A stretch of DNA of 64,000 bases from Eimeria praecox (taxonomy: Eukaryota), in the NCBI GenBank assembly GCA_963920595.1, contig OY986946.1, positions 248,001 to 312,000 on the forward strand, written 5' to 3'. Of this stretch, positions 1 to 64,000 are shown in pieces (positions within the stretch are counted from its first letter, which is position 1; each line of letters begins with the position of its first letter). Below the pieces are notes generated by a model that saw only the letters and a program-made list of their open reading frames with translations, was not told where the DNA came from and did not search any database. The translations under genes and the position numbers were made by a program.

Positions 1-3000
1 CGCTCAACGAACGCACCTTCATTCTCTCTCTCAAACTCTCCACTCCTATACTCCACACTGTCACCACTCACCTCTGCTCCTATTTGCAAACCTAGCACAA
101 TCCACCACGCCTTTACAGCCACTTCGCGGCGGACAACTAGCTCACTTCCTGTGAACAACCATTCCTAATGCCCCACACCTTGTTAACGTTAACGCACCAT
201 GCTACCCTCTCTGCACATACCCCGACCCAGGCGAAATAGAGTCAACACCTGCCTCTGCTCCTGAATGCAAACCCACATCAAAACATGCGCCTATACAGGA
301 AGGCCGCAGCAAACGATCTAACTCACCTTCTGTCAAACACAGCACCCACTCTCACACACCATCCGCTCCAAGCCCACCTGCCTCCGCTCTCTGCATGTGT
401 CCCTTACCATACTCAACAGCCATAACACCTGCCTCTCGTACGAAATCGCAACCTATCCCAAATCGTCGGTGTCTCTAGTCAGCATGGGCACCCTTGAGCA
501 CCTTCTGTAAAACACCACAACTACGCCAGCACATGCAGCTTATCCTGAATGCGCCTTCTTGCTCTCCCTTCTTATATCTGCCTCCAGCCATCTGCCCCCA
601 TGCTTAACGCCTCCAAGACATGCCTGCGCTGCTGAATGGGCATCTAGCTGAAATAACCCTCTTCCCTAAAAATCAACAATCAACACAAGCCACCATGCGC
701 ACCTTCTGTGAAACATCACACCTACTCCCGCACACCATGCTCCCTCAACACCCATTGCTGCTCTATCTCCACATACCCATATCCCTCTCCAAAAGCACCT
801 CCTCAAATACCTGCCTCTGCGTCCCAGTGCAAGCGCACATCATATCGACAGCCTGCCTAAACAAGCTGCCCCCAACCGCTTTGCGCACCCTCTGGAAAAC
901 ATCACACCTGCTACAATACGCCATGCCCGCTCAGCCTATACCAGCCCCCACACCTCGAAATACTTGACACGATCGCCACCGTCATCTGCCCTCATGTGCC
1001 AAAGTTTCTCAAACAACACATGCGTACAAACACGCCACTTCGGACCACCAACACACCTCCTGTGAAACACCACACCCACTGCCATACACCATACACAGTC
1101 ACCCCACCTAGCTGCTCCCTCTTAGCACGCCCCCCACCCCTACAGTACAACGTTCATCATCACATCCGCCTCAGACCAAGCAAGCCCTACCCATACCACG
1201 CGTGCTCACATAAACACCAACACCTCACGATACGCACTTCCTGCGAAACACCACATCCTCTCCCACACACACTGCACCCTCAAAACATTCTCCACCCGCC
1301 CCCTGCAGACAGTTATCGGTCGGTCCCCATCAACTCCAAATAAAATCCCTGATCACCCTCATCAACCCAAACAAACATCAAACCGCCCTCCTGCGTCTGT
1401 AGACGTTCCAGCGTACACAGCCCTACTCACCTCCTGTGAAACACCATGTAGATATCTACTCCCACGCAGCATACGCGCTCAACGAACGCACCTTCATTCT
1501 CTCTCTCAAACTCTCCACTCCTATACTCCACACTGTCACCACTCACCTCTGCTCCTATTTGCAAACCTAGCACAATCCACCACGCCTTTACAGCCACTTC
1601 GCGGCGGACAACTAGCTCACTTCCTGTGAACAACCATTCCTATTGCCCCACACCTTGTTAACGTTAACGCACCATGCTACCCTCTCTGCACATACCCCGA
1701 CCCAGGCGAAATAGAGTCAACACCTGCCTCTGCTCCTGAATGCAAACCCACATCAAAACATGCGCCTATACAGGAAGGCCGCAGCAAACGATCTAACTCA
1801 CCTTCTGTCAAACACAGCACCCACTCTCACACACCATCCGCTCCAAGCCCACCTGCCTCCGCTCTCTGCATGTGTCCCTTACCATACTCAACAGCCATAA
1901 CACCTGCCTCTCGTACGAAATCGCAACCTATCCCAAATCGTCGGTGTCTCTAGTCAGCATGGGCACCCTTGAGCACCTTCTGTAAAACACCACAACTACG
2001 CCAGCACATGCAGCTTATCCTGAATGCGCCTTCTTGCTCTCCCTTCTTATATCTGCCTCCAGCCATCTGCCCCCATGCTTAACGCCTCCAAGACATGCCT
2101 GCGCTGCTGAATGGGCATCTAGCTGAAATAACCCTCTTCCCTAAAAATCAACAATCAACACAAGCCACCATGCGCACCTTCTGTGAAACATCACACCTAC
2201 TCCCGCACACCATGCTCCCTCAACACCCATTGCTGCTCTATCTCCACATACCCATATCCCTCTCCAAAAGCACCTCCTCAAATACCTGCCTCTGCGTCCC
2301 AGTGCAAGCGCACATCATATCGACAGCCTGCCTAAACAAGCTGCCCCCAACCGCTTTGCGCACCCTCTGGAAAACATCACACCTGCTACAATACGCCATG
2401 CCCGCTCAGCCTATACCAGCCCCCACACCTCGAAATACTTGACACGATCGCCACCGTCATCTGCCCTCATGTGCCAAAGTTTCTCAAACAACACATGCGT
2501 ACAAACACGCCACTTCGGACCACCAACACACCTCCTGTGAAACACCACACCCACTGCCATACACCATACACAGTCACCCCACCTAGCTGCTCCCTCTTAG
2601 CACGCCCCCCACCCCTACAGTACAACGTTCATCATCACATCCGCCTCAGACCAAGCAAGCCCTACCCATACCACGCGTGCTCACATAAACACCAACACCT
2701 CACGATACGCACTTCCTGCGAAACACCACATCCTCTCCCACACACACTGCACCCTCAAAACATTCTCCACCCGCCCCCTGCAGACAGTTATCGGTCGGTC
2801 CCCATCAACTCCAAATAAAATCCCTGATCACCCTCATCAACCCAAACAAACATCAAACCGCCCTCCTGCGTCTGTAGACGTTCCAGCGTACACAGCCCTA
2901 CTCACCTCCTGTGAAACACCATGTAGATATCTACTCCCACGCAGCATACGCGCTCAACGAACGCACCTTCATTCTCTCTCTCAAACTCTCCACTCCTATA

Positions 3001-4840
3001 CTCCACACTGTCACCACTCACCTCTGCTCCTATTTGCAAACCTAGCACAATCCACCACGCCTTTACAGCCACTTCGCGGCGGACAACTAGCTCACTTCCT
3101 GTGAACAACCATTCCTATTGCCCCACACCTTGTTAACGTTAACGCACCATGCTACCCTCTCTGCACATACCCCGACCCAGGCGAAATAGAGTCAACACCT
3201 GCCTCTGCTCCTGAATGCAAACCCACATCAAAACATGCGCCTTTACAGGAAGGCCGCAGCAAACGATCTAACTCACCTTCTGTCAAACACAGCACCCACT
3301 CTCACACACCATCCGCTCCAAGCCCACCTGCCTCCGCTCTCTGCATGTGTCCCTTACCATACTCAACAGCCATAACACCTGCCTCTCGTACGAAATCGCA
3401 ACCTATCCCAAATCGTCGGTGTCTCTAGTCAGCATGGGCACCCTTGAGCACCTTCTGTAAAACACCACAACTACGCCAGCACATGCAGCTTATCCTGAAT
3501 GCGCCTTCTTGCTCTCCCTTCTTATATCTGCCTCCAGCCATCTGCCCCCATGCTTAACGCCTCCAAGACATGCCTGCGCTGCTGAATGGGCATCTAGCTG
3601 AAATAACCCTCTTCCCTAAAAATCAACAATCAACAGAAGCCACCATGCGCACCTTCTGTGAAACATCACACCTACTCCCGCACACCATGCTCCCTCAACA
3701 CCCACTGCTGCTCTATCTCCACATACCCATATCCCTCTCCAAAAGCACCTCCTCAAATACCTGCCTCTGCGTCCCAGTGCAAGCGCACATCATATCGACA
3801 GCCTGCCTAAACAAGCTGCCCCCAACCGCTTTGCGCACCCTCTGGAAAACATCACACCTGCTACAGTACGCCATGCCCGCTCAGCCTATACCAGCCCCCA
3901 CACCTCGAAATACTTGACACGTTCGCCACCGCCATCTGCCCTCATGTGCCAAAGTTTCTCAAACAAAACATGCGTACAAACACGCCACTTCGGACCACCA
4001 ACACACCTCCTGTGAAACACCACACCCACTGCCATACACCATACACAGTCACCCCACCTAGCTGCTCCCTCTTAGCACGCCCCCCACCCCTACAGTACAA
4101 CGTTCATCATCACATCCGCCTCAGACCAAGCAAGCCCTACCCATACCACGCGTGCTCACATAAACACCAACACCTCACGATACGCACTTCCTGCGAAACA
4201 CCACATCCTCTCCCACACACACTGCACCCTCAAAACATTCTCCACCCGCCCCCTGCAGACAGTTATCGGTCGGTCCCCATCAACTCCAAATAAAATCCCT
4301 GATCACCCTCATCAACCCAAACAAACATCAAACCGCCCTCCTGCGTCTGTAGACGTTCCAGCGTACACAGCGCTACTCACCTCCTGTGAAACACCATGTA
4401 GATATCTACTCCCACGCAGCATACGCGCTCAACGAACGCACCTTCATTCTCTCTCTCAAACTCTCCACTCCTATACTCCACACTGTCACCACTCACCTCT
4501 GCTCCTATTTGCAAACCTAGCACAATCCACCACGCCTTTACAGCCACTTCGCGGCGGACAACTAGCTCACTTCCTGTGAACAACCATTCCTATTGCCCCA
4601 CACCTTGTTAACGTTAACGCACCATGCTACCCTCTCTGCACATACCCCGACCCAGGCGAAATAGAGTCAACACCTGCCTCTGCTCCTGAATGTAAACCCA
4701 CATCAAAACATGCGCCTATACAGGAAGGCCGCAGCAAACGATCTAACTCACCTTCTGTCAAACACAGCACCCACTCCCACACACCATCCGCTCCAAGCCC
4801 ACCTGCCTCTCTCTCTGCATGTATCCCTTCCCAGACTCAA
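1..4840. repeat. Tandem array of a 1,475-bp unit, ~3.3 near-identical copies (continues off the left edge). Each unit is 8 diverged ~184-bp subunits.
   Basis: Identical ORF-track hits recur at 620/2095/3570 and 996/2471/3946 (offset 1475). The subunit motif cac-NNN-ctg(t/c/g)gaaacaccac recurs every 168-201 bp. The + strand is strongly C/A-rich. Similarity ends at ~4840. Confidence 0.97.
146..4754 (-). CDS. Candidate array of 26 three-nucleotide micro-exons encoding K(EEEERKKK)3E, an ER/K-type charged helix segment (partial gene)
   Basis: Exons start at + coordinates 146, 327, 502, 703, 889, 1057, 1238 and 1431, repeating at +1475 and +2950, plus 4571 and 4752. On the minus strand each is CAG|NNN|GTG with codons GAA, AAG, AAG, AAG, AGG, GAG, GAA, GAG and donors GTGAGC, GTGAGT, GTGCTC, GTGCGC, GTGCGC, GTGTGT, GTGCGT, GTGAGT. 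Introns are 165-198 nt. Phase 0 is assumed. Confidence 0.75.
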
Positions 4841-7299
4841 GGGGTCCAACATTTAATGTGCTGACGCTGCCGTGTGGTGTTTTCAGAGGGCATGCGGCAT
4901 GCGTCCGAGGTTAGAAACGCAACGGTCAACCTTGCAGATGCTTAGCGGCAGGGTCATGTCAGCTGGCATCTCTCCCGAGTATTCACTGAGGTTTTCAATG
5001 CACTCAGCATTCTTTGCTTCCTGCAGGTACTTCGGTTCCAGGTTGCTAGCCTTAGCATCGGAGGCATGCCTTTTAAGCATAAGACGACCACCATATGCTA
5101 CTTGCTGCAATGCCTCACAGCATTTTGCAAAACATGATAAACCCCGCCTTTTGTCTGCTGCTTGTTAGTCAGTAATTACGCATGGCGAGCAGTTTCCTTT
5201 AGTGGCTTCTCCCAGTGGGTCACTCTACTCTTCACCCTGTCACCGTGAAGCTCCACGATGCGCATGCTGCACAAATGCACTGCAAATACATCTTCTCGTT
5301 AAAACCTCAGGACATGGGATGGACACGAAGACGCAGATGGTGGTGATGGAGACCTACTTTCTTCATGCATCACTTGCTACAAGGATAAATTGTGGCTTGT
5401 GATACACCGAGGCTAACAGCAAAGGCAACTAACGATCGATATCCCCTACGGAAACAGCGTTTTCAGAACATCACGAGCCGTGCCCGCCTTCGTGCTTACC
5501 CCTGTCACCAGATGATGCAGGTGCCATGTTTCTGAACAGAAATTGCTCGACAGCCGCATAAGCATAACTAAGGCTCCTTAGCTCACCGGCCGCATTATAT
5601 ATGTGCAAACGACTTAGCATCTCTATCGGAAGCGTTGAGCATGCGGAGCTGAGAAACCCTCCTGCAAAGCCAGTCATCCAGGCAGCACGCCGAACCACTG
5701 TTAAGGCATCCGCACGCTGGAGAGCTAAATGCATTGGCGTGCCTCTCTCAGGATCAGTTCCAAGCTGCGTGCTGTAAACGCGTCCAATCACGGCCAATCC
5801 AGTGCACTGGCGTCCGCACTCTCCTTCCTACTCCCAGAGGGCCCGTCCTGTTCTGGAGCTGTTCCCCATCAGCACGCGAACCGCGGGTGATGGGAAAGGC
5901 GTGTTGGCTGTTTTGAACCGGTGCAGATGTACCTTCTGGACTCCTGAATGCCGGTAGGCAGTCAGAGTGGCTCCTGTGATGCGGGTCATCCGCTGCCCGC
6001 CCTAACCTATTCGTCATTTTCGCACATTCCAGCAGACAGTGCCCGGATGCGCTCCATCGCTGCAGTGAGAGGCATTCATTACTAATGCCCACCGTCACGC
6101 TGCATAAGCAGGCTCTTCAGGGCAGAGAATGACAAGCCTGTTTAACGATGAAGGGGCGACGGCGTAAGCAGCGTGAACCGCGAGCCGCACACCAGCGCGG
6201 TTTGTGAAGATTCCTGATCCACATACGGAGCTAGTGCCAATACGAAGCAGGACGACTAAACGCCTGCTTAGGCAGTGAGGACCTTAGTTGTCCGTACCCA
6301 ATCAAGCTACTGCATATATCGCAGGAAGCATTGCTGTTCAGCCTAACACCACAACCACGTGTTAGGGGTTGCAATGCCGAACGGCAAGGTGAAATTGAAC
6401 ACTTTTTCTGCTGCTTGCGTAGGAGCTGCGGCATGGTAGGCATCTCCTGGCTTCTCTGAACGCCATACTTTACCGCACCCGTCAACGCCTTAAAGCCTCC
6501 CGATATGTATAACTCTCCAGTGCATTGCAACATCGCTGGTTAGAAACTACAATAAAGACACGGAGTTGGCATTTAGAAGCAAGCCTACTCTCTGTAAGCA
6601 TCACTAGCTACAAGCACACTTGCTTCCTGAAACAGCAGCGGCGCACAGGCAAGGAAACCTGGCGCGCAAATGACACTTCAAAAGCCATCCACAGCATTAA
6701 ACGACATCCTCCATGCCTATGCTAGCAGACGATGCTTCTGCCAAGGCTGTCAACAGTCAACGCTCAATTTCTCCGTAGAATTGTAGGTGGTCATGGATCT
6801 AATCCTTGTCACTGCACGTGCTGGGGTCACCTGCTAAACGAGTTTGCAGAGGTTCACTCAGCTTTGAACTGCTGCTCAGAACCCTGTTGCTTATCAACGT
6901 GCACGCATTGAAACTCGGTTGCGGTGTGTGTGGGACACGCTCGTGGTTATCGACGGCAGCCCATTTGCGGTGTTGGGGCCCACCGGCCAACTTGTGCGCG
7001 TTCGAAACCCTACCCATAATATTTGTCACAAACTACGAGCGTGAAGTGTTTACCACACGCTGAATCACCACTATGCGCATTCCTGGGTGCTAGTGGCTTC
7101 GGCACAACCGCTGAAGGACCCTCCCAGGATATATGGTGCAGCCGTGCTTCTCCAGCAGCCAAGAAGAGCATCGCCATTCGCACTCGGCATCTTTCCTTGT
7201 CTTCTTACCCAGTCCCGCCAAATCTCTTCGCTAGCGAGCAAAACGCTGAAAAATGCCGATATGTTTAGGATTTTTCTGGAGCTATCAACTCTGGCCTGC

Positions 7300-10200
7300 A
7301 AATACCCGGCCGACAGCAAATGGAGTCATTGATCCTTTACAGTCGAATCGTCTACGCTCAGGCATTACACATCTCTATCATGTCTGGGTATTCCTGGCTA
7401 GTCCTGCTTGCGCACAGGCTGTACAGATAGATGAAATGCCGGTATTGTGGAGAGGGTGAAGCCTTCACAACTAATTATGGAAGGGTTGAAACCTATCGTC
7501 CAGAAACTGCATGAAGCGACTAGTGTGAGCGACACCGCTTGTTACATTGAAGCATTGAGCAAACAACTTGTGTTCTGCGTAAAGGGATGCTAACGGCGTA
7601 TTGCAGACAACATACGTCGAGCCATGCCAAACCCCCAACGCCTTCACCGCAGAAACATCTAATGCGAGCTGCCGTCGCCTCAACACACGACCAATATGAC
7701 GTAACCGTTACGCTACACTCTCTTGCTGCACCGCATTCTTTGTCGGTGTATCACCTCCGCTCCTACAAGATTCGCATTCCCATTAACCTGACGTTCCACC
7801 TACTCGCATGATAAAACACCTCAACAAGCGTCACTGCGCCGGGCGGTCGTCCAAAGATATGCTACGGAGAGCGGGCAATATAGCATGAGTCTAACTGGTG
7901 GTGGCAGTGGCAAGCGGCCTGCTTCATCCCAAGCGCCCGTCCGATTCTCACGCGCAAGCCGGCTCCTGCCCTGCTGCGGATTTTGGAGCCAGTGAAGATA
8001 GGCTAAAAGCCGCTAACATCCGTTGCCCACATGTTGTCCTGATGCTTACCATGGCGCTGAGATATTAACGCCCATCCCAAAGTCCCGACGGCATTGCTGT
8101 TGCTTCGGCTAGCAATGCAACAGTAGTTTGCCACTCTGCCTCACGGAGAAACGTGTGAACACCCCAACTACTTGGGACTGTGAAGTTCCCTTGTGTAGCC
8201 TTGTGGAGAACTGTAGTGATCGCCGCTTGGCCGACACATCTAGAGCGGCATTAGAACGCGAGTATACCTCCTTGCATCCCCCCGAACCTTCGCTGCCCTT
8301 AACGCCAGTGCATGACACAACTGTAGGCAAGGGAATGAACGGCAATGAACAGAATGTCGTAGGCCCTAATCAACGTGCCTCCCTGTGTTGCTGATTTAGC
8401 GGGGTAGGCAGCTCGACGGAGGTCTGGTGGATGCGGAAACGCACTGGCTGCACAGAAGTGCACGATAACGCAGCAACATCCAGCTTACGCTCGCTAGATG
8501 CCACTCGCCTAGCGCAAAGTGTTCGTTTGCGTGCAAAGCCCTGCTTCAAAATGCTGATGAGCGTTGGCATTTTAGCAGCCTTCAGCCCGGGGATGCAAAT
8601 GGCCGGCCGACAGCAAATGGAGTCATTGATCTTTTACAGTCGAATCGTCTACGCTCAGGCATTACACATCTCCATCATGTCTGGGTATTCCTGGCTAGTC
8701 CTGCTTGCGCACAGGCTGTACAGATAGATGAAATGCCGGTATTGTGGAGAGGGTGAAGGCTTCACAACTAATTATGGAAGGGTTGAAACCTATCGTCCAG
8801 AAACTGCATGAAGCGACTAGTGTGAGCGACACCGCTTGTTACATTGAAGCATTGAGCAAACAACTTGTGTTCTGCGTAAAGGGATGCTAACGGCGTATTG
8901 CAGACAACATACGTCGAGCCATGCCAAACCCCCAACGCTTTCACCGCAGAAACATCTAATGCAAGCTGCCGTCGCCTCAACACACGACCAATATGACGTA
9001 ACCGTTACGCTACACTCTCTTGCGGCACCGCATTCTTTGTCGGTGTATCACCTCCGCTCCTACAAGATTCGCATTCCCATTAACCTGACGTTCCACCTAC
9101 TCGCATGATAAAACACCTCAACAAGCGTCACTGCGCCGGGCGGTCGTCCAAAGATATGCTACGGAGAGCGGGCAATATAGCATGAGTCTAACTGGTGGTG
9201 GCAGTGGCAAGCGGCCTGCTTCATCCCAAGCGCCCGTCCGATTCTCACGCGCAAGCCGGCTCCTGCCCTGCTGCGGATTTTGGAGCCAGTGAAGATAGGC
9301 TAAAAGCCGCTAACATCCGTTGCCCACATGTTGTCCTGATGCTTACCATGGCGCTGAGATATTAACGCCCATCCCAAAGTCCCGACGGCATTGCTGTTGC
9401 TTCGGCTAGCAATGCAACAGTAGTTTGCCACTCTGCCTCACGGAGAAACGTGTGAACACCCCAACTACTTGGGACTGTGAAGTTCCCTTGTGTAGCCTTG
9501 TGGAGAACTGTAGTGATCGCCGCTTGGCCGACACATCTAGAGCGGCATTAGAACGCGAGTATACCTCCTTGCATCCCGCCGAAGCTTCGCTGCCCTTAAC
9601 GCCAGTGCATGAAACAACTGTAGGCAAGGGAATGAACGGCAATGAACAGAATGTCGTAGGCCCTAGGCAACGTGCCTCCCTGTGTTGCTGATTTAGCGGG
9701 GTAGGCAGCTCGACGGAGGTCTGGTGGATGCGGAAACGCACTGGCTGCACAGAAGTGCACGATAACGCAGCAACATCCAGCTTACGCTCGCTAGATGCCA
9801 CTCGCCTAGCGCAAAGTGTTCGTTTGCGTGCAAAGCCCTGCTTCAAAATGCTGATGAGCGTTGGCATTTTAGCAGCCTTCAGCCCGGGGATGCAAATGGC
9901 CGGCCGACAGCAAATGGAGTCATTGATCTTTTACAGTCGAATCGTCTACGCTCAGGCATTACACATCTCCATCATGTCTGGGTATTCCTGGCTAGTCCTG
10001 CTTGCGCACAGGCTGTACAGATAGATGAAATGCCGGTATTGTGGAGAGGGTGAAGCCTTCACAACTAATTATGGAAGGGTTGAAACCTATCGTCCAGAAA
10101 CTGCATGAAGCGACTAGTGTGAGCGACACCGCTTGTTACATTGAAGCATTGAGCAAACAACTTGTGTTCTGCGTAAAGGGATGCTAACGGCGTATTGCAG

Positions 10201-11050
10201 ACAACATACGTCGAGCCATGCCAAACCCCCAACGCCTTCACCGCAGAAACATCTAATGCGAGCTGCCGTCGCCTCAACACACGACCAATATGACGTAACC
10301 GTTACGCTACACTCTCTTGCTGCACCGCATTCTTTGTCGATGTATCACCTCCGCTCCTACAAGATTCGCATTCCCATTAACCTGACGTTCCACCTACTCG
10401 CATGATAAAACACCTCAACAAGCGTCACTGCGCCGGGCGGTCGTCCAAAGATATGCTACGGAGAGCGGGCAATATAGCATGAGTCTAACTGGTGGTGGCA
10501 GTGGCAAGCGGCCTGCTTCATCCCAAGCGCCCGTCCGATTCTCACGCGCAAGCCGGCTCCTGCCCTGCTGCGGATTTTGGAGCCAGTGAAGATAGGCTAA
10601 AAGCCGCTAACATCCGTTGCCCACATGTTGTCCTGATGCTTACCATGGCGCTGAGATATTAACGCCCATCCCAAAGTCCCGACGGCATTGCTGTTGCTTC
10701 GGCTAGCAATGCAACAGTAGTTTGCCACTCTGCCTCACGGAGAAACGTGTGAACACCCCAACTACTTGGGACTGTGAAGTTCCCTTGTGTAGCCTTGTGG
10801 AGAACTGTAGTGATCGCCGCTTGGCCGACACATATAGAGCGGCATTAGAACGCGAGTATACCTCCTTGCATCCCGCCGAAGCTTCGCTGCCCTTAACGCC
10901 AGTGCATGAAACAACTGTAGGCAAGGGAATGAACGGCAATGAACAGAATGCCGTAGGCCCTAGGCAACGTGCCTCCCTGTGTTGCTGATTTAGCGGGGTA
11001 GGCAGCTCGACGGATGTCTGGCGGATGCGGAAACGCACTGGCTGCACAGA
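7300..11050. repeat. Tandem array of a 1,297-bp unit, ~2.9 copies (a further ~1.5 copies at ~13480-15370)
   Basis: Near-identical sequence at 7471/8768/10065 (offset 1297) and again at 13654. Confidence 0.95.
7416..11041 (-). CDS. Candidate Pro micro-exons in the 1,297-bp array: CCT at 7416, 8713, 10010 and CCA at 8445, 9742, 11039
   Basis: Minus strand reads tgtaCAG|CCT|GTGCGC and tgtgCAG|CCA|GTGCGT. The diverged paralogous site at 15530 keeps CAG|ACT|GTACGT. Confidence 0.45.
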
Positions 11051-11601
11051 CGTTCACGATACTGCAGCAACAGCCACTTGTGGCGCCCCCCTTTTCCATG
11101 CATATTATCCCATTGTAGCATGTTCTTCAGAAATTATCCTTGCAGCGGGTCAGGGGTGCTCGAGGTGGATGCGTCTCTATCAAATGCCTCTAACGCCTCA
11201 GTAATAGCCACCCACAGGTGCTGTACGGTGTCCAGGCTTCCCGCTGGCTCAGAGGAGGCACCAATCAGAGTGGGGCGCTTATTTTCCACGGCGGCCAGTA
11301 GTGCATACCAGAAGGATATTGGCCATGTAGTGAGCAAACCACAGTCGAATCCCTAACGTTATTCGGGCTGGAGGGCCACCCGGCAAGACGCAAAGCTGTT
11401 TGAGCGCTGGACAGGTGCAGTGCTGCTCGCAGGAGTGCTAACTTCACCGCTCATTGTTGTAGAGTTGGTGGCGCCTCCCGGAAGCGTTTCCACGCAAAGC
11501 CAGACAACAGAAAGATGACGCTTGTGCAAAGCGTGAGCGACGCCTGCGCTGTTCGCACACAAGACGCTCGCTCCGACTGCGAAAAATAGAGGCGCACTTA
11601 C

Positions 11602-11676
11602 CCAGAAACGCCATATACTGCATTGGGGATTTTCACGGCGTAGTATTGCTAATCGCGACTTGCTGCCCCCCCCCAT
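11602..11676 (-). CDS. Possible initial exon (ATG, 25 codons, phase-0 GTAAGT donor); second copy at 16093-16167
   Basis: ATG at 11676 gives MGGGSKSRLAILRRENPQCSIWRFW, followed immediately by a perfect GTAAGT. It lies just inside the 5' (minus-strand) edge of both duplicated blocks. Confidence 0.25.
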
Positions 11677-12008
11677 GCTCCGCGCGGGCTACCAGGGGAA
11701 CCGCAGGGAACGGAACGCCCTGTGGATTCCCTGTTCGTCGCGGGCTGCTTGGGAGCTCGCCGAGAGTCGTCTTGCGCACGATGCCATTGAGGCGCCGCAA
11801 CCGAAGATGAGCGCATCTCCAATTAGCAGCGGAAGAAGGGGACACCGTGTGTGGAGTAGCATATCTACTGTCACGCACTATGCTCTGTGAAACCGCCTTG
11901 TTGCTCGCTCTGCAAATATTGGTTGCCTTACTAAGCTGCTTCACCACTAGCTCATGAAACAAAAAGCACACCTTGGTACAGATAGGCCAGGATAGAGGCT
12001 GCACACAC

Positions 12009-12367
12009 CTTCTGTAAAATACCATGATTGCCGGTGGCTACCATGCTGCGTGAAAGTTCCCTGCTGCTCTGTCTGAAGATGCGCCTTTATATACTCAGAG
12101 ATATCAATACGTCTTTACAGCTGAAGGCGAACGCGCCTCAAGTTACTGGTGTGTATATACAGTCAGCGTGGGCCACCATGCTCACCTTCTGTGTAATGCC
12201 ACGTACGGTACCGCCTACCACAAGCCGATGGCCTGCCTCGGTGCACTCTCCTCAAGTATTCGTCCCATATTCAGTGACTGCACCACTAATATCTGCTCCT
12301 GAATGCGCAAGTAGGTCAAATCACTTGTAGGGGAAGGCATGCCGCATCAGGCCAGGCAGCTCACCTT
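12009..12367 (-). CDS. Three AAG (Lys) single-codon micro-exon candidates at 12365, 12186 and 12009
   Basis: ttcgCAG|AAG|GTGAGC, tacaCAG|AAG|GTGAGC and tttaCAG|AAG|GTGTGT, with introns of 176 and 174 nt. Intron sequence resembles the 1,475-bp array introns (tctgctcctgaatgc at ~12292 vs ~254). Confidence 0.65.
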
Positions 12368-12545
12368 CTGCGAAACACCACACCTGCTGCCATCCACCAG
12401 ACACCATGAATGCTCCATGTTGCCCTCCCTACAAACATCGATTCCATGTTGATTCCCCACTGGTGGATTGCTGGCCTATGACCCCAAATACAACAGTAGC
12501 TTTGGTACGATATTTTACTGGCAGGGCGCACGAGACAACCAGAGC

Positions 12546-15500
12546 TAAGGGTTACAATGCCGAGCGGCAAGGTGAAAGGGAACACTTTTTCTGCTGCTTG
12601 CGTAGGAGCTGTGGCGTGGTAGGCATCTCCTGGCTTCTCTGAACGCCATACTTTACCGCACCCGTCAACGCCTTAAAGCCTCCCGATATGTATAACTCTC
12701 CAGTGCATTGCAACATCGCTGGTTAGAAACTACAATAAAGACACGGAGTTGGCATTTAGAAGCAAGCCTACTCTCTGCAAGCATCACTAGCTACAAGCAC
12801 ACTTGCTTCCTGAAACAGCAGCGGCGCACAGGCAAGGAAACCTGGCGCGCAAATGACACTTCAAAAGCCATCCACAGCATTAAACGACATCCTCCATGCC
12901 TATGCTAGCAGACGATGCTTCTGCCAAGGCTGTCAACAGTCAACGCTCAATTTCTCCGTAGAATTGTAGGTGGTCATGGATCTAATCCTTGTCACTGCAC
13001 GTGCTGGGGCCACCTGCTAAACGAGTTTGCAGAGGTTCACTCAGCTTTGAATTGCTGCTCAGAACCCTGTTGCTTATGAACGTGCACGCATTGAAACTCG
13101 GTTGCGGTGTGTGTGGGACACGCTCGTGGTTATCGACGGCAGCCCATTTGCAGTGTTGGGGCCCACCGGCCAACTTGTGCGCGTTCGAAACCCTACCCAT
13201 AATATTTGTCACAAACTACGAGCGTGAAGTGTTTACCACACGCTGAATCACCACTATGCGCATTCCTGGGTGCTAGTGGCTTCGGCACAACCGCTGAAGG
13301 ACCCTCCCAGGATATATGGTGCAGCCGTGCTTCTCCAGCAGCCAAGAAGAGCATCGCCATTCGCACTCGGCATCTTCCCTTGTCTTCTTACCCAGTCCCG
13401 CCAAATCTCTTCGCTAGCGAGCAAAACGCTGAAAAATGCCGATATGTTTAGGATTTTTCTGGAGCTATCAACTCTGGCCTGCAAATACCCGGCCGACAGC
13501 AAATGGAGTCATTGATCCTTTACAGTCGAATCGTCTACGCTCAGGCATTACACATCTCCATCATGCCTGGGTATTCCTGGCTAGTCCTGCTTGCGCACAG
13601 GCTGTACAGATAGATGAAATGCCGGTATTGTGGAGAGGGTGAAGGCTTCATAACTAATTATGGAAGGGTTGAAACCTATCGTCCAGAAACTGCATGAAGC
13701 GACTAGTGTGAGCGACACCGCTTGTTACATTGAAGCATTGAGCAAACAACTTGTGTTCTGCGTAAAGGGATGCTAACGGCGTATTGCAGACAACATACGT
13801 CGAGCCATGCCAAACCCCCAACGCCTTCACCGCAGAAACATCTAATGCAAGCTGCCGTCGCCTCAACACACGACCAATATGACGTAACCGTTACGCTACA
13901 CTCTCTTGCGGCACCGCATTCTTTGTCGGTGTATCACCTCCGCTCCTACAAGATTCGCATTCCCATTAACCTGACGTTCCACCTACTCGCATGATAAAAC
14001 ACCTCAACAAGCGTCACTGCGCCGGGCGGTCGTCCAAAGATATGCTACGGAGAGCGGGCAATATAGCATGAGTCTAACTGGTGGTGGCAGTGGCAAGCGG
14101 CCTGCTTCATTCCAAGCGCCCGTCCGATTCTCACGCGCAAGCCGGCTCCTGCCCTGCTGCGGATTTTGGAGCCAGTGAAGATAGGCTAAAAGCCGCTAAC
14201 ATCCGTTGCCCACATGTTGTCCTGATGCTTACCATGGCGCTGAGATATTAACGCCCATCCCAAAGTCCCGACGGCATTGCTATTGCTTCGGCTAGCAATG
14301 CAACAGTAGTTTGCCACTCTGCCTCACGGAGAAACGTGTGAACACCCCAACTACTTGGGACTGTGAAGTTCCCTTGTGTAGCCTTGTGGAGAACTGTAGT
14401 GATCGCCGCTTGGCCGATACATCTAGAGCGGCATTAGAACGCGAGTATACCTCCTTGCATCCCGCCGAAGTTTCGCTGCCCTTAACGCCAGTGCATGAAA
14501 CAACTGTAGGCAAGGGAATGAACGGCAATGAACAGAATGCCGTAGGCCCTAGGCAACGTGCCTCCCTGTGTTGCTGATTTAGCGGGGTAGGCAGCTCGAC
14601 GGAGGTCTGGTGGATGCGGAAACGCACAGCCTCCACACCAGTGCACGATAACGCAGCAGCATCCAGCTTACGCTCGCTAGATGCCACTCGCCTAGCGCAA
14701 AGTGTTCGTTTGCGTGCAAAGCCCTGCTTCAAAATGCTGATGAGCGTTGGCATTTTAGCAGCCTTCAGCCCGGGGATGCAAATGGCCGGCCGACAGCAAA
14801 TGGAGTCATTGATCTTTTACAGTCGAATCGTCTACGCTCAGGCATTACACATCTCCATCATGTCTGGGTACTCCTGGCTAGTCCTGCTTGCGCACAGGCT
14901 GTACAGATAGATGAAATGCCGCTATTATGGAGGGGGTGAACCCTCCATATCTAATAGTGGAAGGGTTGTAAAGCACTGTCAAGTAATTGCTAGAACCAAT
15001 CAGCGTAAGCGACTCCGCTTGTTGCATTGAAGCATTGAAGAAAGAGCTTGTTTTCTATGGTAACGGCGTATTGCAGGCACCATTCGTCAGGCCACGTCAA
15101 ACCCCCAACGCCTTCACCGCAGAAACATCTAATGCAAGCTGCCGGCGCCTCAACACACGACCAATATGACGTAACCGTTACGCTACACTCTCTTGCGGCA
15201 CCGCATACACTGTCAGTGTATCACCTCCGCTCCTACAAGATTCGCATTCCCGTTAACCTGACGTTCCACCTACTCGCATGATAAAACACCTCAACAAGCG
15301 TCACTGCGCCGGGCGGTCGTCCAAAGATATGCTACGGAGAGCGGGCAGTCTAGCATGAGTCTAACTGGTGGTGCATGCAGCAACACCGCCAGTGCATGAA
15401 ACAACTGTAGGCAAGAGAATGAACGGCAACCAACAGAATACCGTAAGCGCTAAGCGGGACGCCTCCATAGGGTGCTGATGTAGCGGGGGTAGGCAGCTTG

Positions 15501-16210
15501 ACAGAGGTCTGGTGGATGCGGAAACGTACAGTCTGCTCGGACGTGCACGATACTGCAGCAACAGCCACTTGTGGCGCCCCCCTTTTCCATGCATATTATC
15601 CCATTGTAGCATGTTCTTCAGAAATTATCCTTGCAGCGGGTCAGGGGTGCTCGAGGTGGATGCGTCTCTATCAAATGCCTCTAACGCCTCAGTAATAGCC
15701 ACCCACAGGTGCTGTACGGTGTCCAGGCTTCCCGCTGGCTCAGAGGAGGCAACAATCAGCGTCAGGCGCTTATTTTCCACGGCGGCCAGTAGTGCATACC
15801 AGAAGGATATTGGCCATGTAGTGAGCAAACCACAATCGAATCCCTAACGTTATTCGGGCTGGAGGGCCACCCGGCAAGACGCAAAGCTGTTTGAGCGCTG
15901 GACAGGTGCAGTGCTGCTCGCAGGAGTGCTAACTTCACCGCTCATTGTCGTAGAGTTGGTGGCGCCTCCCGGAAGCGTTTCCACGCAAAGCCAGACAACA
16001 GAAAGATGACGCTTGTGCAAAGCGTGAGCGACGCCTGCGCTGTTCGCACACAAGACGCTCGCTCCGACTGCGAAAAATAGAGGCGCACTTACCCAGAAAC
16101 GCCATATACTGCATTGGGGATTTTCACGGCGTAGTATTGCTAATCGCGACTTGCTGCCCCCCTCCATGCTCCACGCGGGCTACCAGGGGAACTGCAGGAA
16201 CGCGCCTTGT
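12546..16210. repeat. Segmental duplication, copy 2 (paralogous to 6363-11720), with an internal deletion near 15370-15385
   Basis: Direct sequence match at offset 6183 on the left and ~4490 on the right. Confidence 0.92.
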
Positions 16211-16293
16211 GGCTGCACTGATCGTAGGAAGCAACCGTGCTGCTCGGGAATAGTTCTGGTACGTAAAATAACCTCAGTATTCAGGCACTGAAG

Positions 16294-16315
16294 CCCCCCC
16301 CCCCCCCCCCCCCCC
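16294..16315. repeat. Poly-C tract (C22; G22 on the minus strand)
   Basis: Directly visible homopolymer. Confidence 0.95.
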
Positions 16316-18917
16316 AAAATGCAGTGGTGGTCACTCGTACGAAATCAACGAACTCATGTGAACGTGCTCACGCTTTGCGCATGCGCTATTGGCGTACTGC
16401 TACAGGGTTTCAAGCGCTTCGGGGACGAGGTGATAGGCCAGTCTGATTCAGTGGAACCATGTGCACCTCAGAAGATGCATCTGCATTGACGCTTGCCGCT
16501 GAACACACTCCCTTTGTTTGTCGGCGGAAAGATAGGGTTTGCCGTCACCTCGATATTATATTGTAGCCTTTCGATAATCCCGTTTTCCTCAAGGACGCAA
16601 GCAAACATGCCTAGTGGGCACAGAATTGACCCCGCAGAGCCTCAATGCAAACAGTATATAAGAGTCAACAACTTGTAGTGGAGGTGTGCTAACCCCGTGC
16701 ATGAGCCCTTGGCGTCCTAACGAACAGCGCACGTAGCTCCTAACCAGGCGTGTTCGCTAGTTGCCAGCCCTTTCTGTTTCCCTGCAAATGTCCAATCTTT
16801 TTTAGCACAGAAGCAAGCTTCCATACATCAATGGGGTGTTTCGGAAATGTGCAAAGAAAGGCGGGCCCTATATTAACGCACAAACTGCGTCAAATGAGCG
16901 AAGCACGAGAGAATTTTATGCCTGCGCCACCTAATATAAAAAGATATTGAAGAAGGTTGGATATGCCAAAGCATGGCCTGCGCCCAAGCAGCGCCTGTGC
17001 CTGTTCCTCTTGTTAGCCTAATTGTGCTCCCTATATGGCTGCCTGCACCGCACAAGCCGCTGCTGACTTACCATCGGATTCGCAAACACTAGACAAGGGG
17101 ATGAGGGGAGCACGTGCAGCACGCGGCAAGCGACGAATTATGCAAAGCGTACCAATGTATGAAGGCTGTATCAGGCTGCTCTGCTCTAAGATATATGACG
17201 CAGGCGCAGACCAACTTTCTGTATGCATGAGTTATTGGTTGAAGGAAAGACTTGTCCTTTGCAAACAGTCGCCTTACGGTACCTGCGGGTGTTCTGCCAA
17301 TATTAAAGGCACAGAATGTAGATTCACTGTGTCCCATGGGATTGAACGAAACCATAGATGCCCCATATGAACGTGGCAGAGCCAGATCGTGCAGGTACCT
17401 CATCGCGTATTGAAGGCTGCTGCCTTTGATGCCCCTGCATAAAAAGGCCTTCAGTGCAATGGCTGCAGTCAGGGTGTAGGACGCCGAGGAAATGTTAACT
17501 CCTGAGGCCGTTCCTGCCATCTCTACCCCAACTCTTCAACTGCACAGGAGCAGCAATTTTGCCACAGGTGTGGCTTGAGATGACTCCACGTAAGCGTTCC
17601 GCAAACAAACGAAGAATTTTGCCGAGTGGCATTACGCTTACGGATGATGTGCACGGTATAGATCGCTTGCTATTCCTTTTGGTGGCTGCACATGAACCTA
17701 AAGGTACCTATTACATTTACTCTCGAAATGAAGCAAGAAAAACACTCCTACAGGCACCGTCCCGCTGCAGAATGGTGCTGTTGCAAGCAAGACTATCTGT
17801 GGAGATATCATAAAATCCCCGATCGTGCTACGCGGGTGCATCGCCCAAATTATTTCCTGGGTAGGAAGGTCTTGCTACACCTACCTGGGAGCACTAGTGC
17901 TGTACTGGGAATGGCGTACATCTTAAAGTGGGAGGCCAGCGGCGCCAGGTCAGATACATACTAGATTAGCGTCTGGATACGTTGGCTTGAACCAGACATC
18001 CGCGCAAAGGGTTCGCTATATTACCACTTTACTCAGTGTCATAGCCACGAAGTGCTGCTTGCAAAACCGCCCCTACAGCAGCTGCATGAAGTACGTGTCA
18101 ACGTATCATGCCGCTCAATAGCCAACAATATGCTGACCAGCGAAAGGGAAACGTTTCGCCCAATGTCGAAGCAAAAGAAGTGGTAACTCGCCTAGATATA
18201 CGGTGCGCATTACCTTCTTAGGATGCATATGTATCTGAACACAGAGCTTTCTTTATATGCCTTCCCACTGCTTGCACAACGGCACGCATATAAAGCAGTT
18301 TCTCGGAACGCTTGCGTACTTTCAGCATGCCGCTCAGTCGCTGCATGCATTGCTCCATGCAGGCGTCTAAACACCTTCAAAGCCGACAATATACTCTATG
18401 TGCATAGTGTCTAAGCGGCTCAACAATCGGTTGCAACAGGGGGTATTGCCATGACGCATCTGCACCTTAGTTCACACGAAGGGCACACGCTTCCGATGCA
18501 CGCAACATGCATCAAAAAGTTCCCCGTGGGGTACTACATATAATTCACGATCCTTCTGCATTGATCACCAAACAGTTCCCCAACAAGCCATATCAAGGAG
18601 CTGCCTGCAATAGTACGGCCCAGGCTACTACATGGAGATGCCGCCAAACCCTGATTGCCGAAACCGCAAAGCCTTCAAACACTAATGACGTATTATCAGT
18701 TGGCTGCAATCTGGGAACCCAAAGTTTCTGGCACGCAATTCCGCGCCCAATACCACGCTCGAAATTCTTGTTGTGCAGCAATACAAGCAGGCCCATTAAC
18801 ATTAGCCCCCTAAACCAGATCACTGTGCGTGCCACTTACGGCCCCGCGACCGTCACAAAGGGATCCTGGCTGCCGTTAATGCCTGGTACCGCGCTATGAG
18901 GAGCCTGTGGCACCCAC

Positions 18918-20855
18918 TTCCTGCAGCAGTTTGTAATGCCAGATTCAGTCCTGCAAATGCCAAAGGATGCGCCGCACCACGCAGCCTTCTGATCAACAGA
19001 CAAGCGCACTACCAAGGCAAAAAAGGATCCCCTTCTGCTTCCGCCATATGTACGCTCCCTTCCACTAAGACGCATGCATCTGAACACGCAGCTGCACTTA
19101 TCTTCATACTACGGGCAAGCCACCAGGAACGCAGCGTAATGACTCCGACCAGATGCGTAGCCTAAGCACGTCTCACAGTCGCTGCACGCACGGCGTCCTG
19201 CAACCATCAAGCCACAGCACACGCACAACTGCTAATACAATCCATGTGCATACTTCCTGGTCCGCACAGCAAACAGTTGCAAGAAAAAGTCGTTGTCACG
19301 CCGCATCTTCGCAGGACCTCGCTTACGCTGCTTTCGCTCCCAAAATACGTAACATACACGCCAATCGATTCTGTGTACAGCCCCTGCACACAATTCGCGA
19401 TTCCCCAAATTCGGTGACAGCCATCCCACGAAGATGGTGACTCTGCTGGATATCGATTAATAGCTGCCACTTTTGAGAAGCCGACGATATGCTATAAACA
19501 AACAAAGCGTGAGAAAAGACACTCACGTGCCGAACACGGGATCATGCACACCGTGGCGCAGGCTGTAGCGTGCACGTGCGGTCCACCTTCGACAGCGGGA
19601 CAAAGAGCACCGTCGGTTGTCAACAACGCATATGCTAAATGCGTGTAGTGGAGAGCAAAGCATGTAGGCTCGTCTCACCAGGCCATGCACCTGCCCATAC
19701 TATATGTTCTCTTCCTTAGGCATACACATGTAGAGCGATTCTCCCGACCGAGTCGCTGCCCTCACCCGCCCATGAACCGTCCAGACATACGGAACCTCAC
19801 ATGCGCCACACCTGGGCTGTGCAACGCTGCTCGGATATCCCTTTACATTGGTCACGCAACAGCTGTTAGTGGCAGGGATTCCCCATCAAAAGCTAATCAA
19901 AACTCCGGAAAGCACCTCCTTCTGAAGAATACAAAGGGCGTGCGCTGTTATAAGCTAGGAATCACTCCTTGGTCTTCAGTCTGCACGTTTCTCTGAATGG
20001 AAGTGCATAAATGCATACATCTGAGCTGTGACCCCTACCTGCACTCACACACCCCACACAATACGGTGCAGCTAGAACGACGATTAGCCAAAAATGCGTT
20101 CCCTCAGTATCCCTCAAGCGTGTCAGTCCGCATGCTGGCCGCTTCCTTCTGAGCAATTTCCCAGCTGTCCTTTACAATATGCGCATACTTGCTGGGGGAT
20201 GTGGACGTCAACCCAGCAAATAAAGGGAAAGCGATATCAAACACTGGAGATGTGTGAAGATGAACAGTGTGAACTGCATGCGCCTTCGGTGAAGGGAACA
20301 TGCACTCAAACCAGCCTTCGAACGACAAGCAGAGAACACCACCATACAGTGCCCCAAACTAGAGCCAACCGCCTGCATTATACTCTCCTCGTTCCTTCGT
20401 GTTAACCAATAAATGAGCAATGAGATAGAGCTACAGGCTTCGCGCCATTTTGTGAGCGTGCCATAAGTATTTAACCAGCTTGCGCTTGCCGCACTGTCAG
20501 CCTTGCCCCGCCCTTCTCCATATCCATCCCCTACAAAACAAGTGCCACCTTACACAGCCAGGCGGGCCTTCAATCGTAATGAAGGCTTGACACAAATCAC
20601 CGCGTAGTTGTCGCTGTTTCCTACTACGTACTGCGCTGGACAAACACTGCCTTAACAACTCACTAAAACCATTTGCAATATTAGACTCCTAGTAGATATC
20701 GACGGCAGACGCGCCCAAACCAGATCGAACTCCCACTTTTCCTCACGCTGCAACTACATAATTCTTCACGCGTGCAAATATATATCAACGCCTGCCACCA
20801 GCCGGCTAGAAAGCTAGCGGCGCCCATAAACGTGCCAGGCAGAAGTGCTTACTTC
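18918..20855 (-). CDS. Candidate Glu/Lys/Gln micro-exons, partly decayed: GAA 20853, CAA 20189, AAGGAG 19916-19921, broken AAG 19587, GAA 19254, GAA 18918 (repeated in later 10.3-kb units)
   Basis: CAG|GAA|GTAAGC, CAG|CAA|GTATGC, CAG|AAGGAG|GTGCTT, CAG|GAA|GTATGC and CAG|GAA|GTGGGT. Sites 18918, 19254, 19587 and 19916 are ~330 nt apart. Confidence 0.45.
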
Positions 20856-21414
20856 CTGGGTAAAACAGCGAGCGACCATACAGCCAAAGAAGCCGTCTCT
20901 ACACTGCGCCCTTCAACGCGAGTACGCAAACTGCATAACCCCACGATGCTCACGCATGCAGGTACCCCACATATCCACGAAATAATGCGTTTTCTCGTAC
21001 TAGCGAAGGGGGTTGATTTCACCTGGGCAGCCTGATCAATTCCACCTTCAACACCAAATGCAAATTGTGCAGCTGGCTCCAAGGGGCGTTATTGCCGAAT
21101 TCTGCTGCTTTTGAAGGCCAGCAAACACCTAAAATGCTTAGGCTCTCCGACAAACAACGTACGTATAGACAGAAAGCCTGCTTTTTGTCTACCTGTGCTT
21201 ACTTGGTTGGGTCGCTCTGAATGCTTTGTCGTGGGATGCCTTGTTCAGTCAAAGACTAGCAATACACTCATAAATTGCAACTTGGCCGAACACAAAGGCA
21301 TTTAAATAGGGACGCCCAAACAGAATCACCCCTATGCAGTACAGGTTTGGGGTGCGCATTCCCCTATCCAATAAAGCGCATTCCTTATTTTGCACTTCAT
21401 ATATGCAGACCTAC

Positions 21415-24400
21415 GTCCTGCGTTTATTAAGCATCACAAGCCCCTGATCCAGCCTAGGGCTCCGCATTTCACCCTGCGACGCAGCATGTCCACATCCACT
21501 CCCCCCAAGGTCTTCGATGACGCACCTACGGCACAAGATGCCTCCAACTTCAGTCTTGATGGCCAAACCATCTAGTCCACACAGCCAATGCAGCTTTCCG
21601 TAAACACGCGCCTTGATCAGGCTCGTTACAAAACGGTTGCCTCCAGTGCAGGCTTGCAGAGGCAGGTGGCCATGCTGTATCCTCAAATACGCATTGCATA
21701 ATGGTGATTGACCGTCAGCGGGCGTCATCCAAACTAGCGCGCTTACAGGCTAGGCAAATAACGTCGTTGCAGGAACCAAGTGCCATGCTGCAAGGTTGAT
21801 ATCCCATCAGATCACAGCGCCAACCACAATTCGTGAAATACCGAAATCACGGGAACGAATGCCCCAGCGCATCAGCGCTGCGCATGCAGTCTCATTGGCT
21901 AGTTGCCCCGACAGCGCGTATTATTCTATATTGAATACTCCAGCAGTGACTGCATCTAAGCACTGCGCAGACAAACTAATGCTTGAAACGTATCCTTCGC
22001 AAGCGTTTCGGGGCGCTTCAGGCTCCACAATCGCAGGCCTTTCTTCGCTTCTCTCACGGGCAAAATCAAATCAAAGTTGGTTGGGCAATCACCAGATTAG
22101 TGGTGCTGTCAGCTTACAAGCTATCGCAAAAACAAGTGGCAGGCCACTCAGCTATCGCTGTAAAATCTACTGTGTGACGGCAGTTCCGCAACCTTAATGA
22201 GCCAGCATGAACCCAGTCCAAACCGTGCTCCCGCTGAACTCCGATATGCACCGGCTCCTTGCCTGCCTCACGGCTACGAACATGCACAGCCTCTTGACCT
22301 CCGGTTTCGTAAACCACTATTCGCGCAGTTGAACACAGCCTGGTAAACGAACGCATAGCTTCCCTTCTTTTGGGCTCCGTTGGTTGGTCAATTTGAACCC
22401 GCTGTATATGGGCTGGAACCCTCACGCTCGAGTACGCTTGTGGCCTCTGCGTGTCACGTTCAGAATATTGCAGTCAGGCATGCGCCTCAAAGCAGATCAT
22501 TTGTATATGTGCTGGCGCTGGTATGCCTGCAAGGAGCATGTGGTTTCATGGTAGCACGCGCAAAACGTGGGTATCGCGAAAAAGCACGTGCAGATAGGCC
22601 TGTGCCGTGAGTTCGTTTAGAGTATATTTACTATGTTTGAGTGCTTCAAACGTCCTGCTGCGGTCCGCCTATCGCAGTCCCAAATCAGTTACAAATTTAT
22701 GCAATGCACCTCATCCCAACCCCCCCAACGCCTAATTAAGGACATCAAACCGTAGGTAGCCGCCTGCACACACGTTCGCCATGCGCATCGCGCGTGTAGG
22801 TTTAGCGCATCATATATTCGGACCTACGTCCTGCGTTGATTGAGCACCACGAGCACCCGATCCGTTGTAAGGATCTCCGCTTCGGCCTACGGTGGCAGCG
22901 TGCCCACATTCCCTTCCTCCAGATATGCGAATATACAGCATAATACACTTTCAAATTCATCTTTCTTTTCCCAAATAGGCAACAGTATATTTCCTATATG
23001 CATGTGGCTTGAGCAGTTGTGCTGCATAGCGCCTGTCACTGATATGTGTATGCCATGGATACGCGGCCATGCTGTACCTTCCTGTGCATTTAGCGTAGCG
23101 CTGATTGTCCTTCTAGTGTATTACCCAAACCAGCTTGCTTGCAACCAGAACAAGTGACATCGTTGCAACAACACCACACTGAAAGGTGGGCAGTGAATCC
23201 ACTAACAGCATTGTAGCGCCGTATTGTGTGCAGTGGAAATCAAAGAAAGGATGCCCTAGAATATCGGGAATGCGGATGCAGTTTCAGTGGTTAGTTGCTC
23301 GAGCATTCTGTGCTGGTTTGTACCGGATACACAAACACCTACTGGATTCAATAGTTGCGCAGAAAAGGCTAAGATTTTAAGCGCATTTCTTCGGATGTTC
23401 TATGTGCGACTTCAACCATCACAGCCCTGGGCTTTCTCCATTCGGCTCACAGGCAGAGTCACATTTGATTGAGGAATCACGAGAATATTAGTGATATCAG
23501 CTCACAGGCTATGGCCAAACCAAGCGGTAGGATCCTGAAATTTCGTTCCAGCACTTTTCTAAAGTGCAACGGATTTGGCGCAACCTTACACCACAAAAAA
23601 ATCAAATCGCGCCTCCCCCATGACTACGGTAAGCAAGCTAGCTTTGCTTCATCCGCGACCACGCAAGGGAAAATATTCTCGGCCGCTCGTGCCGACAGCA
23701 GTACCTCTGAAGCACTGAAGCACCGCTTGCGGATGCACATGGCGTCTATTCTGGGGGATCCCTTTCTTCAGGAATAATCTGCACTTGCATTCCTAATCTT
23801 GAATGCATTGCCTTTTCTTAGTGGGCCGCGAAAACTATTGCACTTTCATATGCGCCCCACCAGAATTAACTGCCGCCTAATTAATTCGTAAAAGAAAAAG
23901 GCGCACCTTTGCTCGCGAGCAAGCTCACCCACTATAGACAAAAAAGGCATAGCATAAAAGGTCAGCGAATGTTATTATTAACGCTTGTGAGAACACCGCT
24001 TCTTGTGCTTATCTCTGAAAAATCCGGAATGAAGAATGCTGCTGCGAAACTTCCTCGCATACTGGCTGAAGAGGCAGCTGCATGGCCCAAAGGAGAAATG
24101 CATGCGCTTCTCTTTCTGCACATAAGTTCCCCCACGCATTCCACATGCGTCTTCCTGCCCCTATCGAAAACACCCAAATTCTAGCGTGCAAGGTAAACAT
24201 ACAGTCTGGCCCATTCGGGTCTTCAAAATGATAGGCGATCTTGGCTGTTCCGACACTTCGAATGCTCATGAAGCTGCGTGGGCTCTGAGAATTGTAGCCA
24301 CGGCCGCGGCGTTGCTCACAAATGTCAGAGCCGTTTACATGACGGTACGGCAAAGCATCATTCCTGAGAAATCGGGGACACTGGATCGAATATCCTTGGA

Positions 24401-24635
24401 CACCGGCATTGCAGATGCAGTTTAGCTGGCTACTTGTCCACTCATGTTGTACTACTCTCAGAAGGATTAGCCACAGCCTTTTGCGTTCAACCGCTGCGGC
24501 AAATTGGTGGCGTTTGAAGTGCGTGTTCTAAACGCTTTCCAACCTGTACTACCACAGGACCTTTACACTATTCAAGCAGGCTCACTTAGACTGGGTTGGG
24601 CAGGCAAGAATTTTTGCATGGTGGCGGCTCACCGT
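21415..24635 (-). CDS. Candidate Pro/Trp/Asp/Thr micro-exon block: ACG 24633, ACT 24203, CCA 24063, TGG 23929, CCT 23506, GAC 22828, CTT 22118, CCT 21747, GAC 21415
   Basis: Each reads YAG|NNN|GTR on the minus strand (donors GTGAGC, GTATGT, GTATGC, GTGAGC, GTGAGC, GTAGGT, GTAAGC, GTAAGC, GTAGGT). They sit at the conserved cores of a diverged dispersed module. Confidence 0.6.
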
Positions 24636-26550
24636 CTATGTCCAAAACGAGTGACTTGTGCCTTTAGTTCACCACTCCAGCGCCAGCCGTACTACAGAGC
24701 TAGACCAACCTTATCGGACAGAAACAAACACAAGCCAGGCTACCGCCGCACCGCAACGCATGAACGCCGCGCTCCGTTCACGGCAACGCTAATGCAAAGC
24801 AGCCAGAGCTCCCCCATAGCTACACACGGTTCGCAATCCTTGCTTGGCGGAGCACTGAATGGACAGGAAGCAAATAGTGCCTCTCCTTCTGGCATCCTCT
24901 CCTCACGCTGAGCATGCCTTCTACGTATTGGTACTCTTACACGCGTTTGCATTCTCTGCCCGGCACGCGCAGACTACTGCAGATATACACGTATGCCCCC
25001 TCCGTTGCTCCAGTAGCCTGCCAATCAGTTCAATAGTCCTGATCCATGCACTTCTCCAAAATGCTCCAAAATGGTATAGAGAGGCCAGCTCGAACCCCAT
25101 ATCAAATATTGATGCACAAGGCAACTCGGCACCCTCTCCCAGAGAACCTTTGCATAACGATGTACAGCTGCAACACCAGCGAACCGCACCAGCTGTAACC
25201 CACCGTAAGACACGAGCGCCTGAACGGAATCGCTGATTTGTGCCTGACCGACGATCGCCTCTCACATTACCTGTGGAATGTTGGTAAGCATACCATGCCT
25301 TTCTGCCCTGCTACAGGTGAAACAACGCTGATGCATGCGTATAGATATCCTGTTGAAGTACGCCCACCTGCGGTGCTGGCTGATGGCTTCTCCGCAGCGA
25401 CGAAACGTACTGCTAAAACAAAGTGCGTACTGGCTAAACAGATAGTCGCGAATAGCCGAAACGCATTCCAGCAGGTTGGGTGGTCGAAATATTTGGTGGT
25501 TTTTTCAACACACGTAAGCCCAAACCTGCCTGCTGTGTGGCTGCAAAAAGCATGAATGTGTTGCTTAGTTTAAGGCTATAAAGGTGGAATGCCGACAGAA
25601 CTCCTGCGTAGTCACACAGTATTGGCAATCCCTCCGTAGTGAACCACAGCTTGCTCAGGAGGCATAATGCGTCTCTTCTTCCGGCTTCCTTTGCGGGAAA
25701 TGAGTATCCATTTCACACGTTGGCACGCCTAGGTTTGACGTCGCGTCAGGGTTTTCTCCTTTCCAGTCAGTTCTCGCTCCAGCACCTTGCATTAGGAGAT
25801 CGCGTTGGAATGCTTCAACAGACAGCTGCGAAAAGAAGCCGGTTTTCCACCAGACTACAAGAAGCATCAAAGCTCTGATTGAGTACAGGGTCACGCCAAT
25901 GAAAGCCCCTTGAATTCCCTTGTCTCGCTAAATACGCATAATTGACAATCCATGTGTAGGGGAGCACAGCTTGGTAAGGAGCCGAGTGGCATCTCTTCTT
26001 GTGGGTCCATTTGCTCAACATAAATCTGCTGCCTACGAAACGATACGTTTTCTCTTCAATCCGCCTGTGGTCTCTGAGTGTCACACCAAGGCTACGCTAA
26101 GCACATATAAGCACCCAAGCGAATCGTCGCTCTACGCACTGGCACTCTAAATACGCTTACAATGAGAGTGCTGTTTCTGAGACGCACGTGCCACCTGTCC
26201 TCTATTGCAGTCATGCCCAGCAGACCATTCACCGTTTCCACCCAGTAAATGAGGAGTCTGACCTATGGCAACAGATTAAGGCCAACCCGTGCCTACAGCC
26301 CCTGTTGAGGCTTTCGTACGGGAGCATATCCGCCGCCTGCTGCCCTTCAGACTGTTTCGCCTCCGTTTACAGATTCGCTGCATCCGTCCTGATTGTTCCG
26401 AGGCACTGGCAAGGCAGAATGCGGCCATCCACTGATACGCTTAGCACTTGGCTACAGTGAGCATCGCGCTCTAACAGGTTTGACCCTATGCGGGCCTCCC
26501 TCTCGAACACAGATTCTGTTTGACGTTGTGATTCATATATGCGGACCCAC

Positions 26551-28473
26551 GCCCTGCGTTGATTACGCCATGCGAGTACCAGGTTCCACGTAGGACTCAG
26601 CTCTTCGGCTTACGGCGACAGCATCTCCACATCCGCTCCCCCAACGATTTCCTACCCCTCCTAAACCAACACGATCAGAGGGCTTCCAATTTGGCCTTGG
26701 CACGGCAAACTGCCAGAGAAATTTCCCGAGACAAGCTCACAGACCAACTGTGCTGCAAAGCACCCGTCTTAGCTGCGGTTCGGCGCAGTTGGTCGGTCAG
26801 GCTGGGTCTTAAACGCCTCGCATACACTTTTATTACCTTTTGCATAGTGCTGGTGGACTGTGGCATGAATCAGCCAGATCAGCGGGCGTACAGGCTAAGC
26901 AAGTGACTTCGTTGCAGCACCCACAATATTCCACACTGCAAGGTGCAAGATGCACCAACCCACAGCAGTACAGCGTCATCCTTGACCTATCGAAATTAAG
27001 GGAAGGCATCTACTAAGCTATTGCCGCTCTCTGCCGATGCAGTATCATCGTCTAGTTGCCCTGCCATTGCATATTTATCTACATGGAATGCTCAGGACAG
27101 GCCCCAGAAGATCATGCAGCTCACCTCCTGTGAGGCACCGCATCTACTGCGTCCCACCATACACCGTAAATGCAACCGCTGGTCTACGCTCCAAAGTACA
27201 TAGGCAGCTCAAGTCACGGCATAGACAGCTCACAGCAGAGACCGTACGCACAATCTGTGAAATAGCAAGGTGTGTTCACGGCGTGCTGTAAGTGTCTACT
27301 GTTACCCACCATACGCTGTGCATGTACCGTCTTGCTCTTGCCAGCCTTCTTTTGTGAGAAAGCATAAGTTGCTCAAACCACCGGTGTTCATACTTAGTCG
27401 ACACGGGCCATCCTGCGCACTTTCTGTGATGCACGACACATAATATTGCCATACAGCATATGCCGTGAACGCACACTGTTCTCCTGTACAAGCATGCATT
27501 CCAAAACCCAGTGGTGCTAAAATTTGCCGCTGTTTCATAAAGCAAACGTCGCTCAAACCATCCGCAAGCGTAGGCAGGCCGCAGGAACCCTTGAAGCTTG
27601 TCTTGTGTGAAACACCGCATCTGCTATCACTCACATTACATCGCGAACGCTCTTCTTCCTCCATTTACAAACGCCCATTCCCATATTCAGTGGCCTCAGT
27701 CCTGGCCTCTGCTCTAGGACGCAAACCTAGCACTAGCCACAGGCATGGGGTAGGACACCTCAAACGAGAGGTATGCACAGAGATGTTGCAGCAGGCAGCG
27801 ATACCCACCTCCTGTTGCAGCCAGTATGCAATCGCTGCACTCAACCTAGAATTGCGACAAACGTGCCTTCAAGTACGGAATCTACGTCCTGATGCTTCGA
27901 ATGCAATAGCTAGATTCCGATATGATCCAAGCATACTCCCCGCCTGCTGTGTCTTCCATGGCGTCGATTTCTATCCTGGCTGATGACTCCTGCCTCAGAT
28001 TTGAAGTCTGTGCACGCCCGCATCTCGTCGCATTTTCCTTCAGCCTGCTTGCAAACGGCTACAGGGCAATTCATGGCGGCAGAGCAAATGCGCGGTGTAC
28101 CCTCCGTAGCGGCGAAGGACTGTTATGGAATAAAAGTGTATTCAAATTTTATACGTGCTCAAGCATTCCGTAAGAGGCTTTCGGAGCCATAACGGTGTAG
28201 TCAATCCGTATGCCGGGGCACACGTGCATCTACAATGAGTTGGCCATGCTCAGGGGGCCAAGTGCTTTTGAGTCCCCGTTTCCTTCTACATCCGCCTATG
28301 CTTCTCAACACAAAGCTTTATCTGCCTTCACACTACCCTCATACGCGAATGCATGCACAACAATGGCTCAAACAGGATGCATTCCCCCAACATATCTCAG
28401 CGGTTTTTCACAGCCCTTACTCCAATTATTTCAGCACCTCCACTGCTGTCAGTTCAAACGATTCGCGTACTTT
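26551..28473 (-). CDS. Candidate micro-exons: AAA 28471, GAG 27809, AAA 27421, ATT 27252, GAG 27125, CCT 26892, GGC 26551 (a broken site lies at ~27603)
   Basis: All show YAG|NNN|GTR. The stretch 27605-27740 is recognisably homologous to the 1,475-bp array intron (gtgaaacacc...cctctgctc...gcaaacctagcac). Confidence 0.5.
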
Positions 28474-31400
28474 CTGGACACCACAGCATGCCCTTATACG
28501 AGAAACGATTCATACACCACACCTGCGCATGAGCCCACTTGACGTGCATTTGCCTCCCTGCGAAAAGCTTCCAACACACAGAAGCTGCTTGCACGTCCAA
28601 AGCCCAACACCGTCCAATGTGGCAAGCGGGTCAGCCTAGTATTAACTGGTGATGCCAATCCGTGACAGCAAGGAGCGGAAAGCGATCGAATACTCATAGT
28701 ACACTAACCGCCTATATTCGCGTGAAGACCAAGCTTTTCGGCAAATGTTGCATCAAGCGGCCACGACCCCTCAAACTGCTTAGTGCACGCTCAGTCAAGC
28801 AGGCCCATTAACATTAGCCCCCTAAAACAGATCACTGTGCGTGCCACTTACGGCCCCGCGACCGTCACAAAGGGATCCTGGCTGCCGTTAATGCCTGGTA
28901 CCGCGCTATGAGGAGCCTGTGGCACCCACTTCCTGCAGCAGTTTGTAGTGCCAGATTCAGTCCTGCAAATGCCAAAGGATGCGCCGCAGCACGCAGCCTT
29001 CTGATCAACAGACAAGCGCACTACCAAGGCAAAAAAGGATCCCCTTCTGCTTCCGCCATGTGTACGCTCCCTTCCACTAAGACGCATGCACCTGAACACG
29101 CAGCTGCACTTATCTTCATACTACGGGCAAGCCACCAGGAACGCAGCGTAATGACTCCGACCAGATGCGTAGCCTAAGCACGTCTCACAGTCGCTGCACG
29201 CACGGCGTCCTGCAACCATCAAGCCACAGCACACGCACAACTGCTAATACAATCCATGTGCATACTTCCTGGTCCGCACAGCAAACAGTTGCAAGAAAAA
29301 GTCGTTGTCACGCCGCATCTTCGCAGGACCTCGCTTACGCTGCTTTCGCTCCCAAAATACGTAACATACACGCCAATCGATTCTGTGTACAGCCCCTGCA
29401 CACAATTCGCGATTCCCCAAATTCGGTGACAGCCATCCCACGAAGATGGTGGCTCTGCTGGATATCGATTAATAGCTGCCACTTTTGAGAAGCCGACGAT
29501 ATGCTATAAACAAACAAAGCGTGAGAAAAGACACTCACGTGCCGAACACGGGATCATGTACACCGTGGCGCAGGCTGTAGCGTGCACGTGCGGTCCACCT
29601 TCGACAGCGGGACAAAGAGCACCGTCGGTTGTCAACAACGCATATGCTAAATGCGTGTAGTGGAGAGCAAAGCATGTAGGCTCGTCTCACCAGGCCATGC
29701 ACCTGCCCATACTATATGTTCTCTTCCTTAGGCATACACATGTAGAGCGATTCTCCCGACCGAGTCGCTGCCCTCACCCGCCCATGAACCGTCCAGACAT
29801 ACGGAACCTCACATGCGCCACACCTGGGCTGTGCAACGCTGCTCGGATATCCCTTTACATTGGTCACGCAACAGCTGTTAGTGGCAGGGATTCCCCATCA
29901 AAAGCTAATCAAAACTCCGGAAAGCACCTCCTTCTGAAGAATACAAAGGGCGTGCGCTGTTATAAGCTAGGAATCACTCCTTGGTCTTCAGTCTGCACGT
30001 TTCTCTGAATGGAAGTGCATAAATGCATACATCTGAGCTGTGATCCCTACCTGCACTCACACACCCCACACAATACGGTGCAGCTAGAACGACGATTAGC
30101 CAAAAATGCATACCCTCAGTATCCCCCAAACGTGCCAGTCCGCATGCTGGCCGCTTCCTTCCGAGCAATTTCCCAGCTGTCCGTTGCAGTATGCGCATAC
30201 TTGCTGGGGGATGTGGACGTCAACCCAGCAAATAAAGGGAAAGCGATATCAAACACTGGAGATGTGTGAAGATGAACAGTGTGAACTGCATGCGCCTTCG
30301 GTGAAGGGAACATGCACTCAAACCAGCCTTCGAACGACAAGCAGAGAACACCACCATACAGTGCCCCAAACTAGAGCCAACCGCCTGCATTATACTCTCC
30401 TCGTTCCTTCGTGTTAACCAATAAATGAGCAATGAGATAGAGCTACAGGCTTCGCGCCGTTTTGTGAGCGTGCCATAAGTATTTAACCAGCTTGCGCTTG
30501 CCGCACTGTCAGCCTTGCCCCGCCCTTCTCCATATCCATCCCCTACAAAACAAGTGCCACCTTACACAGCCAGGCGGGCCTTCAATCGTAATGAAGGCTT
30601 GACACAAATCACCGCGTAGTTGTCGCTGTTTCCTACTACGTACTGCGCTGGACAAACACTGCCTTAACAACTCACTAAAACCATTTGCAATATTAGACTC
30701 CTAGTAGATATCGACGGCAGACGCGCCCAAACCAGATCGAACTCCCACTTTTCCTCACGCTGCAACTACATAATTCTTCACGCGTGCAAATATATATCAA
30801 CGCCTGCCACCAGCCGGCTAGAAAGCTAGCGGCGCCCATAAACGTGCCAGGCAGAAGTGCTTACTTCCTGGGTAAAACAGCGAGCGACCATACAGCCAAA
30901 GAAGCCGTCTCTACACTGCGCCCTTCAACGCGAGTACGCAAACTGCATAACCCCACGATGCTCACGCATGCAGGTACCCCACATATCCACGAAATAATGC
31001 GTTTTCTCGTACTAGCGAAGGGGGTTGATTTCACCTGGGCAGCCTGATCAATTCCACCTTCAACACCAAATGCAAATTGTGCAGCTGGCTCCAAGGGGCG
31101 TTATTGCCGAATTCTGCTGCTTTTGAAGGCCAGCAAACACCTAAAATGCTTAGGCTCTCCGACAAACAACGTACGTATAGACAGAAAGCCTGCTTTTTGT
31201 CTACCTGTGCTTACTTGGTTGGGTCGCTCTGAATGCTTTGTCGTGGGATGCCTTGTTCAGTCAAAGACTAGCAATACACTCATAAATTGCAACTTGGCCG
31301 AACACAAAGGCATTTAAATAGGGACGCCCAAACAGAATCACCCCTATGCAGTACAGGTTTGGGGTGCGCATTCCCCTATCCAATAAAGCGCATTCCTTAT

Positions 31401-33224
31401 TTTGCACTTCATATATGCAGACCTACGTCCTGCGTTTATTAAGCATCACAAGCCCCTGATCCAGCCTAGGGCTCCGCATTTCACCCTGCGACGCAGCATG
31501 TCCACATCCACTCCCCCCAAGGTCTTCGATGACGCACCTACGGCACAAGATGCCTCCAACTTCAGTCTTGATGGCCAAACCATCTAGTCCACACAGCCAA
31601 TGCAGCTTTCCGTAAACACGCGCCTTGATCAGGCTCGTTACAAAACGGTTGCCTCCAGTGCAGGCTTGCAGAGGCAGGTGGCCATGCTGTATCCTCAAAT
31701 ACGCATTGCATAATGGTGATTGACCGTCAGCGGGCGTCATCCAAACTAGCGCGCTTACAGGCTAGGCAAATAACGTCGTTGCAGGAACCAAGTGCCATGC
31801 TGCAAGGTTGATATCCCATCAGATCACAGCGCCAACCACAATTCGTGAAATACCGAAATCACGGGAACGAGTGCCCCAGCGCATCAGCGCTGCGCATGCA
31901 GTCTCATTGGCTAGTTGCCCCGACAGCGCGTATTATTCTATATTGAATACTCCAGCAGTGACTGCATCTAAGCACTGCGCAGACAAACTAATGCTTGAAA
32001 CGTATCCTTCGCAAGCGTTTCGGGGCGCTTCAGGCTCCACAATCGCAGGCCTTTCTTCGCTTCTCTCACGGGCAAAATCAAATCAAAGTTGGTTGGGCAA
32101 TCACCAGATTAGTGGTGCTGTCAGCTTACAAGCTATCGCAAAAACAAGTGGCAGGCCACTCAGCTATCGCTGTAAAATCTACTGTGTGACGGCAGTTCCG
32201 CAATCTTAATGAGCCAGCATGAACCCAGTCCAAACCGTGCTCCCGCTGAACTCCGATATGCACCGGCTCCTTGCCTGCCTCACGGCTACGAACATGCACA
32301 GCCTCTTGACCTCCGGTTTCGTAAACCACTATTCGCGCAGTTGAACACAGCTTCGTAAACGAACGCATGGCTTCCCTTGTTTGGGGGTCCGTTGGTTGGT
32401 CAATTTGAACCCGCTGTATATGGGCTGGAACCCTCACGCTTGAGTACGCTTGTGGCCTCTGCGTGTCGCGCTCAGAATATTGCAGTCAGGCGTGCGCCTC
32501 AAGGCTGACCATCTCTATACGTTCTGGCACTTGCACGCTTGCGCAAGGCATGTGTTGTTTCGGTAACGTGCACAGATGCTTGACGGTGTACGTAAAAGCC
32601 CATTCGCAGTTGCCAGCCGGTGAATAAGCCACCAGAAATACGGCATCCGAGCACGGGCATGCTCTAACCCATCCAGAAGGGTTCGAAAGGGCCGTCATCG
32701 CCCTTCCGACTGTCTTGGTATCCTTATTCAAATTCTCGGCACCTGCCCTGATAGGCTGTAAGGCATTTTTCAAACAAAAGCTCGGCCAGTTGTTGATACG
32801 TTTAATAAATCGAAAACGTGAGCGTCACGCTCTTCACGAATGGCGGCACGTCAATCCCTGTCCAATAAAGCACTTTCTATATTCTGCCCGCCGTACGTGA
32901 GAATCCTCTCCCTGCGCTAACCAGGTACCAGGAGCAACAGACCCTTACTTGGGCTCCGCACTTCGGCCTACGGCGGTAGCACGTCCACACTCGCTTCGCT
33001 CAAGGTCTTCGATGACGACTCGGCAACTCCGGGAGCGTCTACATTTATGATTGATTCATGATGGTAACCAGAGGGTGTTTTCGTATAGGCACGTGGCTCG
33101 ACCAAATCAATTATGCTGCAAACTGCTTATCTCCAACGTGGGCTGGGGTAGGCAGTCGGCCATGTTGAGTCCTTTTACACTTCGCATATGGCTGATCGGC
33201 TTCCAGGTGTATCAATGTACGTAC

Positions 33225-34180
33225 AGGCTAGACCAGTGACGTCGCTGGGAGAATAGCTATATTTCTTGTTGCAAGGTACAGACTGCACGAACACGCAGCA
33301 TTAAGCATCACTTTTGAAATACTGAAAACAAGGGAGCGAGTGCATTAGGACATCGGCACTGCAGATGCAGTTTCTTTGCTAGTGTTCCATATGAGATACT
33401 GCAGCGTGTTCAACACGGCACGCATGTTGAACACGTTCAATCGCTGCGCAGAAGCGCTGACAGTCCATGTGTTGTGGTTTTGAATGGCTTCCGTGCAGCC
33501 TCAACCTTCACGACCGTGGACTGGTTTTAAAGTCCCCAGAAGGTATAATTGGTTTCGGTTGGGCAGCCACGAGGCTACTAGTGGTGCCAGCTTACAGGCT
33601 ATGACAGAAGCACGTGGCAGCTCATTCCTCTATCATTCCAGCATCTTTTACTGTGTGGCAAAAACGTGGCACAACCTTATGAGACTGGCGCAAACGAAGA
33701 CCAGGCGGCTGGAGAATTAAGGCAAGCATAAGCGCTTTGCTAGCCTCATGGCCACGCCAGTGCACAGCACTTTGAACTCCTGTGTCATTAACACTATTTT
33801 CAAGCCATGCGGATTGGAACGCGGCTTGGCATAAGAAAGCAAAATGTATCTATTCCTGTGGGCCGCTTTGCTCACAGTTAATCTGCTTTCTGCACTTTTT
33901 AATCCTACTCTTGAATGCACTTGGGCTCTCTGCTTGGAACGCGAGGAATACTGCAGCCGTATAAGCCCCCCCAGCAGATTCAGCTGCTTGCCAATTAGTT
34001 CGTTAAACAGACGAGCCATCCTTTGCCCGTTGGGAAACTCACCCACTGTAAAACGAAGAACGCAGGGTACAGGCATCGGAATTTCACTATTTGCAGTTGT
34101 TCGAACATCGCCTCTGACAGTTCTGGTCTCTACAAGCTCCAGAGTCCAAAATGCTGTTGCGAAATTTTTCTGCATACTGG
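33225..34180 (-). CDS. Candidate micro-exons CCA 34178, TGG 34043, CCT 33596 and CCT 33225 (P-W-P-P); repeated at +10335
   Basis: cttCAG|CCA|GTATGC, tttaCAG|TGG|GTGAGT, gtcaTAG|CCT|GTAAGC and gtcTAG|CCT|GTACGT. Confidence 0.6.
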
Positions 34181-37100
34181 CTGAAGAGGTAAGTGCATTG
34201 TTCATCGGAGATGTACGCATTCCACTGGCAGGTTCAGTTCGGTATGGCTCTGCTGGAATCCCCATGAACGAGCACAGGCTGATTCAGAGGATCCCCAGTG
34301 TAATCGTTCCCGCCACAACGAATGCCACCCAATCGGCTCAAAAATCTGGAAGAACAAACCTTTCGAAAGCAGTCCCTCGTATGCAGTGTTTTCTGCTTAC
34401 ACGTCCGTCCGAGCATTATGCCTTGTCTTTGGGCATGCTCTGCAGAGTCCAGCAACTTAACGTAACGCAAAAACTATGAAGACCCCCGTAAAGACCAAGG
34501 CGTCTAGCCGGGGACCAGGTGCGTGCAAGGTAAACATACAGTCTGGCCCATTCGGGTCTTCAAAATGATAGGCGATCTTGGCTGTTCCGACACTTCGAAT
34601 GCTCATGAAGCTGCGTGGGCTCTGAGAATTGTAGCCACGGCCGCGGCGTTGCTCACAAATGTCAGAGCCGTTTACATGACGGTACGGCAAAGCATCATTC
34701 CTGAGAAATCGGGGACACTGGATCGAATATCCTTGGACACCGGCATTGCAGATGCAGTTTAGCTGGCTACTTGTCCACTCATGTTGTACTACTCTCAGAA
34801 GGATTAGCCACAGCCTTTTGCGTTCAACCGCTGCGGCAAATTGGTGGCGTTTGAAGTGCGTGTTCTAAACGCTTTCCAACCTGTACTACCACAGGACCTT
34901 TACACTATTCAAGCAGGCTCACTTAGACTGGGTTGGGCAGGCAAGAATTTTTGCATGGTGGCGGCTCACCGTCTATGTCCAAAACGAGTGACTTGTGCCT
35001 TTAGTTCACCACTCCAGCGCCAGCCGTACTACAGAGCTAGACCAACCTTATCGGACAGAAACAAACACAAGCCAGGCTACCGCCGCACCGCAACGCATGA
35101 ACGCCGCGCTCCGTTCACGGCAACGCTAATGCAAAGCAGCCAGAGCTCCCCCATAGCTACACACGGTTCGCAATCCTTGCTTGGCGGAGCACTGAATGGA
35201 CAGGAAGCAAATAGTGCCTCTCCTTCTGGCATCCTCTCCTCACGCTGAGCATGCCTTCTACGTATTGGTACTCTTACACGCGTTTGCATTCTCTGCCCGG
35301 CACGCGCAGACTACTGCAGATATACACGTATGCCCCCTCCGTTGCTCCAGTAGCCTGCCAATCAGTTCAATAGTCCTGATCCATGCACTTCTCCAAAATG
35401 CTCCAAAATGGTATAGAGAGGCCAGCTCGAACCCCATATCAAATATTGATGCACAAGGCAACTCGGCACCCTCTCCCAGAGAACCTTTGCATAACGATGT
35501 ACAGCTGCAACACCAGCGAACCGCACCAGCTGTAACCCACCGTAAGACACGAGCGCCTGAACGGAATCGCTGATTTGTGCCTGACTGACGATCGCCTCTC
35601 ACATTACCTGTGGAATGTTGGTAAGCATACCATGCCTTTCTGCCCTGCTACAGGTGAAACAACGCTGATGCATGCGTATAGATATCCTGTTGAAGTACGC
35701 CCACCTGCGGTGCTGGCTGATGGCTTCTCCGCAGCGACGAAACGTACTGCTAAAACAAAGTGCGTACTGGCTAAACAGATAGTCGCGAATAGCCGAAACG
35801 CATTCCAGCAGGTTGGGTGGTCGAAATATTTGGTGGTTTTTTCAACACACGTAAGCCCAAACCTGCCTGCTGTGTGGCTGCAAAAAGCATGAATGTGTTG
35901 CTTAGTTTAAGGCTATAAAGGTGGAATGCCGACAGAACTCCTGCGTAGTCACACAGTATTGGCAATCCCTCCGTAGTGAACCACAGCTTGCTCAGGAGGC
36001 ATAATGCGTCTCTTCTTTCGGCTTCCTTTGCGGGAAATGAGTATCCATTTCACACGTTGGCACGCCTAGGTTTGACGTCGCGTCAGGGTTTTCTCCTTTC
36101 CAGTCAGTTCTCGCTCCAGCACCTTGCATTAGGAGATCGCGTTGGAATGCTTCAACAGACAGCTGCGAAAAGAAGCCGGTTTTCCACCAGACTACAAGAA
36201 GCATCAAAGCTCTGATTGAGTACAGGGTCACGCCAATGAAAGCCCCTTGAATTCCCTTGTCTCGCTAAATACGCATAATTGACAATCCATGTGTAGGGGA
36301 GCACAGCTTGGTAAGGAGCCGAGTGGCATCTCTTCTTGTGGGTCCATTTGCTCAACATAAATCTGCTGCCTACGAAACGATACGTTTTCTCTTCAATCCG
36401 CCTGTGGTCTCTGAGTGTCACACCAAGGCTACGCTAAGCACATATAAGCACCCAAGCGAATCGTCGCTCTACGCACTGGCACTCTAAATACGCTTACAAT
36501 GAGAGTGCTGTTTCTGAGACGCACGTGCCACCTGTCCTCTATTGCAGTCATGCCCAGCAGACCATTCACCGTTTCCACCCAGTAAATGAGGAGTCTGACC
36601 TATGGCAACAGATTAAGGCCAACCCGTGCCTACAGCCCCTGTTGAGGCTTTCGTACGGGAGCATATCCGCCGCCTGCTGCCCTTCAGACTGTTTCGCCTC
36701 CGTTTACAGATTCGCTGCATCCGTCCTGATTGTTCCGAGGCACTGGCAAGGCAGAATGCGGCCATCCACTGATACGCTTAGCACTTGGCTACAGTGAGCA
36801 TCGCGCTCTAACAGGTTTGACCCTATGCGGGCCTCCCTCTCGAACACAGATTCTGTTTGACGTTGTGATTCATATATGCGGACCCACGCCCTGCGTTGAT
36901 TACGCCATGCGAGTACCAGGTTCCACGTAGGACTCAGCTCTTCGGCTTACGGCGACAGCATCTCCACATCCGCTCCCCCAACGATTTCCTACCCCTCCTA
37001 AACCAACACGATCAGAGGGCTTCCAATTTGGCCTTGGCACGGCAAACTGCCAGAGAAATTTCCCGAGACAAGCTCACAGACCAACTGTGCTGCAAAGCAC

Positions 37101-40100
37101 CCGTCTTAGCTGCGGTTCGGCGCAGTTGGTCGGTCAGGCTGGGTCTTAAACGCCTCGCATACACTTTTATTACCTTTTGCATAGTGCTGGTGGACTGTGG
37201 CATGAATCAGCCAGATCAGCGGGCGTACAGGCTAAGCAAGTGACTTCGTTGCAGCACCCACAATATTCCACACTGCAAGGTGCAAGATGCACCAACCCAC
37301 AGCAGTACAGCGTCATCCTTGACCTATCGAAATTAAGGGAAGGCATCTACTAAGCTATTGCCGCTCTCTGCCGATGCAGTATCATCGTCTAGTTGCCCTG
37401 CCATTGCATATTTATCTACATGGAATGCTCAGGACAGGCCCCAGAAGATCATGCAGCTCACCTCCTGTGAGGCACCGCATCTACTGCGTCCCACCATACA
37501 CCGTAAATGCAACCGCTGGTCTACGCTCCAAAGTACATAGGCAGCTCAAGTCACGGCATAGACAGCTCACAGCAGAGACCGTACGCACAATCTGTGAAAT
37601 AGCAAGGTGTGTTCACGGCGTGCTGTAAGTGTCTACTGTTACCCACCATACGCTGTGCATGTACCGTCTTGCTCTTGCCAGCCTTCTTTTGTGAGAAAGC
37701 ATAAGTTGCTCAAACCACCGGTGTTCATACTTAGTCGACACGGGCCATCCTGCGCACTTTCTGTGATGCACGACACATAATACTGCCATACAGCATATGC
37801 CGTGAACGCACACTGTTCTCCTATACAAGCATGCATTCCAAAACCCAGTGGCTAAAATTTGCCGCTGTTTCATAAAGCAAACGCCGCTCAAACCATCCGC
37901 AAGCGTAGGCAGGCCGCAGGAACCCTTGAAGCTTGTCTTGTGTGAAACACCGCATCTGCTATCACTCACATTACATCGCGAACGCTCTTCTTCCTCCATT
38001 TACAAACGCCCATTCCCATATTCAGTGGCCTCAGTCCTGGCCTCTGCTCTAGGACGCAAACCTAGCACTAGCCACAGGCATGGGGTAGGACACCTCAAAC
38101 GAGAGGTATGCACAGAGATGTTGCAGCAGGCAGCGATACCCACCTCCTGTTGCAGCCAGTATACAATCGCTGCACTCAACCTAGAATTGCGACAAACGTG
38201 CCTTCAAGTACGGAATCTACGTCCTGATGCTTCGAATGCAATAGCTAGATCCCGATATGATCCAAGCATACTCCCCGCCTGCTGTGTCTTCCATGGCGTC
38301 GATTTCTATCCTGGCTGATGACTCCTGCCTCAGATTTGAAGTCTGTGCACGCCCGCATCTCGTCGCATTTTCCTTCAGCCTGCTTGCAAACGGCTACAGG
38401 GCAATTCATGGCGGCAGAGCAAATGCGCGGTGTACCCTCCGTAGCGGCGAAGGACTGTTATGGAATAAAAGTGTATTCAAATTTTATACGTGCTCAAGCA
38501 TTCCGTAAGAGGCTTTCGGAGCCATAACGGTGTAGTCAATCCGTATGCCGGGGCACACGTGCATCTACAATGAGTTGGCCATGCTCAGGGGGCCAAGTGC
38601 TTTTGAGTCCCCGTTTCCTTCTACATTCGCCTATGCTTCTCAACACAAAGCTTTATCTGCCTTCACACTACCCTCATACGCGAATGCATGCACAACAATG
38701 GCTCAAACAGGATGCATTCCCCCAACATATCTCAGCGGTTCTTCACAGCCCTTACTCCAATTATTTCAGCACCTCCACTGCTGTCAGTTCAAACGATTCG
38801 CGTACTTTCTGGACACCACAGCATGCCCTTATACGAGAAACGATTCATACACCACACCTGCGCATGAGCCCACTTGACGTGCATTTGCCTCCCTGCGAAA
38901 AGCTTCCAACACACAGAAGCTGCTTGCACCTCCAAAGCCCAACACCGTCCAATGTGGCAAGCGGGTCAGCCTAGTATTAACTGGTGATGCCAATCCGTGA
39001 CAGCAAGGAGCGGAAAGCGATCGAATACTCATAGTACACTAACCGCCTATATTCGCGTGAAGACCAAGCTTTTCGGCAAATGTTGCACCAAGCGGCCACG
39101 ACCCCTCAAACTGCTTAGTGCACGCTCAGTCAAGCAGGCCCATTAACATTATCCCCCTAAACCAGATCACTGTGCGTGCCACTTACGGCCCCGCGACCGT
39201 CACAAAAGGATCCTGGCTGCCGTTAATGCCTGGTACCGCGCTATGAGGAGCCTGTGGCACCCACTTCCTGCAGCAGTTTGTAATGCCAGATTCAGTCCTG
39301 CAAATGCCAAAGGATGCGCCGCAGCACGCAGCCTTCTGATCAACAGACAAGCGCACTACCAAGGCAAAAAAGGATCCCCTTCTGCTTCCGCCATGTGTAC
39401 GCTCCCTTCCACTAAGACGCATGCACCTGAACACGCAACTGCACTTATCTTCATACTACGGGCAAGCCACCAGGAACGCAGCGTAATGACTCCGACCAGA
39501 TGCGTAGCCTAAGCACGTCTCACAGTCGCTGCACGCACGGCGTCCTGCAACCATCAAGCCACAGCACACGCACAACTGCTAATACAATCCATGTGCATAC
39601 TTCCTGGTCCGCACAGCAAACAGTTGCAAGAAAAAGTCGTTGTCACGCCGCATCTTCGCAGGACCTCGCTTACGCTGCTTTCGCTCCCAAAATACGTAAC
39701 ATACACGCCAATCGATTCTGTGTACAGCCCCTGCACACAATTCGCGATTCCCCAAATTCGGTGACAGCCATCCCACGAAGATGGTGGCTCTGCTGGATAT
39801 CGATTAATAGCTGCCACTTTTGAGAAGCCGACGATATGCTATAAACAAACAAAGCGTGAGAAAAGACACTCACGTGCCGAACACGGGATCATGTACACCG
39901 TGGCGCAGGCTGTAGCGTGCACGTGCGGTCCACCTTCGACAGCGGGACAAAGAGCACCGTCGGTTGTCAACAACGCATATGCTAAATGCGTGTAGTGGAG
40001 AGCAAAGCATGTAGGCTCGTCTCACCAGGCCATGCACCTGCCCATACTATATGTTCTCTTCCTTAGGCATACACATGTAGAGCGATTCTCCCGACCGAGT

Positions 40101-43100
40101 CGCTGCCCTCACCCGCCCATGAACCGTCCAGACATACGGAACCTCACATGCGCCACACCTGGGCTGTGCAACGCTGCTCGGATATCCCTTTACATTGGTC
40201 ACGCAACAGCTGTTAGTGGCAGGGATTCCCCATCAAAAGCTAATCAAAACTCCGGAAAGCACCTCCTTCTGAAGAATACAAAGGGCGTGCGCTGTTATAA
40301 GCTAGGAATCACTCCTTGGTCTTCAGTCTGCACGTTTCTCTGAATGGAAGTGCATAAATGCATACATCTGAGCTGTGATCCCTACCTGCACTCACACACC
40401 CCACACAATACGGTGCAGCTAGAACGACGATTAGCCAAAAATGCATACCCTCAGTATCCCCCAAACGTGCCAGTCCGCATGCTGGCCGCTTCCTTCCGAG
40501 CAATTTCCCAGCTGTCCGTTGCAGTATGCGCATACTTGCTGGGGGATGTGGACGTCAACCCAGCAAATAAAGGGAAAGCGATATCAAACACTGGAGATGT
40601 GTGAAGATGAACAGTGTGAACTGCATGCGCCTTCGGTGAAGGGAACATGCACTCAAACCAGCCTTCGAACGACAAGCAGAGAACACCACCATACAGTGCC
40701 CCAAACTAGAGCCAACCGCCTGCATTATACTCTCCTCGTTCCTTCGTGTTAACCAATAAATGAGCAATGAGATAGAGCTACAGGCTTCGCGCCGTTTTGT
40801 GAGCGTGCCATAAGTATTTAACCAGCTTGCGCTTGCCGCACTGTCAGCCTTGCCCCGCCCTTCTCCATATCCATCCCCTACAAAACAAGTGCCACCTTAC
40901 ACAGCCAGGCGGGCCTTCAATCGTAATGAAGGCTTGACACAAATCACCGCGTAGTTGTCGCTGTTTCCTACTACGTACTGCGCTGGACAAACACTGCCTT
41001 AACAACTCACTAAAACCATTTGCAATATTAGACTCCTAGTAGATATCGACGGCAGACGCGCCCAAACCAGATCGAACTCCCACTTTTCCTCACGCTGCAA
41101 CTACATAATTCTTCACGCGTGCAAATATATATCAACGCCTGCCACCAGCCGGCTAGAAAGCTAGCGGCGCCCATAAACGTGCCAGGCAGAAGTGCTTACT
41201 TCCTGGGTAAAACAGCGAGCGACCATACAGCCAAAGAAGCCGTCTCTACACTGCGCCCTTCAACGCGAGTACGCAAACTGCATAACCCCACGATGCTCAC
41301 GCATGCAGGTACCCCACATATCCACGAAATAATGCGTTTTCTCGTACTAGCGAAGGGGGTTGATTTCACCTGGGCAGCCTGATCAATTCCACCTTCAACA
41401 CCAAATGCAAATTGTGCAGCTGGCTCCAAGGGGCGTTATTGCCGAATTCTGCTGCTTTTGAAGGCCAGCAAACACCTAAAATGCTTAGGCTCTCCGACAA
41501 ACAACGTACGTATAGACAGAAAGCCTGCTTTTTGTCTACCTGTGCTTACTTGGTTGGGTCGCTCTGAATGCTTTGTCGTGGGATGCCTTGTTCAGTCAAA
41601 GACTAGCAATACACTCATAAATTGCAACTTGGCCGAACACAAAGGCATTTAAATAGGGACGCCCAAACAGAATCACCCCTATGCAGTACAGGTTTGGGGT
41701 GCGCATTCCCCTATCCAATAAAGCGCATTCCTTATTTTGCACTTCATATATGCAGACCTACGTCCTGCGTTTATTAAGCATCACAAGCCCCTGATCCAGC
41801 CTAGGGCTCCGCATTTCACCCTGCGACGCAGCATGTCCACATCCACTCCCCCCAAGGTCTTCGATGACGCACCTACGGCACAAGATGCCTCCAACTTCAG
41901 TCTTGATGGCCAAACCATCTAGTCCACACAGCCAATGCAGCTTTCCGTAAACACGCGCCTTGATCAGGCTCGTTACAAAACGGTTGCCTCCAGTGCAGGC
42001 TTGCAGAGGCAGGTGGCCATGCTGTATCCTCAAATACGCATTGCATAATGGTGATTGACCGTCAGCGGGCGTCATCCAAACTAGCGCGCTTACAGGCTAG
42101 GCAAATAACGTCGTTGCAGGAACCAAGTGCCATGCTGCAAGGTTGATATCCCATCAGATCACAGCGCCAACCACAATTCGTGAAATACCGAAATCACGGG
42201 AACGAGTGCCCCAGCGCATCAGCGCTGCGCATGCAGTCTCATTGGCTAGTTGCCCCGACAGCGCGTATTATTCTATATTGAATACTCCAGCAGTGACTGC
42301 ATCTAAGCACTGCGCAGACAAACTAATGCTTGAAACGTATCCTTCGCAAGCGTTTCGGGGCGCTTCAGGCTCCACAATCGCAGGCCTTTCTTCGCTTCTC
42401 TCACGGGCAAAATCAAATCAAAGTTGGTTGGGCAATCACCAGATTAGTGGTGCTGTCAGCTTACAAGCTATCGCAAAAACAAGTGGCAGGCCACTCAGCT
42501 ATCGCTGTAAAATCTACTGTGTGACGGCAGTTCCGCAATCTTAATGAGCCAGCATGAACCCAGTCCAAACCGTGCTCCCGCTGAACTCCGATATGCACCG
42601 GCTCCTTGCCTGCCTCACGGCTACGAACATGCACAGCCTCTTGACCTCCGGTTTCGTAAACCACTATTCGCGCAGTTGAACACAGCTTCGTAAACGAACG
42701 CATGGCTTCCCTTGTTTGGGGGTCCGTTGGTTGGTCAATTTGAACCCGCTGTATATGGGCTGGAACCCTCACGCTTGAGTACGCTTGTGGCCTCTGCGTG
42801 TCGCGCTCAGAATATTGCAGTCAGGCGTGCGCCTCAAGGCTGACCATCTCTATACGTTCTGGCACTTGCACGCTTGCGCAAGGCATGTGTTGTTTCGGTA
42901 ACGTGCACAGATGCTTGACGGTGTACGTAAAAGCCCATTCGCAGTTGCCAGCCGGTGAATAAGCCACCAGAAATACGGCATCCGAGCACGGGCATGCTCT
43001 AACCCATCCAGAAGGGTTCGAAAGGGCCGTCATCGCCCTTCCGACTGTCTTGGTATCCTTATTCAAATTCTCGGCACCTGCCCTGATAGGCTGTAAGGCA

Positions 43101-46100
43101 TTTTTCAAACAAAAGCTCGGCCAGTTGTTGATACGTTTAATAAATCGAAAACGTGAGCGTCACGCTCTTCACGAATGGCGGCACGTCAATCCCTGTCCAA
43201 TAAAGCACTTTCTATATTCTGCCCGCCGTACGTGAGAATCCTCTCCCTGCGCTAACCAGGTACCAGGAGCAACAGACCCTTACTTGGGCTCCGCACTTCG
43301 GCCTACGGCGGTAGCACGTCCACACTCGCTTCGCTCAAGGTCTTCGATGACGACTCGGCAACTCCGGGAGCGTCTACATTTATGATTGATTCATGATGGT
43401 AACCAGAGGGTGTTTTCGTATAGGCACGTGGCTCGACCAAATCAATTATGCTGCAAACTGCTTATCTCCAACGTGGGCTGGGGTAGGCAGTCGGCCATGT
43501 TGAGTCCTTTTACACTTCGCATATGGCTGATCGGCTTCCAGGTGTATCAATGTACGTACAGGCTAGACCAGTGACGTCGCTGGGAGAATAGCTATATTTC
43601 TTGTTGCAAGGTACAGACTGCACGAACACGCAGCATTAAGCATCACTTTTGAAATACTGAAAACAAGGGAGCGAGTGCATTAGGACATCGGCACTGCAGA
43701 TGCAGTTTCTTTGCTAGTGTTCCATATGAGATACTGCAGCGTGTTCAACACGGCACGCATGTTGAACACGTTCAATCGCTGCGCAGAAGCGCTGACAGTC
43801 CATGTGTTGTGGTTTTGAATGGCTTCCGTGCAGCCTCAACCTTCACGACCGTGGACTGGTTTTAAAGTCCCCAGAAGGTATAATTGGTTTCGGTTGGGCA
43901 GCCACGAGGCTACTAGTGGTGCCAGCTTACAGGCTATGACAGAAGCACGTGGCAGCTCATTCCTCTATCATTCCAGCATCTTTTACTGTGTGGCAAAAAC
44001 GTGGCACAACCTTATGAGACTGGCGCAAACGAAGACCAGGCGGCTGGAGAATTAAGGCAAGCATAAGCGCTTTGCTAGCCTCATGGCCACGCCAGTGCAC
44101 AGCACTTTGAACTCCTGTGTCATTAACACTATTTTCAAGCCATGCGGGTTGGAACGCGGCTTGGCATAAGAAAGCAAAATGTATCTATTCCTGTGGGCCG
44201 CTTTGCTCACAGTTAATCTGCTTTCTGCACTTTTTAATCCTACTCTTGAATGCACTTGGGCTCTCTGCTTGGAACGCGAGGAATACTGCAGCCGTATAAG
44301 CCCCCCCAGCAGATTCAGCTGCTTGCCAATTAGTTCGTTAAACAGACGAGCCATCCTTTGCCCGTTGGGAAACTCACCCACTGTAAAACGAAGAACGCAG
44401 GGTACAGGCATCGGAATTTCACTATTTGCAGTTGTTCGAACATCGCCTCTGACAGTTCTGGTCTCTACAAGCTCCAGAGTCCAAAATGCTGTTGCGAAAT
44501 TTTTCTGCATACTGGCTGAAGAGGTAAGTGCATTGTTCATCGGAGATGTACGCATTCCACTGGCAGGTTCAGTTCGGTATGGCTCTGCTGGAATCCCCAT
44601 GAACGAGCACAGGCTGATTCAGAGGATCCCCAGTGTAATCGTTCCCGCCACAACGAATGCCACCCAATCGGCTCAAAAATCTGGAAGAACAAACCTTTCG
44701 AAAGCAGTCCCTCGTATGCAGTGTTTTCTGCTTACACGTCCGTCCGAGCATTATGCCTTGTCTTTGGGCATGCTCTGCAGAGTCCAGCAACTTAACGTAA
44801 CGCAAAAACTATGAAGACCCCCGTAAAGACCAAGGCGTCTAGCCGGGGACCAGGTGCGTGCAAGGTAAACATACAGTCTGGCCCATTCGGGTCTTCAAAA
44901 TGATAGGCGATCTTGGCTGTTCCGACACTTCGAATGCTCATGAAGCTGCGTGGGCTCTGAGAATTGTAGCCACGGCCGCGGCGTTGCTCACAAATGTCAG
45001 AGCCGTTTACATGACGGTACGGCAAAGCATCATTCCTGAGAAATCGGGGACACTGGATCGAATATCCTTGGACACCGGCATTGCAGATGCAGTTTAGCTG
45101 GCTACTTGTCCACTCATGTTGTACTACTCTCAGAAGGATTAGCCACAGCCTTTTGCGTTCAACCGCTGCGGCAAATTGGTGGCGTTTGAAGTGCGTGTTC
45201 TAAACGCTTTCCAACCTGTACTACCACAGGACCTTTACACTATTCAAGCAGGCTCACTTAGACTGGGTTGGGCAGGCAAGAATTTTTGCATGGTGGCGGC
45301 TCACCGTCTATGTCCAAAACGAGTGACTTGTGCCTTTAGTTCACCACTCCAGCGCCAGCCGTACTACAGAGCTAGACCAACCTTATCGGACAGAAACAAA
45401 CACAAGCCAGGCTACCGCCGCACCGCAACGCATGAACGCCGCGCTCCGTTCACGGCAACGCTAATGCAAAGCAGCCAGAGCTCCCCCATAGCTACACACG
45501 GTTCGCAATCCTTGCTTGGCGGAGCACTGAATGGACAGGAAGCAAATAGTGCCTCTCCTTCTGGCATCCTCTCCTCACGCTGAGCATGCCTTCTACGTAT
45601 TGGTACTCTTACACGCGTTTGCATTCTCTGCCCGGCACGCGCAGACTACTGCAGATATACACGTATGCCCCCTCCGTTGCTCCAGTAGCCTGCCAATCAG
45701 TTCAATAGTCCTGATCCATGCACTTCTCCAAAATGCTCCAAAATGGTATAGAGAGGCCAGCTCGAACCCCATATCAAATATTGATGCACAAGGCAACTCG
45801 GCACCCTCTCCCAGAGAACCTTTGCATAACGATGTACAGCTGCAACACCAGCGAACCGCACCAGCTGTAACCCACCGTAAGACACGAGCGCCTGAACGGA
45901 ATCGCTGATTTGTGCCTGACCGACGATCGCCTCTCACATTACCTGTGGAATGTTGGTAAGCATACCATGCCTTTCTGCCCTGCTACAGGTGAAACAACGC
46001 TGATGCATGCGTATAGATATCCTGTTGAAGTACGCCCACCTGCGGTGCTGGCTGATGGCTTCTCCGCAGCGACGAAACGTACTGCTAAAACAAAGTGCGT

Positions 46101-49100
46101 ACTGGCTAAACAGATAGTCGCGAATAGCCGAAACTCATTCCAGCAGGTTGGGTGGTCGAAACATTTGGTGGTTTTTTCAACACACGTAAGCCCAAACCTG
46201 CCTGCTGTGTGGCTGCAAAAAGCATGAATGTGTTGCTTAGTTTAAGGTTATAAAGGTGGAATGCAGACAGAACTCCTGCGTAGTCACACAGTATTGGCAA
46301 TCCCTCCGTAGTGAACCACAGCTTGCTCAGGAGGCATAATGCGTCTCTTCTTCCGGCTTCCTTTGCGGGAAATGAGTATCCATTTCACACGTTGGCACGC
46401 CTAGGTTTGACGTCGCGTCAGGGTTTTCTCCTTTCCAGTCAGTTCTCGCTCCAGCACCTTGCATTAGGAGATCGCGTTGGAATGCTTCAACAGACAGCTG
46501 CGAAAAGAAGCCGGTTTTCCACCAGACTACAAGAAGCATCAAAGCTCTGATTGAGTACAGGGTCACGCCAATGAAAGCCCCTTGAATTCCCTTGTCTCGC
46601 TAAATACGCATAATTGACAATCCATGTGTAGGGGAGCACAGCTTGGTAAGGAGCCGAGTGGCATCTCTTCTTGTGGGTCCATTTGCTCAACATAAATCTG
46701 CTGCCTACGAAACGATACGTTTTCTCTTCAATCCGCCTGTGGTCTCTGAGTGTCACACCAAGGCTACGCTAAGCACATATAAGCACCCAAGCGAATCGTC
46801 GCTCTACGCACTGGCACTCTAAATACGCTTACAATGAGAGTGCTGTTTCTGAGACGCACGTGCCACCTGTCCACTATTGCAGTCATGCCCAGCAGACCAT
46901 TCACCGTTTCCACCCAGTAAATGAGCAGTCTGACCTATGGCAACAGATTAAGGCCAACCCGTGCCTACAGCCCCTGTTGAGGCTTTCGTACGGGAGCATA
47001 TCCGCCGCCTGCTGCCCTTCAGACTGTTTCGCCTCCGTTTACAGATTCGCTGCATCCGTCCTGATTGCTCCGAGGCACTGGCAAGGCAGAATGCGGCCAT
47101 CCACTGATACGCTTAGCACTTGGCTACAGTGAGCATCGCGCTCTAACAGGTTTGACCCTATGCGGGCCTCCCTCTCGAACACAGATTCTGTTTGACGTTG
47201 TGATTCATATATGCGGACCCACGCCCTGCGTTGATTACGCCATGCGAGTACCAGGTTCGACGTAGGACTCAGCTCTTCGGCTTACGGCGACAGCATCTCC
47301 ACATCCGCTCCCCCAACGATTTCCTACCCCTCCTAAACCAACACGATCAGAGGGCTTCCAATTTGGCCTTGGCACGGCAAACTGCCAGAGAAATTTCCCG
47401 AGACAAGCTCACAGACCAACTGTGCTGCAAAGCACCCGTCTTAGCTGCGGTTCGGCGCAGTTGGTCGGTCAGGCTGGGTCTTAAACGCCTCGCATACACT
47501 TTTATTACCTTTTGCATAGTGCTGGTGGACTGTGGCATGAATCAGCCAGATCAGCGGGCGTACAGGCTAAGCAAGTGACTTCGTTGCAGCACCCACAATA
47601 TTCCACACTGCAAGGTGCAAGATGCACCAACCCACAGCAGTACAGCGTCATCCTTGACCTATCGAAATTAAGGGAAGGCATCTACTAAGCTATTGCCGCT
47701 CTCTGCCGATGCAGTATCATCGTCTAGTTGCCCTGCCATTGCATATTTATCTACATGGAATGCTCAGGACAGGCCCCAGAAGATCATGCAGCTCACCTCC
47801 TGTGAGGCACCGCATCTACTGCGTCCCACCATACACCGTAAATGCAACCGCTGGTCTACGCTCCAAAGTACATAGGCAGCTCAAGTCACGGCATAGACAG
47901 CTCACAGCAGAGACCGTACGCACAATCTGTGAAATAGCAAGGTGTGTTCACGGCGTGCTGTAAGTGTCTACTGTTACCCACCATACGCTGTGCATGTACC
48001 GTCTTGCTCTTGCCAGCCTTCTTTTGTGAGAAAGCATAAGTTGCTCAAACCACCGGTGTTCATACTTAGTCGACACGGGCCATCCTGCGCACTTTCTGTG
48101 ATGCACGACACATAATACTGCCATACAGCATATGCCGTGAACGCACACTGTTCTCCTATACAAGCATGCATTCCAAAACCCAGTGGCTAAAATTTGCCGC
48201 TGTTTCATAAAGCAAACGTCGCTCAAACCATCCGCAAGCATAGGCAGGCCGCAGGAACCCTTGAAGCTTGTCTTGTGTGAAACACCGCATCTGCTATCAC
48301 TCACATTACATCGCGAACGCTCTTCTTCCTCCATTTACAAACGCCCATTCCCATATTCAGTGGCCTCAGTCCTGGCCTCTGCTCTAGGACGCAAACCTAG
48401 CACTAGCCACAGGCATGGGGTAGGACACCTCAAACGAGAGGTATGCACAGAGATGTTGCAGCAGGCAGCGATACCCACCTCCTGTTGCAGCCAGTATACA
48501 ATCGCTGCACTCAACCTAGAATTGCGACAAACGTGCCTTCAAGTACGGAATCTACGTCCTGATGCTTCGAATGCAATAGCTAGATTCCGATATGATCCAA
48601 GCATACTCCCCGCCTGCTGTGTCTTCCATGGCGTCGATTTCTATCCTGGCTGATGACTCCTGCCTCAGATTTGAAGTCTGTGCACGCCCGCATCTCGTCG
48701 CATTTTCCTTCAGCCTGCTTGCAAACGGCTACAGGGCAATTCATGGCGGCAGAGCAAATGCGCGGTTTACCCTCCGTAGCGGCGAAGGACTGTTATGGAA
48801 TAAAAGTGTATTCAAATTTTATACGTGCTCAAGCATTCCGTAAGAGGCTTTCGGAGCCATAACGGTGTAGTCAATCCGTATGCCGGGGCACACGTGCATC
48901 TACAATGAGTTGGCCATGCTCAGGGGGCCAAGTGCTTTTGAGTCCCCGTTTCCTTCTACATCCGCCTATGCTTCTCAACACAAAGCTTTATCTGCCTTCA
49001 CACTACCCTCATACGCGAATGCATGCACAACAATGGCTCAAACAGGATGCATTCCCCCAACATATCTCAGCGGTTCTTCACAGCCCTTACTCCAATTATT

Positions 49101-51098
49101 TCAGCACCTCCACTGCTGTCAGTTCAAACGATTCGCGTACTTTCTGGACACCACAGCATGCCCTTATACGAGAAACGATTCATACACCACACCTGCGCAT
49201 GAGCCCACTTGACGTGCATTTGCCTCCCTGCGAAAAGCTTCCAACACACAGAAGCTGCTTGCACCTCCAAAGCCCAACACCGTCCAATGTGGCAAGCGGG
49301 TCAGCCTAGTATTAACTGGTGATGCCAATCCGTGACAGCAAGGAGCGGAAAGCGATCGAATACTCATAGTACACTAACCGCCTATATTCGCGTGAAGACC
49401 AAGCTTTTCGGCAAATGTTGCACCAAGCGGCCACGACCCCTCAAACTGCTTAGTGCACGCTCAGTCAAGCAGGCCCATTAACATTATCCCCCTAAACCAG
49501 ATCACTGTGCGTGCCACTTACGGCCCCGCGACCGTCACAAAAGGATCCTGGCTGCCGTTAATGCCTGGTACCGCGCTATGAGGAGCCTGTGGCACCCACT
49601 TCCTGCAGCAGTTTGTAATGCCAGATTCAGTCCTGCAAATGCCAAAGGATGCGCCGCAGCACGCAGCCTTCTGATCAACAGACAAGCGCACTACCAAGGC
49701 AAAAAAGGATCCCCTTCTGCTTCCGCCATGTGTACGCTCCCTTCCACTAAGACGCATGCACCTGAACACGCAACTGCACTTATCTTCATACTACGGGCAA
49801 GCCACCAGGAACGCAGCGTAATGACTCCGACCAGATGCGTAGCCTAAGCACGTCTCACAGTCGCTGCACGCACGGCGTCCTGCAACCATCAAGCCACAGC
49901 ACACGCACAACTGCTAATACAATCCATGTGCATACTTCCTGGTCCGCACAGCAAACAGTTGCAAGAAAAAGTCATTGTCACGCCGCATCTTGGCAGGACC
50001 TCGCTTACGCTGCTTTCGCTCCCAAAATACGTAACATACACGCCAATCGATTCTGTGTACAGCCCCTGCACACAATTCGCGATTCCCCAAATTCGGTGAC
50101 AGCCATCCCACGAAGATGGTGACTCTGCTGGATATCGATTAATAGCTGCCACTTTTGAGAAGCCGATGATATGCTATAAACAAACAAAGCGTGAGAAAAG
50201 ACACTCACGTGCCGAACACGGGACCATGTACACCGAGGCTCAGGCTGTAGCGTGCACGTGCGGTCCACCTTCGACAGCCGGACAAAGAGCACCGTCGGTT
50301 GTCAACAACGCATATGCTAAATGCATGTAGTGGAGAGCAAAGCATGTAGACTCGTCTCACCAGGCCATGCACCTGCCCATACTATATGTTCTCTTCCTTA
50401 GGCATACACATGTAGAGCGATTCTCCCGACCGAGTCGCTGCCCTCACCCGCCCATGAACCGTCCAGACATACGGAACCTCACATGCGCCACACCTGGGCT
50501 GTGCAACGCTGCTCGGATATCCCTCTACATTGGTCACGCAACAGCTGTTAGTGGCAGGGATTCCCCATCAAAAGCTAATCAAAACTCCGGAAAGCACCTC
50601 CTTCTGAAGAATACAAAGGGCGTGCGCTGTTATAAGCTAGGAATCACTCCTTGGTCTTCAGTCTGCACGTTTCTCTGAATGGAAGTGCATAAATGCATAC
50701 ATCTGAGCTGTGATCCCTACCTGCACTCACACACCCCACGCAATACGGTGCAGCTAGAACGACGATTAGCCAAAAATGCATACCCTCAGTATCCCTCAAA
50801 CGTGTCAGTCCGCATGCTGGCCGCTTCCTTATGAGCAATTTCCCAGCTGTCCGTTACAATATGCGCATACTTTGTGGGGGATGTAGACGTCAGCCCAGCA
50901 AATAAAGGGAAAGCGATATCAAACGCTGGAGATGTGTGAAGATGAACAGTGTGAACTGCATGCGCCTTCGGTGAAGGGAGCATGCACTCAAACCAGCCTT
51001 CGAACGACAAGCAGAGAACACCACCATACAGTGCCCCAAACTAGAGCCAACCGCCTGCATTATACCCTCCTCTTTCCTTTGTGTTAACCAATAAATGA

Positions 51099-51099
<1 letters not shown>

Positions 51100-51167
<68 letters not shown>
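51100..51167. repeat. (TA)34 microsatellite, present only in 10.3-kb unit 4
   Basis: Directly visible, and absent at the equivalent position (~40765) of unit 3. Confidence 0.97.
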
Positions 51168-51172
<5 letters not shown>

Positions 51173-51173
51173 T

Positions 51174-51223
51174 TGGTTGGCGCTGTGATCTGATGATATC
51201 GCATCAGATCACAGCGCCAACCA
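51174..51223. repeat. Perfect 22-bp inverted repeat with a 6-nt loop
   Basis: tggttggcgctgtgatctgatg (51174-51195) pairs with catcagatcacagcgccaacca (51202-51223). Confidence 0.95.
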
Positions 51224-53575
51224 CAATTCGTGAAATACCGAAATCACGGGAACGAACGCCCCAGCGCATCAGCGCTGCGTATGCAGTCTCATTGGCTAGT
51301 TGCCCCGACAGTGCGTATTATTCTATATTGAATACTCCAGCAGTGATTGCATCTAAGCACTGCGCAGACAAGCTAGTGCTTGAAACATATCCCTCGCAAG
51401 CGTTTAGGGGCGCTTCAGGCTCCACAATCGCAGGCCTTTCTTCGCTTCTCTCACGAGCAAAATCAAATCAAAGTTGGTTGGGCAATCACCAGATTAGTGG
51501 TGCTGTCAGCTTACAGGCTATCGCAAAAACAGGTGGCAGGCCACTCAGCTATCGCTGTAAAATCTACTGTGTGACGGCAGTTCCGCAACCTTAATGAGCC
51601 AGCATGAACCCAGTCCAAACCGTGCTCCCGCTGAACTCCGATATGCACCGGCTCCTTGCCTGCCTCACGGCTACGAACATGCACAGCCTCTTGACCTCCG
51701 GTTTCGTAAACCACTATTCGCGCAGTTGAACACAGCTTCGTAAACGAACGCATGACTTCCCTTGTTTGGGGGTCCGTTGGTTGGTCAATTTGAACCCGCT
51801 GTATATGGGCTGGAACCCTCACGCTTGAGTACGCTTGTGGCCTCTGCGTGTCGCGCTCAGAATATTGCAGTCAGGCGTGCGCCTCAAGGCTGACCATCTC
51901 TATACGTTCTGGCACTTGCACGCTTGCGCAAGGCATGTGTTGTTTCGGTAACGTGCACAGATGCTTGACGGTGTACGTAAAAGCCCATTCGCAGTTGCCA
52001 GCCGGTGAATAAGCCACCAGAAATACGGCATCCGAGCACGGGCATGCTCTAACCCATCCAGAAGGGTTCGAAAGGGCCGTCATCGCCCTTCCGACTGTCT
52101 TGGTATCCTTATTCAAATTCTCGGCACCTGCCCTGATAGGCTGTAAGGCATTTTTCAAACAAAAGCTCGGCCAGTTGTTGATACGTTTAATAAATCGAAA
52201 ACGTGAGCGTCACGCTCTTCACGAATGGCGGCACGTCAATCCCTGTCCAATAAAGCACTTTCTATATTCTGCCCGCCGTACGTGAGAATCCTCTCCCTGC
52301 GCTAACCAGGTACCAGGAGCAACAGACCCTTACTTGGGCTCCGCACTTCGGCCTACGGCGGTAGCACGTCCACACTCGCTTCGCTCAAGGTCTTCGATGA
52401 CGACTCGGCAACTCCGGGAGCGTCTACATTTATGATTGATTCATGATGGTAACCAGAGGGTGTTTTCGTATAGGCACGTGGCTCGACCAAATCAATTATG
52501 CTGCAAACTGCTTATCTCCAACGTGGGCTGGGATAGGCAATCGGCCATGTTGAGTCCTTTTACACTTCGCATATGGCTGATCGGCTTCCAGGTGTATCAA
52601 TGTGCGTACAGGCTAGACCAGTGGCGTCGCTGGGAGAATAGCTATATTTCTTGTTGCAAGGTACGGACTGCACGAACTCGCAGCATTAAGCATCACTTTT
52701 GAAATACTGAAAACAAGGGAGCGAGTGCATTAGGACATCGGCACTGCAGATGCAGTTTCTTTGCTAGTGTTCCATATGAGATACTGCAGCGTGTTCAACA
52801 CGGCACGCATGTTGAACACGTTCAATCGCTGCGCAGAAGCGCTGACAGTCCATGTGTTGTGGTTTTGAATGGCTTCCGTGCAGCCTCAACCTTCACGACC
52901 GTGGACTGGTTTTAAAGTCCCCAGAAGGTATAATTGGTTTCGGTTGGGCAGCCACGAGGCTACTAGTGGTGCCAGCTTACAGGCTATGACAGAAGCACGT
53001 GGCAGCTCATTCCTCTATCATTCCAGCATCTTTTACTGTGTGGCAAAAACGTGGCACAACCTTATGAGACTGGCGCAAACGAAGACCAGGCGGCTGGAGA
53101 ATTAAGGCAAGCATAAGCGCTTTGCTAGCCTCATGGCCACGCCAGTGCACAGCACTTTGAACTCCTGTGTCATTAACACTATTTTCAAGCCATGCGGATT
53201 GGAACGCGGCTTGGCATAAGAAAGCAAAATGTATCTATTCCTGTGGGGCCCTTTGCGCACAGTGCGAGCCGGCGAGCGACCATAGGGCCAAAGAGCGCCT
53301 TCCAAACCGCAAGCACAGAAACTGCATACCCCCACGGTGCTAACACGCGCACGGCGCCTAGGTGTCCATCCAAAAAAATGTATGCTCCTGCCAGCGGAAG
53401 GTGTTAGCTCAAATGAACATTTGTGGCACGCTCACGTTGCGCATTAGCCGATCGCAAAACGATTAAACATTGGCGTTAAAACAAAACCCCCAGCCTCACG
53501 TAAAGGTTCGACATGCGGATATCCCTTTCCAATAAAGCACATTTTTGATTTTGCACTTTGTATATGCGGGTCTAC

Positions 53576-56386
53576 TCGCTGCGTTGATTGGGAACCCAGA
53601 GCACCGGATCCGCCTTGAGGCTCCGGAGTTTTGCCTGCTGGGGCCTCAGTTGTCCGTGTGCTTCTTCGACACTGTTCGCTGATGCATCAAAAGCTTGAAC
53701 AGCACCCACATTCGGCCTTGGCATCCCTAGAAGCCAGCGTAGCCACCTACAGGCAACCGCGCGACCAGCCCTGCAGCAGTCATTTGCCTCCAATGCGAGC
53801 TGGCACAGGTTGGCTGTTTTTCTGCCTACTTTGCGAAACCGGATAATGGTGATCGACTGCCATATGTATCGGACGCCCTAGCGTACGTACAGGCTAGACA
53901 AGCGACGTTGTTGCCACAACGACATAGTTCCATGCTTCATAGTGGGCAATGTACGAACTCAGAGCGCAGCAGCATCATTCAGGAGATACCAAGAGCAAGA
54001 GAGCGAATGGCGTATGATATCGGCGTTGCAAGGGCCGCTTCATTCCCACTTATCTAGGCACGAAGCACTGTTTTTTATTGGAATCTCGAGAACTTATTGT
54101 GCTCAACCATTGAGCAGCAGATCTCATGTTAGATGATTGGCTACTCGCGAGACTATGGCTGGTATCAGCTTACAGGCTATGGCAAAAGCGAGCGATGCGC
54201 CACTCAGTTTTCGCATCATCGCCTTGTACAGTGTAATGCTGTTGCAGCAACCTTTTTGGACAGAAGCAAACCCAAATCACGCTCGCGACGGTCTACGATA
54301 AACTTGCATATTTTGCTTGGTTCAAGGTCATACTGGTGCAAAAGCGTTCAAACTGTTGTTTTGTTAATTCCACAGGATTCACCATCCATGTGTAATGGAG
54401 TACACCTTTGTATGAAAGATATTCGCACTCTGTTGGTTTTACGCTCAGGAAGAATCGTATTTGTGTACACTGGGATTCCTACCCATCCAGAACGATTGCC
54501 AGTGCTTAAATGCACGCAAGGGAAATTGCAGTTATGCGTAGCAGAACAGTCAGAGCCTGCAGGCCGCGAGCATGCAACCTGAATTACGGCATGCATTTAG
54601 GGCCACTCCTTCACTAAAGAACCTCCTGAGACGGCCCGAGACGGCCCGCGGGGATACCGCAGCGCACAGCCCTTTGGACTGTCTCGGCTTTTTCAACACA
54701 CTTTGGTGCACTCGTCTTCATCCACTGTAGGGTATTATCAAGGGAACGCGCGGCTGCTTGTTGGATGGCTCAGCACGCCGCTGCCGTGAGCATCCAGCTC
54801 TCCTAAGAGGTGATGATGTGCGCCTCGGCTTGCCAAACAAGCACTTGCTTACGTCATATATGCAGACCCTCCTGATGCGTTGATTAGCCACCAAAAGATC
54901 TAGGTCCATGCTACGGCCCTGTTTCCCCCAAGATGCTCAACGGTGAGCCTTCAACAGAGGGTGCATTCAACTTCATCATTCGCTTCCCAGCACCTAGTGG
55001 AATTTGCCGAGGCACGCCACTGCCCCCGCTATGTTGCATAAAAGTTGTCACTCGTGCGGGCTGGCAGACGTGAGCGATCATGCTGTCTGCTCCTTTGCAA
55101 ACCGCATAATGGCGAGAGGTGTTTAGATGCACCGGACAAACTACCGCGCGTACAGGCTAGAAACGGTGGCGCCGTTGCCACAACAACAAACCCCCATGTT
55201 GCACGGTGGGCATTGCATCAATCCAGCGCATTACGGCACCATCCTTAGGATATCCAAATTACGGGAGAAAATCTTCTAGGATACCGGTGCCGCAGGCCCA
55301 GTTTTGTTGGGTAGATGCCTAGACGATGTTTATCATTCCAAACAAGATTTTCCCAAACTCATTGGTCTCGAACTGATGTTTGAAATGCTGGTTTAGAACG
55401 TGTTGGGTGTGGCTTCAGCTTCCGAGAGAGCTGGCGTTTTTTTGCTTCTCAGTCAAATACAACTAATAAGCTGTTAGGTAGTTGTTACACCTCTGGCAGT
55501 GCCAGCTTACAGGCTATGGCAACAGCGAGGGGAAAATGACACTCTTCCCCCCTATCACCTTTTACTGTCTGATACAGCAACCCCATCAGACAGACGCAAA
55601 CTCATACTACTCCCCCCTCAACGCTACGGTTACGCATAACCGCTCTGCTTATATCAAGGCCGCGCATCAGAAAAGGCGTTCAAATTTTCGTATTGTTACT
55701 CACTATTCGCGGTTTGTGCGGAGTGAAACGTAGTTAGGTAAGAAAGCAGATGGCGTCCCTTCTTGTGGGCCCCTTTCCTCAAGCTCAATCTGCCTTTTAA
55801 CCACTGGCGCTTTTACGCTTTTACACTCCTTCCCCTAGGTCACCCAATTGACTGGCCAGCGGTTCAAAGCCAGAGGAGTGTCGACTGGGCTACTGGAAGA
55901 CGCACCCACTATACAACGAATTGCTCATGATAAAACAAAAGTATTAGATTATGTTCAGTTAGTGGGGCACCGCCTCCTATGGTGTCAGTCTCTGGTAGCT
56001 CCGCATTCGCAAAGCCCGGTTGCGTACTTTCTGCACGGGCAAGCACATTTCCCAATTGAGGATTACCTTTTTCGCGGACGGCTTCAGTTTAGCAAGACTG
56101 CTGTGAGTTTGCTACAAAAACACAGACGCATTCAGAGGAGCCGTAGCACACGGGTAAATGCCACTAAATCAATAGCTGAAAGCGTAACACCCTCGATATG
56201 GGCACCTCCCATGTACAGTTTTCTGCTTATAAGCTTGTCTTCCGCCTGTATAATGTTGCTCCTGGCAAAGCACTTAAAGTTCCAGGGAGGGCCCATTAAC
56301 TAATGATAGCGCATACACTATCAATCCTCCCGTAAAAATGGAGCCATTTCGTTGGATGCCGGGTTCCCTGGTGGTAAACATACAAG
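53576..56386 (-). CDS. Candidate micro-exons in diverged single-copy modules: CTT 56384, AAA 56028, TGG 55906, CCT 55511, CCT 55154, CCT 54174, CCT 53891, CGA 53576
   Basis: YAG|NNN|GTR is retained at positions homologous to those in the 21-24 kb and 33-34 kb modules, although the flanks are heavily diverged. Confidence 0.55.
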
Positions 56387-57329
56387 CTGGTTCACTCGGT
56401 TGTTCGCAGTGGTGAGCAGTGTTAACCTTCGCAGCCCCTTGAGTGTTTACGGAGCTGAATTCGTTCTGAGAAATGAGGCCGAGGCCCGCACGTGGTATTG
56501 GTATAATTCGCGAACTACCCTAGATGATTTTCCGCAGCGCATAATTTCTAGCAATTCAAAAACTCGGCAGCTGCTACCCTCAGCGAATGGCACTGCACAG
56601 GTAGTTCCATTAAACAGTTAGCCCCTCACTATGCACTAGCTTGAAATGGATTAACAGGCATTTACGGCGGTTAATCGCTATACAGAAGAAGCGTCGTTTG
56701 AAACGTTTTTCCAAACGGTTTCCGTGTACCTGCAGCATAGAAGCACGCTGGGTGTTAACGCTTCTCCAAAAGGATCAATCACGCATGTCTGCGCAGTCGA
56801 GATGGCTTTGGTGGCGGAAGCGACAGATGCGAGCGCAAACCCCGTTGCCTTCACGCCGCGCAAATCATGAATACGTTGCTTGGCGCAGAGCCATGCCAGC
56901 TTAAAACGCTCAAACTCCGCCGACGTTACACAACATTCGTGCTCCATGCTCAATGGAACACTGACGTACACACCGACGTACACAACATTCGTGCTCCATG
57001 CTCAAGGTAAGAACGCAAATATAATGCCTTTTAGCAGGCTTCTACGCTCGTGCAGAATCATTTTTCTAATGACCTGGCACTCTTGCGCTTGAATGCAACT
57101 GTGTTCCCTGTGGGGCAAGGGCAGACTACCGCAGTAACGTACATATACTCTACCGCTGGCCAACTAGTTCGTTAGGGATGATCAATATAACCGTTCAGAA
57201 GGGCTTAGAAGAGTCCCCCTACTCCAGATATCAACGTTTGTCCACACGGAAAATCAGCTATCTATATAGGCGATTGCCGATATGGACATGCAGGGCAGCT
57301 GCTAACTACGCCAGCTTACTAACACAAAG

Positions 57330-60300
57330 CAGGTGCACGCCCGCGAACCAAATGTCTGCCTTTTGCCCATCCCACTACAATCTACCGCATCATTATCTGA
57401 CGCAAATCTCACAGCATTAGGGCTTCCTTAACGTGAAACAACACGTAAGCATATGGTTAGCCTGCTGACATCGGCATACTAACAGCGCTTGCTGATGACT
57501 CCTGCGCAGCGGAAGAACGCCTTCGTGAAACTGCTTGCGTACCCGCTGAACAGGTAGACAAACCACCGCAGGGCCGCTGCGAACAGGTTGGGCAATCGAA
57601 CGGCTTCTGACGGTCGTAGCAATATGGATAAGCGCACACGATGATGCTATGGAGCTGCAAGAAGCATGAACGCTTCGGTTGGCGCAAGGCTACGCCAATG
57701 CTAAGCCGCCCACACTCCCGCAGTGCTATACACCATTTGCAATCCATGATCAGTGGCGAAAAGCATGGTAAGAATGATAACGGTACGCCTTCCTGCAGCC
57801 GCGTTTGCTCGAAGAGCATATTCTTTCTACGCCACCACAATCCTACGCTTGAATGCGCTCGCATTTTCTTGGTTGCACGGGGAGACTATTGCCATCGTAC
57901 GTGCGAAAGCATTCACGACCTCCAGTCGGTCAACAAGCAACTAGCAATAGGGCAAGGCGGAGCAGGGCCATGCCACAAATGCAAACCGTTCTGAGGCAGT
58001 CGGGATGTGTCCAGGCAGGCATTGATATCTAGACTGTGGTTGCCTCTTTAACAGGTTCGGCTGCAGCCTTCCTGAGTTGCTGTAGTACAGCAAAAAGGCA
58101 AAGCATGGCTATTTGCTTGTTGGCTCAGTGCTTCGCGACCGCAAGCAGCGTGCGTTTGCAAGAAGTGGTGACATGCGGCTCTCTTTGTTGCAGAAAGGTC
58201 TCTTTTGATTTAGTATTTCATATATAAGGACGTACATCCTGCGTTGACCAAGCACAGGAGGAACCAGATTCGTCCTGTGATGCCGCGCCTCAGCCTCCGG
58301 GGCAGTATGCCCACGTAAGCTTCCCCGACGGTTTTCGTTGATGAACCTATAACACGATATATATTGGTGGCCGTCGTGCTCTTCCCAAACATCCACCAGA
58401 ATTAGCCCAGACACGTGATGCGACGCCCCACGCTGCTCAGCACTTCCCACTCGTGCTGGTTGGGAAACGTAAGCGGCCGTGCTTCGCTTTCCTTACAAAG
58501 CACAACATAACAACGATTGACACTCAGATATATCAGGCAAACCTGAGAGCGTACAGGCTAGACAAGTGATGCCGTTGTCACCACAACAAGTTTCCATGTT
58601 GCAAGGTGAACAATGCGTCAACTAAGAGCATTGCAGCACCATTCTTCCAATACCAAAACTACTGGGACGAACGTCCAAGGATGCCGACTTTGCTGCAGAT
58701 GCAATTCCATCAGGTGCCCATTCACGGTGAACCCCATTACGGAGAGCCCGACCTATTTTGCGTCACATTGTCTCTCGGGAAGGCTCCTCCATGAAATACG
58801 TATTTGCAGCGAATTTCACGTAGGTCCAACGTTCAAGAGGGCTGGATATTCACACCTCGTTCAAAGAAGGCTGGCTAGTCATGGCCCTCTAAGACGTTCA
58901 GTCATGTTTGTTTGGGAGGGCGGGAGACGTTCGACGGTGGCAGCTTACAGACTATGTCAAATACGGATGAACTAGTTTTGCGGTCTCAGTCCAGCACCGT
59001 ATGGTGCACTACGCCATCGGAGCAACTGTGTCGTACAGATGAGAACCAAGACCAGGCTGCTTCCGTACAGAGAGAGGCATGAATGCCTTGCCTGGTTCCG
59101 GGCTAAGCAGGCGCAGAGTCGCTTTAACTCCGGTATTGTTGCACAGTATTCATGGCCATACGAAGCAGGTGACTGGATCGCAACGCAGTTCTCCACCAGC
59201 GTACTATGCAACGCGCTTTGGTGAGTGTCACCCTTGCCACTCGTGCCTATTACTCCGCATGCACTATCCTACCGAACTCCTGCAGCAGCGTCCAGTCGCA
59301 GGCGCTGTCTGCTTGCGCATATCGCCTCGGCGGTCTTTATCAAATACTTTCTTCACTGAGAGGTACGCCTGGATTTGCTGTTATACTCACCAGCTTTATC
59401 CCACCATACCGCCACTCCACTGTGCAACAAATGTCTGCCTTTTGCCCATCCCACTACAATCTACCGCATCATTATCTGACGCAAATCTCACAGCATTAGG
59501 GCTTCCTTAACGTGAAACAACACGTAAGCATATGGTTAGCCTGCTGACATCGGCATACTAACAGCGCTTGCTGATGACTCCTGCGCAGCGGAAGAACGCC
59601 TTCGTGAAACTGCTTGCGTACCCGCTGAACAGGTAGACAAACCACCGCAGGGCCGCTGCGAACAGGTTGGGCAATCGAACGGCTTCTGGCGGTCGCAGCA
59701 ATATGGATAAGCGCACACGGTGATGCTATGGAGCTGCAAGAAGCATGAACGCTTCCGTTGGCGCAAGGCTACGCCAATGCTAAGCCGCCCACACTCCCGC
59801 AGTGCTACACACCATTTGCAATCCATGATCAGTGGCGAAAAGCATGCTAAGAACGATAACGGTACGCCTTCCTGCAGCCGCGTTTGCTCGAAGAGCATAT
59901 TCTTTCTACGCCACCACAATCCTACGCTTGAATGCGCTCGCATTTTCTTGGTTGCACGGGGAGACTATTGCCATCGTACGTGCGAAAGCATTCACGACCT
60001 CCAGTCGGTCAACAAGCAACTAGCAATAGGGCAAGGCAGAGCAGGGCCGTGCCATAAATGCAGACTGTTCTGAGGCAATCGGGATGTGTCGACGCAAAAG
60101 CTGCTGATTTCTAGAGTGTCACACCCTGGTTATGAAGCTTTGTTGCCGCTGCCTTGGTGGGCTGCTGAGCTTTGTGAAGTTAACCAGTTCCTCGTTAATA
60201 CGCTAAGTACTCCGGTACTGTTATTACCGTGCGTTTGCACGAAGGTGTGGCGTGCGAACCCCTGTGACGAATTGAGCTCTATTGGGGCTTAAGCGTCATG

Positions 60301-63300
60301 TAGGTGAACGAACTTTCTGCGTCGATTAGGCATCATATGGGGCAGACCTGCCGTGTCATGCCGCAATTCAGCCGGTGGACTTGGCATTCCCACATATGGT
60401 GATGTGCACCATGGGACACATTCAATTCCACAGGTTTCTTCCCAAACATCCTGTGAGATTCTCCTAGGCCAGTGGTTCTACGCATTGCTCTATGCAGGGC
60501 TTGGCACTCGCGCCGGTTGGCACGCGTAAGCGGTCATGCTGTTTCCTTTACAAGGCACATAATGGCCACCGATTGTTAGACGTATCAGGCAAACCATTGT
60601 GCGTACAGGCTGTACAAGTGACGCCGTTGCGACAACGGCAAATGTCCATGTTGCAAGATGGGCAATGCATCAACTCAGAACGTTGCAGCACCATTACGAA
60701 ACCCGCGGGGAGGAATATGCTAGAATACCAGCACTGCAGAAGGAGCTCCATTAGGTAGTTGCCGACTCACTGCGTATTATTCTGTAGTGAAAAACCCGTC
60801 GCATTTTTTCATTCAATTAATGCTCCTCTAACATCTACAATTGAACGCTGTGTTGCAGTTCAGAGACAGATGATGGCTCTAGCTCACAGTCTGTAGCATA
60901 GGCGAGACAAATATCGCTCACGCGTCACCTTAGCTATTCTTACTCTGTTTTGGCATCGGCAGAACTGCGTCGGGGCAGATACGCCCCTAAACCATGCTGC
61001 CGCCGGACAACGAGAGGAGACCTGCTTAGCTAAGAGCCACCCCGGTGCGCAACCGCTTAAACTGTTGCGCAGTTGCACACTATTCGCAATCCATGTTCAG
61101 TAAAGCACTGCAATGGACAGGAAGCAAAAGCGCAACATTCCTGCCAACTCCTATGCTCAGGAACGATTCCCTTTTTAAGGATCCAGCACTCATGCGCTTG
61201 AATGCGATAGCGTTCACTGCGTCGGGACCTGGATAATATTTAGTGTACAGGCATTTCCCCTGGCATACGCTTTCTAGAAGTAGTCCATCACTTTTGCTTT
61301 ATGCAACGCCCCAAATGGGTAATGCCTGGTCACCTTCTCCCGCTGCTGAATGGTTCTTGAGAACGCTCGCAAACGTTTTCTCGCAGTTCCCCCACACGGC
61401 AATCGACACTTGCAGCTACAGTTGATCTCACGGGCTGCAGTCCACCAGGCAGGCGCACGCCCGCGAACCAAATGTCTGCCTTTTGCCCATCCCACTACAA
61501 TCTACCGCATCATTATCTGACGCAAATCTCACAGCATTAGGGCTTCCTTAACGTGAAACAACACGTAAGCATATGGTTAGCCTGCTGACATCGGCATACT
61601 AACAGCGCTTGCTGATGACTCCTGCGCAGCGGAAGAACGCCTTCGTGAAACTGCTTGCGTACCCGCTGAACAGGTAGACAAACCACCGCAGGGCCGCTGC
61701 GAACAGGTTGGGCAATCGAACGGCTTCTGACGGTCGTAGCAATATGGATAAGCGCACACGATGATGCTATGGAGCTGCAACAAGCATGAACGCTTCCGTT
61801 GGCGCAAGGCTACGCCAATGCTAAGCCGCCCACACTCCCGCAGTGCTATACACCATTTGCAATCCATGATCAGTGGCGAAAAGCATGGTAAGAACGACAA
61901 CGGTACGCCTTCCTGCAGCCGCGTTTGCTCGAAGAGCATATTCTTTCTACGCCACCACAATCCTACGCTTGAATGCGCTCGCATTTTCTTGGTTGCACGG
62001 GGAGACTATTGCCATCGTACGTGCGAAAGCATTCACGACCTCCAGTCGGTCAACAAGCAACTAGCAATAGGGCAAGGCGGAGCAGGGCCATGCCACAAAT
62101 GCAAACCGTTCTGAGGCAGTCGGGATGTGTCCAGGCAGGCATTGATATCTAGACTGTGGTTGCCTCTTTAACAGGTTCGGCTGCAGCCTTCCTGAGTTGC
62201 TGTAGTACAGCAAAAAGGCAAAGCATGGCTATTTGCTTGTTGGCTCAGTGCTTCGCGACCGCAAGCAGCGTGCGTTTGCAAGAAGTGGTGACATGCGGCT
62301 CTCTTTGTTGCATAAAGGTCTCTTTTGATTTAGTATTTCATATATAAGGACGTACATCCTGCGTTGACCAAGCACAGGAGGAACCAGATTCGTCCTGTGA
62401 TGCCGCGCCTCAGCCTCCGGGGCAGTATGCCCACGTAAGCTTCCCCGACGGTTTTCGTTGATGAACCTATAACACGATATATATTGGTGGCCGTCGTGCT
62501 CTTCCCAAACATCCACCAGAATTAGCCCAGACACGTGATGCGACGCCCCACGCTGCTCAGCACTTCCCACTCGTGCTGGTTGGGAAACGTAAGCGGCCGT
62601 GCTTCGCTTTCCTTACAAAGCACAACATAACAACGATTGACACTCAGATATATCAGGCAAACCTGAGAGCGTACAGGCTAGACAAGTGATGCCGTTGTCA
62701 CCACAACAAGTTTCCATGTTGCAAGGTGAACAATGCGTCAACTAAGAGCATTGCAGCACCATTCTTCCAATACCAAAACTACTGGGACGAACGTCCAAGG
62801 ATGCCGAATTTGCTGCAGACGCAATTCCATCAGGTGCCCATTCACGGTGAACCCCATTACGGAGAGCCCGACCTATTTTGCGTCACATTGTCTCTCGGGA
62901 AGGCTCCCCCATACAATACGTATTTGCAGCGAATTTCACGTAGGTCCAACGTTCAAGAGGGCTGGATATTCACAGCTCGTTCAAAGAAGGCTGGCTAGTC
63001 ATGGCCCTCTAAGACGTTCAGTCATGTTTGTTTGGGAGGGCGGGAGACGTTCGACGGTGGCAGCTTACAGACTATGTCAAATACGGATGAACTAGTTTTG
63101 CGGTCTCAGTCCAGCACCGTATGGTGCACTACGCCATCGGAGCAACTGTGTCGTACAGATGAGAACCAAGACCAGGCTGCTTCCGTACAGAGAGAGGCAT
63201 GAATGCCTTGCCTGGTTCCGGGCTAAGCAGGCGCAGAGTCGCTTTAACTCCGGTATTGTTGCACAGTATTCATGGCCATACGAAGCAGGTGACTGGATCG

Positions 63301-63430
63301 CAACGCAGTTCTCCACCAGCGTACTATGCAACGCGCTTTGGTGAGCGTCGCCCTTGCCACTCGTGCCTATTACTCCGCATGCACTACCCTACCGAATTCC
63401 TGCAGCACCTTCCAATGAAAGGCGCTGTCT
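57330..63430. repeat. A-B-A array of ~2-kb units. A (57330-59310) recurs at +4120, and a ~660-bp segment is present three times (~57350, ~59429, ~61470).
   Basis: ORF-track recurrences at 57457/59536/61577 and 58109/62229. Confidence 0.93.
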
Positions 63431-63714
63431 GGTAAATTAACGCCAGAGCGTCTGATCAGAGTGGGCTTAGAATGCTGGGGAAACTCCAAGCCTAAGGTGA
63501 TGGATTCCTGGGATCTCTTGAATGTGCACGTTTCCCCATAGAATCGCGCCTCCATCTGAAAGCACATGGCTGTGTGCGAACAGACTGCGCGCAAGGTGTC
63601 ATGCCTGAGGGAATAGATGCTTGGCCCAGTTAAATTCCCTGATGATGGCTGAGAGCTCTTGCTCATATTGCTCTTTGCAGCCATCTGAGTCAGTCTACCA
63701 TGCCTGCATACTGG
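57543..63714 (-). CDS. Candidate micro-exons: CCA 63712, TCT 63069, CCT 62675, GAT 62356, CGG 61663, ACT 60888, CCT 60607, AAA 60314, CGG 59622, TCT 58949, CCT 58555, GAT 58236, CGG 57543
   Basis: TAG|TCT|GTAAGC, TAG|CCT|GTACGC, CAG|GAT|GTACGT, CAG|ACT|GTGAGC, CAG|CCT|GTACGC, CAG|AAA|GTTCGT, CAG|CGG|GTACGC and CAG|CCA|GTATGC. Confidence 0.5.
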
Positions 63715-64000
63715 CTGAACAGTAGAGCAAGGGATAGCAAAGGAAACGATTGCAACGCCGCGGCTGAGCGGGCGAGCGCATGCCCAGCATATATCTTTGG
63801 TGTAGGAAAGGCGGCCTTCAACAGGTTTTGCGTACTGCACACTGCACAGAGTCACAGCGCGTTCATCGCCAAACACCGCACAACGTAGCTGCCTCCGCGA
63901 GTTGAAAGGCCGATGGCATGTCAAAGCTTCCAACGCATGCGAAACTCAATGCGCAAGGAGAACCGCTTACCACCCGGCATAGGGTAGTAGTTGTAGGTGC

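Follow-up and report, generated by a model that had tools for sequence, protein, structure and literature searches.

Within a 64,000-nucleotide stretch of Eimeria praecox DNA (the window), a minus-strand array (146..4754) carries 26 consecutive segments of three nucleotides, each enclosed between an AG and a GT. The arrangement corresponds to tandem short introns lying three bases apart, and, judged from the DNA sequence, the triplets are on balance probably single-codon exons of a minus-strand protein-coding gene. Their reading as spliced exons appears well supported, and their reading as protein less so. The preliminary description of this locus had interpreted the triplets as exons; this holds up with respect to the splice signals around them, but the frame, selection on the protein and a present-day function are not established.

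Organization of the array

The array contains 26 CAG-NNN-GTG sites in 3.1 copies of a 1,475-bp higher-order unit, with all eight monomers of the unit (8/8) presenting the AG-flanked, GT-flanked triplet. The repeat DNA around it spans positions 1-4840 and passes beyond the left edge of the window. One unit (3367..4841, minus strand) consists of eight homologous introns of 165-198 nt with their triplets, 1,475 bp in total. In minus-strand order, where the higher coordinate is the first base, the candidate exons are AAG (4752..4754; K in phase 0), GAA (4571..4573; E; donor GTGAGC), GAG (4381..4383; E; donor GTGAGT), GAA (4188..4190; E; donor GTGCGT), GAG (4007..4009; E; donor GTGTGT), AGG (3839..3841; R; donor GTGCGC), AAG (3653..3655; K; donor GTGCGC) and AAG (3452..3454; K; donor GTGCTC). 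The introns measure 178, 187, 190, 178, 165, 183, 198 and 172 nt in order, and the set of eight recurs with a period of 1,475 bp down to a last site at 148. Coordinates, triplets, intron lengths and the phase-0 translation given in the preliminary description were all reproduced on recount.

The introns of the unit are G-rich on the minus strand and share a donor GTG[ACT][GT], a branch-like TnA near -40 and an acceptor ending T-T-x-x-CAG. Because the longest minus-strand open reading frame (ORF) in the array region is 70 aa and 1,475 is not divisible by three, the array is not a plain coding repeat. Identity is 98.1-99.5% among copies of the unit, compared to 48-64% (mean 55%) between the interiors of monomers within it, as in a satellite with higher-order repeats, and the monomers (168-201 bp) are nucleosome-sized. 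This satellite-like higher-order structure describes the layout of the DNA and is compatible with exons. The array is overlooked by Tandem Repeats Finder owing to a period limit of 500.

Conservation of splice signals

The CAG and the GTG are invariant in all eight unit monomers, an unselected set, compared to 5 of 127 ungapped columns outside the core; if columns are independent, the chance of six invariant core columns is (5/127)^6, or about 4e-9. That every diverged subunit keeps CAG, three nucleotides and GTG, as first described, is borne out across the 26 sites. The subunits had also been called highly diverged, which agrees with their mean identity of 55% but requires the correction that they are still homologous (14 of 28 pairs at z>3).

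A strict motif, TT-x1-2-CAG-NNN-GTG, which was picked only once the sites had been seen, occurs at 8 distinct sites per unit, whereas 3,000 dinucleotide shuffles gave 0.26 on average and never more than 3. The looser YAG-NNN-GTR had been expected about once per kb by chance, an expectation that fails on this G/T-rich strand, where shuffling yields a mean of 4.7 per unit; 12 were observed per unit, and at least 8 were reached in 274 of the 3,000 shuffles. The loose count was therefore dropped as an argument, being too frequent by chance. Other donor-like GT sites of at least 6 bits number 13 per unit.

In an alignment of 15 monomers with a total tree length of 7.1 substitutions per site, 9 of the 11 columns kept in at least 14 monomers belong to the core. 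Donor position +5, a G, evolves slowly (rate 0.66) and +4 at an ordinary rate (0.97), while the branch-like site retains T at -42 in 13 of 15 monomers and A at -40 in 12 of 15. Across the window, 15 of 17 distinct monomers have an intact core. The conserved positions coincide with the spliceosomal ones (CAG, GTG, +5 G and TnA), which supports the view that the 3-nt gaps are framed by genuine splice signals. A mid-intron motif resembling GAGCAGAGGCAGGT was considered as a second exon and dropped, since it is intact in some monomers only and a strong acceptor is absent.

The sequence shows an old duplication of one intron-plus-triplet monomer, whose copies retained their donor, branch-like site and acceptor as they diverged to about 55% identity. 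It also shows a recent amplification of the eight-monomer block, about 10-13 times.

Copy number and variation

Contig read depth points to about 10-13 copies of the 1,475-bp unit, corresponding to roughly 100 triplets. The contigs came from two sequencing runs of one sample (X1 and X2), which may be the source of the window DNA. Both runs cover all 30 bins, together with the flanks, as would be expected of DNA. None of the 7 joints in their contigs over 3367-7200 has GT..AG ends.

At position 4756, a variant turns the CAG acceptor of the AAG exon at 4754 into CCG. It is the sole allele on the X1 contig at that position and makes up 45% of summed X2 depth, so that CCG is present in about half or more of copy depth, in many copies beyond the window. 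The affected monomer is also the only one of the eight in the unit that lacks an A in the branch-like -40 column. Loss of this acceptor would silence one K exon and change the 8-residue repeat, E4(R/K)4 in phase 0, into a 7-residue E4(R/K)3 repeat.

Among 17 recent SNP sites in the array, one falls on an AG or GT versus 0.38 expected; ongoing purifying selection at these dinucleotides is not visible in this sample, whose power is low. In a contig at about three times the single-copy depth, 12 of 142 letters are different; the exon at 4009 keeps its acceptor, triplet and GTG unchanged there, and one of the differences falls on its donor +4.

Related monomers and the search for a flanking gene

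Homologous monomers also occur upstream in small minus-strand clusters. Of four monomers at 11843..12462, three have AAG in an intact core (12367, 12188 and 12011), and the fourth core, at about 11846, is broken. A five-monomer cluster at 27061..27815 contains GAG at 27811 (with a weak acceptor), a broken core at 27604, AAA at 27423, ATT at 27254 and GAG at 27127; it recurs with identical cores at 37398..38150, within a 10.3-kb triplicated segment, and at 47733..48485. In this cluster, which nhmmer detected outside the training set, 3 of 4 cores are intact, and so is a fifth site, at 27811. Altogether the upstream clusters include two broken cores and one Ile triplet, and 7-15 kb of repeat debris lies between them. 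Beyond the window, two single-copy contigs carry two cores each, 177 nt apart; two of these four cores match that of the AAG exon at 3655 exactly, over 26 and 31 nt, and the DNA between the cores of the two contigs gives no alignment at 80%.

No start, ordinary exon, signal-peptide exon or domain was found in the 64-kb window, and every one of the 21 candidate exons (20-500 nt) detected outside the array belongs to a monomer cluster. Pfam searches of the 110 non-redundant ORFs of at least 86 aa in the window gave no match above the cut-off, NACHT and ankyrin included (the sole sub-threshold match was PF19582, at 16.7 bits versus a cut-off of 27), and Rfam returned 0 matches for the window. TGCATGC enrichment was also considered and dropped, with 14 observed versus 17 expected after Markov correction over 29,224 non-redundant bases. 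The remainder of a gene would have to lie beyond the window.

These observations bear on an unlikely but serious alternative, in which the triplets were once real 3-nt exons of a gene that has lost its function, and the eight-monomer block then spread as a neutral tandem repeat. The commonness of the AG-destroying variant, the lack of depletion of recent SNPs at AG/GT, the broken cores and long insertions upstream and the absence of an ordinary exon within 64 kb would all be consistent with such decay. However, the 48 CAG and GTG bases show 0 changes, which caps the time since death at less than about 6% divergence, compared to terminal branches of 0.26-0.58, and intact cores recur at other loci. 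Nor need the CCG variant mean decay, since the frame survives when a 3-nt exon is lost.

Reading frame and predicted product

Since no ordinary exon was found, the reading frame is unanchored. Joined in phase 0, the triplets specify an E4(R/K)4 repeat, while RKRKRGRR or GRGREEEE would result from the two remaining frames, and all three are open. In the 15-monomer alignment, variability within the triplet peaks at its third position (rate 0.98, versus 0.66 and 0.63 for the other two). Of the 4 changes at that position, 3 leave the residue unchanged if phase 0 is used, and the evidence leans toward that phase. If phase 0 is correct, the product would be about 100 residues of E4(R/K)4, a predicted single-alpha-helix (SAH) spacer. 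The octad has opposite charges in 8 of 8 i,i+4 and 6 of 8 i,i+3 pairs and the heptad version in 6 of 7 of each; the E/K/R-rich pattern of opposite charges at i+3/i+4, free of a hydrophobic seam, that characterizes ER/K SAHs is found in phase 0 and not in the other frames.

The preliminary description took the E4/K4 order as an argument for selection on the protein. Such blocks account for 8 of 70 possible arrangements (p=0.11), and the four E monomers cluster on the tree, although weakly (UFBoot 58 with the core; without the core the monomer of E4009 moves to another group), so that duplication history could itself yield the order. The argument was therefore abandoned as proof of protein selection.

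It is also possible, at a probability slightly under that of loss of function, that the triplets are spliced into something other than an ER/K helix: a protein in another frame, with either the basic RKRKRGRR repeat or GRGREEEE, or non-coding or UTR sequence in which purine triplets are kept for splicing. Purine triplets are favored by splice-site consensus and by purine-rich enhancers, and AAG and GAG in particular suit both. The openness of all three frames agrees with this alternative, as does a count of changes on the 15-monomer tree, which in frame +1 are mostly synonymous or K/R-conservative. On the other side, variability concentrated at the third position is what phase-0 wobble predicts and the opposite of conservation at donor -1, although the changes are few and the signal weak, and the precedent in Tuber is termed codon-sized in the available text of PMC4986451.

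Similar patterns elsewhere and other readings

A spaced pattern of three cores was found at 0 loci in viral contigs, 15 in metagenomes and 4 in prokaryote genomes. All 19 loci were inspected and yielded no relative, in collections that are poor in eukaryotes. Twelve of them sit in ORFs of 301-743 aa, three of these (L012, L014 and L015, all from metagenomes) being one 48-nt coding repeat with CAG-NNN-GTGAG in ORFs of 468-743 aa. The other seven (L001-3 and L005, which are one sequence, L007, L009 and L018) have no comparable regular array.

The 48-nt repeat shows that CAG-NNN-GTGAG can recur without splicing, and together with the nucleosome-sized monomers and the eight-monomer higher-order structure it could suggest a true satellite whose protein-binding box merely resembles splice sites. 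This seems very improbable: the conserved positions fit a donor, an acceptor and, 40 nt upstream, a separate branch-like site, while +4 is free and the triplet varies; the monomers are also found as small single-copy clusters; and the metagenome mimic lies inside long ORFs, whereas the array does not. Least probable of all are recursive (ratchet) splice sites, that is, zero-length exons dividing a very long intron, to which the region could belong: AG directly precedes GT in 5 of 8 triplets but not in the other three (GAA, GAA and AGG), the invariant CAG sits 3 nt upstream, and steps of 170-200 nt require no recursive removal.

Potential mechanism and significance

If the triplets are single-codon exons, their splicing would be constrained by size. 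A 3-nt exon has no room for two spliceosomes simultaneously, so each 165-198-nt intron would be recognized across the intron, and the introns would be removed serially, with the upstream exon gaining one codon per step. The purine-rich spliced product may serve as its own enhancer. Skipping of any exon would leave the frame intact, and transcripts would then vary in helix length and register.

More tentatively, the array could belong to a living gene that encodes, with one exon per residue, a helical spacer about 15 nm long (about 100 residues, each adding 0.15 nm). Its length and charge register would be tuned by the copy number of the eight-exon unit, by a single acceptor change that converts units from an 8- to a 7-residue repeat and by in-frame skipping of single codons; further arrays would lie elsewhere in the genome. 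Such a gene would place a molecular ruler of residue resolution inside annotated 'satellite DNA'.

Splicing of the array would mean that about 18 kb that would be lost to repeat-masking and gene finders codes for about 100 amino acids, and that some nucleosome-sized higher-order 'satellites' are coding exon arrays. It would also provide a natural test bed for the serial removal of dozens of introns around 3-nt exons (order, skipping rate and purine enhancers), and would take codon-sized exon arrays beyond variable receptors of the immune type, into a structural domain of low complexity.

Comparison with known systems

The preliminary description cited the micro-exon genes (MEGs) of schistosomes as precedent, but the codon-sized exon arrays of Tuber are nearer. 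In Schistosoma mansoni, according to the available text, a MEG has 10-20 exons; these measure 3/6-81 bp and are mostly 15 bp long, the introns between them are 0.1-5 kb, and a signal peptide is present (bioRxiv 10.1101/2023.06.21.545858). Like MEGs, in which most exon lengths are divisible by three, the array has numerous very short candidate exons that automatic annotation overlooks. It departs from their exon sizes and numbers: all of its candidate exons are 3 nt, with 26 in the window and an estimated 100 or so in a row, between homologous introns of 165-198 nt. Plant micro-exons of 1-15 nt demonstrate splicing of exons as short as 3 nt and even 1 nt; in the portions of that report available, they are mostly single, between ordinary exons, and their clusters fall in any phase (16 in phase 0, 21 in phase 1 and 8 in phase 2; PMC8831610), in contrast to the long homogeneous array described here.

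With respect to the predicted product, i,i+4 spacing of opposite charges defines SAHs (PMC5347031), and among SAH reference repeats EEEEKKK scores highest (PMC5812594). The hypothetical phase-0 product is like an ER/K SAH in holding E, K and R only, with opposite charges at i,i+4 and i,i+3. Modulation of SAH length through alternative splicing is called rare, and one residue per exon is not described, in the available text of these two papers (PMC5347031, PMC5812594). Our literature search, with most subscription journals outside its coverage, found no paper on a charged repeat with one codon per exon.

The layout itself has a precedent in print, in Tuber truffles. The nank (NACHT-ANK) genes of Tuber melanosporum contain tens of consecutive codon-sized exons that are alternatively spliced (Iotti et al. 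2012, as presented in PMC4986451 and PMC13449251). As far as these accounts describe them, they share with the array consecutive codon-sized exons (candidates here), each with its own introns on either side and the possibility of in-frame skipping. The exons there diversify an NLR-type receptor, whereas the ORFs of the window yielded no NACHT or ANK match above the Pfam cut-off, and the array has low-complexity purine triplets as its candidate exons, in an eight-monomer block amplified in near-identical copies. The new features here are the length and divergence of the introns, the satellite-like higher-order amplification and the charged, low-complexity product predicted in phase 0.

Organization of the array

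The left end of the window already lies inside a tandem repeat with a period of 1,475 bp, which stops at 4840 and whose copies are 98.1-99.5% identical to one another. Its minus strand shows a marked excess of G (plus-strand GC skew -0.52) and carries, per unit, eight sites of the form T-T-x-x-CAG, three bases, GTG-[ACT]-[GT], spaced 165-198 nt apart and numbering 26 in total, from 4754 down to 146. The same eight triplets are read in each unit (AAG, GAA, GAG, GAA, GAG, AGG, AAG, AAG), as the preliminary description had claimed. A strict motif, with eight sites per unit, averaged 0.26 (maximum 3) in 3,000 dinucleotide shuffles; the looser YAG-NNN-GTR motif, which had been put forward as rare, averaged 4.7 per unit and occurred at least eight times in 274 of the 3,000. 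A plain coding repeat is ruled out because the 1,475-bp period is not divisible by 3 and stops are present in all six frames. All 2-kb bins of the window have G in excess on the minus strand (plus-strand skew -0.01 to -0.52), which would fit a single long transcription unit on that strand.

Homologous monomers were found by nhmmer at 11.8-12.5 kb (three intact AAG sites and one broken core) and at 27.1-27.8 kb (GAG with a weak acceptor, a broken core, AAA, ATT and GAG). The latter cluster recurs at 38 and 48 kb, within a triplicated 10.3-kb segment (18784-51099; about three copies, 98.0-99.6% identical, each with a five-monomer cluster) that gave no Pfam match. Repeat-rich DNA of 7-15 kb separates the clusters. 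Nested duplications at 6351-16225 look like insertions in monomer-type introns; they include a 1,297-bp tandem unit (7227-11076) lying between the main array and the 12-kb cluster. Dispersed elements of 100-260 bp, 70-75% identical and sharing one orientation (21.4k, 22.8k, 26.5k, 32.9k, 53.5k, 53.8-55.3k, 58.4-58.6k, 60.4-60.7k and 62.5-62.8k), are probably old mobile-element debris. The final copy of the 10.3-kb segment is interrupted by a (TA)36 microsatellite (51100-51171); at about 16294-16315 the minus strand has an extended run of G. No Pfam match above cut-off was obtained for 110 window ORFs and no Rfam match for the window; outside the array, all 21 candidate exons (20-500 nt) fall within monomer clusters, and the window yielded neither a gene start nor ordinary exons.

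Conservation of splice signals

The eight monomers of the unit, all compared without selection for possession of the core (CAG-NNN-GTG), are homologous but distant (interior identity 48-64%). CAG and GTG are invariant in all eight, and outside the core 5 of 127 ungapped columns are invariant, which bears out the earlier remark that diverged subunits each keep the core; overall, 15 of 17 distinct monomers retain it. When 15 monomers were aligned (tree length 7.1), 9 of the 11 best-kept columns lay in the core and the remaining 143 columns gave two, while donor position +5 evolved slowly and +4 at an ordinary rate. A TnA at -42/-40 (T in 13/15, A in 12/15) resembles a branch point. The sole donor lacking +5 G follows AAG, and all triplets lacking a final G have +5 G, in agreement, on small numbers, with the compensation known between donor positions -1 and +5. 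A true satellite whose conserved box binds protein instead of marking splice sites is very improbable, offering no reason for the joint pattern of core, +5 and branch-like TnA. In all likelihood the array has historically been under splice-site selection; it is a real feature and, judging from these sequence comparisons, very probably one shaped by splicing. A mid-intron motif at 4489-4504 (minus strand) has counterparts at homologous mid-intron places; in one of the introns its sequence is AG, 8 nt, GTGAGT, which pairs a weak acceptor with a strong decoy donor.

Reading frame and predicted product

With each triplet read as one codon (phase 0), the product would be an E4(R/K)4 repeat with oppositely charged i+4 pairs at 8/8 positions, a spacing described as stabilising single alpha-helices (SAHs; PMC5347031); the other two frames give RKRKRGRR and GRGREEEE repeats. 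The E4/K4 order had been taken as a sign of protein-level selection, an argument that does not hold by itself, as such blocks arise in 8 of 70 arrangements. The tree groups the four E monomers together (UFBoot 58), in a clade that dissolves once the core is masked. Third triplet positions evolve at a rate of 0.98, versus 0.66 and 0.63 for the other two, and three of four third-position changes on the tree are synonymous in phase 0 (about eight triplet changes in all), favouring that frame. Given splicing into mRNA, phase 0 would probably be the frame used.

Copy number and recent variation

Two sequencing runs (X1 and X2) derive from one sample, which may be the window's own source, and are not independent of the window. 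By X1 single-contig depth (flank 497, unit 5,476-6,520), the array comprises roughly 10-13 units, 80-105 triplets and 15-19 kb, depth not being equal to copy number. Outside the window, cores also occur on two contigs of 5,818 and 999 nt (depth 517 and 551), as one pair per contig with a spacing of 177 nt. Two of these four cores match the one at 3655 exactly over 26 and 31 nt, the other two show differences at 5 letters, and the intervening DNA fails to align. Since the aligner favours similar cores, this match lends support without amounting to a formal test. Of 142 letters in a contig at depth 1,596, 12 are different; acceptor, triplet and GTG are untouched, and one of the changes falls on donor +4. 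A further X1 record (12,809 nt; depth 25, 1/20 of single-copy) matches one monomer (3868-4042) at about 90% and may represent another genotype, or a related organism present in the run, that has an array of a related kind.

Position 4756 is the A of the acceptor AG of the candidate exon at 4754 (K4754, lysine in phase 0), the site without a branch-like A. All four window copies read CAG at K4754-type acceptors; the letter making CCG is carried by the only X1 contig there and accounts for 45% of summed depth in X2, so this acceptor is absent from about half or more of the units. Without this exon the repeat would be an E4(R/K)3 heptad (opposite charges at i+4 in 6/7 and at i+3 in 6/7), close to EEEEKKK, which serves as the top SAH reference in PMC5812594; the variant may reflect either decay or a change that is tolerated. 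Recent SNPs in the array, counted without indels and without 11 rows found only in two diverged contigs, struck AG/GT at 1 of 17 sites versus 0.38 expected, so ongoing purifying selection is not visible among them. The absence of changes in 48 CAG/GTG bases bounds the time since any loss of function to about 6% divergence.

Proposed mechanism and comparison with known systems

The monomer, its divergence with splice signals retained, the higher-order amplification and the variant acceptor are directly observed. Introns would be recognised by intron definition and removed in sequence, joining one codon per step; exon skipping would stay in frame, the long charged helix might act as a spacer or lever of variable length, and the gene body would extend past the window. 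On balance, we favour an array of single-codon exons in a minus-strand gene, predicted to encode a helix of about 100 E4(R/K)4 residues in phase 0. A living gene, with one residue per exon and a spacer of about 100 residues tuned by unit number, acceptor change and skipping, is a tentative and rather doubtful extension.

The 48-nt coding tandem repeats of three metagenome loci (L012 as a whole, L014 and L015), within ORFs of 468-743 aa, imitate CAG-ATG-GTGAG at 48-nt intervals and are look-alikes without splicing. The literature search returned no one-codon-per-exon charged repeat. Plant micro-exons are described as being as small as 1 nt, in all phases (PMC8831610). The parallel drawn earlier with schistosome MEGs stands for very short exons but not for family membership, as MEG exons are described as mostly 15 bp, with long introns and a signal peptide (bioRxiv 2023.06.21.545858), versus 3 nt here. 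Closer are the Tuber melanosporum nank genes, for which alternative splicing of multiple or tens of codon-sized exons is described (PMC4986451, PMC13449251). The array may work like such a codon-exon array, the likeness being one of layout and not of assignment to the nank family, and it would be a variant of this rare known codon-exon layout.

What the first reader, a model, noticed from the sequence alone, without database searches (positions are those of the whole stretch)
7416..63714. The whole window appears to be a minus-strand micro-exon gene locus with alternating Pro-rich and Glu/Lys-rich blocks
Seen: candidate 3-nt exons occur in every repeat family and face the same way. Their codons cluster by type: Pro/Thr/Ser/Trp/Asp at 63.7-51.5, 47.2-41.8, 36.9-31.4, 26.9-21.4, 15.5-13.6 and 11.0-7.4 kb, and Glu/Lys at 50.6-47.8, 41.2-37.5, 30.9-27.1, 20.9-18.9, 12.4-12.0 and 4.8-0 kb. 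None of the conserved triplets listed is a stop. Inference: one very long gene, or a tandem family, encodes low-complexity Pro-rich linkers plus charged helices. Any duplication, deletion or exon skip would keep the frame, which could explain the tolerance of nested duplications and allow single-residue isoform variation. Isolated sites may be chance matches and some are clearly broken.
Basis: partly seen in the sequence, partly recalled or inferred. Interest (0 to 1): 0.88.

Follow-up and report, generated by a model that had tools for sequence, protein, structure and literature searches.

The report
Gene built one codon per exon
Across 64 kb of an unidentified eukaryote, about 110 three-base stretches sit between intron-type end signals on one strand and would likely be spliced one codon at a time into proline-rich linkers and a predicted charged helix, a larger version of a layout reported in truffle, but no RNA was available to show the splicing.

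Summary
Observation confirmed. With duplicates removed (29,883 nt), minus-strand YAG-NNN-GTR[ACT]G occurs 52 times against 8-9 expected; other spacings and the plus strand are near chance. The sites also carry a T-rich tract and AG-poor zone that were not selected for. A cross-validated model sites (50 non-redundant), none a stop, and no donor excess remains once they are removed. Sites lie in old intron-plus-codon duplicates whose interiors have drifted to about 50% identity while 14-15 of 17 Glu/Lys-family junctions stay intact. The 1,475-bp unit reads four Glu, then Arg and two or three Lys: a single-helix pattern. Read depth in two DNA samples confirms the duplications; other contigs of this genome carry the same layout. 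Not shown: splicing, expression, isoforms, one gene versus several, gene ends, lineage. No RNA run was listed. Three of the six Pro-to-Glu/Lys alternations are recent copies. Prior art: Tuber nank genes with tens of codon-sized exons. This scan noted similar arrays before on other DNA. New variant of a known kind.

The parts
146..4754 (-). Glu/Lys array: 26 candidate 3-nt exons, 8 per 1,475-bp unit, introns 165-198 nt; continues past the left end of the window (about 9-13 units in all by contig depth)
   Evidence: depth. The acceptor of the 4754-type site reads CG in the majority contig of X1 and X2
4850..7300 (-). Stretch with only one borderline call (6591); long intron, gene boundary or missed exons
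7416..11041 (-). Pro block: 5 calls (CCT/CCA) in the 1,295-bp repeats
11846..12367 (-). Three intact AAG sites (12367, 12188, 12011) and one with a broken acceptor (11848); same intron family as the left-hand array
13599..15532 (-). Pro block: 2 calls (14898, 13601) plus altered relatives at 15532 (ACT) and about 14630 (GCT)
15600..18800 (-). Single-copy stretch with one call (16884, TTT); long intron or gene boundary
18918..20930 (-). Glu block (20855, 19256 called; 18920 and 20191 weaker), partial fourth copy of the 10.3-kb unit; at 20930 a TTT followed by GC where other contigs of the genome have GT
21415..26894 (-). Pro/Thr/Trp block, 10 calls plus weaker Asp sites (22830, 21417) and a dead copy at 23145
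27125..30867 (-). Glu/Lys block, 6 calls; dead copy at about 27602
31427..37231 (-). Pro/Thr/Trp block, 11 calls (copy of the 10.3-kb unit)
37462..41202 (-). Glu/Lys block, 6 calls (copy)
41762..47566 (-). Pro/Thr/Trp block, 11 calls (copy)
47797..49938 (-). Glu/Lys block, 5 calls (copy); dead copy at 48274
51515..63714 (-). Pro-rich block, 23 calls, built of an old three-site unit (families A, B, C) and 2.06/4.12-kb recent duplications; dead copy at 52296
24184..51099 (.). 10.3-kb tandem unit, about 2.6 copies at 99.2-99.6% identity, confirmed by contig depth in two DNA samples

Best explanation
The window is likely the interior of a protein-coding gene (or a tandem family) on the minus strand whose exons are predicted to be single codons, each cut out between ordinary GT-AG introns of about 120 to 2,700 nt, and which has grown by tandem duplication of intron-plus-codon units. 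Shown: the k=3, one-strand excess with full splice-site anatomy; homology of the flanking introns; retention of AG and GT in old duplicates; real nested duplications; dead copies among live ones. Inferred: the introns are removed one after another (a 3-nt exon cannot hold the factors of both its ends at once; from general knowledge of the spliceosome), so each codon is added to a growing upstream exon. Inferred: the triplets are read in phase 0 and give Pro/Thr/Trp linkers alternating with Glu/Lys stretches, the last one a 60-100 residue single alpha-helix. Because every unit adds or removes one whole codon, duplication, deletion, loss of a splice site or skipping would keep the frame, so the length of linker and helix can drift one residue at a time.
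For: k=3 minus-only excess, 52 vs 8-9; cross-validated 42 vs 1-7. Features not used to pick sites: T fraction at -15..-5 0.41 vs 0.27 (p 3e-8), AG count at -25..-4 0.54 vs 1.56 (p 1e-8), 52 sites vs 113 control sites of other k; donor +6 is C or T in 46 of 52. In six families, mean pairwise identity is 0.50 in flanks, 0.71-0.80 in the triplet and 0.89-0.98 at AG and GT (partly circular for seed members). Least circular test: the 1,475-bp unit is tiled by 8 homologous introns with 38-61% interior identity and a star-like tree (median end branch 0.4); all 8 junctions are intact in the window and 7 of 8 in the majority contig of X1 and X2; chance under no selection is 2e-3 to 2e-5 for 7 of 8 and 3e-5 to 4e-9 for 14 of 17 family junctions. 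After cutting out the k=3 sites, minus-strand donors are at chance, 113 vs 116, so no large set of ordinary exons is hidden here; 16 of 52 sites have an in-frame TAG directly upstream, so they cannot be ends of longer phase-0 exons. Triplets: Pro 17 of 50 (background 4.6%), Glu+Lys 16 of 50 (6.8%); 0 stops in phase 0 against 3 and 12 in the shifted phases (duplicates included, set incomplete). Out-of-sample: contigs from elsewhere in the genome that match only the 35-40 nt up to the acceptor at 20933-20931 go on, in the consensus of their loose ends, as TTT then GT[A/G]TGC (9 contigs each in X1, X2, X3), CCT then GT (4 in X1) or GCT then GT (2 in X2); 2 further X2 contigs were unclear (consensus agreement only 0.55-0.75). 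Single-copy-depth contigs also join two Glu/Lys splice motifs across unlike interiors (table 5). Contig depth 50-52, 142-152, 184 in X2 and 418-487, 1,524-1,559, 1,822 in X1 matches 1, 3 and 4 copies.
Against: No RNA evidence at all. No start codon, stop, UTR or ordinary exon was found, so the product is known only as an incomplete interior. Of the 10 or so family members found from flanks alone and not used as seeds, 5 were broken (23145, 52296, 48274, 11848, possibly near 56828), and 20930 has GC for GT. The acceptor of the 4754-type site reads CG in the majority contig of both X1 and X2 while all four window copies read AG: either most copies have lost that exon or the window has a consensus error. 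Family C triplets are not conserved (GAT, AAA, CGA, GGA, GGC, GAC, GAC). The absence of stops (p 0.13) and the Glu-run/Lys-run order (8 of 70 or 7 of 35 arrangements) are not significant alone. Most of the 57 metagenome hits to a three-site pattern were short satellites that mimic it, showing that repeats alone can give the pattern, although those have 17-40 nt periods and near-identical units. Gaps of 2.4 and 3.2 kb could be gene boundaries.
Confidence: 0.72

Rival explanations
1. Same origin, but the locus has recently died or was never translated: the sites were or are spliced, yet no protein is made now, and the recent amplifications are drift in a relaxed region.
For: Five or six broken copies; a broken acceptor in the majority array contig; very recent unequal duplications; no expression data.
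Against: At least 7 of 8 junctions intact after about 0.4 changes per site means selection held over most of that time; codon classes cluster and phase 0 alone is stop-free.
Confidence: 0.12
2. The sites are way-stations for step-wise (recursive) removal of one very long intron, or mutually skippable cassettes of which only a few enter any message, so the concatenated peptide is never made in full.
For: Acceptor directly followed by a donor is the anatomy of recursive sites (recalled); no ordinary exon in 64 kb; the CG variant at 4756 leaves an AG immediately before the donor.
Against: k=0 is not enriched (6 vs 7.7-8.7); the spacer is exactly 3 and its content is codon-like and family-conserved. 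Using a donor 3 nt downstream keeps the 3 nt in the product.
Confidence: 0.1
3. A non-splicing motif (protein-binding or satellite-derived) carried along by nested tandem duplication, which only looks like paired splice sites.
For: All sites lie in repeat families; satellites elsewhere mimic the pattern.
Against: At least six unrelated families and further contigs share only the splice consensus; the middle triplet varies while AG, GT, the T tract and the AG-poor zone are kept; one strand only.
Confidence: 0.06

Closest known systems
[quoted passage not shown] 2012, seen only as cited in passages of PMC4986451, PMC3689799 and PMC10197012)
   Same: Runs of tens of 3-bp exons; frame-neutral units.
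   Different: There the exons are reported as alternatively spliced to diversify a receptor with NACHT and ankyrin domains. Here about 110 candidates (more beyond the window) span over 64 kb with introns of 120-2,700 nt, appear to be the only exon class, and read as Pro linkers and a charged helix; no such domain was found in the window, and splicing is not shown.
Schistosome micro-exon genes, MEGs (passages of PMC4350168)
   Same: Most of the coding region in very small symmetrical exons, which would allow variants differing by a few residues.
   Different: MEGs carry signal peptides, are described as restricted to flatworms and have shown splice variants; their exons are of mixed small sizes (recalled: 6-36 nt). 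Here the size is uniformly 3, and the 5' end and lineage are unknown.
Single alpha-helix (SAH, ER/K) domains (abstract and one passage of PMC5347031)
   Same: Predicted product of the left array is only Glu, Arg and Lys, with Glu three or four residues from each basic residue (92 of 92 such positions for the 7-codon unit, 112 of 128 for the 8-codon unit).
   Different: Known SAHs are shown by experiment; I found no report of one encoded codon by codon. Here it is a prediction from unspliced DNA.
Isolated 1-3 nt exons (RPS24 3-bp exon, MAP4K5 three-base exon: search listings and abstract starts; Arabidopsis APC11 1-nt exon: passage of PMC8831610)
   Same: Show that spliceosomes can include exons this small.
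   Different: Single exons among ordinary ones, not arrays.

Membership tests
Tuber nank codon-sized microexon genes | Many 3-bp exons in a row | tested here: met
   At DNA level only:
Tuber nank codon-sized microexon genes | NACHT and ankyrin domains | tested here: inconclusive
   0 of 125 stop-to-stop frames of 75 aa or more reach a Pfam cut-off; the gene ends lie outside the window
Tuber nank codon-sized microexon genes | Alternative splicing of the microexons | not testable with these tools
   No RNA holder listed
Schistosome MEGs | Most of the coding region in very small symmetrical exons | tested here: met
   Within the window and as a prediction: no donor excess outside k=3 sites
Schistosome MEGs | Signal peptide, secreted or anchored product | not testable with these tools
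   5' end of the gene not in the window; no genome held
Schistosome MEGs | Flatworm host | not tested
   Organism is coded; GC 51.5% is unlike schistosomes (recalled)
Schistosome MEGs | Pool of splice variants | not testable with these tools
   No RNA holder listed
Single alpha-helix domain | Rich in Glu, Arg, Lys with no hydrophobic seam | tested here: met
   26 of 26 calls in 146-4754 are Glu, Lys or Arg; predicted product
Single alpha-helix domain | Glu-Lys/Arg pairs three or four residues apart | tested here: met
   the order alone has chance 0.11-0.2
Single alpha-helix domain | Stable monomeric helix in solution | not testable with these tools
   needs the protein

The most novel reading that the evidence does not exclude
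A live gene of well over 70 kb whose whole interior, 150 or more residues, is encoded one codon per exon across long introns, building a spring-like charged helix and proline linkers whose lengths are tuned residue by residue by duplication, exon death and exon skipping; the same genome holds a family of such loci that standard annotation and RNA mapping cannot see.
Probability: 0.4. Interest if true: 0.88.

Novelty: new variant of a known kind. Interest (0 to 1): 0.72.

Why it matters
If spliced as predicted, about 340 coding bases are assembled from 64 kb through over 100 consecutive splicing steps with no exon longer than a codon. That would test directly how a spliceosome works when exon definition is impossible, in what order introns leave, and how accurate such chains are. 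It also shows a route by which intron number and protein length grow together, one residue per duplication, and marks a class of genes that gene finders and read aligners would miss altogether. The layout is not without precedent (Tuber nank), so the news is scale, long introns, exclusivity and a structural rather than receptor-type product.

Tried and rejected
No whole genome is held, so gene ends, ordinary introns for a splice model and the lineage could not be examined. Run search with window 3366-8500: 3 holders, 2 studies, no RNA holder listed; this says nothing on expression. Laying X1-X3 on 3366-8500 and 16400-28790 gave no joint that removes a candidate intron; all three look like DNA. 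Pfam on 125 frames: 7 weak matches, all below cut-off, rejected. Rfam 0 and ARAGORN 0. TRF found only a TA run and a 24-nt doublet, so the units are not simple satellites. Metagenome scan with a three-site pattern: 57 loci, none similar to the window by blastn, so no cross-species comparison. Exons of other sizes: a few 6-, 7-, 9- and 12-nt candidates score well but cannot be told from chance pairings; GC-donor sites show no k=3 excess (5 vs 3-12 at other k). Longer exons ending at these donors were rejected for the 16 of 52 sites with an in-frame TAG just upstream. A tree of 15 Glu/Lys-family introns is unresolved (0 of 12 branches well supported), so the order of duplications is unknown. Assembly artefact for the duplications rejected by depth. 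Lineage: splice consensus, intron length and composition recall chlorophyte algae or coccidian protists (recalled, untested); Eimeria-type CAG and TGCATGCA repeats are scarce. The predicted spliced product was not searched or folded, so its relatives and structure remain open.
Full report
What the window is. Eukaryotic-type DNA of 51.5% GC with no long reading frame (longest stop-to-stop 214 aa), no Pfam match at cut-off in 125 frames, no Rfam family and no tRNA. It is built of nested direct duplications: a 10.3-kb unit (24184-51099, 99.2-99.6%), a 1,475-bp unit at the left end, 1,295-bp, 2.06/4.12-kb and 6.18-kb units, and older 65-75% matches. No genome is held. Three runs of one coded organism, two studies, hold the sequence; none is on record as RNA. 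Contig depths follow the copy numbers in the window: 50-52, 142-152 and 184 in X2 and 418-487, 1,524-1,559 and 1,822 in X1 for one, three and four copies. The 1,475-bp unit has contig depth 453 against 51 in X2 and 5,400-6,500 against 497 in X1, roughly 9 and 11-13 copies, of which the window shows 3.3 (depth is a rough guide).

The observation. On a set with one copy of each near-identical repeat (29,883 nt), YAG-N3-GTR occurs 84 times on the minus strand against 38.5-40.1 in shuffles, and YAG-N3-GTR[ACT]G 52 times against 8-9; the plus strand is at chance for k=3, and among k 0-15 on minus only k=7 reaches z about 3. The 52 sites have a T-rich tract (0.41 vs 0.27) and an AG-poor zone (0.54 vs 1.56) upstream relative to 113 sites of other k, and C or T at donor +6 in 46 of 52; none of these was used to choose them. 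A weight-matrix model trained on two thirds of the window and applied to the rest gives 42 sites at k=3 with score 10 or more, against 1-7 for other k on minus and 0-4 on plus. At score 8 or more the window holds 112 sites of 393 AG-N3-GT, 50 non-redundant, of which about 6-7 are expected to be chance; spacing is 119-2,671 nt, median 353. Once the k=3 sites are cut out, donors on the minus strand are at chance (113 vs 116) and acceptors only slightly above (z 1.5-1.9): nearly all splice signal in 64 kb sits at three-base spacers.

Selection. The sites fall into families whose flanking introns are homologous. Profiles built from flanks alone recover the seeds and about ten further members, five of them broken. 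Across six families identity is 0.50 in flanks, 0.71-0.80 in the triplet and 0.89-0.98 at AG and GT, but seeds were chosen for AG and GT. The least circular case is the 1,475-bp unit, which is tiled completely by eight homologous introns of 165-198 nt with 38-61% interior identity and an unresolved star-like tree. All eight junctions are intact in the window. In the majority contig of X1 and X2 one acceptor (4756) reads CG, and one donor (3447) is closer to consensus than in the window; I could not tell copy variation from a consensus error. Taking the worse count, 7 of 8, or 14 of 17 for the whole family, the chance without selection is 2e-3 to 2e-5 and 3e-5 to 4e-9 for branch lengths 0.3-0.5. 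An out-of-sample check came: contigs from elsewhere in the genome that match only the 35-40 nt ending at the acceptor near 20931 continue, in the consensus of their loose ends, with a triplet (TTT, CCT or GCT) and then GT, while the window's own copy has GC; 2 X2 contigs were unclear and the consensus agreement is only 0.55-0.75. One search likewise shows single-copy contigs that share only the 20-31 nt around Glu/Lys junctions. The layout therefore recurs in this genome.

What the triplets say. In phase 0, 17 of 50 non-redundant triplets are Pro and 16 are Glu or Lys (background 4.6% and 6.8%); the classes cluster (32 of 39, p 5e-5, 10 sites of other kinds left out); none of 112 is a stop, against 3 and 12 stops if the chain is read in the other phases. 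The lack of stops is not significant alone (p 0.13). Three of the alternations are recent copies of one unit. The left array reads four Glu, Arg and two or three Lys per unit, in which every or nearly every basic residue has Glu three and four places away, the pattern given for single alpha-helices in PMC5347031 (abstract and one passage); the order alone has chance 0.11-0.2, so it is suggestive, not proof. Family C triplets are poorly conserved, and missed or extra exons would change the linker sequence.

How it most likely works. Inferred: transcription on the minus strand through more than 64 kb; each intron is recognised across its own length and removed in turn, so that every codon is added to a growing upstream exon; the product is an extended spacer of Pro-rich linkers and charged helical segments. 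Shown at DNA level: units of intron plus codon were duplicated long ago (families at 50% identity) and again recently in blocks (99%), and single units die by loss of AG or GT. Since each unit holds one codon, all these events would keep the frame. Whether exons are also skipped in RNA, and whether the gaps at 15.6-18.8 and 4.9-7.3 kb are gene boundaries, is untested. I put 0.72 on this reading, 0.12 on a recently dead or non-coding locus, 0.10 on recursive or sparse cassette use, 0.06 on a non-splicing motif.

Comparison with what is known. Tens of alternatively spliced codon-sized exons are reported for Tuber melanosporum nank genes; I saw this only as cited in passages of PMC4986451, PMC3689799 and PMC10197012, not the 2012 paper itself. 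Schistosome MEGs have most of their coding region in very small symmetrical exons (passages of PMC4350168). Single 1-3 nt exons are known (listings; passages of PMC8831610 and PMC12584245). Searches showed no other report of long runs of 3-nt exons, none at this scale or with long introns; the library lacks most subscription papers and I read no supplements, where such gene models could lie. The locus works like the Tuber and MEG layouts but cannot be filed in either family. A metagenome scan gave 57 loci with three such Glu/Lys sites in a row, none related to the window; most are short satellites that mimic the pattern, but four (L001, L018, L030, L051) are arrays of 25-57 varied triplets between short introns. 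Earlier notes of this scan describe similar arrays in other genomes; they are unchecked leads and gave me the pointer to the Tuber paper.

Verdict. The feature is real and far beyond chance; a one-codon-per-exon gene is the best explanation; splicing and expression are not shown. New variant of a known kind, interest 0.72.

Noticed in passing
L030:1-2000 (minus strand): 57 varied triplets separated by a cloned intron-like unit of about 32 nt (35-nt period), no stop among them, reading as a complex peptide; an unrelated one-codon-exon array.
   Followed up: partly
L001:80-2710; L018:1-1960; L051 (minus strand, first 2.1 kb): Arrays of 25-34 triplets between 50-100 nt introns, diverged in L001 and cloned (about 65 nt) in L018 and L051; L051 holds one stop triplet.
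   Followed up: partly
window 4756 and 3447 (and their copies): Majority contigs of X1 and X2 read CG where all window copies read AG (on minus at 4756, on plus at 3447): one breaks an acceptor, one improves a donor. Copy variation or consensus error.
   Followed up: partly
window 20927-20967: A 35-40 nt element shared by at least 13 other contigs per run, there followed by a triplet and GT; in the window the donor is GC.
   Followed up: partly
window 4660-4690 and matching places in other Glu/Lys-family introns: A purine-rich motif 70-90 nt into the intron is partly conserved across the family and in places sits between AG and GT (8 or 12 nt): remnant exon or splicing enhancer.
   Followed up: no
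window 8050-8056 and copies; 17072-17088: Strong donors directly after ATG, 7 and 17 nt from an acceptor; possible start-bearing or frame-shifting exons, or chance.
   Followed up: no
window 3868-4042: Run X1 holds a 12.8-kb contig at depth 25 (single copy 497) that begins with a 90% match here; possibly a second, related organism in that run.
   Followed up: no
window 51086-51227 and about 16290-16315: A (TA)36 run at the edge of the 10.3-kb unit and a long G run in the single-copy gap.
   Followed up: no

Follow-up and report, generated by a model that had tools for sequence, protein, structure and literature searches.

Does a module that recurs along one strand of a 64-kb stretch of DNA (the window, analysed over its full 64,000 nucleotides) encode protein one codon at a time, and if so, what kind of gene would it belong to? 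A sequence-only reading of the window had described at least eight diverged, same-orientation copies of a dispersed element with three motifs, each of which would place a single codon between an acceptor and a donor on the reverse strand.

The three-site module

Eight diverged copies in the same orientation align at 51–59% pairwise identity, and their three motifs lie where they had been placed, following the pattern YAG-NNN-GTRNGY on the minus strand (Table 1). The motif spacing, put at about 280–395 nt, is 281–394 nt in the seven diverged copies that have all three positions; the 26.5-kb copy is without site 1. Breaks reported in some copies are confirmed at about 23145, 32911 and 54874. The copies are not dispersed elements, as had been supposed, and sit in one tandemly expanded array. 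Recent duplicates at 31.4, 36.9, 41.8, 43.2, 47.2, 52.3 and 62.3 kb are 98–99.6% identical and thus non-independent. The recent ~10.3-kb repeat carries about 21 strict 3-nt sites per unit, and contig depth in run X1, a rough guide, is about 1500–1800 over 18784–51099 as against about 490 for single-copy DNA.

Variation had been described as staying within splice consensus. This holds for exchanges between TAG and CAG and among GTAAGC, GTGAGC and GTACGC, but of the eight listed copies just the two at 21.4 and 58.2 kb match full consensus at every one of the three sites. The CCT/TCT/ACT/CTT changes, listed beside the synonymous GAC/GAT, are non-synonymous. Site 3 reads as Asp (GAC/GAT), the residue assigned to it, in three of eight copies; the others read Gly, Lys and Arg, and two are dead. 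Full consensus at this site is found in four of the eight, the remaining four having weak donors (60316 and 53578) or dead sites (54874 and 32911).

Conservation along the module is not flat. Among 59 non-overlapping 12-column windows of the module alignment (median score 0.56), the best three (0.88, 0.82 and 0.79) are site 1, site 2 and the site 3 acceptor; the fourth and fifth (0.76 and 0.74) correspond to boxes in intronic sequence upstream of site 2, showing conservation beyond the splice sites. With dead copies included, AG, GT and the +5 G are all retained in 8/8 copies at site 1 (0.9 expected from the flanks), 7/8 at site 2 (2.2 expected) and 5/8 at site 3 (1.3 expected), and at 14/17 sites of the Lys/Glu array family (1.4 expected), although P values for this retention are optimistic because copies are assumed to be independent and families were chosen post hoc. 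The proposal that purifying selection acts on splice sites around single codons is supported by this retention, with a weaker constraint at site 3 than had been implied. A profile built from seven site-1 copies recovered an eighth, held-out diverged copy at 45307 (E = 2e-16), in which the splice sites are intact and the codon is different; all significant profile matches lie on one strand. Sites 1 and 2 have in common a 12-nt look-alike motif.

Table 1 Module copies, duplications and predicted exons in the window
Feature	Position	Strand	Details
Module copy M1	62356–63071	-	exons 63069–63071 TCT, 62675–62677 CCT, 62356–62358 GAT; all consensus
Recent duplicate of M1	58236–58951	-	block 57323–59311 = 61443–63431, 98.8% identical
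Module copy M2	60314–60890	-	exons 60888–60890 ACT, 60607–60609 CCT, 60314–60316 AAA (weak donor GTTCGT)
Module copy M3	54872–56030	-	exons 55511–55513 CCT, 55154–55156 CCT; site 3 ~54874 dead (AG, GT lost)
M3, two extra upstream exons	56028–56030 AAA, 55906–55908 TGG	-	
Module copy M4	53576–54176	-	exons 54174–54176 CCT, 53891–53893 CCT, 53576–53578 CGA (weak donor GTAGAC)
Module copy M5	52294–52983	-	exons 52981–52983, 52610–52612 (CCT); site 3 at 52296 dead (GT lost)
M5, near-identical copies	43933/43562/43246 and 33598/33227/32911	-	preceding CCA, TGG exons: 44515/44380; 34180/34045
Module copy M6	41762–42467	-	exons 42465–42467 CTT, 42094–42096 CCT, 41762–41764 GAC
M6, near-identical copies	32132/31761/31429 and 22120/21749/21417	-	
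M6, truncated copy	51515–51517 CCT	-	site 1 alone kept
Module copy M7	22828–24065	-	exons 24063–24065 CCA, 23929–23931 TGG, 23506–23508 CCT, 22828–22830 GAC; site 2 ~23145 dead
Module copy M8, without site 1	47223–47566	-	exons 47564–47566 CCT, 47223–47225 GGC
M8, near-identical copies	37231/36890 and 26894/26553	-	
Held-out site-1 copy, ACG	45305–45307	-	profile E 2e-16; copies at 34972, 24635
Recent ~10.3-kb tandem repeat	18784–51099		24184–40764 = 34521–51099 at 99.6%; partial further copy 18784–22547
Lys/Glu array	1–4840	-	1475-bp unit, about 3.3 copies, each of eight diverged ~185-bp intron+codon sub-units
Lys/Glu family, three exons AAG	12009–12367	-	12367, 12188, 12011
Lys/Glu family, further members	48481, 48095, 47926, 47799	-	dead 48274; altered 11884
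Tentative short exons (13, 17, 3, 7, 2, 16, 44, 3 nt)	15530–17165	-	chosen by eye
Candidate end of longer upstream exon	63971–64000	-	donor GTAAGC at 63970; runs past window edge

An array of 3-nt sites on one strand

The module is embedded in a much larger population of similar sites. YAG-NNN-GTRNGY occurs 125 times on the minus strand of the window and once on the plus strand, against 14.3 in Markov-model sequence; 52 of the 125 are non-redundant. After masking of 29,395 nt of duplicates, a looser definition gives 58 minus-strand sites at spacing 3, compared with a mean of 11.6 and a maximum of 20 over 39 other spacings, and four at spacing 3 on the plus strand. The 3-nt class is the only one strongly enriched, spacing 0 (11 sites) being at background. 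Putative introns, measured as distances between strict sites, range from 119 to 2033 nt (median 373).

Positions that played no part in selecting the sites behave as they do at splice sites. A pyrimidine is present at +6 in 52/58 sites (background 155/294) and at -5 in 49/58 (background 510/1009), and a competing upstream AG is absent from 52/58 (background 457/1009). Raw counts overstate independence, because many sites derive from few ancestral units, grouped into 20 sequence families at a strict cut-off and eight at a looser cut-off with chaining. With one representative for each of the 20 families the three features are found in 18/20, 17/20 and 17/20 (P of about 5e-4, 1.5e-3 and 3e-4), and the acceptor–codon–donor layout is common to all 20 although their codons differ. 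A CTRAC-type branch motif is not among the top enriched words upstream of the acceptors. In word composition, TGCA/GCATGC is enriched and CCGG depleted, a bias that would suit a coccidian-type apicomplexan or a green alga.

Searches for known families and homologues

A match to a known transposon or non-coding RNA, one of the outcomes that by the sequence-only reading would refute its interpretation, did not emerge from Rfam, tRNA and Pfam searches: there was no Rfam match and, by ARAGORN, no tRNA, and Pfam gave nothing that would explain the motifs. The Pfam scan covered 34 of the 64 ORFs of at least 120 aa (the remainder being duplicate copies), with no match in 25 ORFs at E<=0.01; among nine searched at E<=1, a Taeniidae antigen match (E = 0.04) was rejected because its 14.2 bits fell short of the 31.9-bit cut-off. 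Homologue searches with the ORF holding a tentative 44-nt exon returned five candidates, none at E<=10, and those with the 123-nt open stretch 63712–63834 returned six, none of them a homologue, with no usable Atlas match and one PDB match at E = 1.2; these nulls are weak evidence, since few residues per query are likely to be real. A 19-nt site-1 pattern occurs at 22 metagenome loci (longest common stretch 29 nt), which are chance matches given that they have no flank beyond the motif and no excess of 3-nt sites. The 25 longest of 73 inverted repeats in 40.7–64 kb include none bounding a module, and contigs of one sample, from two runs that contain the DNA, have no splice-like joints in 44001–64000.

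Reading phase and predicted product

Joining the triplets of all 125 strict sites yields no stop in phase 0, 13 in phase 1 and none in phase 2. Phase 1 is closed. In phase 0 the chain is P/E/K-rich, and in the Lys/Glu array 26 exons spell out a regular E4-R-K3 repeat with an eight-exon unit. The phase-0 product predicted for 1–4840 consists of alternating blocks of four acidic and four basic residues. Opposite charges are thus paired at i, i+4 for every residue, conditional on phase and on inclusion of the exons.

Were the 3-nt exons spliced in phase 2, codons would be split over two exons and the product would be Leu-rich with Arg/Lys tracts. This reading shares the absence of stops across the 125-site chain, and in it first-base variation at sites 1 and 3 would leave the residue unchanged after TGG and CCT exons. 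The last base of CCT is invariant at site 2 (7/7 intact) and varies in 1/8 at site 1; phase 0 would leave this base free to wobble, and its near-fixation counts against that phase. On the other side, the changes ACT/ACG at site 1 and AAG/AAA and GAA/GAG in the Lys/Glu family do not alter the amino acid in phase 0, which is also the phase in which the regular charge repeat appears. The tentative eight-exon chain at 15.5–17.2 kb joins into 35 codons free of stops, but only in phase 0; in phase 2 a stop falls at its final junction. Composition, the E4-R-K3 pattern and this one stop in a hand-picked chain weakly disfavour phase 2, which we regard as unlikely.

The 16- and 44-nt exons of that tentative chain form a pair with a duplicate at 11617/11352. 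At the other end of the window, the candidate exon at 63971–64000 is open in all three frames and is followed by a candidate 6-nt exon (63836–63841) and a 3-nt exon (63712–63714). Neither a start, a stop nor a domain was found in the 64-kb window.

Proposed gene

The module probably comprises three to five one-codon exons of one large minus-strand gene for a protein, which is likely to have expanded through nested tandem duplication of units made up of an intron and a codon. Most exons of this gene would be 3 nt long, and its product would combine a proline-rich linker with a charged helix. Splicing of the 3-nt exons would be in phase 0, and the introns would be removed serially by intron definition, because a 3-nt exon cannot have both ends bound simultaneously; one-by-one intron removal around tiny exons is a model proposed in excerpts of PMC4674806 and PMC8831610. 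Such splicing would yield a low-complexity chain rich in Pro/Thr and Glu/Lys, and after it the E4-R-K3 repeat, which is predicted to form a salt-bridged single α-helix serving as an extended spacer or spring. Loss or skipping of an exon would delete one residue and leave the frame unshifted, which may explain the presence of dead sites amid intact neighbours.

A bolder reading, less likely than not, is that this is a live gene of more than 64 kb, under 1% coding, in which well over 100 consecutive residues have one exon each. Through skipping, birth and death of single-codon exons, a proline-rich tether would be lengthened or shortened one residue at a time, and an ER/K single α-helix would be adjusted in the same steps, both in length and in charge register. 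Splicing would then program a mechanical-spacer protein and not an immune-receptor diversifier.

If spliced as predicted, such a transcript would require more than 120 successive splicing steps for one codon each. It would offer a natural setting in which to set intron definition against exon definition, to follow the order in which introns leave and to gauge how accurate the spliceosome has to be, and it would be an example of a protein evolving by gain and loss of entire intron-plus-codon units. Old duplications (about 55% identical) lie side by side in it with recent ones (about 99%) and with dead exons. Standard gene finders and short-read aligners would probably overlook a gene of this kind, and similar genes elsewhere may be unannotated.

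Alternative explanations

The one-codon-exon gene could have died recently or be partly decayed, its conservation being the mark of past selection. Sites are dead at 23145, 54874, 52296, 48274 and 50873, and at 51194 a fold-back and a (TA)36 run interrupt a module. Recent duplicates offer the splice cores no significant protection: differences there (2/390, against 377/36286 elsewhere) are uninformative, and the 8/234 at exon positions reflect a handful of events, every one residue-changing. We nevertheless judge decay to be distinctly unlikely, given that AG, GT and +5 G are kept at 34/41 diverged sites in four families, that the losses are frame-neutral and that the phase-0 chain is stop-free.

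The sites might instead be stepping stones in the recursive excision of one very large intron, or belong to a non-coding RNA as its exons, with untranslated triplets. AAG, GAG and CAG triplets do put AG directly before GT, as at a ratchet point, in 11/58 non-redundant sites, and no domain was detected in the ORFs scanned. The other 47 triplets do not end in AG, zero-nt AG-GT junctions are no more frequent than background, and the codons fall into non-random P-rich and E/K-patterned runs, making this explanation very improbable.

The module might also be a transposon in decay, a structured RNA or a repeat that binds protein, with boxes that only look like splice sites, as homology across its entire length, the extra intronic boxes and the motif common to sites 1 and 2 might suggest. 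This is extremely improbable in view of the layout recurring in 20 families with different codons, profile matches in a single orientation, the lack of Rfam or tRNA matches and of transposase or RT domains in the 34 ORFs scanned, and a consensus fold around site 2 with a positive (unfavourable) covariation term (+2.12).

Comparison with known systems

Codon-sized microexons are known from the Tuber melanosporum nank (NACHT-ankyrin) genes (Iotti et al. 2012, as cited in excerpts of PMC4986451 and PMC13449251). The proposed gene resembles these, at the DNA level, in having many codon-sized exons. No NACHT or ankyrin domain was found in the 34 scanned ORFs, in a gene that would extend past both window ends. 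It differs in having at least 125 sites over 64 kb, long (median 373 nt) and mostly highly diverged putative introns, and a predicted P/E/K low-complexity chain with an E4-R-K3 repeat. As codon-sized exon arrays are already known from truffle, novelty here, judged against those excerpts, is confined to scale, intron type and kind of protein.

The GC content of Schistosoma is roughly 35%. That of the window, about 51%, is far from this value and no homologue was found, for which reasons the array is not filed as a member of the Schistosoma micro-exon genes (MEGs). According to the review PMC8293314, the coding region of MEGs is built largely from short symmetric exons that can be lost without a frameshift; MEGs have expanded by exon duplication, contain mixed exon lengths up to 36 bp, encode proteins with signal peptides and are described as schistosome-restricted. 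The predicted coding region here is likewise composed mostly of short (36 bp or less) symmetric exons, as seen in DNA, but nearly all have a length of exactly 3 nt, and both ends of the gene would lie outside the window, the 5' end beyond base 64000.

Single α-helices are rich in E, K and R, and designed AEEEKKK/AEEEKRK repeats adopt this fold (excerpts of PMC5347031). The alternation predicted from DNA for 1–4840 is of this ER/K type; the literature searched held no precedent for such a helix encoded one residue per exon.

Isolated exons of 1–3 nt demonstrate that spliceosomes can handle such sizes. They include 3-nt exons in Drosophila troponin T and mouse Ncam (excerpts of PMC8042270), a 1-nt exon in Arabidopsis APC11 (excerpts of PMC4674806) and 27 three-nt exons in 26 genes of Coprinopsis (PMC12230235). 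Such exons occur at about one per gene, whereas the candidate exons here form runs of dozens.

Splice-site conservation in the module

The module, a minus-strand block of predicted one-codon exons with three YAG-NNN-GT sites (sites 1–3), is a real feature and, judged from its sequence, a probable unit of a one-codon-per-exon gene that would span the window. The three motifs described in the sequence-only reading are present where it placed them, and its eight diverged copies align, with pairwise identities of 51–59%. Among 59 twelve-column windows of this alignment, the best three are site 1, site 2 and the site 3 acceptor, as had been expected (scores of 0.88, 0.82 and 0.79; median 0.56), and mean conservation is 0.77 in the 36 core columns compared with 0.53 in the 892 others. 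The peaks fall on splice sites but are not confined to them: upstream of site 2, two boxes within introns are almost equally conserved (0.76 and 0.74).

Dead copies included, 8/8 copies at site 1, 7/8 at site 2 and 5/8 at site 3 retain the AG, the GT and the +5 G, where flank divergence predicts 0.9, 2.2 and 1.3; the test presumes independent copies and the motifs were picked for being conserved, making its P values optimistic. Helping as a check on that choice is a held-out copy: a profile of seven site-1 copies picked up one more diverged copy, the eighth, at 45307 (E 2e-16), whose sites are intact and whose codon is ACG. Selection on splice sites around single codons, as first proposed, is supported at the sequence level by the retained bases and the conservation peaks.

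Several particulars of that reading need revision. All three sites stand at full consensus in only two of the eight listed copies, the copy at 26.5 kb has no site 1, site 3 would encode Asp in just three of eight, the P/S/T/L codon changes termed synonymous are non-synonymous, and the copies are tandem instead of dispersed. As three copies extend upstream by two exons (CCA or AAA, then TGG), the ancestral unit probably had five, predicted to read P-W-P-P-D in phase 0, in which each 3-nt exon is one whole codon.

One-codon sites across the window

In the whole window, YAG followed by exactly 3 nt and a strict donor (GTRNGY) is found at 125 positions on the minus strand and at one on the plus strand; Markov-model sequence yields 14.3 such sites compared with the 125 observed. 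Successive strict sites are 119–2033 nt apart (median 373). With a looser donor (GTRNG), spacing 3 gives 58 minus-strand and 4 plus-strand sites in the 29,395 nt of non-redundant DNA left after masking duplications; 39 other spacings (0 to 39) average 11.6 (s.d. 3.8, maximum 20). Ratchet-point splicing cannot account for most sites: no enrichment is seen at spacing 0, and a terminal AG is missing from 47 of the 58 triplets.

Three properties unused in site selection match the spliceosomal consensus: a pyrimidine at +6 (52/58, versus 155/294 at other GTRNG), a pyrimidine at −5 (49/58, versus 510/1009 at all YAG) and absence of AG within −15 to −3 (52/58, versus 457/1009 at all YAG). Since many sites are ancient paralogs, forming 20 families at a strict cut-off and 8 at a looser one joined by chance links that chain, the comparison was rerun on one member per family (n = 20), giving 18/20, 17/20 and 17/20. 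The acceptor–codon–donor units are strand-specific, length-specific and conserved.

Of 64 ORFs of at least 120 aa, 34 were scanned, the others being duplicate copies, and no Pfam family scored above its cut-off. Rfam and tRNA searches of the window returned no match, and conserved RNA structure around site 2 found no support.

Reading frame and predicted product

Joined, the 125 strict triplets are free of stops in phases 0 and 2 and contain 13 in phase 1, codons being split across exons in phases 1 and 2; in phase 0 they would read P 36, E 30, K 17, R 8, T 8, D 6 and others 20. A short-exon chain at 15.5–17.2 kb (13, 17, 3, 7, 2, 16, 44 and 3 nt) is open in phase 0 only; it was picked by hand and is tentative, because several other strong donors of the region were passed over. 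Against phase 0, the CCT wobble base does not vary at site 2 and hardly varies at site 1. Given splicing, we consider phase 0 very probably the reading frame.

Forming a second family of predicted one-codon exons is the Lys/Glu array, whose 1475-bp repeat comprises eight sub-units of ~185 bp; all eight keep CAG and GTG while the triplet varies, with 14 of the 17 family members intact where 1.4 were expected. In phase 0 its 26 exons, a count that takes in the eighth sub-unit with its weak donor, would encode four Glu, one Arg and three Lys in regular succession, which pairs each residue with an opposite charge at a distance of four. The charge spacing of this predicted product is the pattern of single α-helices, which are E/K/R-rich and for which AEEEKKK-type designs have been shown to be helical (available text of PMC5347031). 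The E4-R-K3 order alone is modest evidence: with four acidic and four basic residues there are 70 cyclic arrangements, 8 of them fully blocked by our count, and blocks could also arise from the history of duplication. The AAG and GAG exons form tandem acceptors, where splicing at the second AG would leave the residue out; the pair might serve as an include/skip switch built into the exon.

Predicted splicing and known counterparts

Splicing would proceed by intron definition, the two introns flanking each codon being removed one after the other; this is the model put forward for tiny exons, including those of 1 nt (available portions of PMC4674806 and PMC8831610). Branch or enhancer function is possible for the conserved intronic boxes and for a GT-rich tract preceding the Lys/Glu exons. 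One-codon symmetric exons would be frame-neutral in duplication, loss and skipping, and such loss fits the dead sites standing among intact neighbours (23145, 54874, 52296, 48274 and 50873, the last in a 98% identical copy). Recent duplicates differ at 2/390 splice-core positions and 8/234 exon bases, counts of few events, some taken twice, and at 377/36286 other bases.

Exons of this kind are already known. Codon-sized microexons are described in the Tuber melanosporum nank genes (2012 work cited in accessible parts of PMC4986451 and PMC13449251), short symmetric exons of up to 36 bp in Schistosoma MEGs (review excerpted, PMC8293314), and isolated 3-nt exons in Drosophila and mouse (PMC8042270), Coprinopsis (PMC12230235) and Amphidinium, again from partial texts. 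Within the literature covered, listings, abstracts and excerpts chiefly of open-access papers, we found no gene with >100 one-codon exons, no one-codon-exon gene with long diverged introns and no charged helix encoded one residue per exon. By its sequence, the locus is unusual in scale and predicted product.

Duplication structure and further features

GC content is ~51% across the whole window, which self-comparison resolves into nested duplications, all in the same orientation.

Duplications and other features of the window
Feature	Position	Strand	Description
1475-bp unit	1–4840		repeated
AAG/GAG exons	1–4840, 12009–12367, 47797–48481	−	tandem acceptors CAG-NAG-GT
Single-copy region	4840–6350	−	several strong donors (6092, 5586, 5499); candidate exons of 7, 2 or 32, and 19 nt
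~1.3-kb units	7.2–15.4 kb		repeated
Sites in ~1.3-kb units	7227–15567	−	CCT and CCA/ACT/GCT 3-nt sites; candidate 5- and 7-nt exons
843-bp duplication	15387–16225 = 10897–11738		
~22-G run	16292–16316	−	just upstream of 843-bp duplication boundary
~10.3-kb unit	18.8–51.1 kb		~3 repeats, 98–99.6% identity
Junction	51100–51227		(TA)36 run beside 26-bp fold-back (arms 51170–51195 and 51202–51227)
Repeat spaced 4.1 kb	57–63 kb		
Open stretch	63712–63834	−	predicted 121-nt intron between candidate 6-nt and 3-nt exons, open in phase 0, or alternative 123-nt exon
Loose contig ends	45095, 53461, 55494		53461 end identical in both runs

The exon model for the ~1.3-kb units is uncertain, because the intron predicted to separate the 5-nt from the 3-nt site is only ~41 nt long. 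As the 121-nt intron is open, the stretch could alternatively be read as a 123-nt exon that starts at the second acceptor; homologue searches with this stretch found none.

Contigs from two runs of one sample contain this DNA. In one of them, run X1, contig depth is ~1500–1800 on the 10.3-kb unit compared with ~490 on single-copy DNA, a ratio compatible with real triplication of the unit, with the caution that contig depth is not a copy number. The (TA)36 junction, where a module copy breaks off after site 1, probably marks one edge of the 10.3-kb duplication. The loose contig ends suggest an insertion, a second allele or a related locus at another genomic position.
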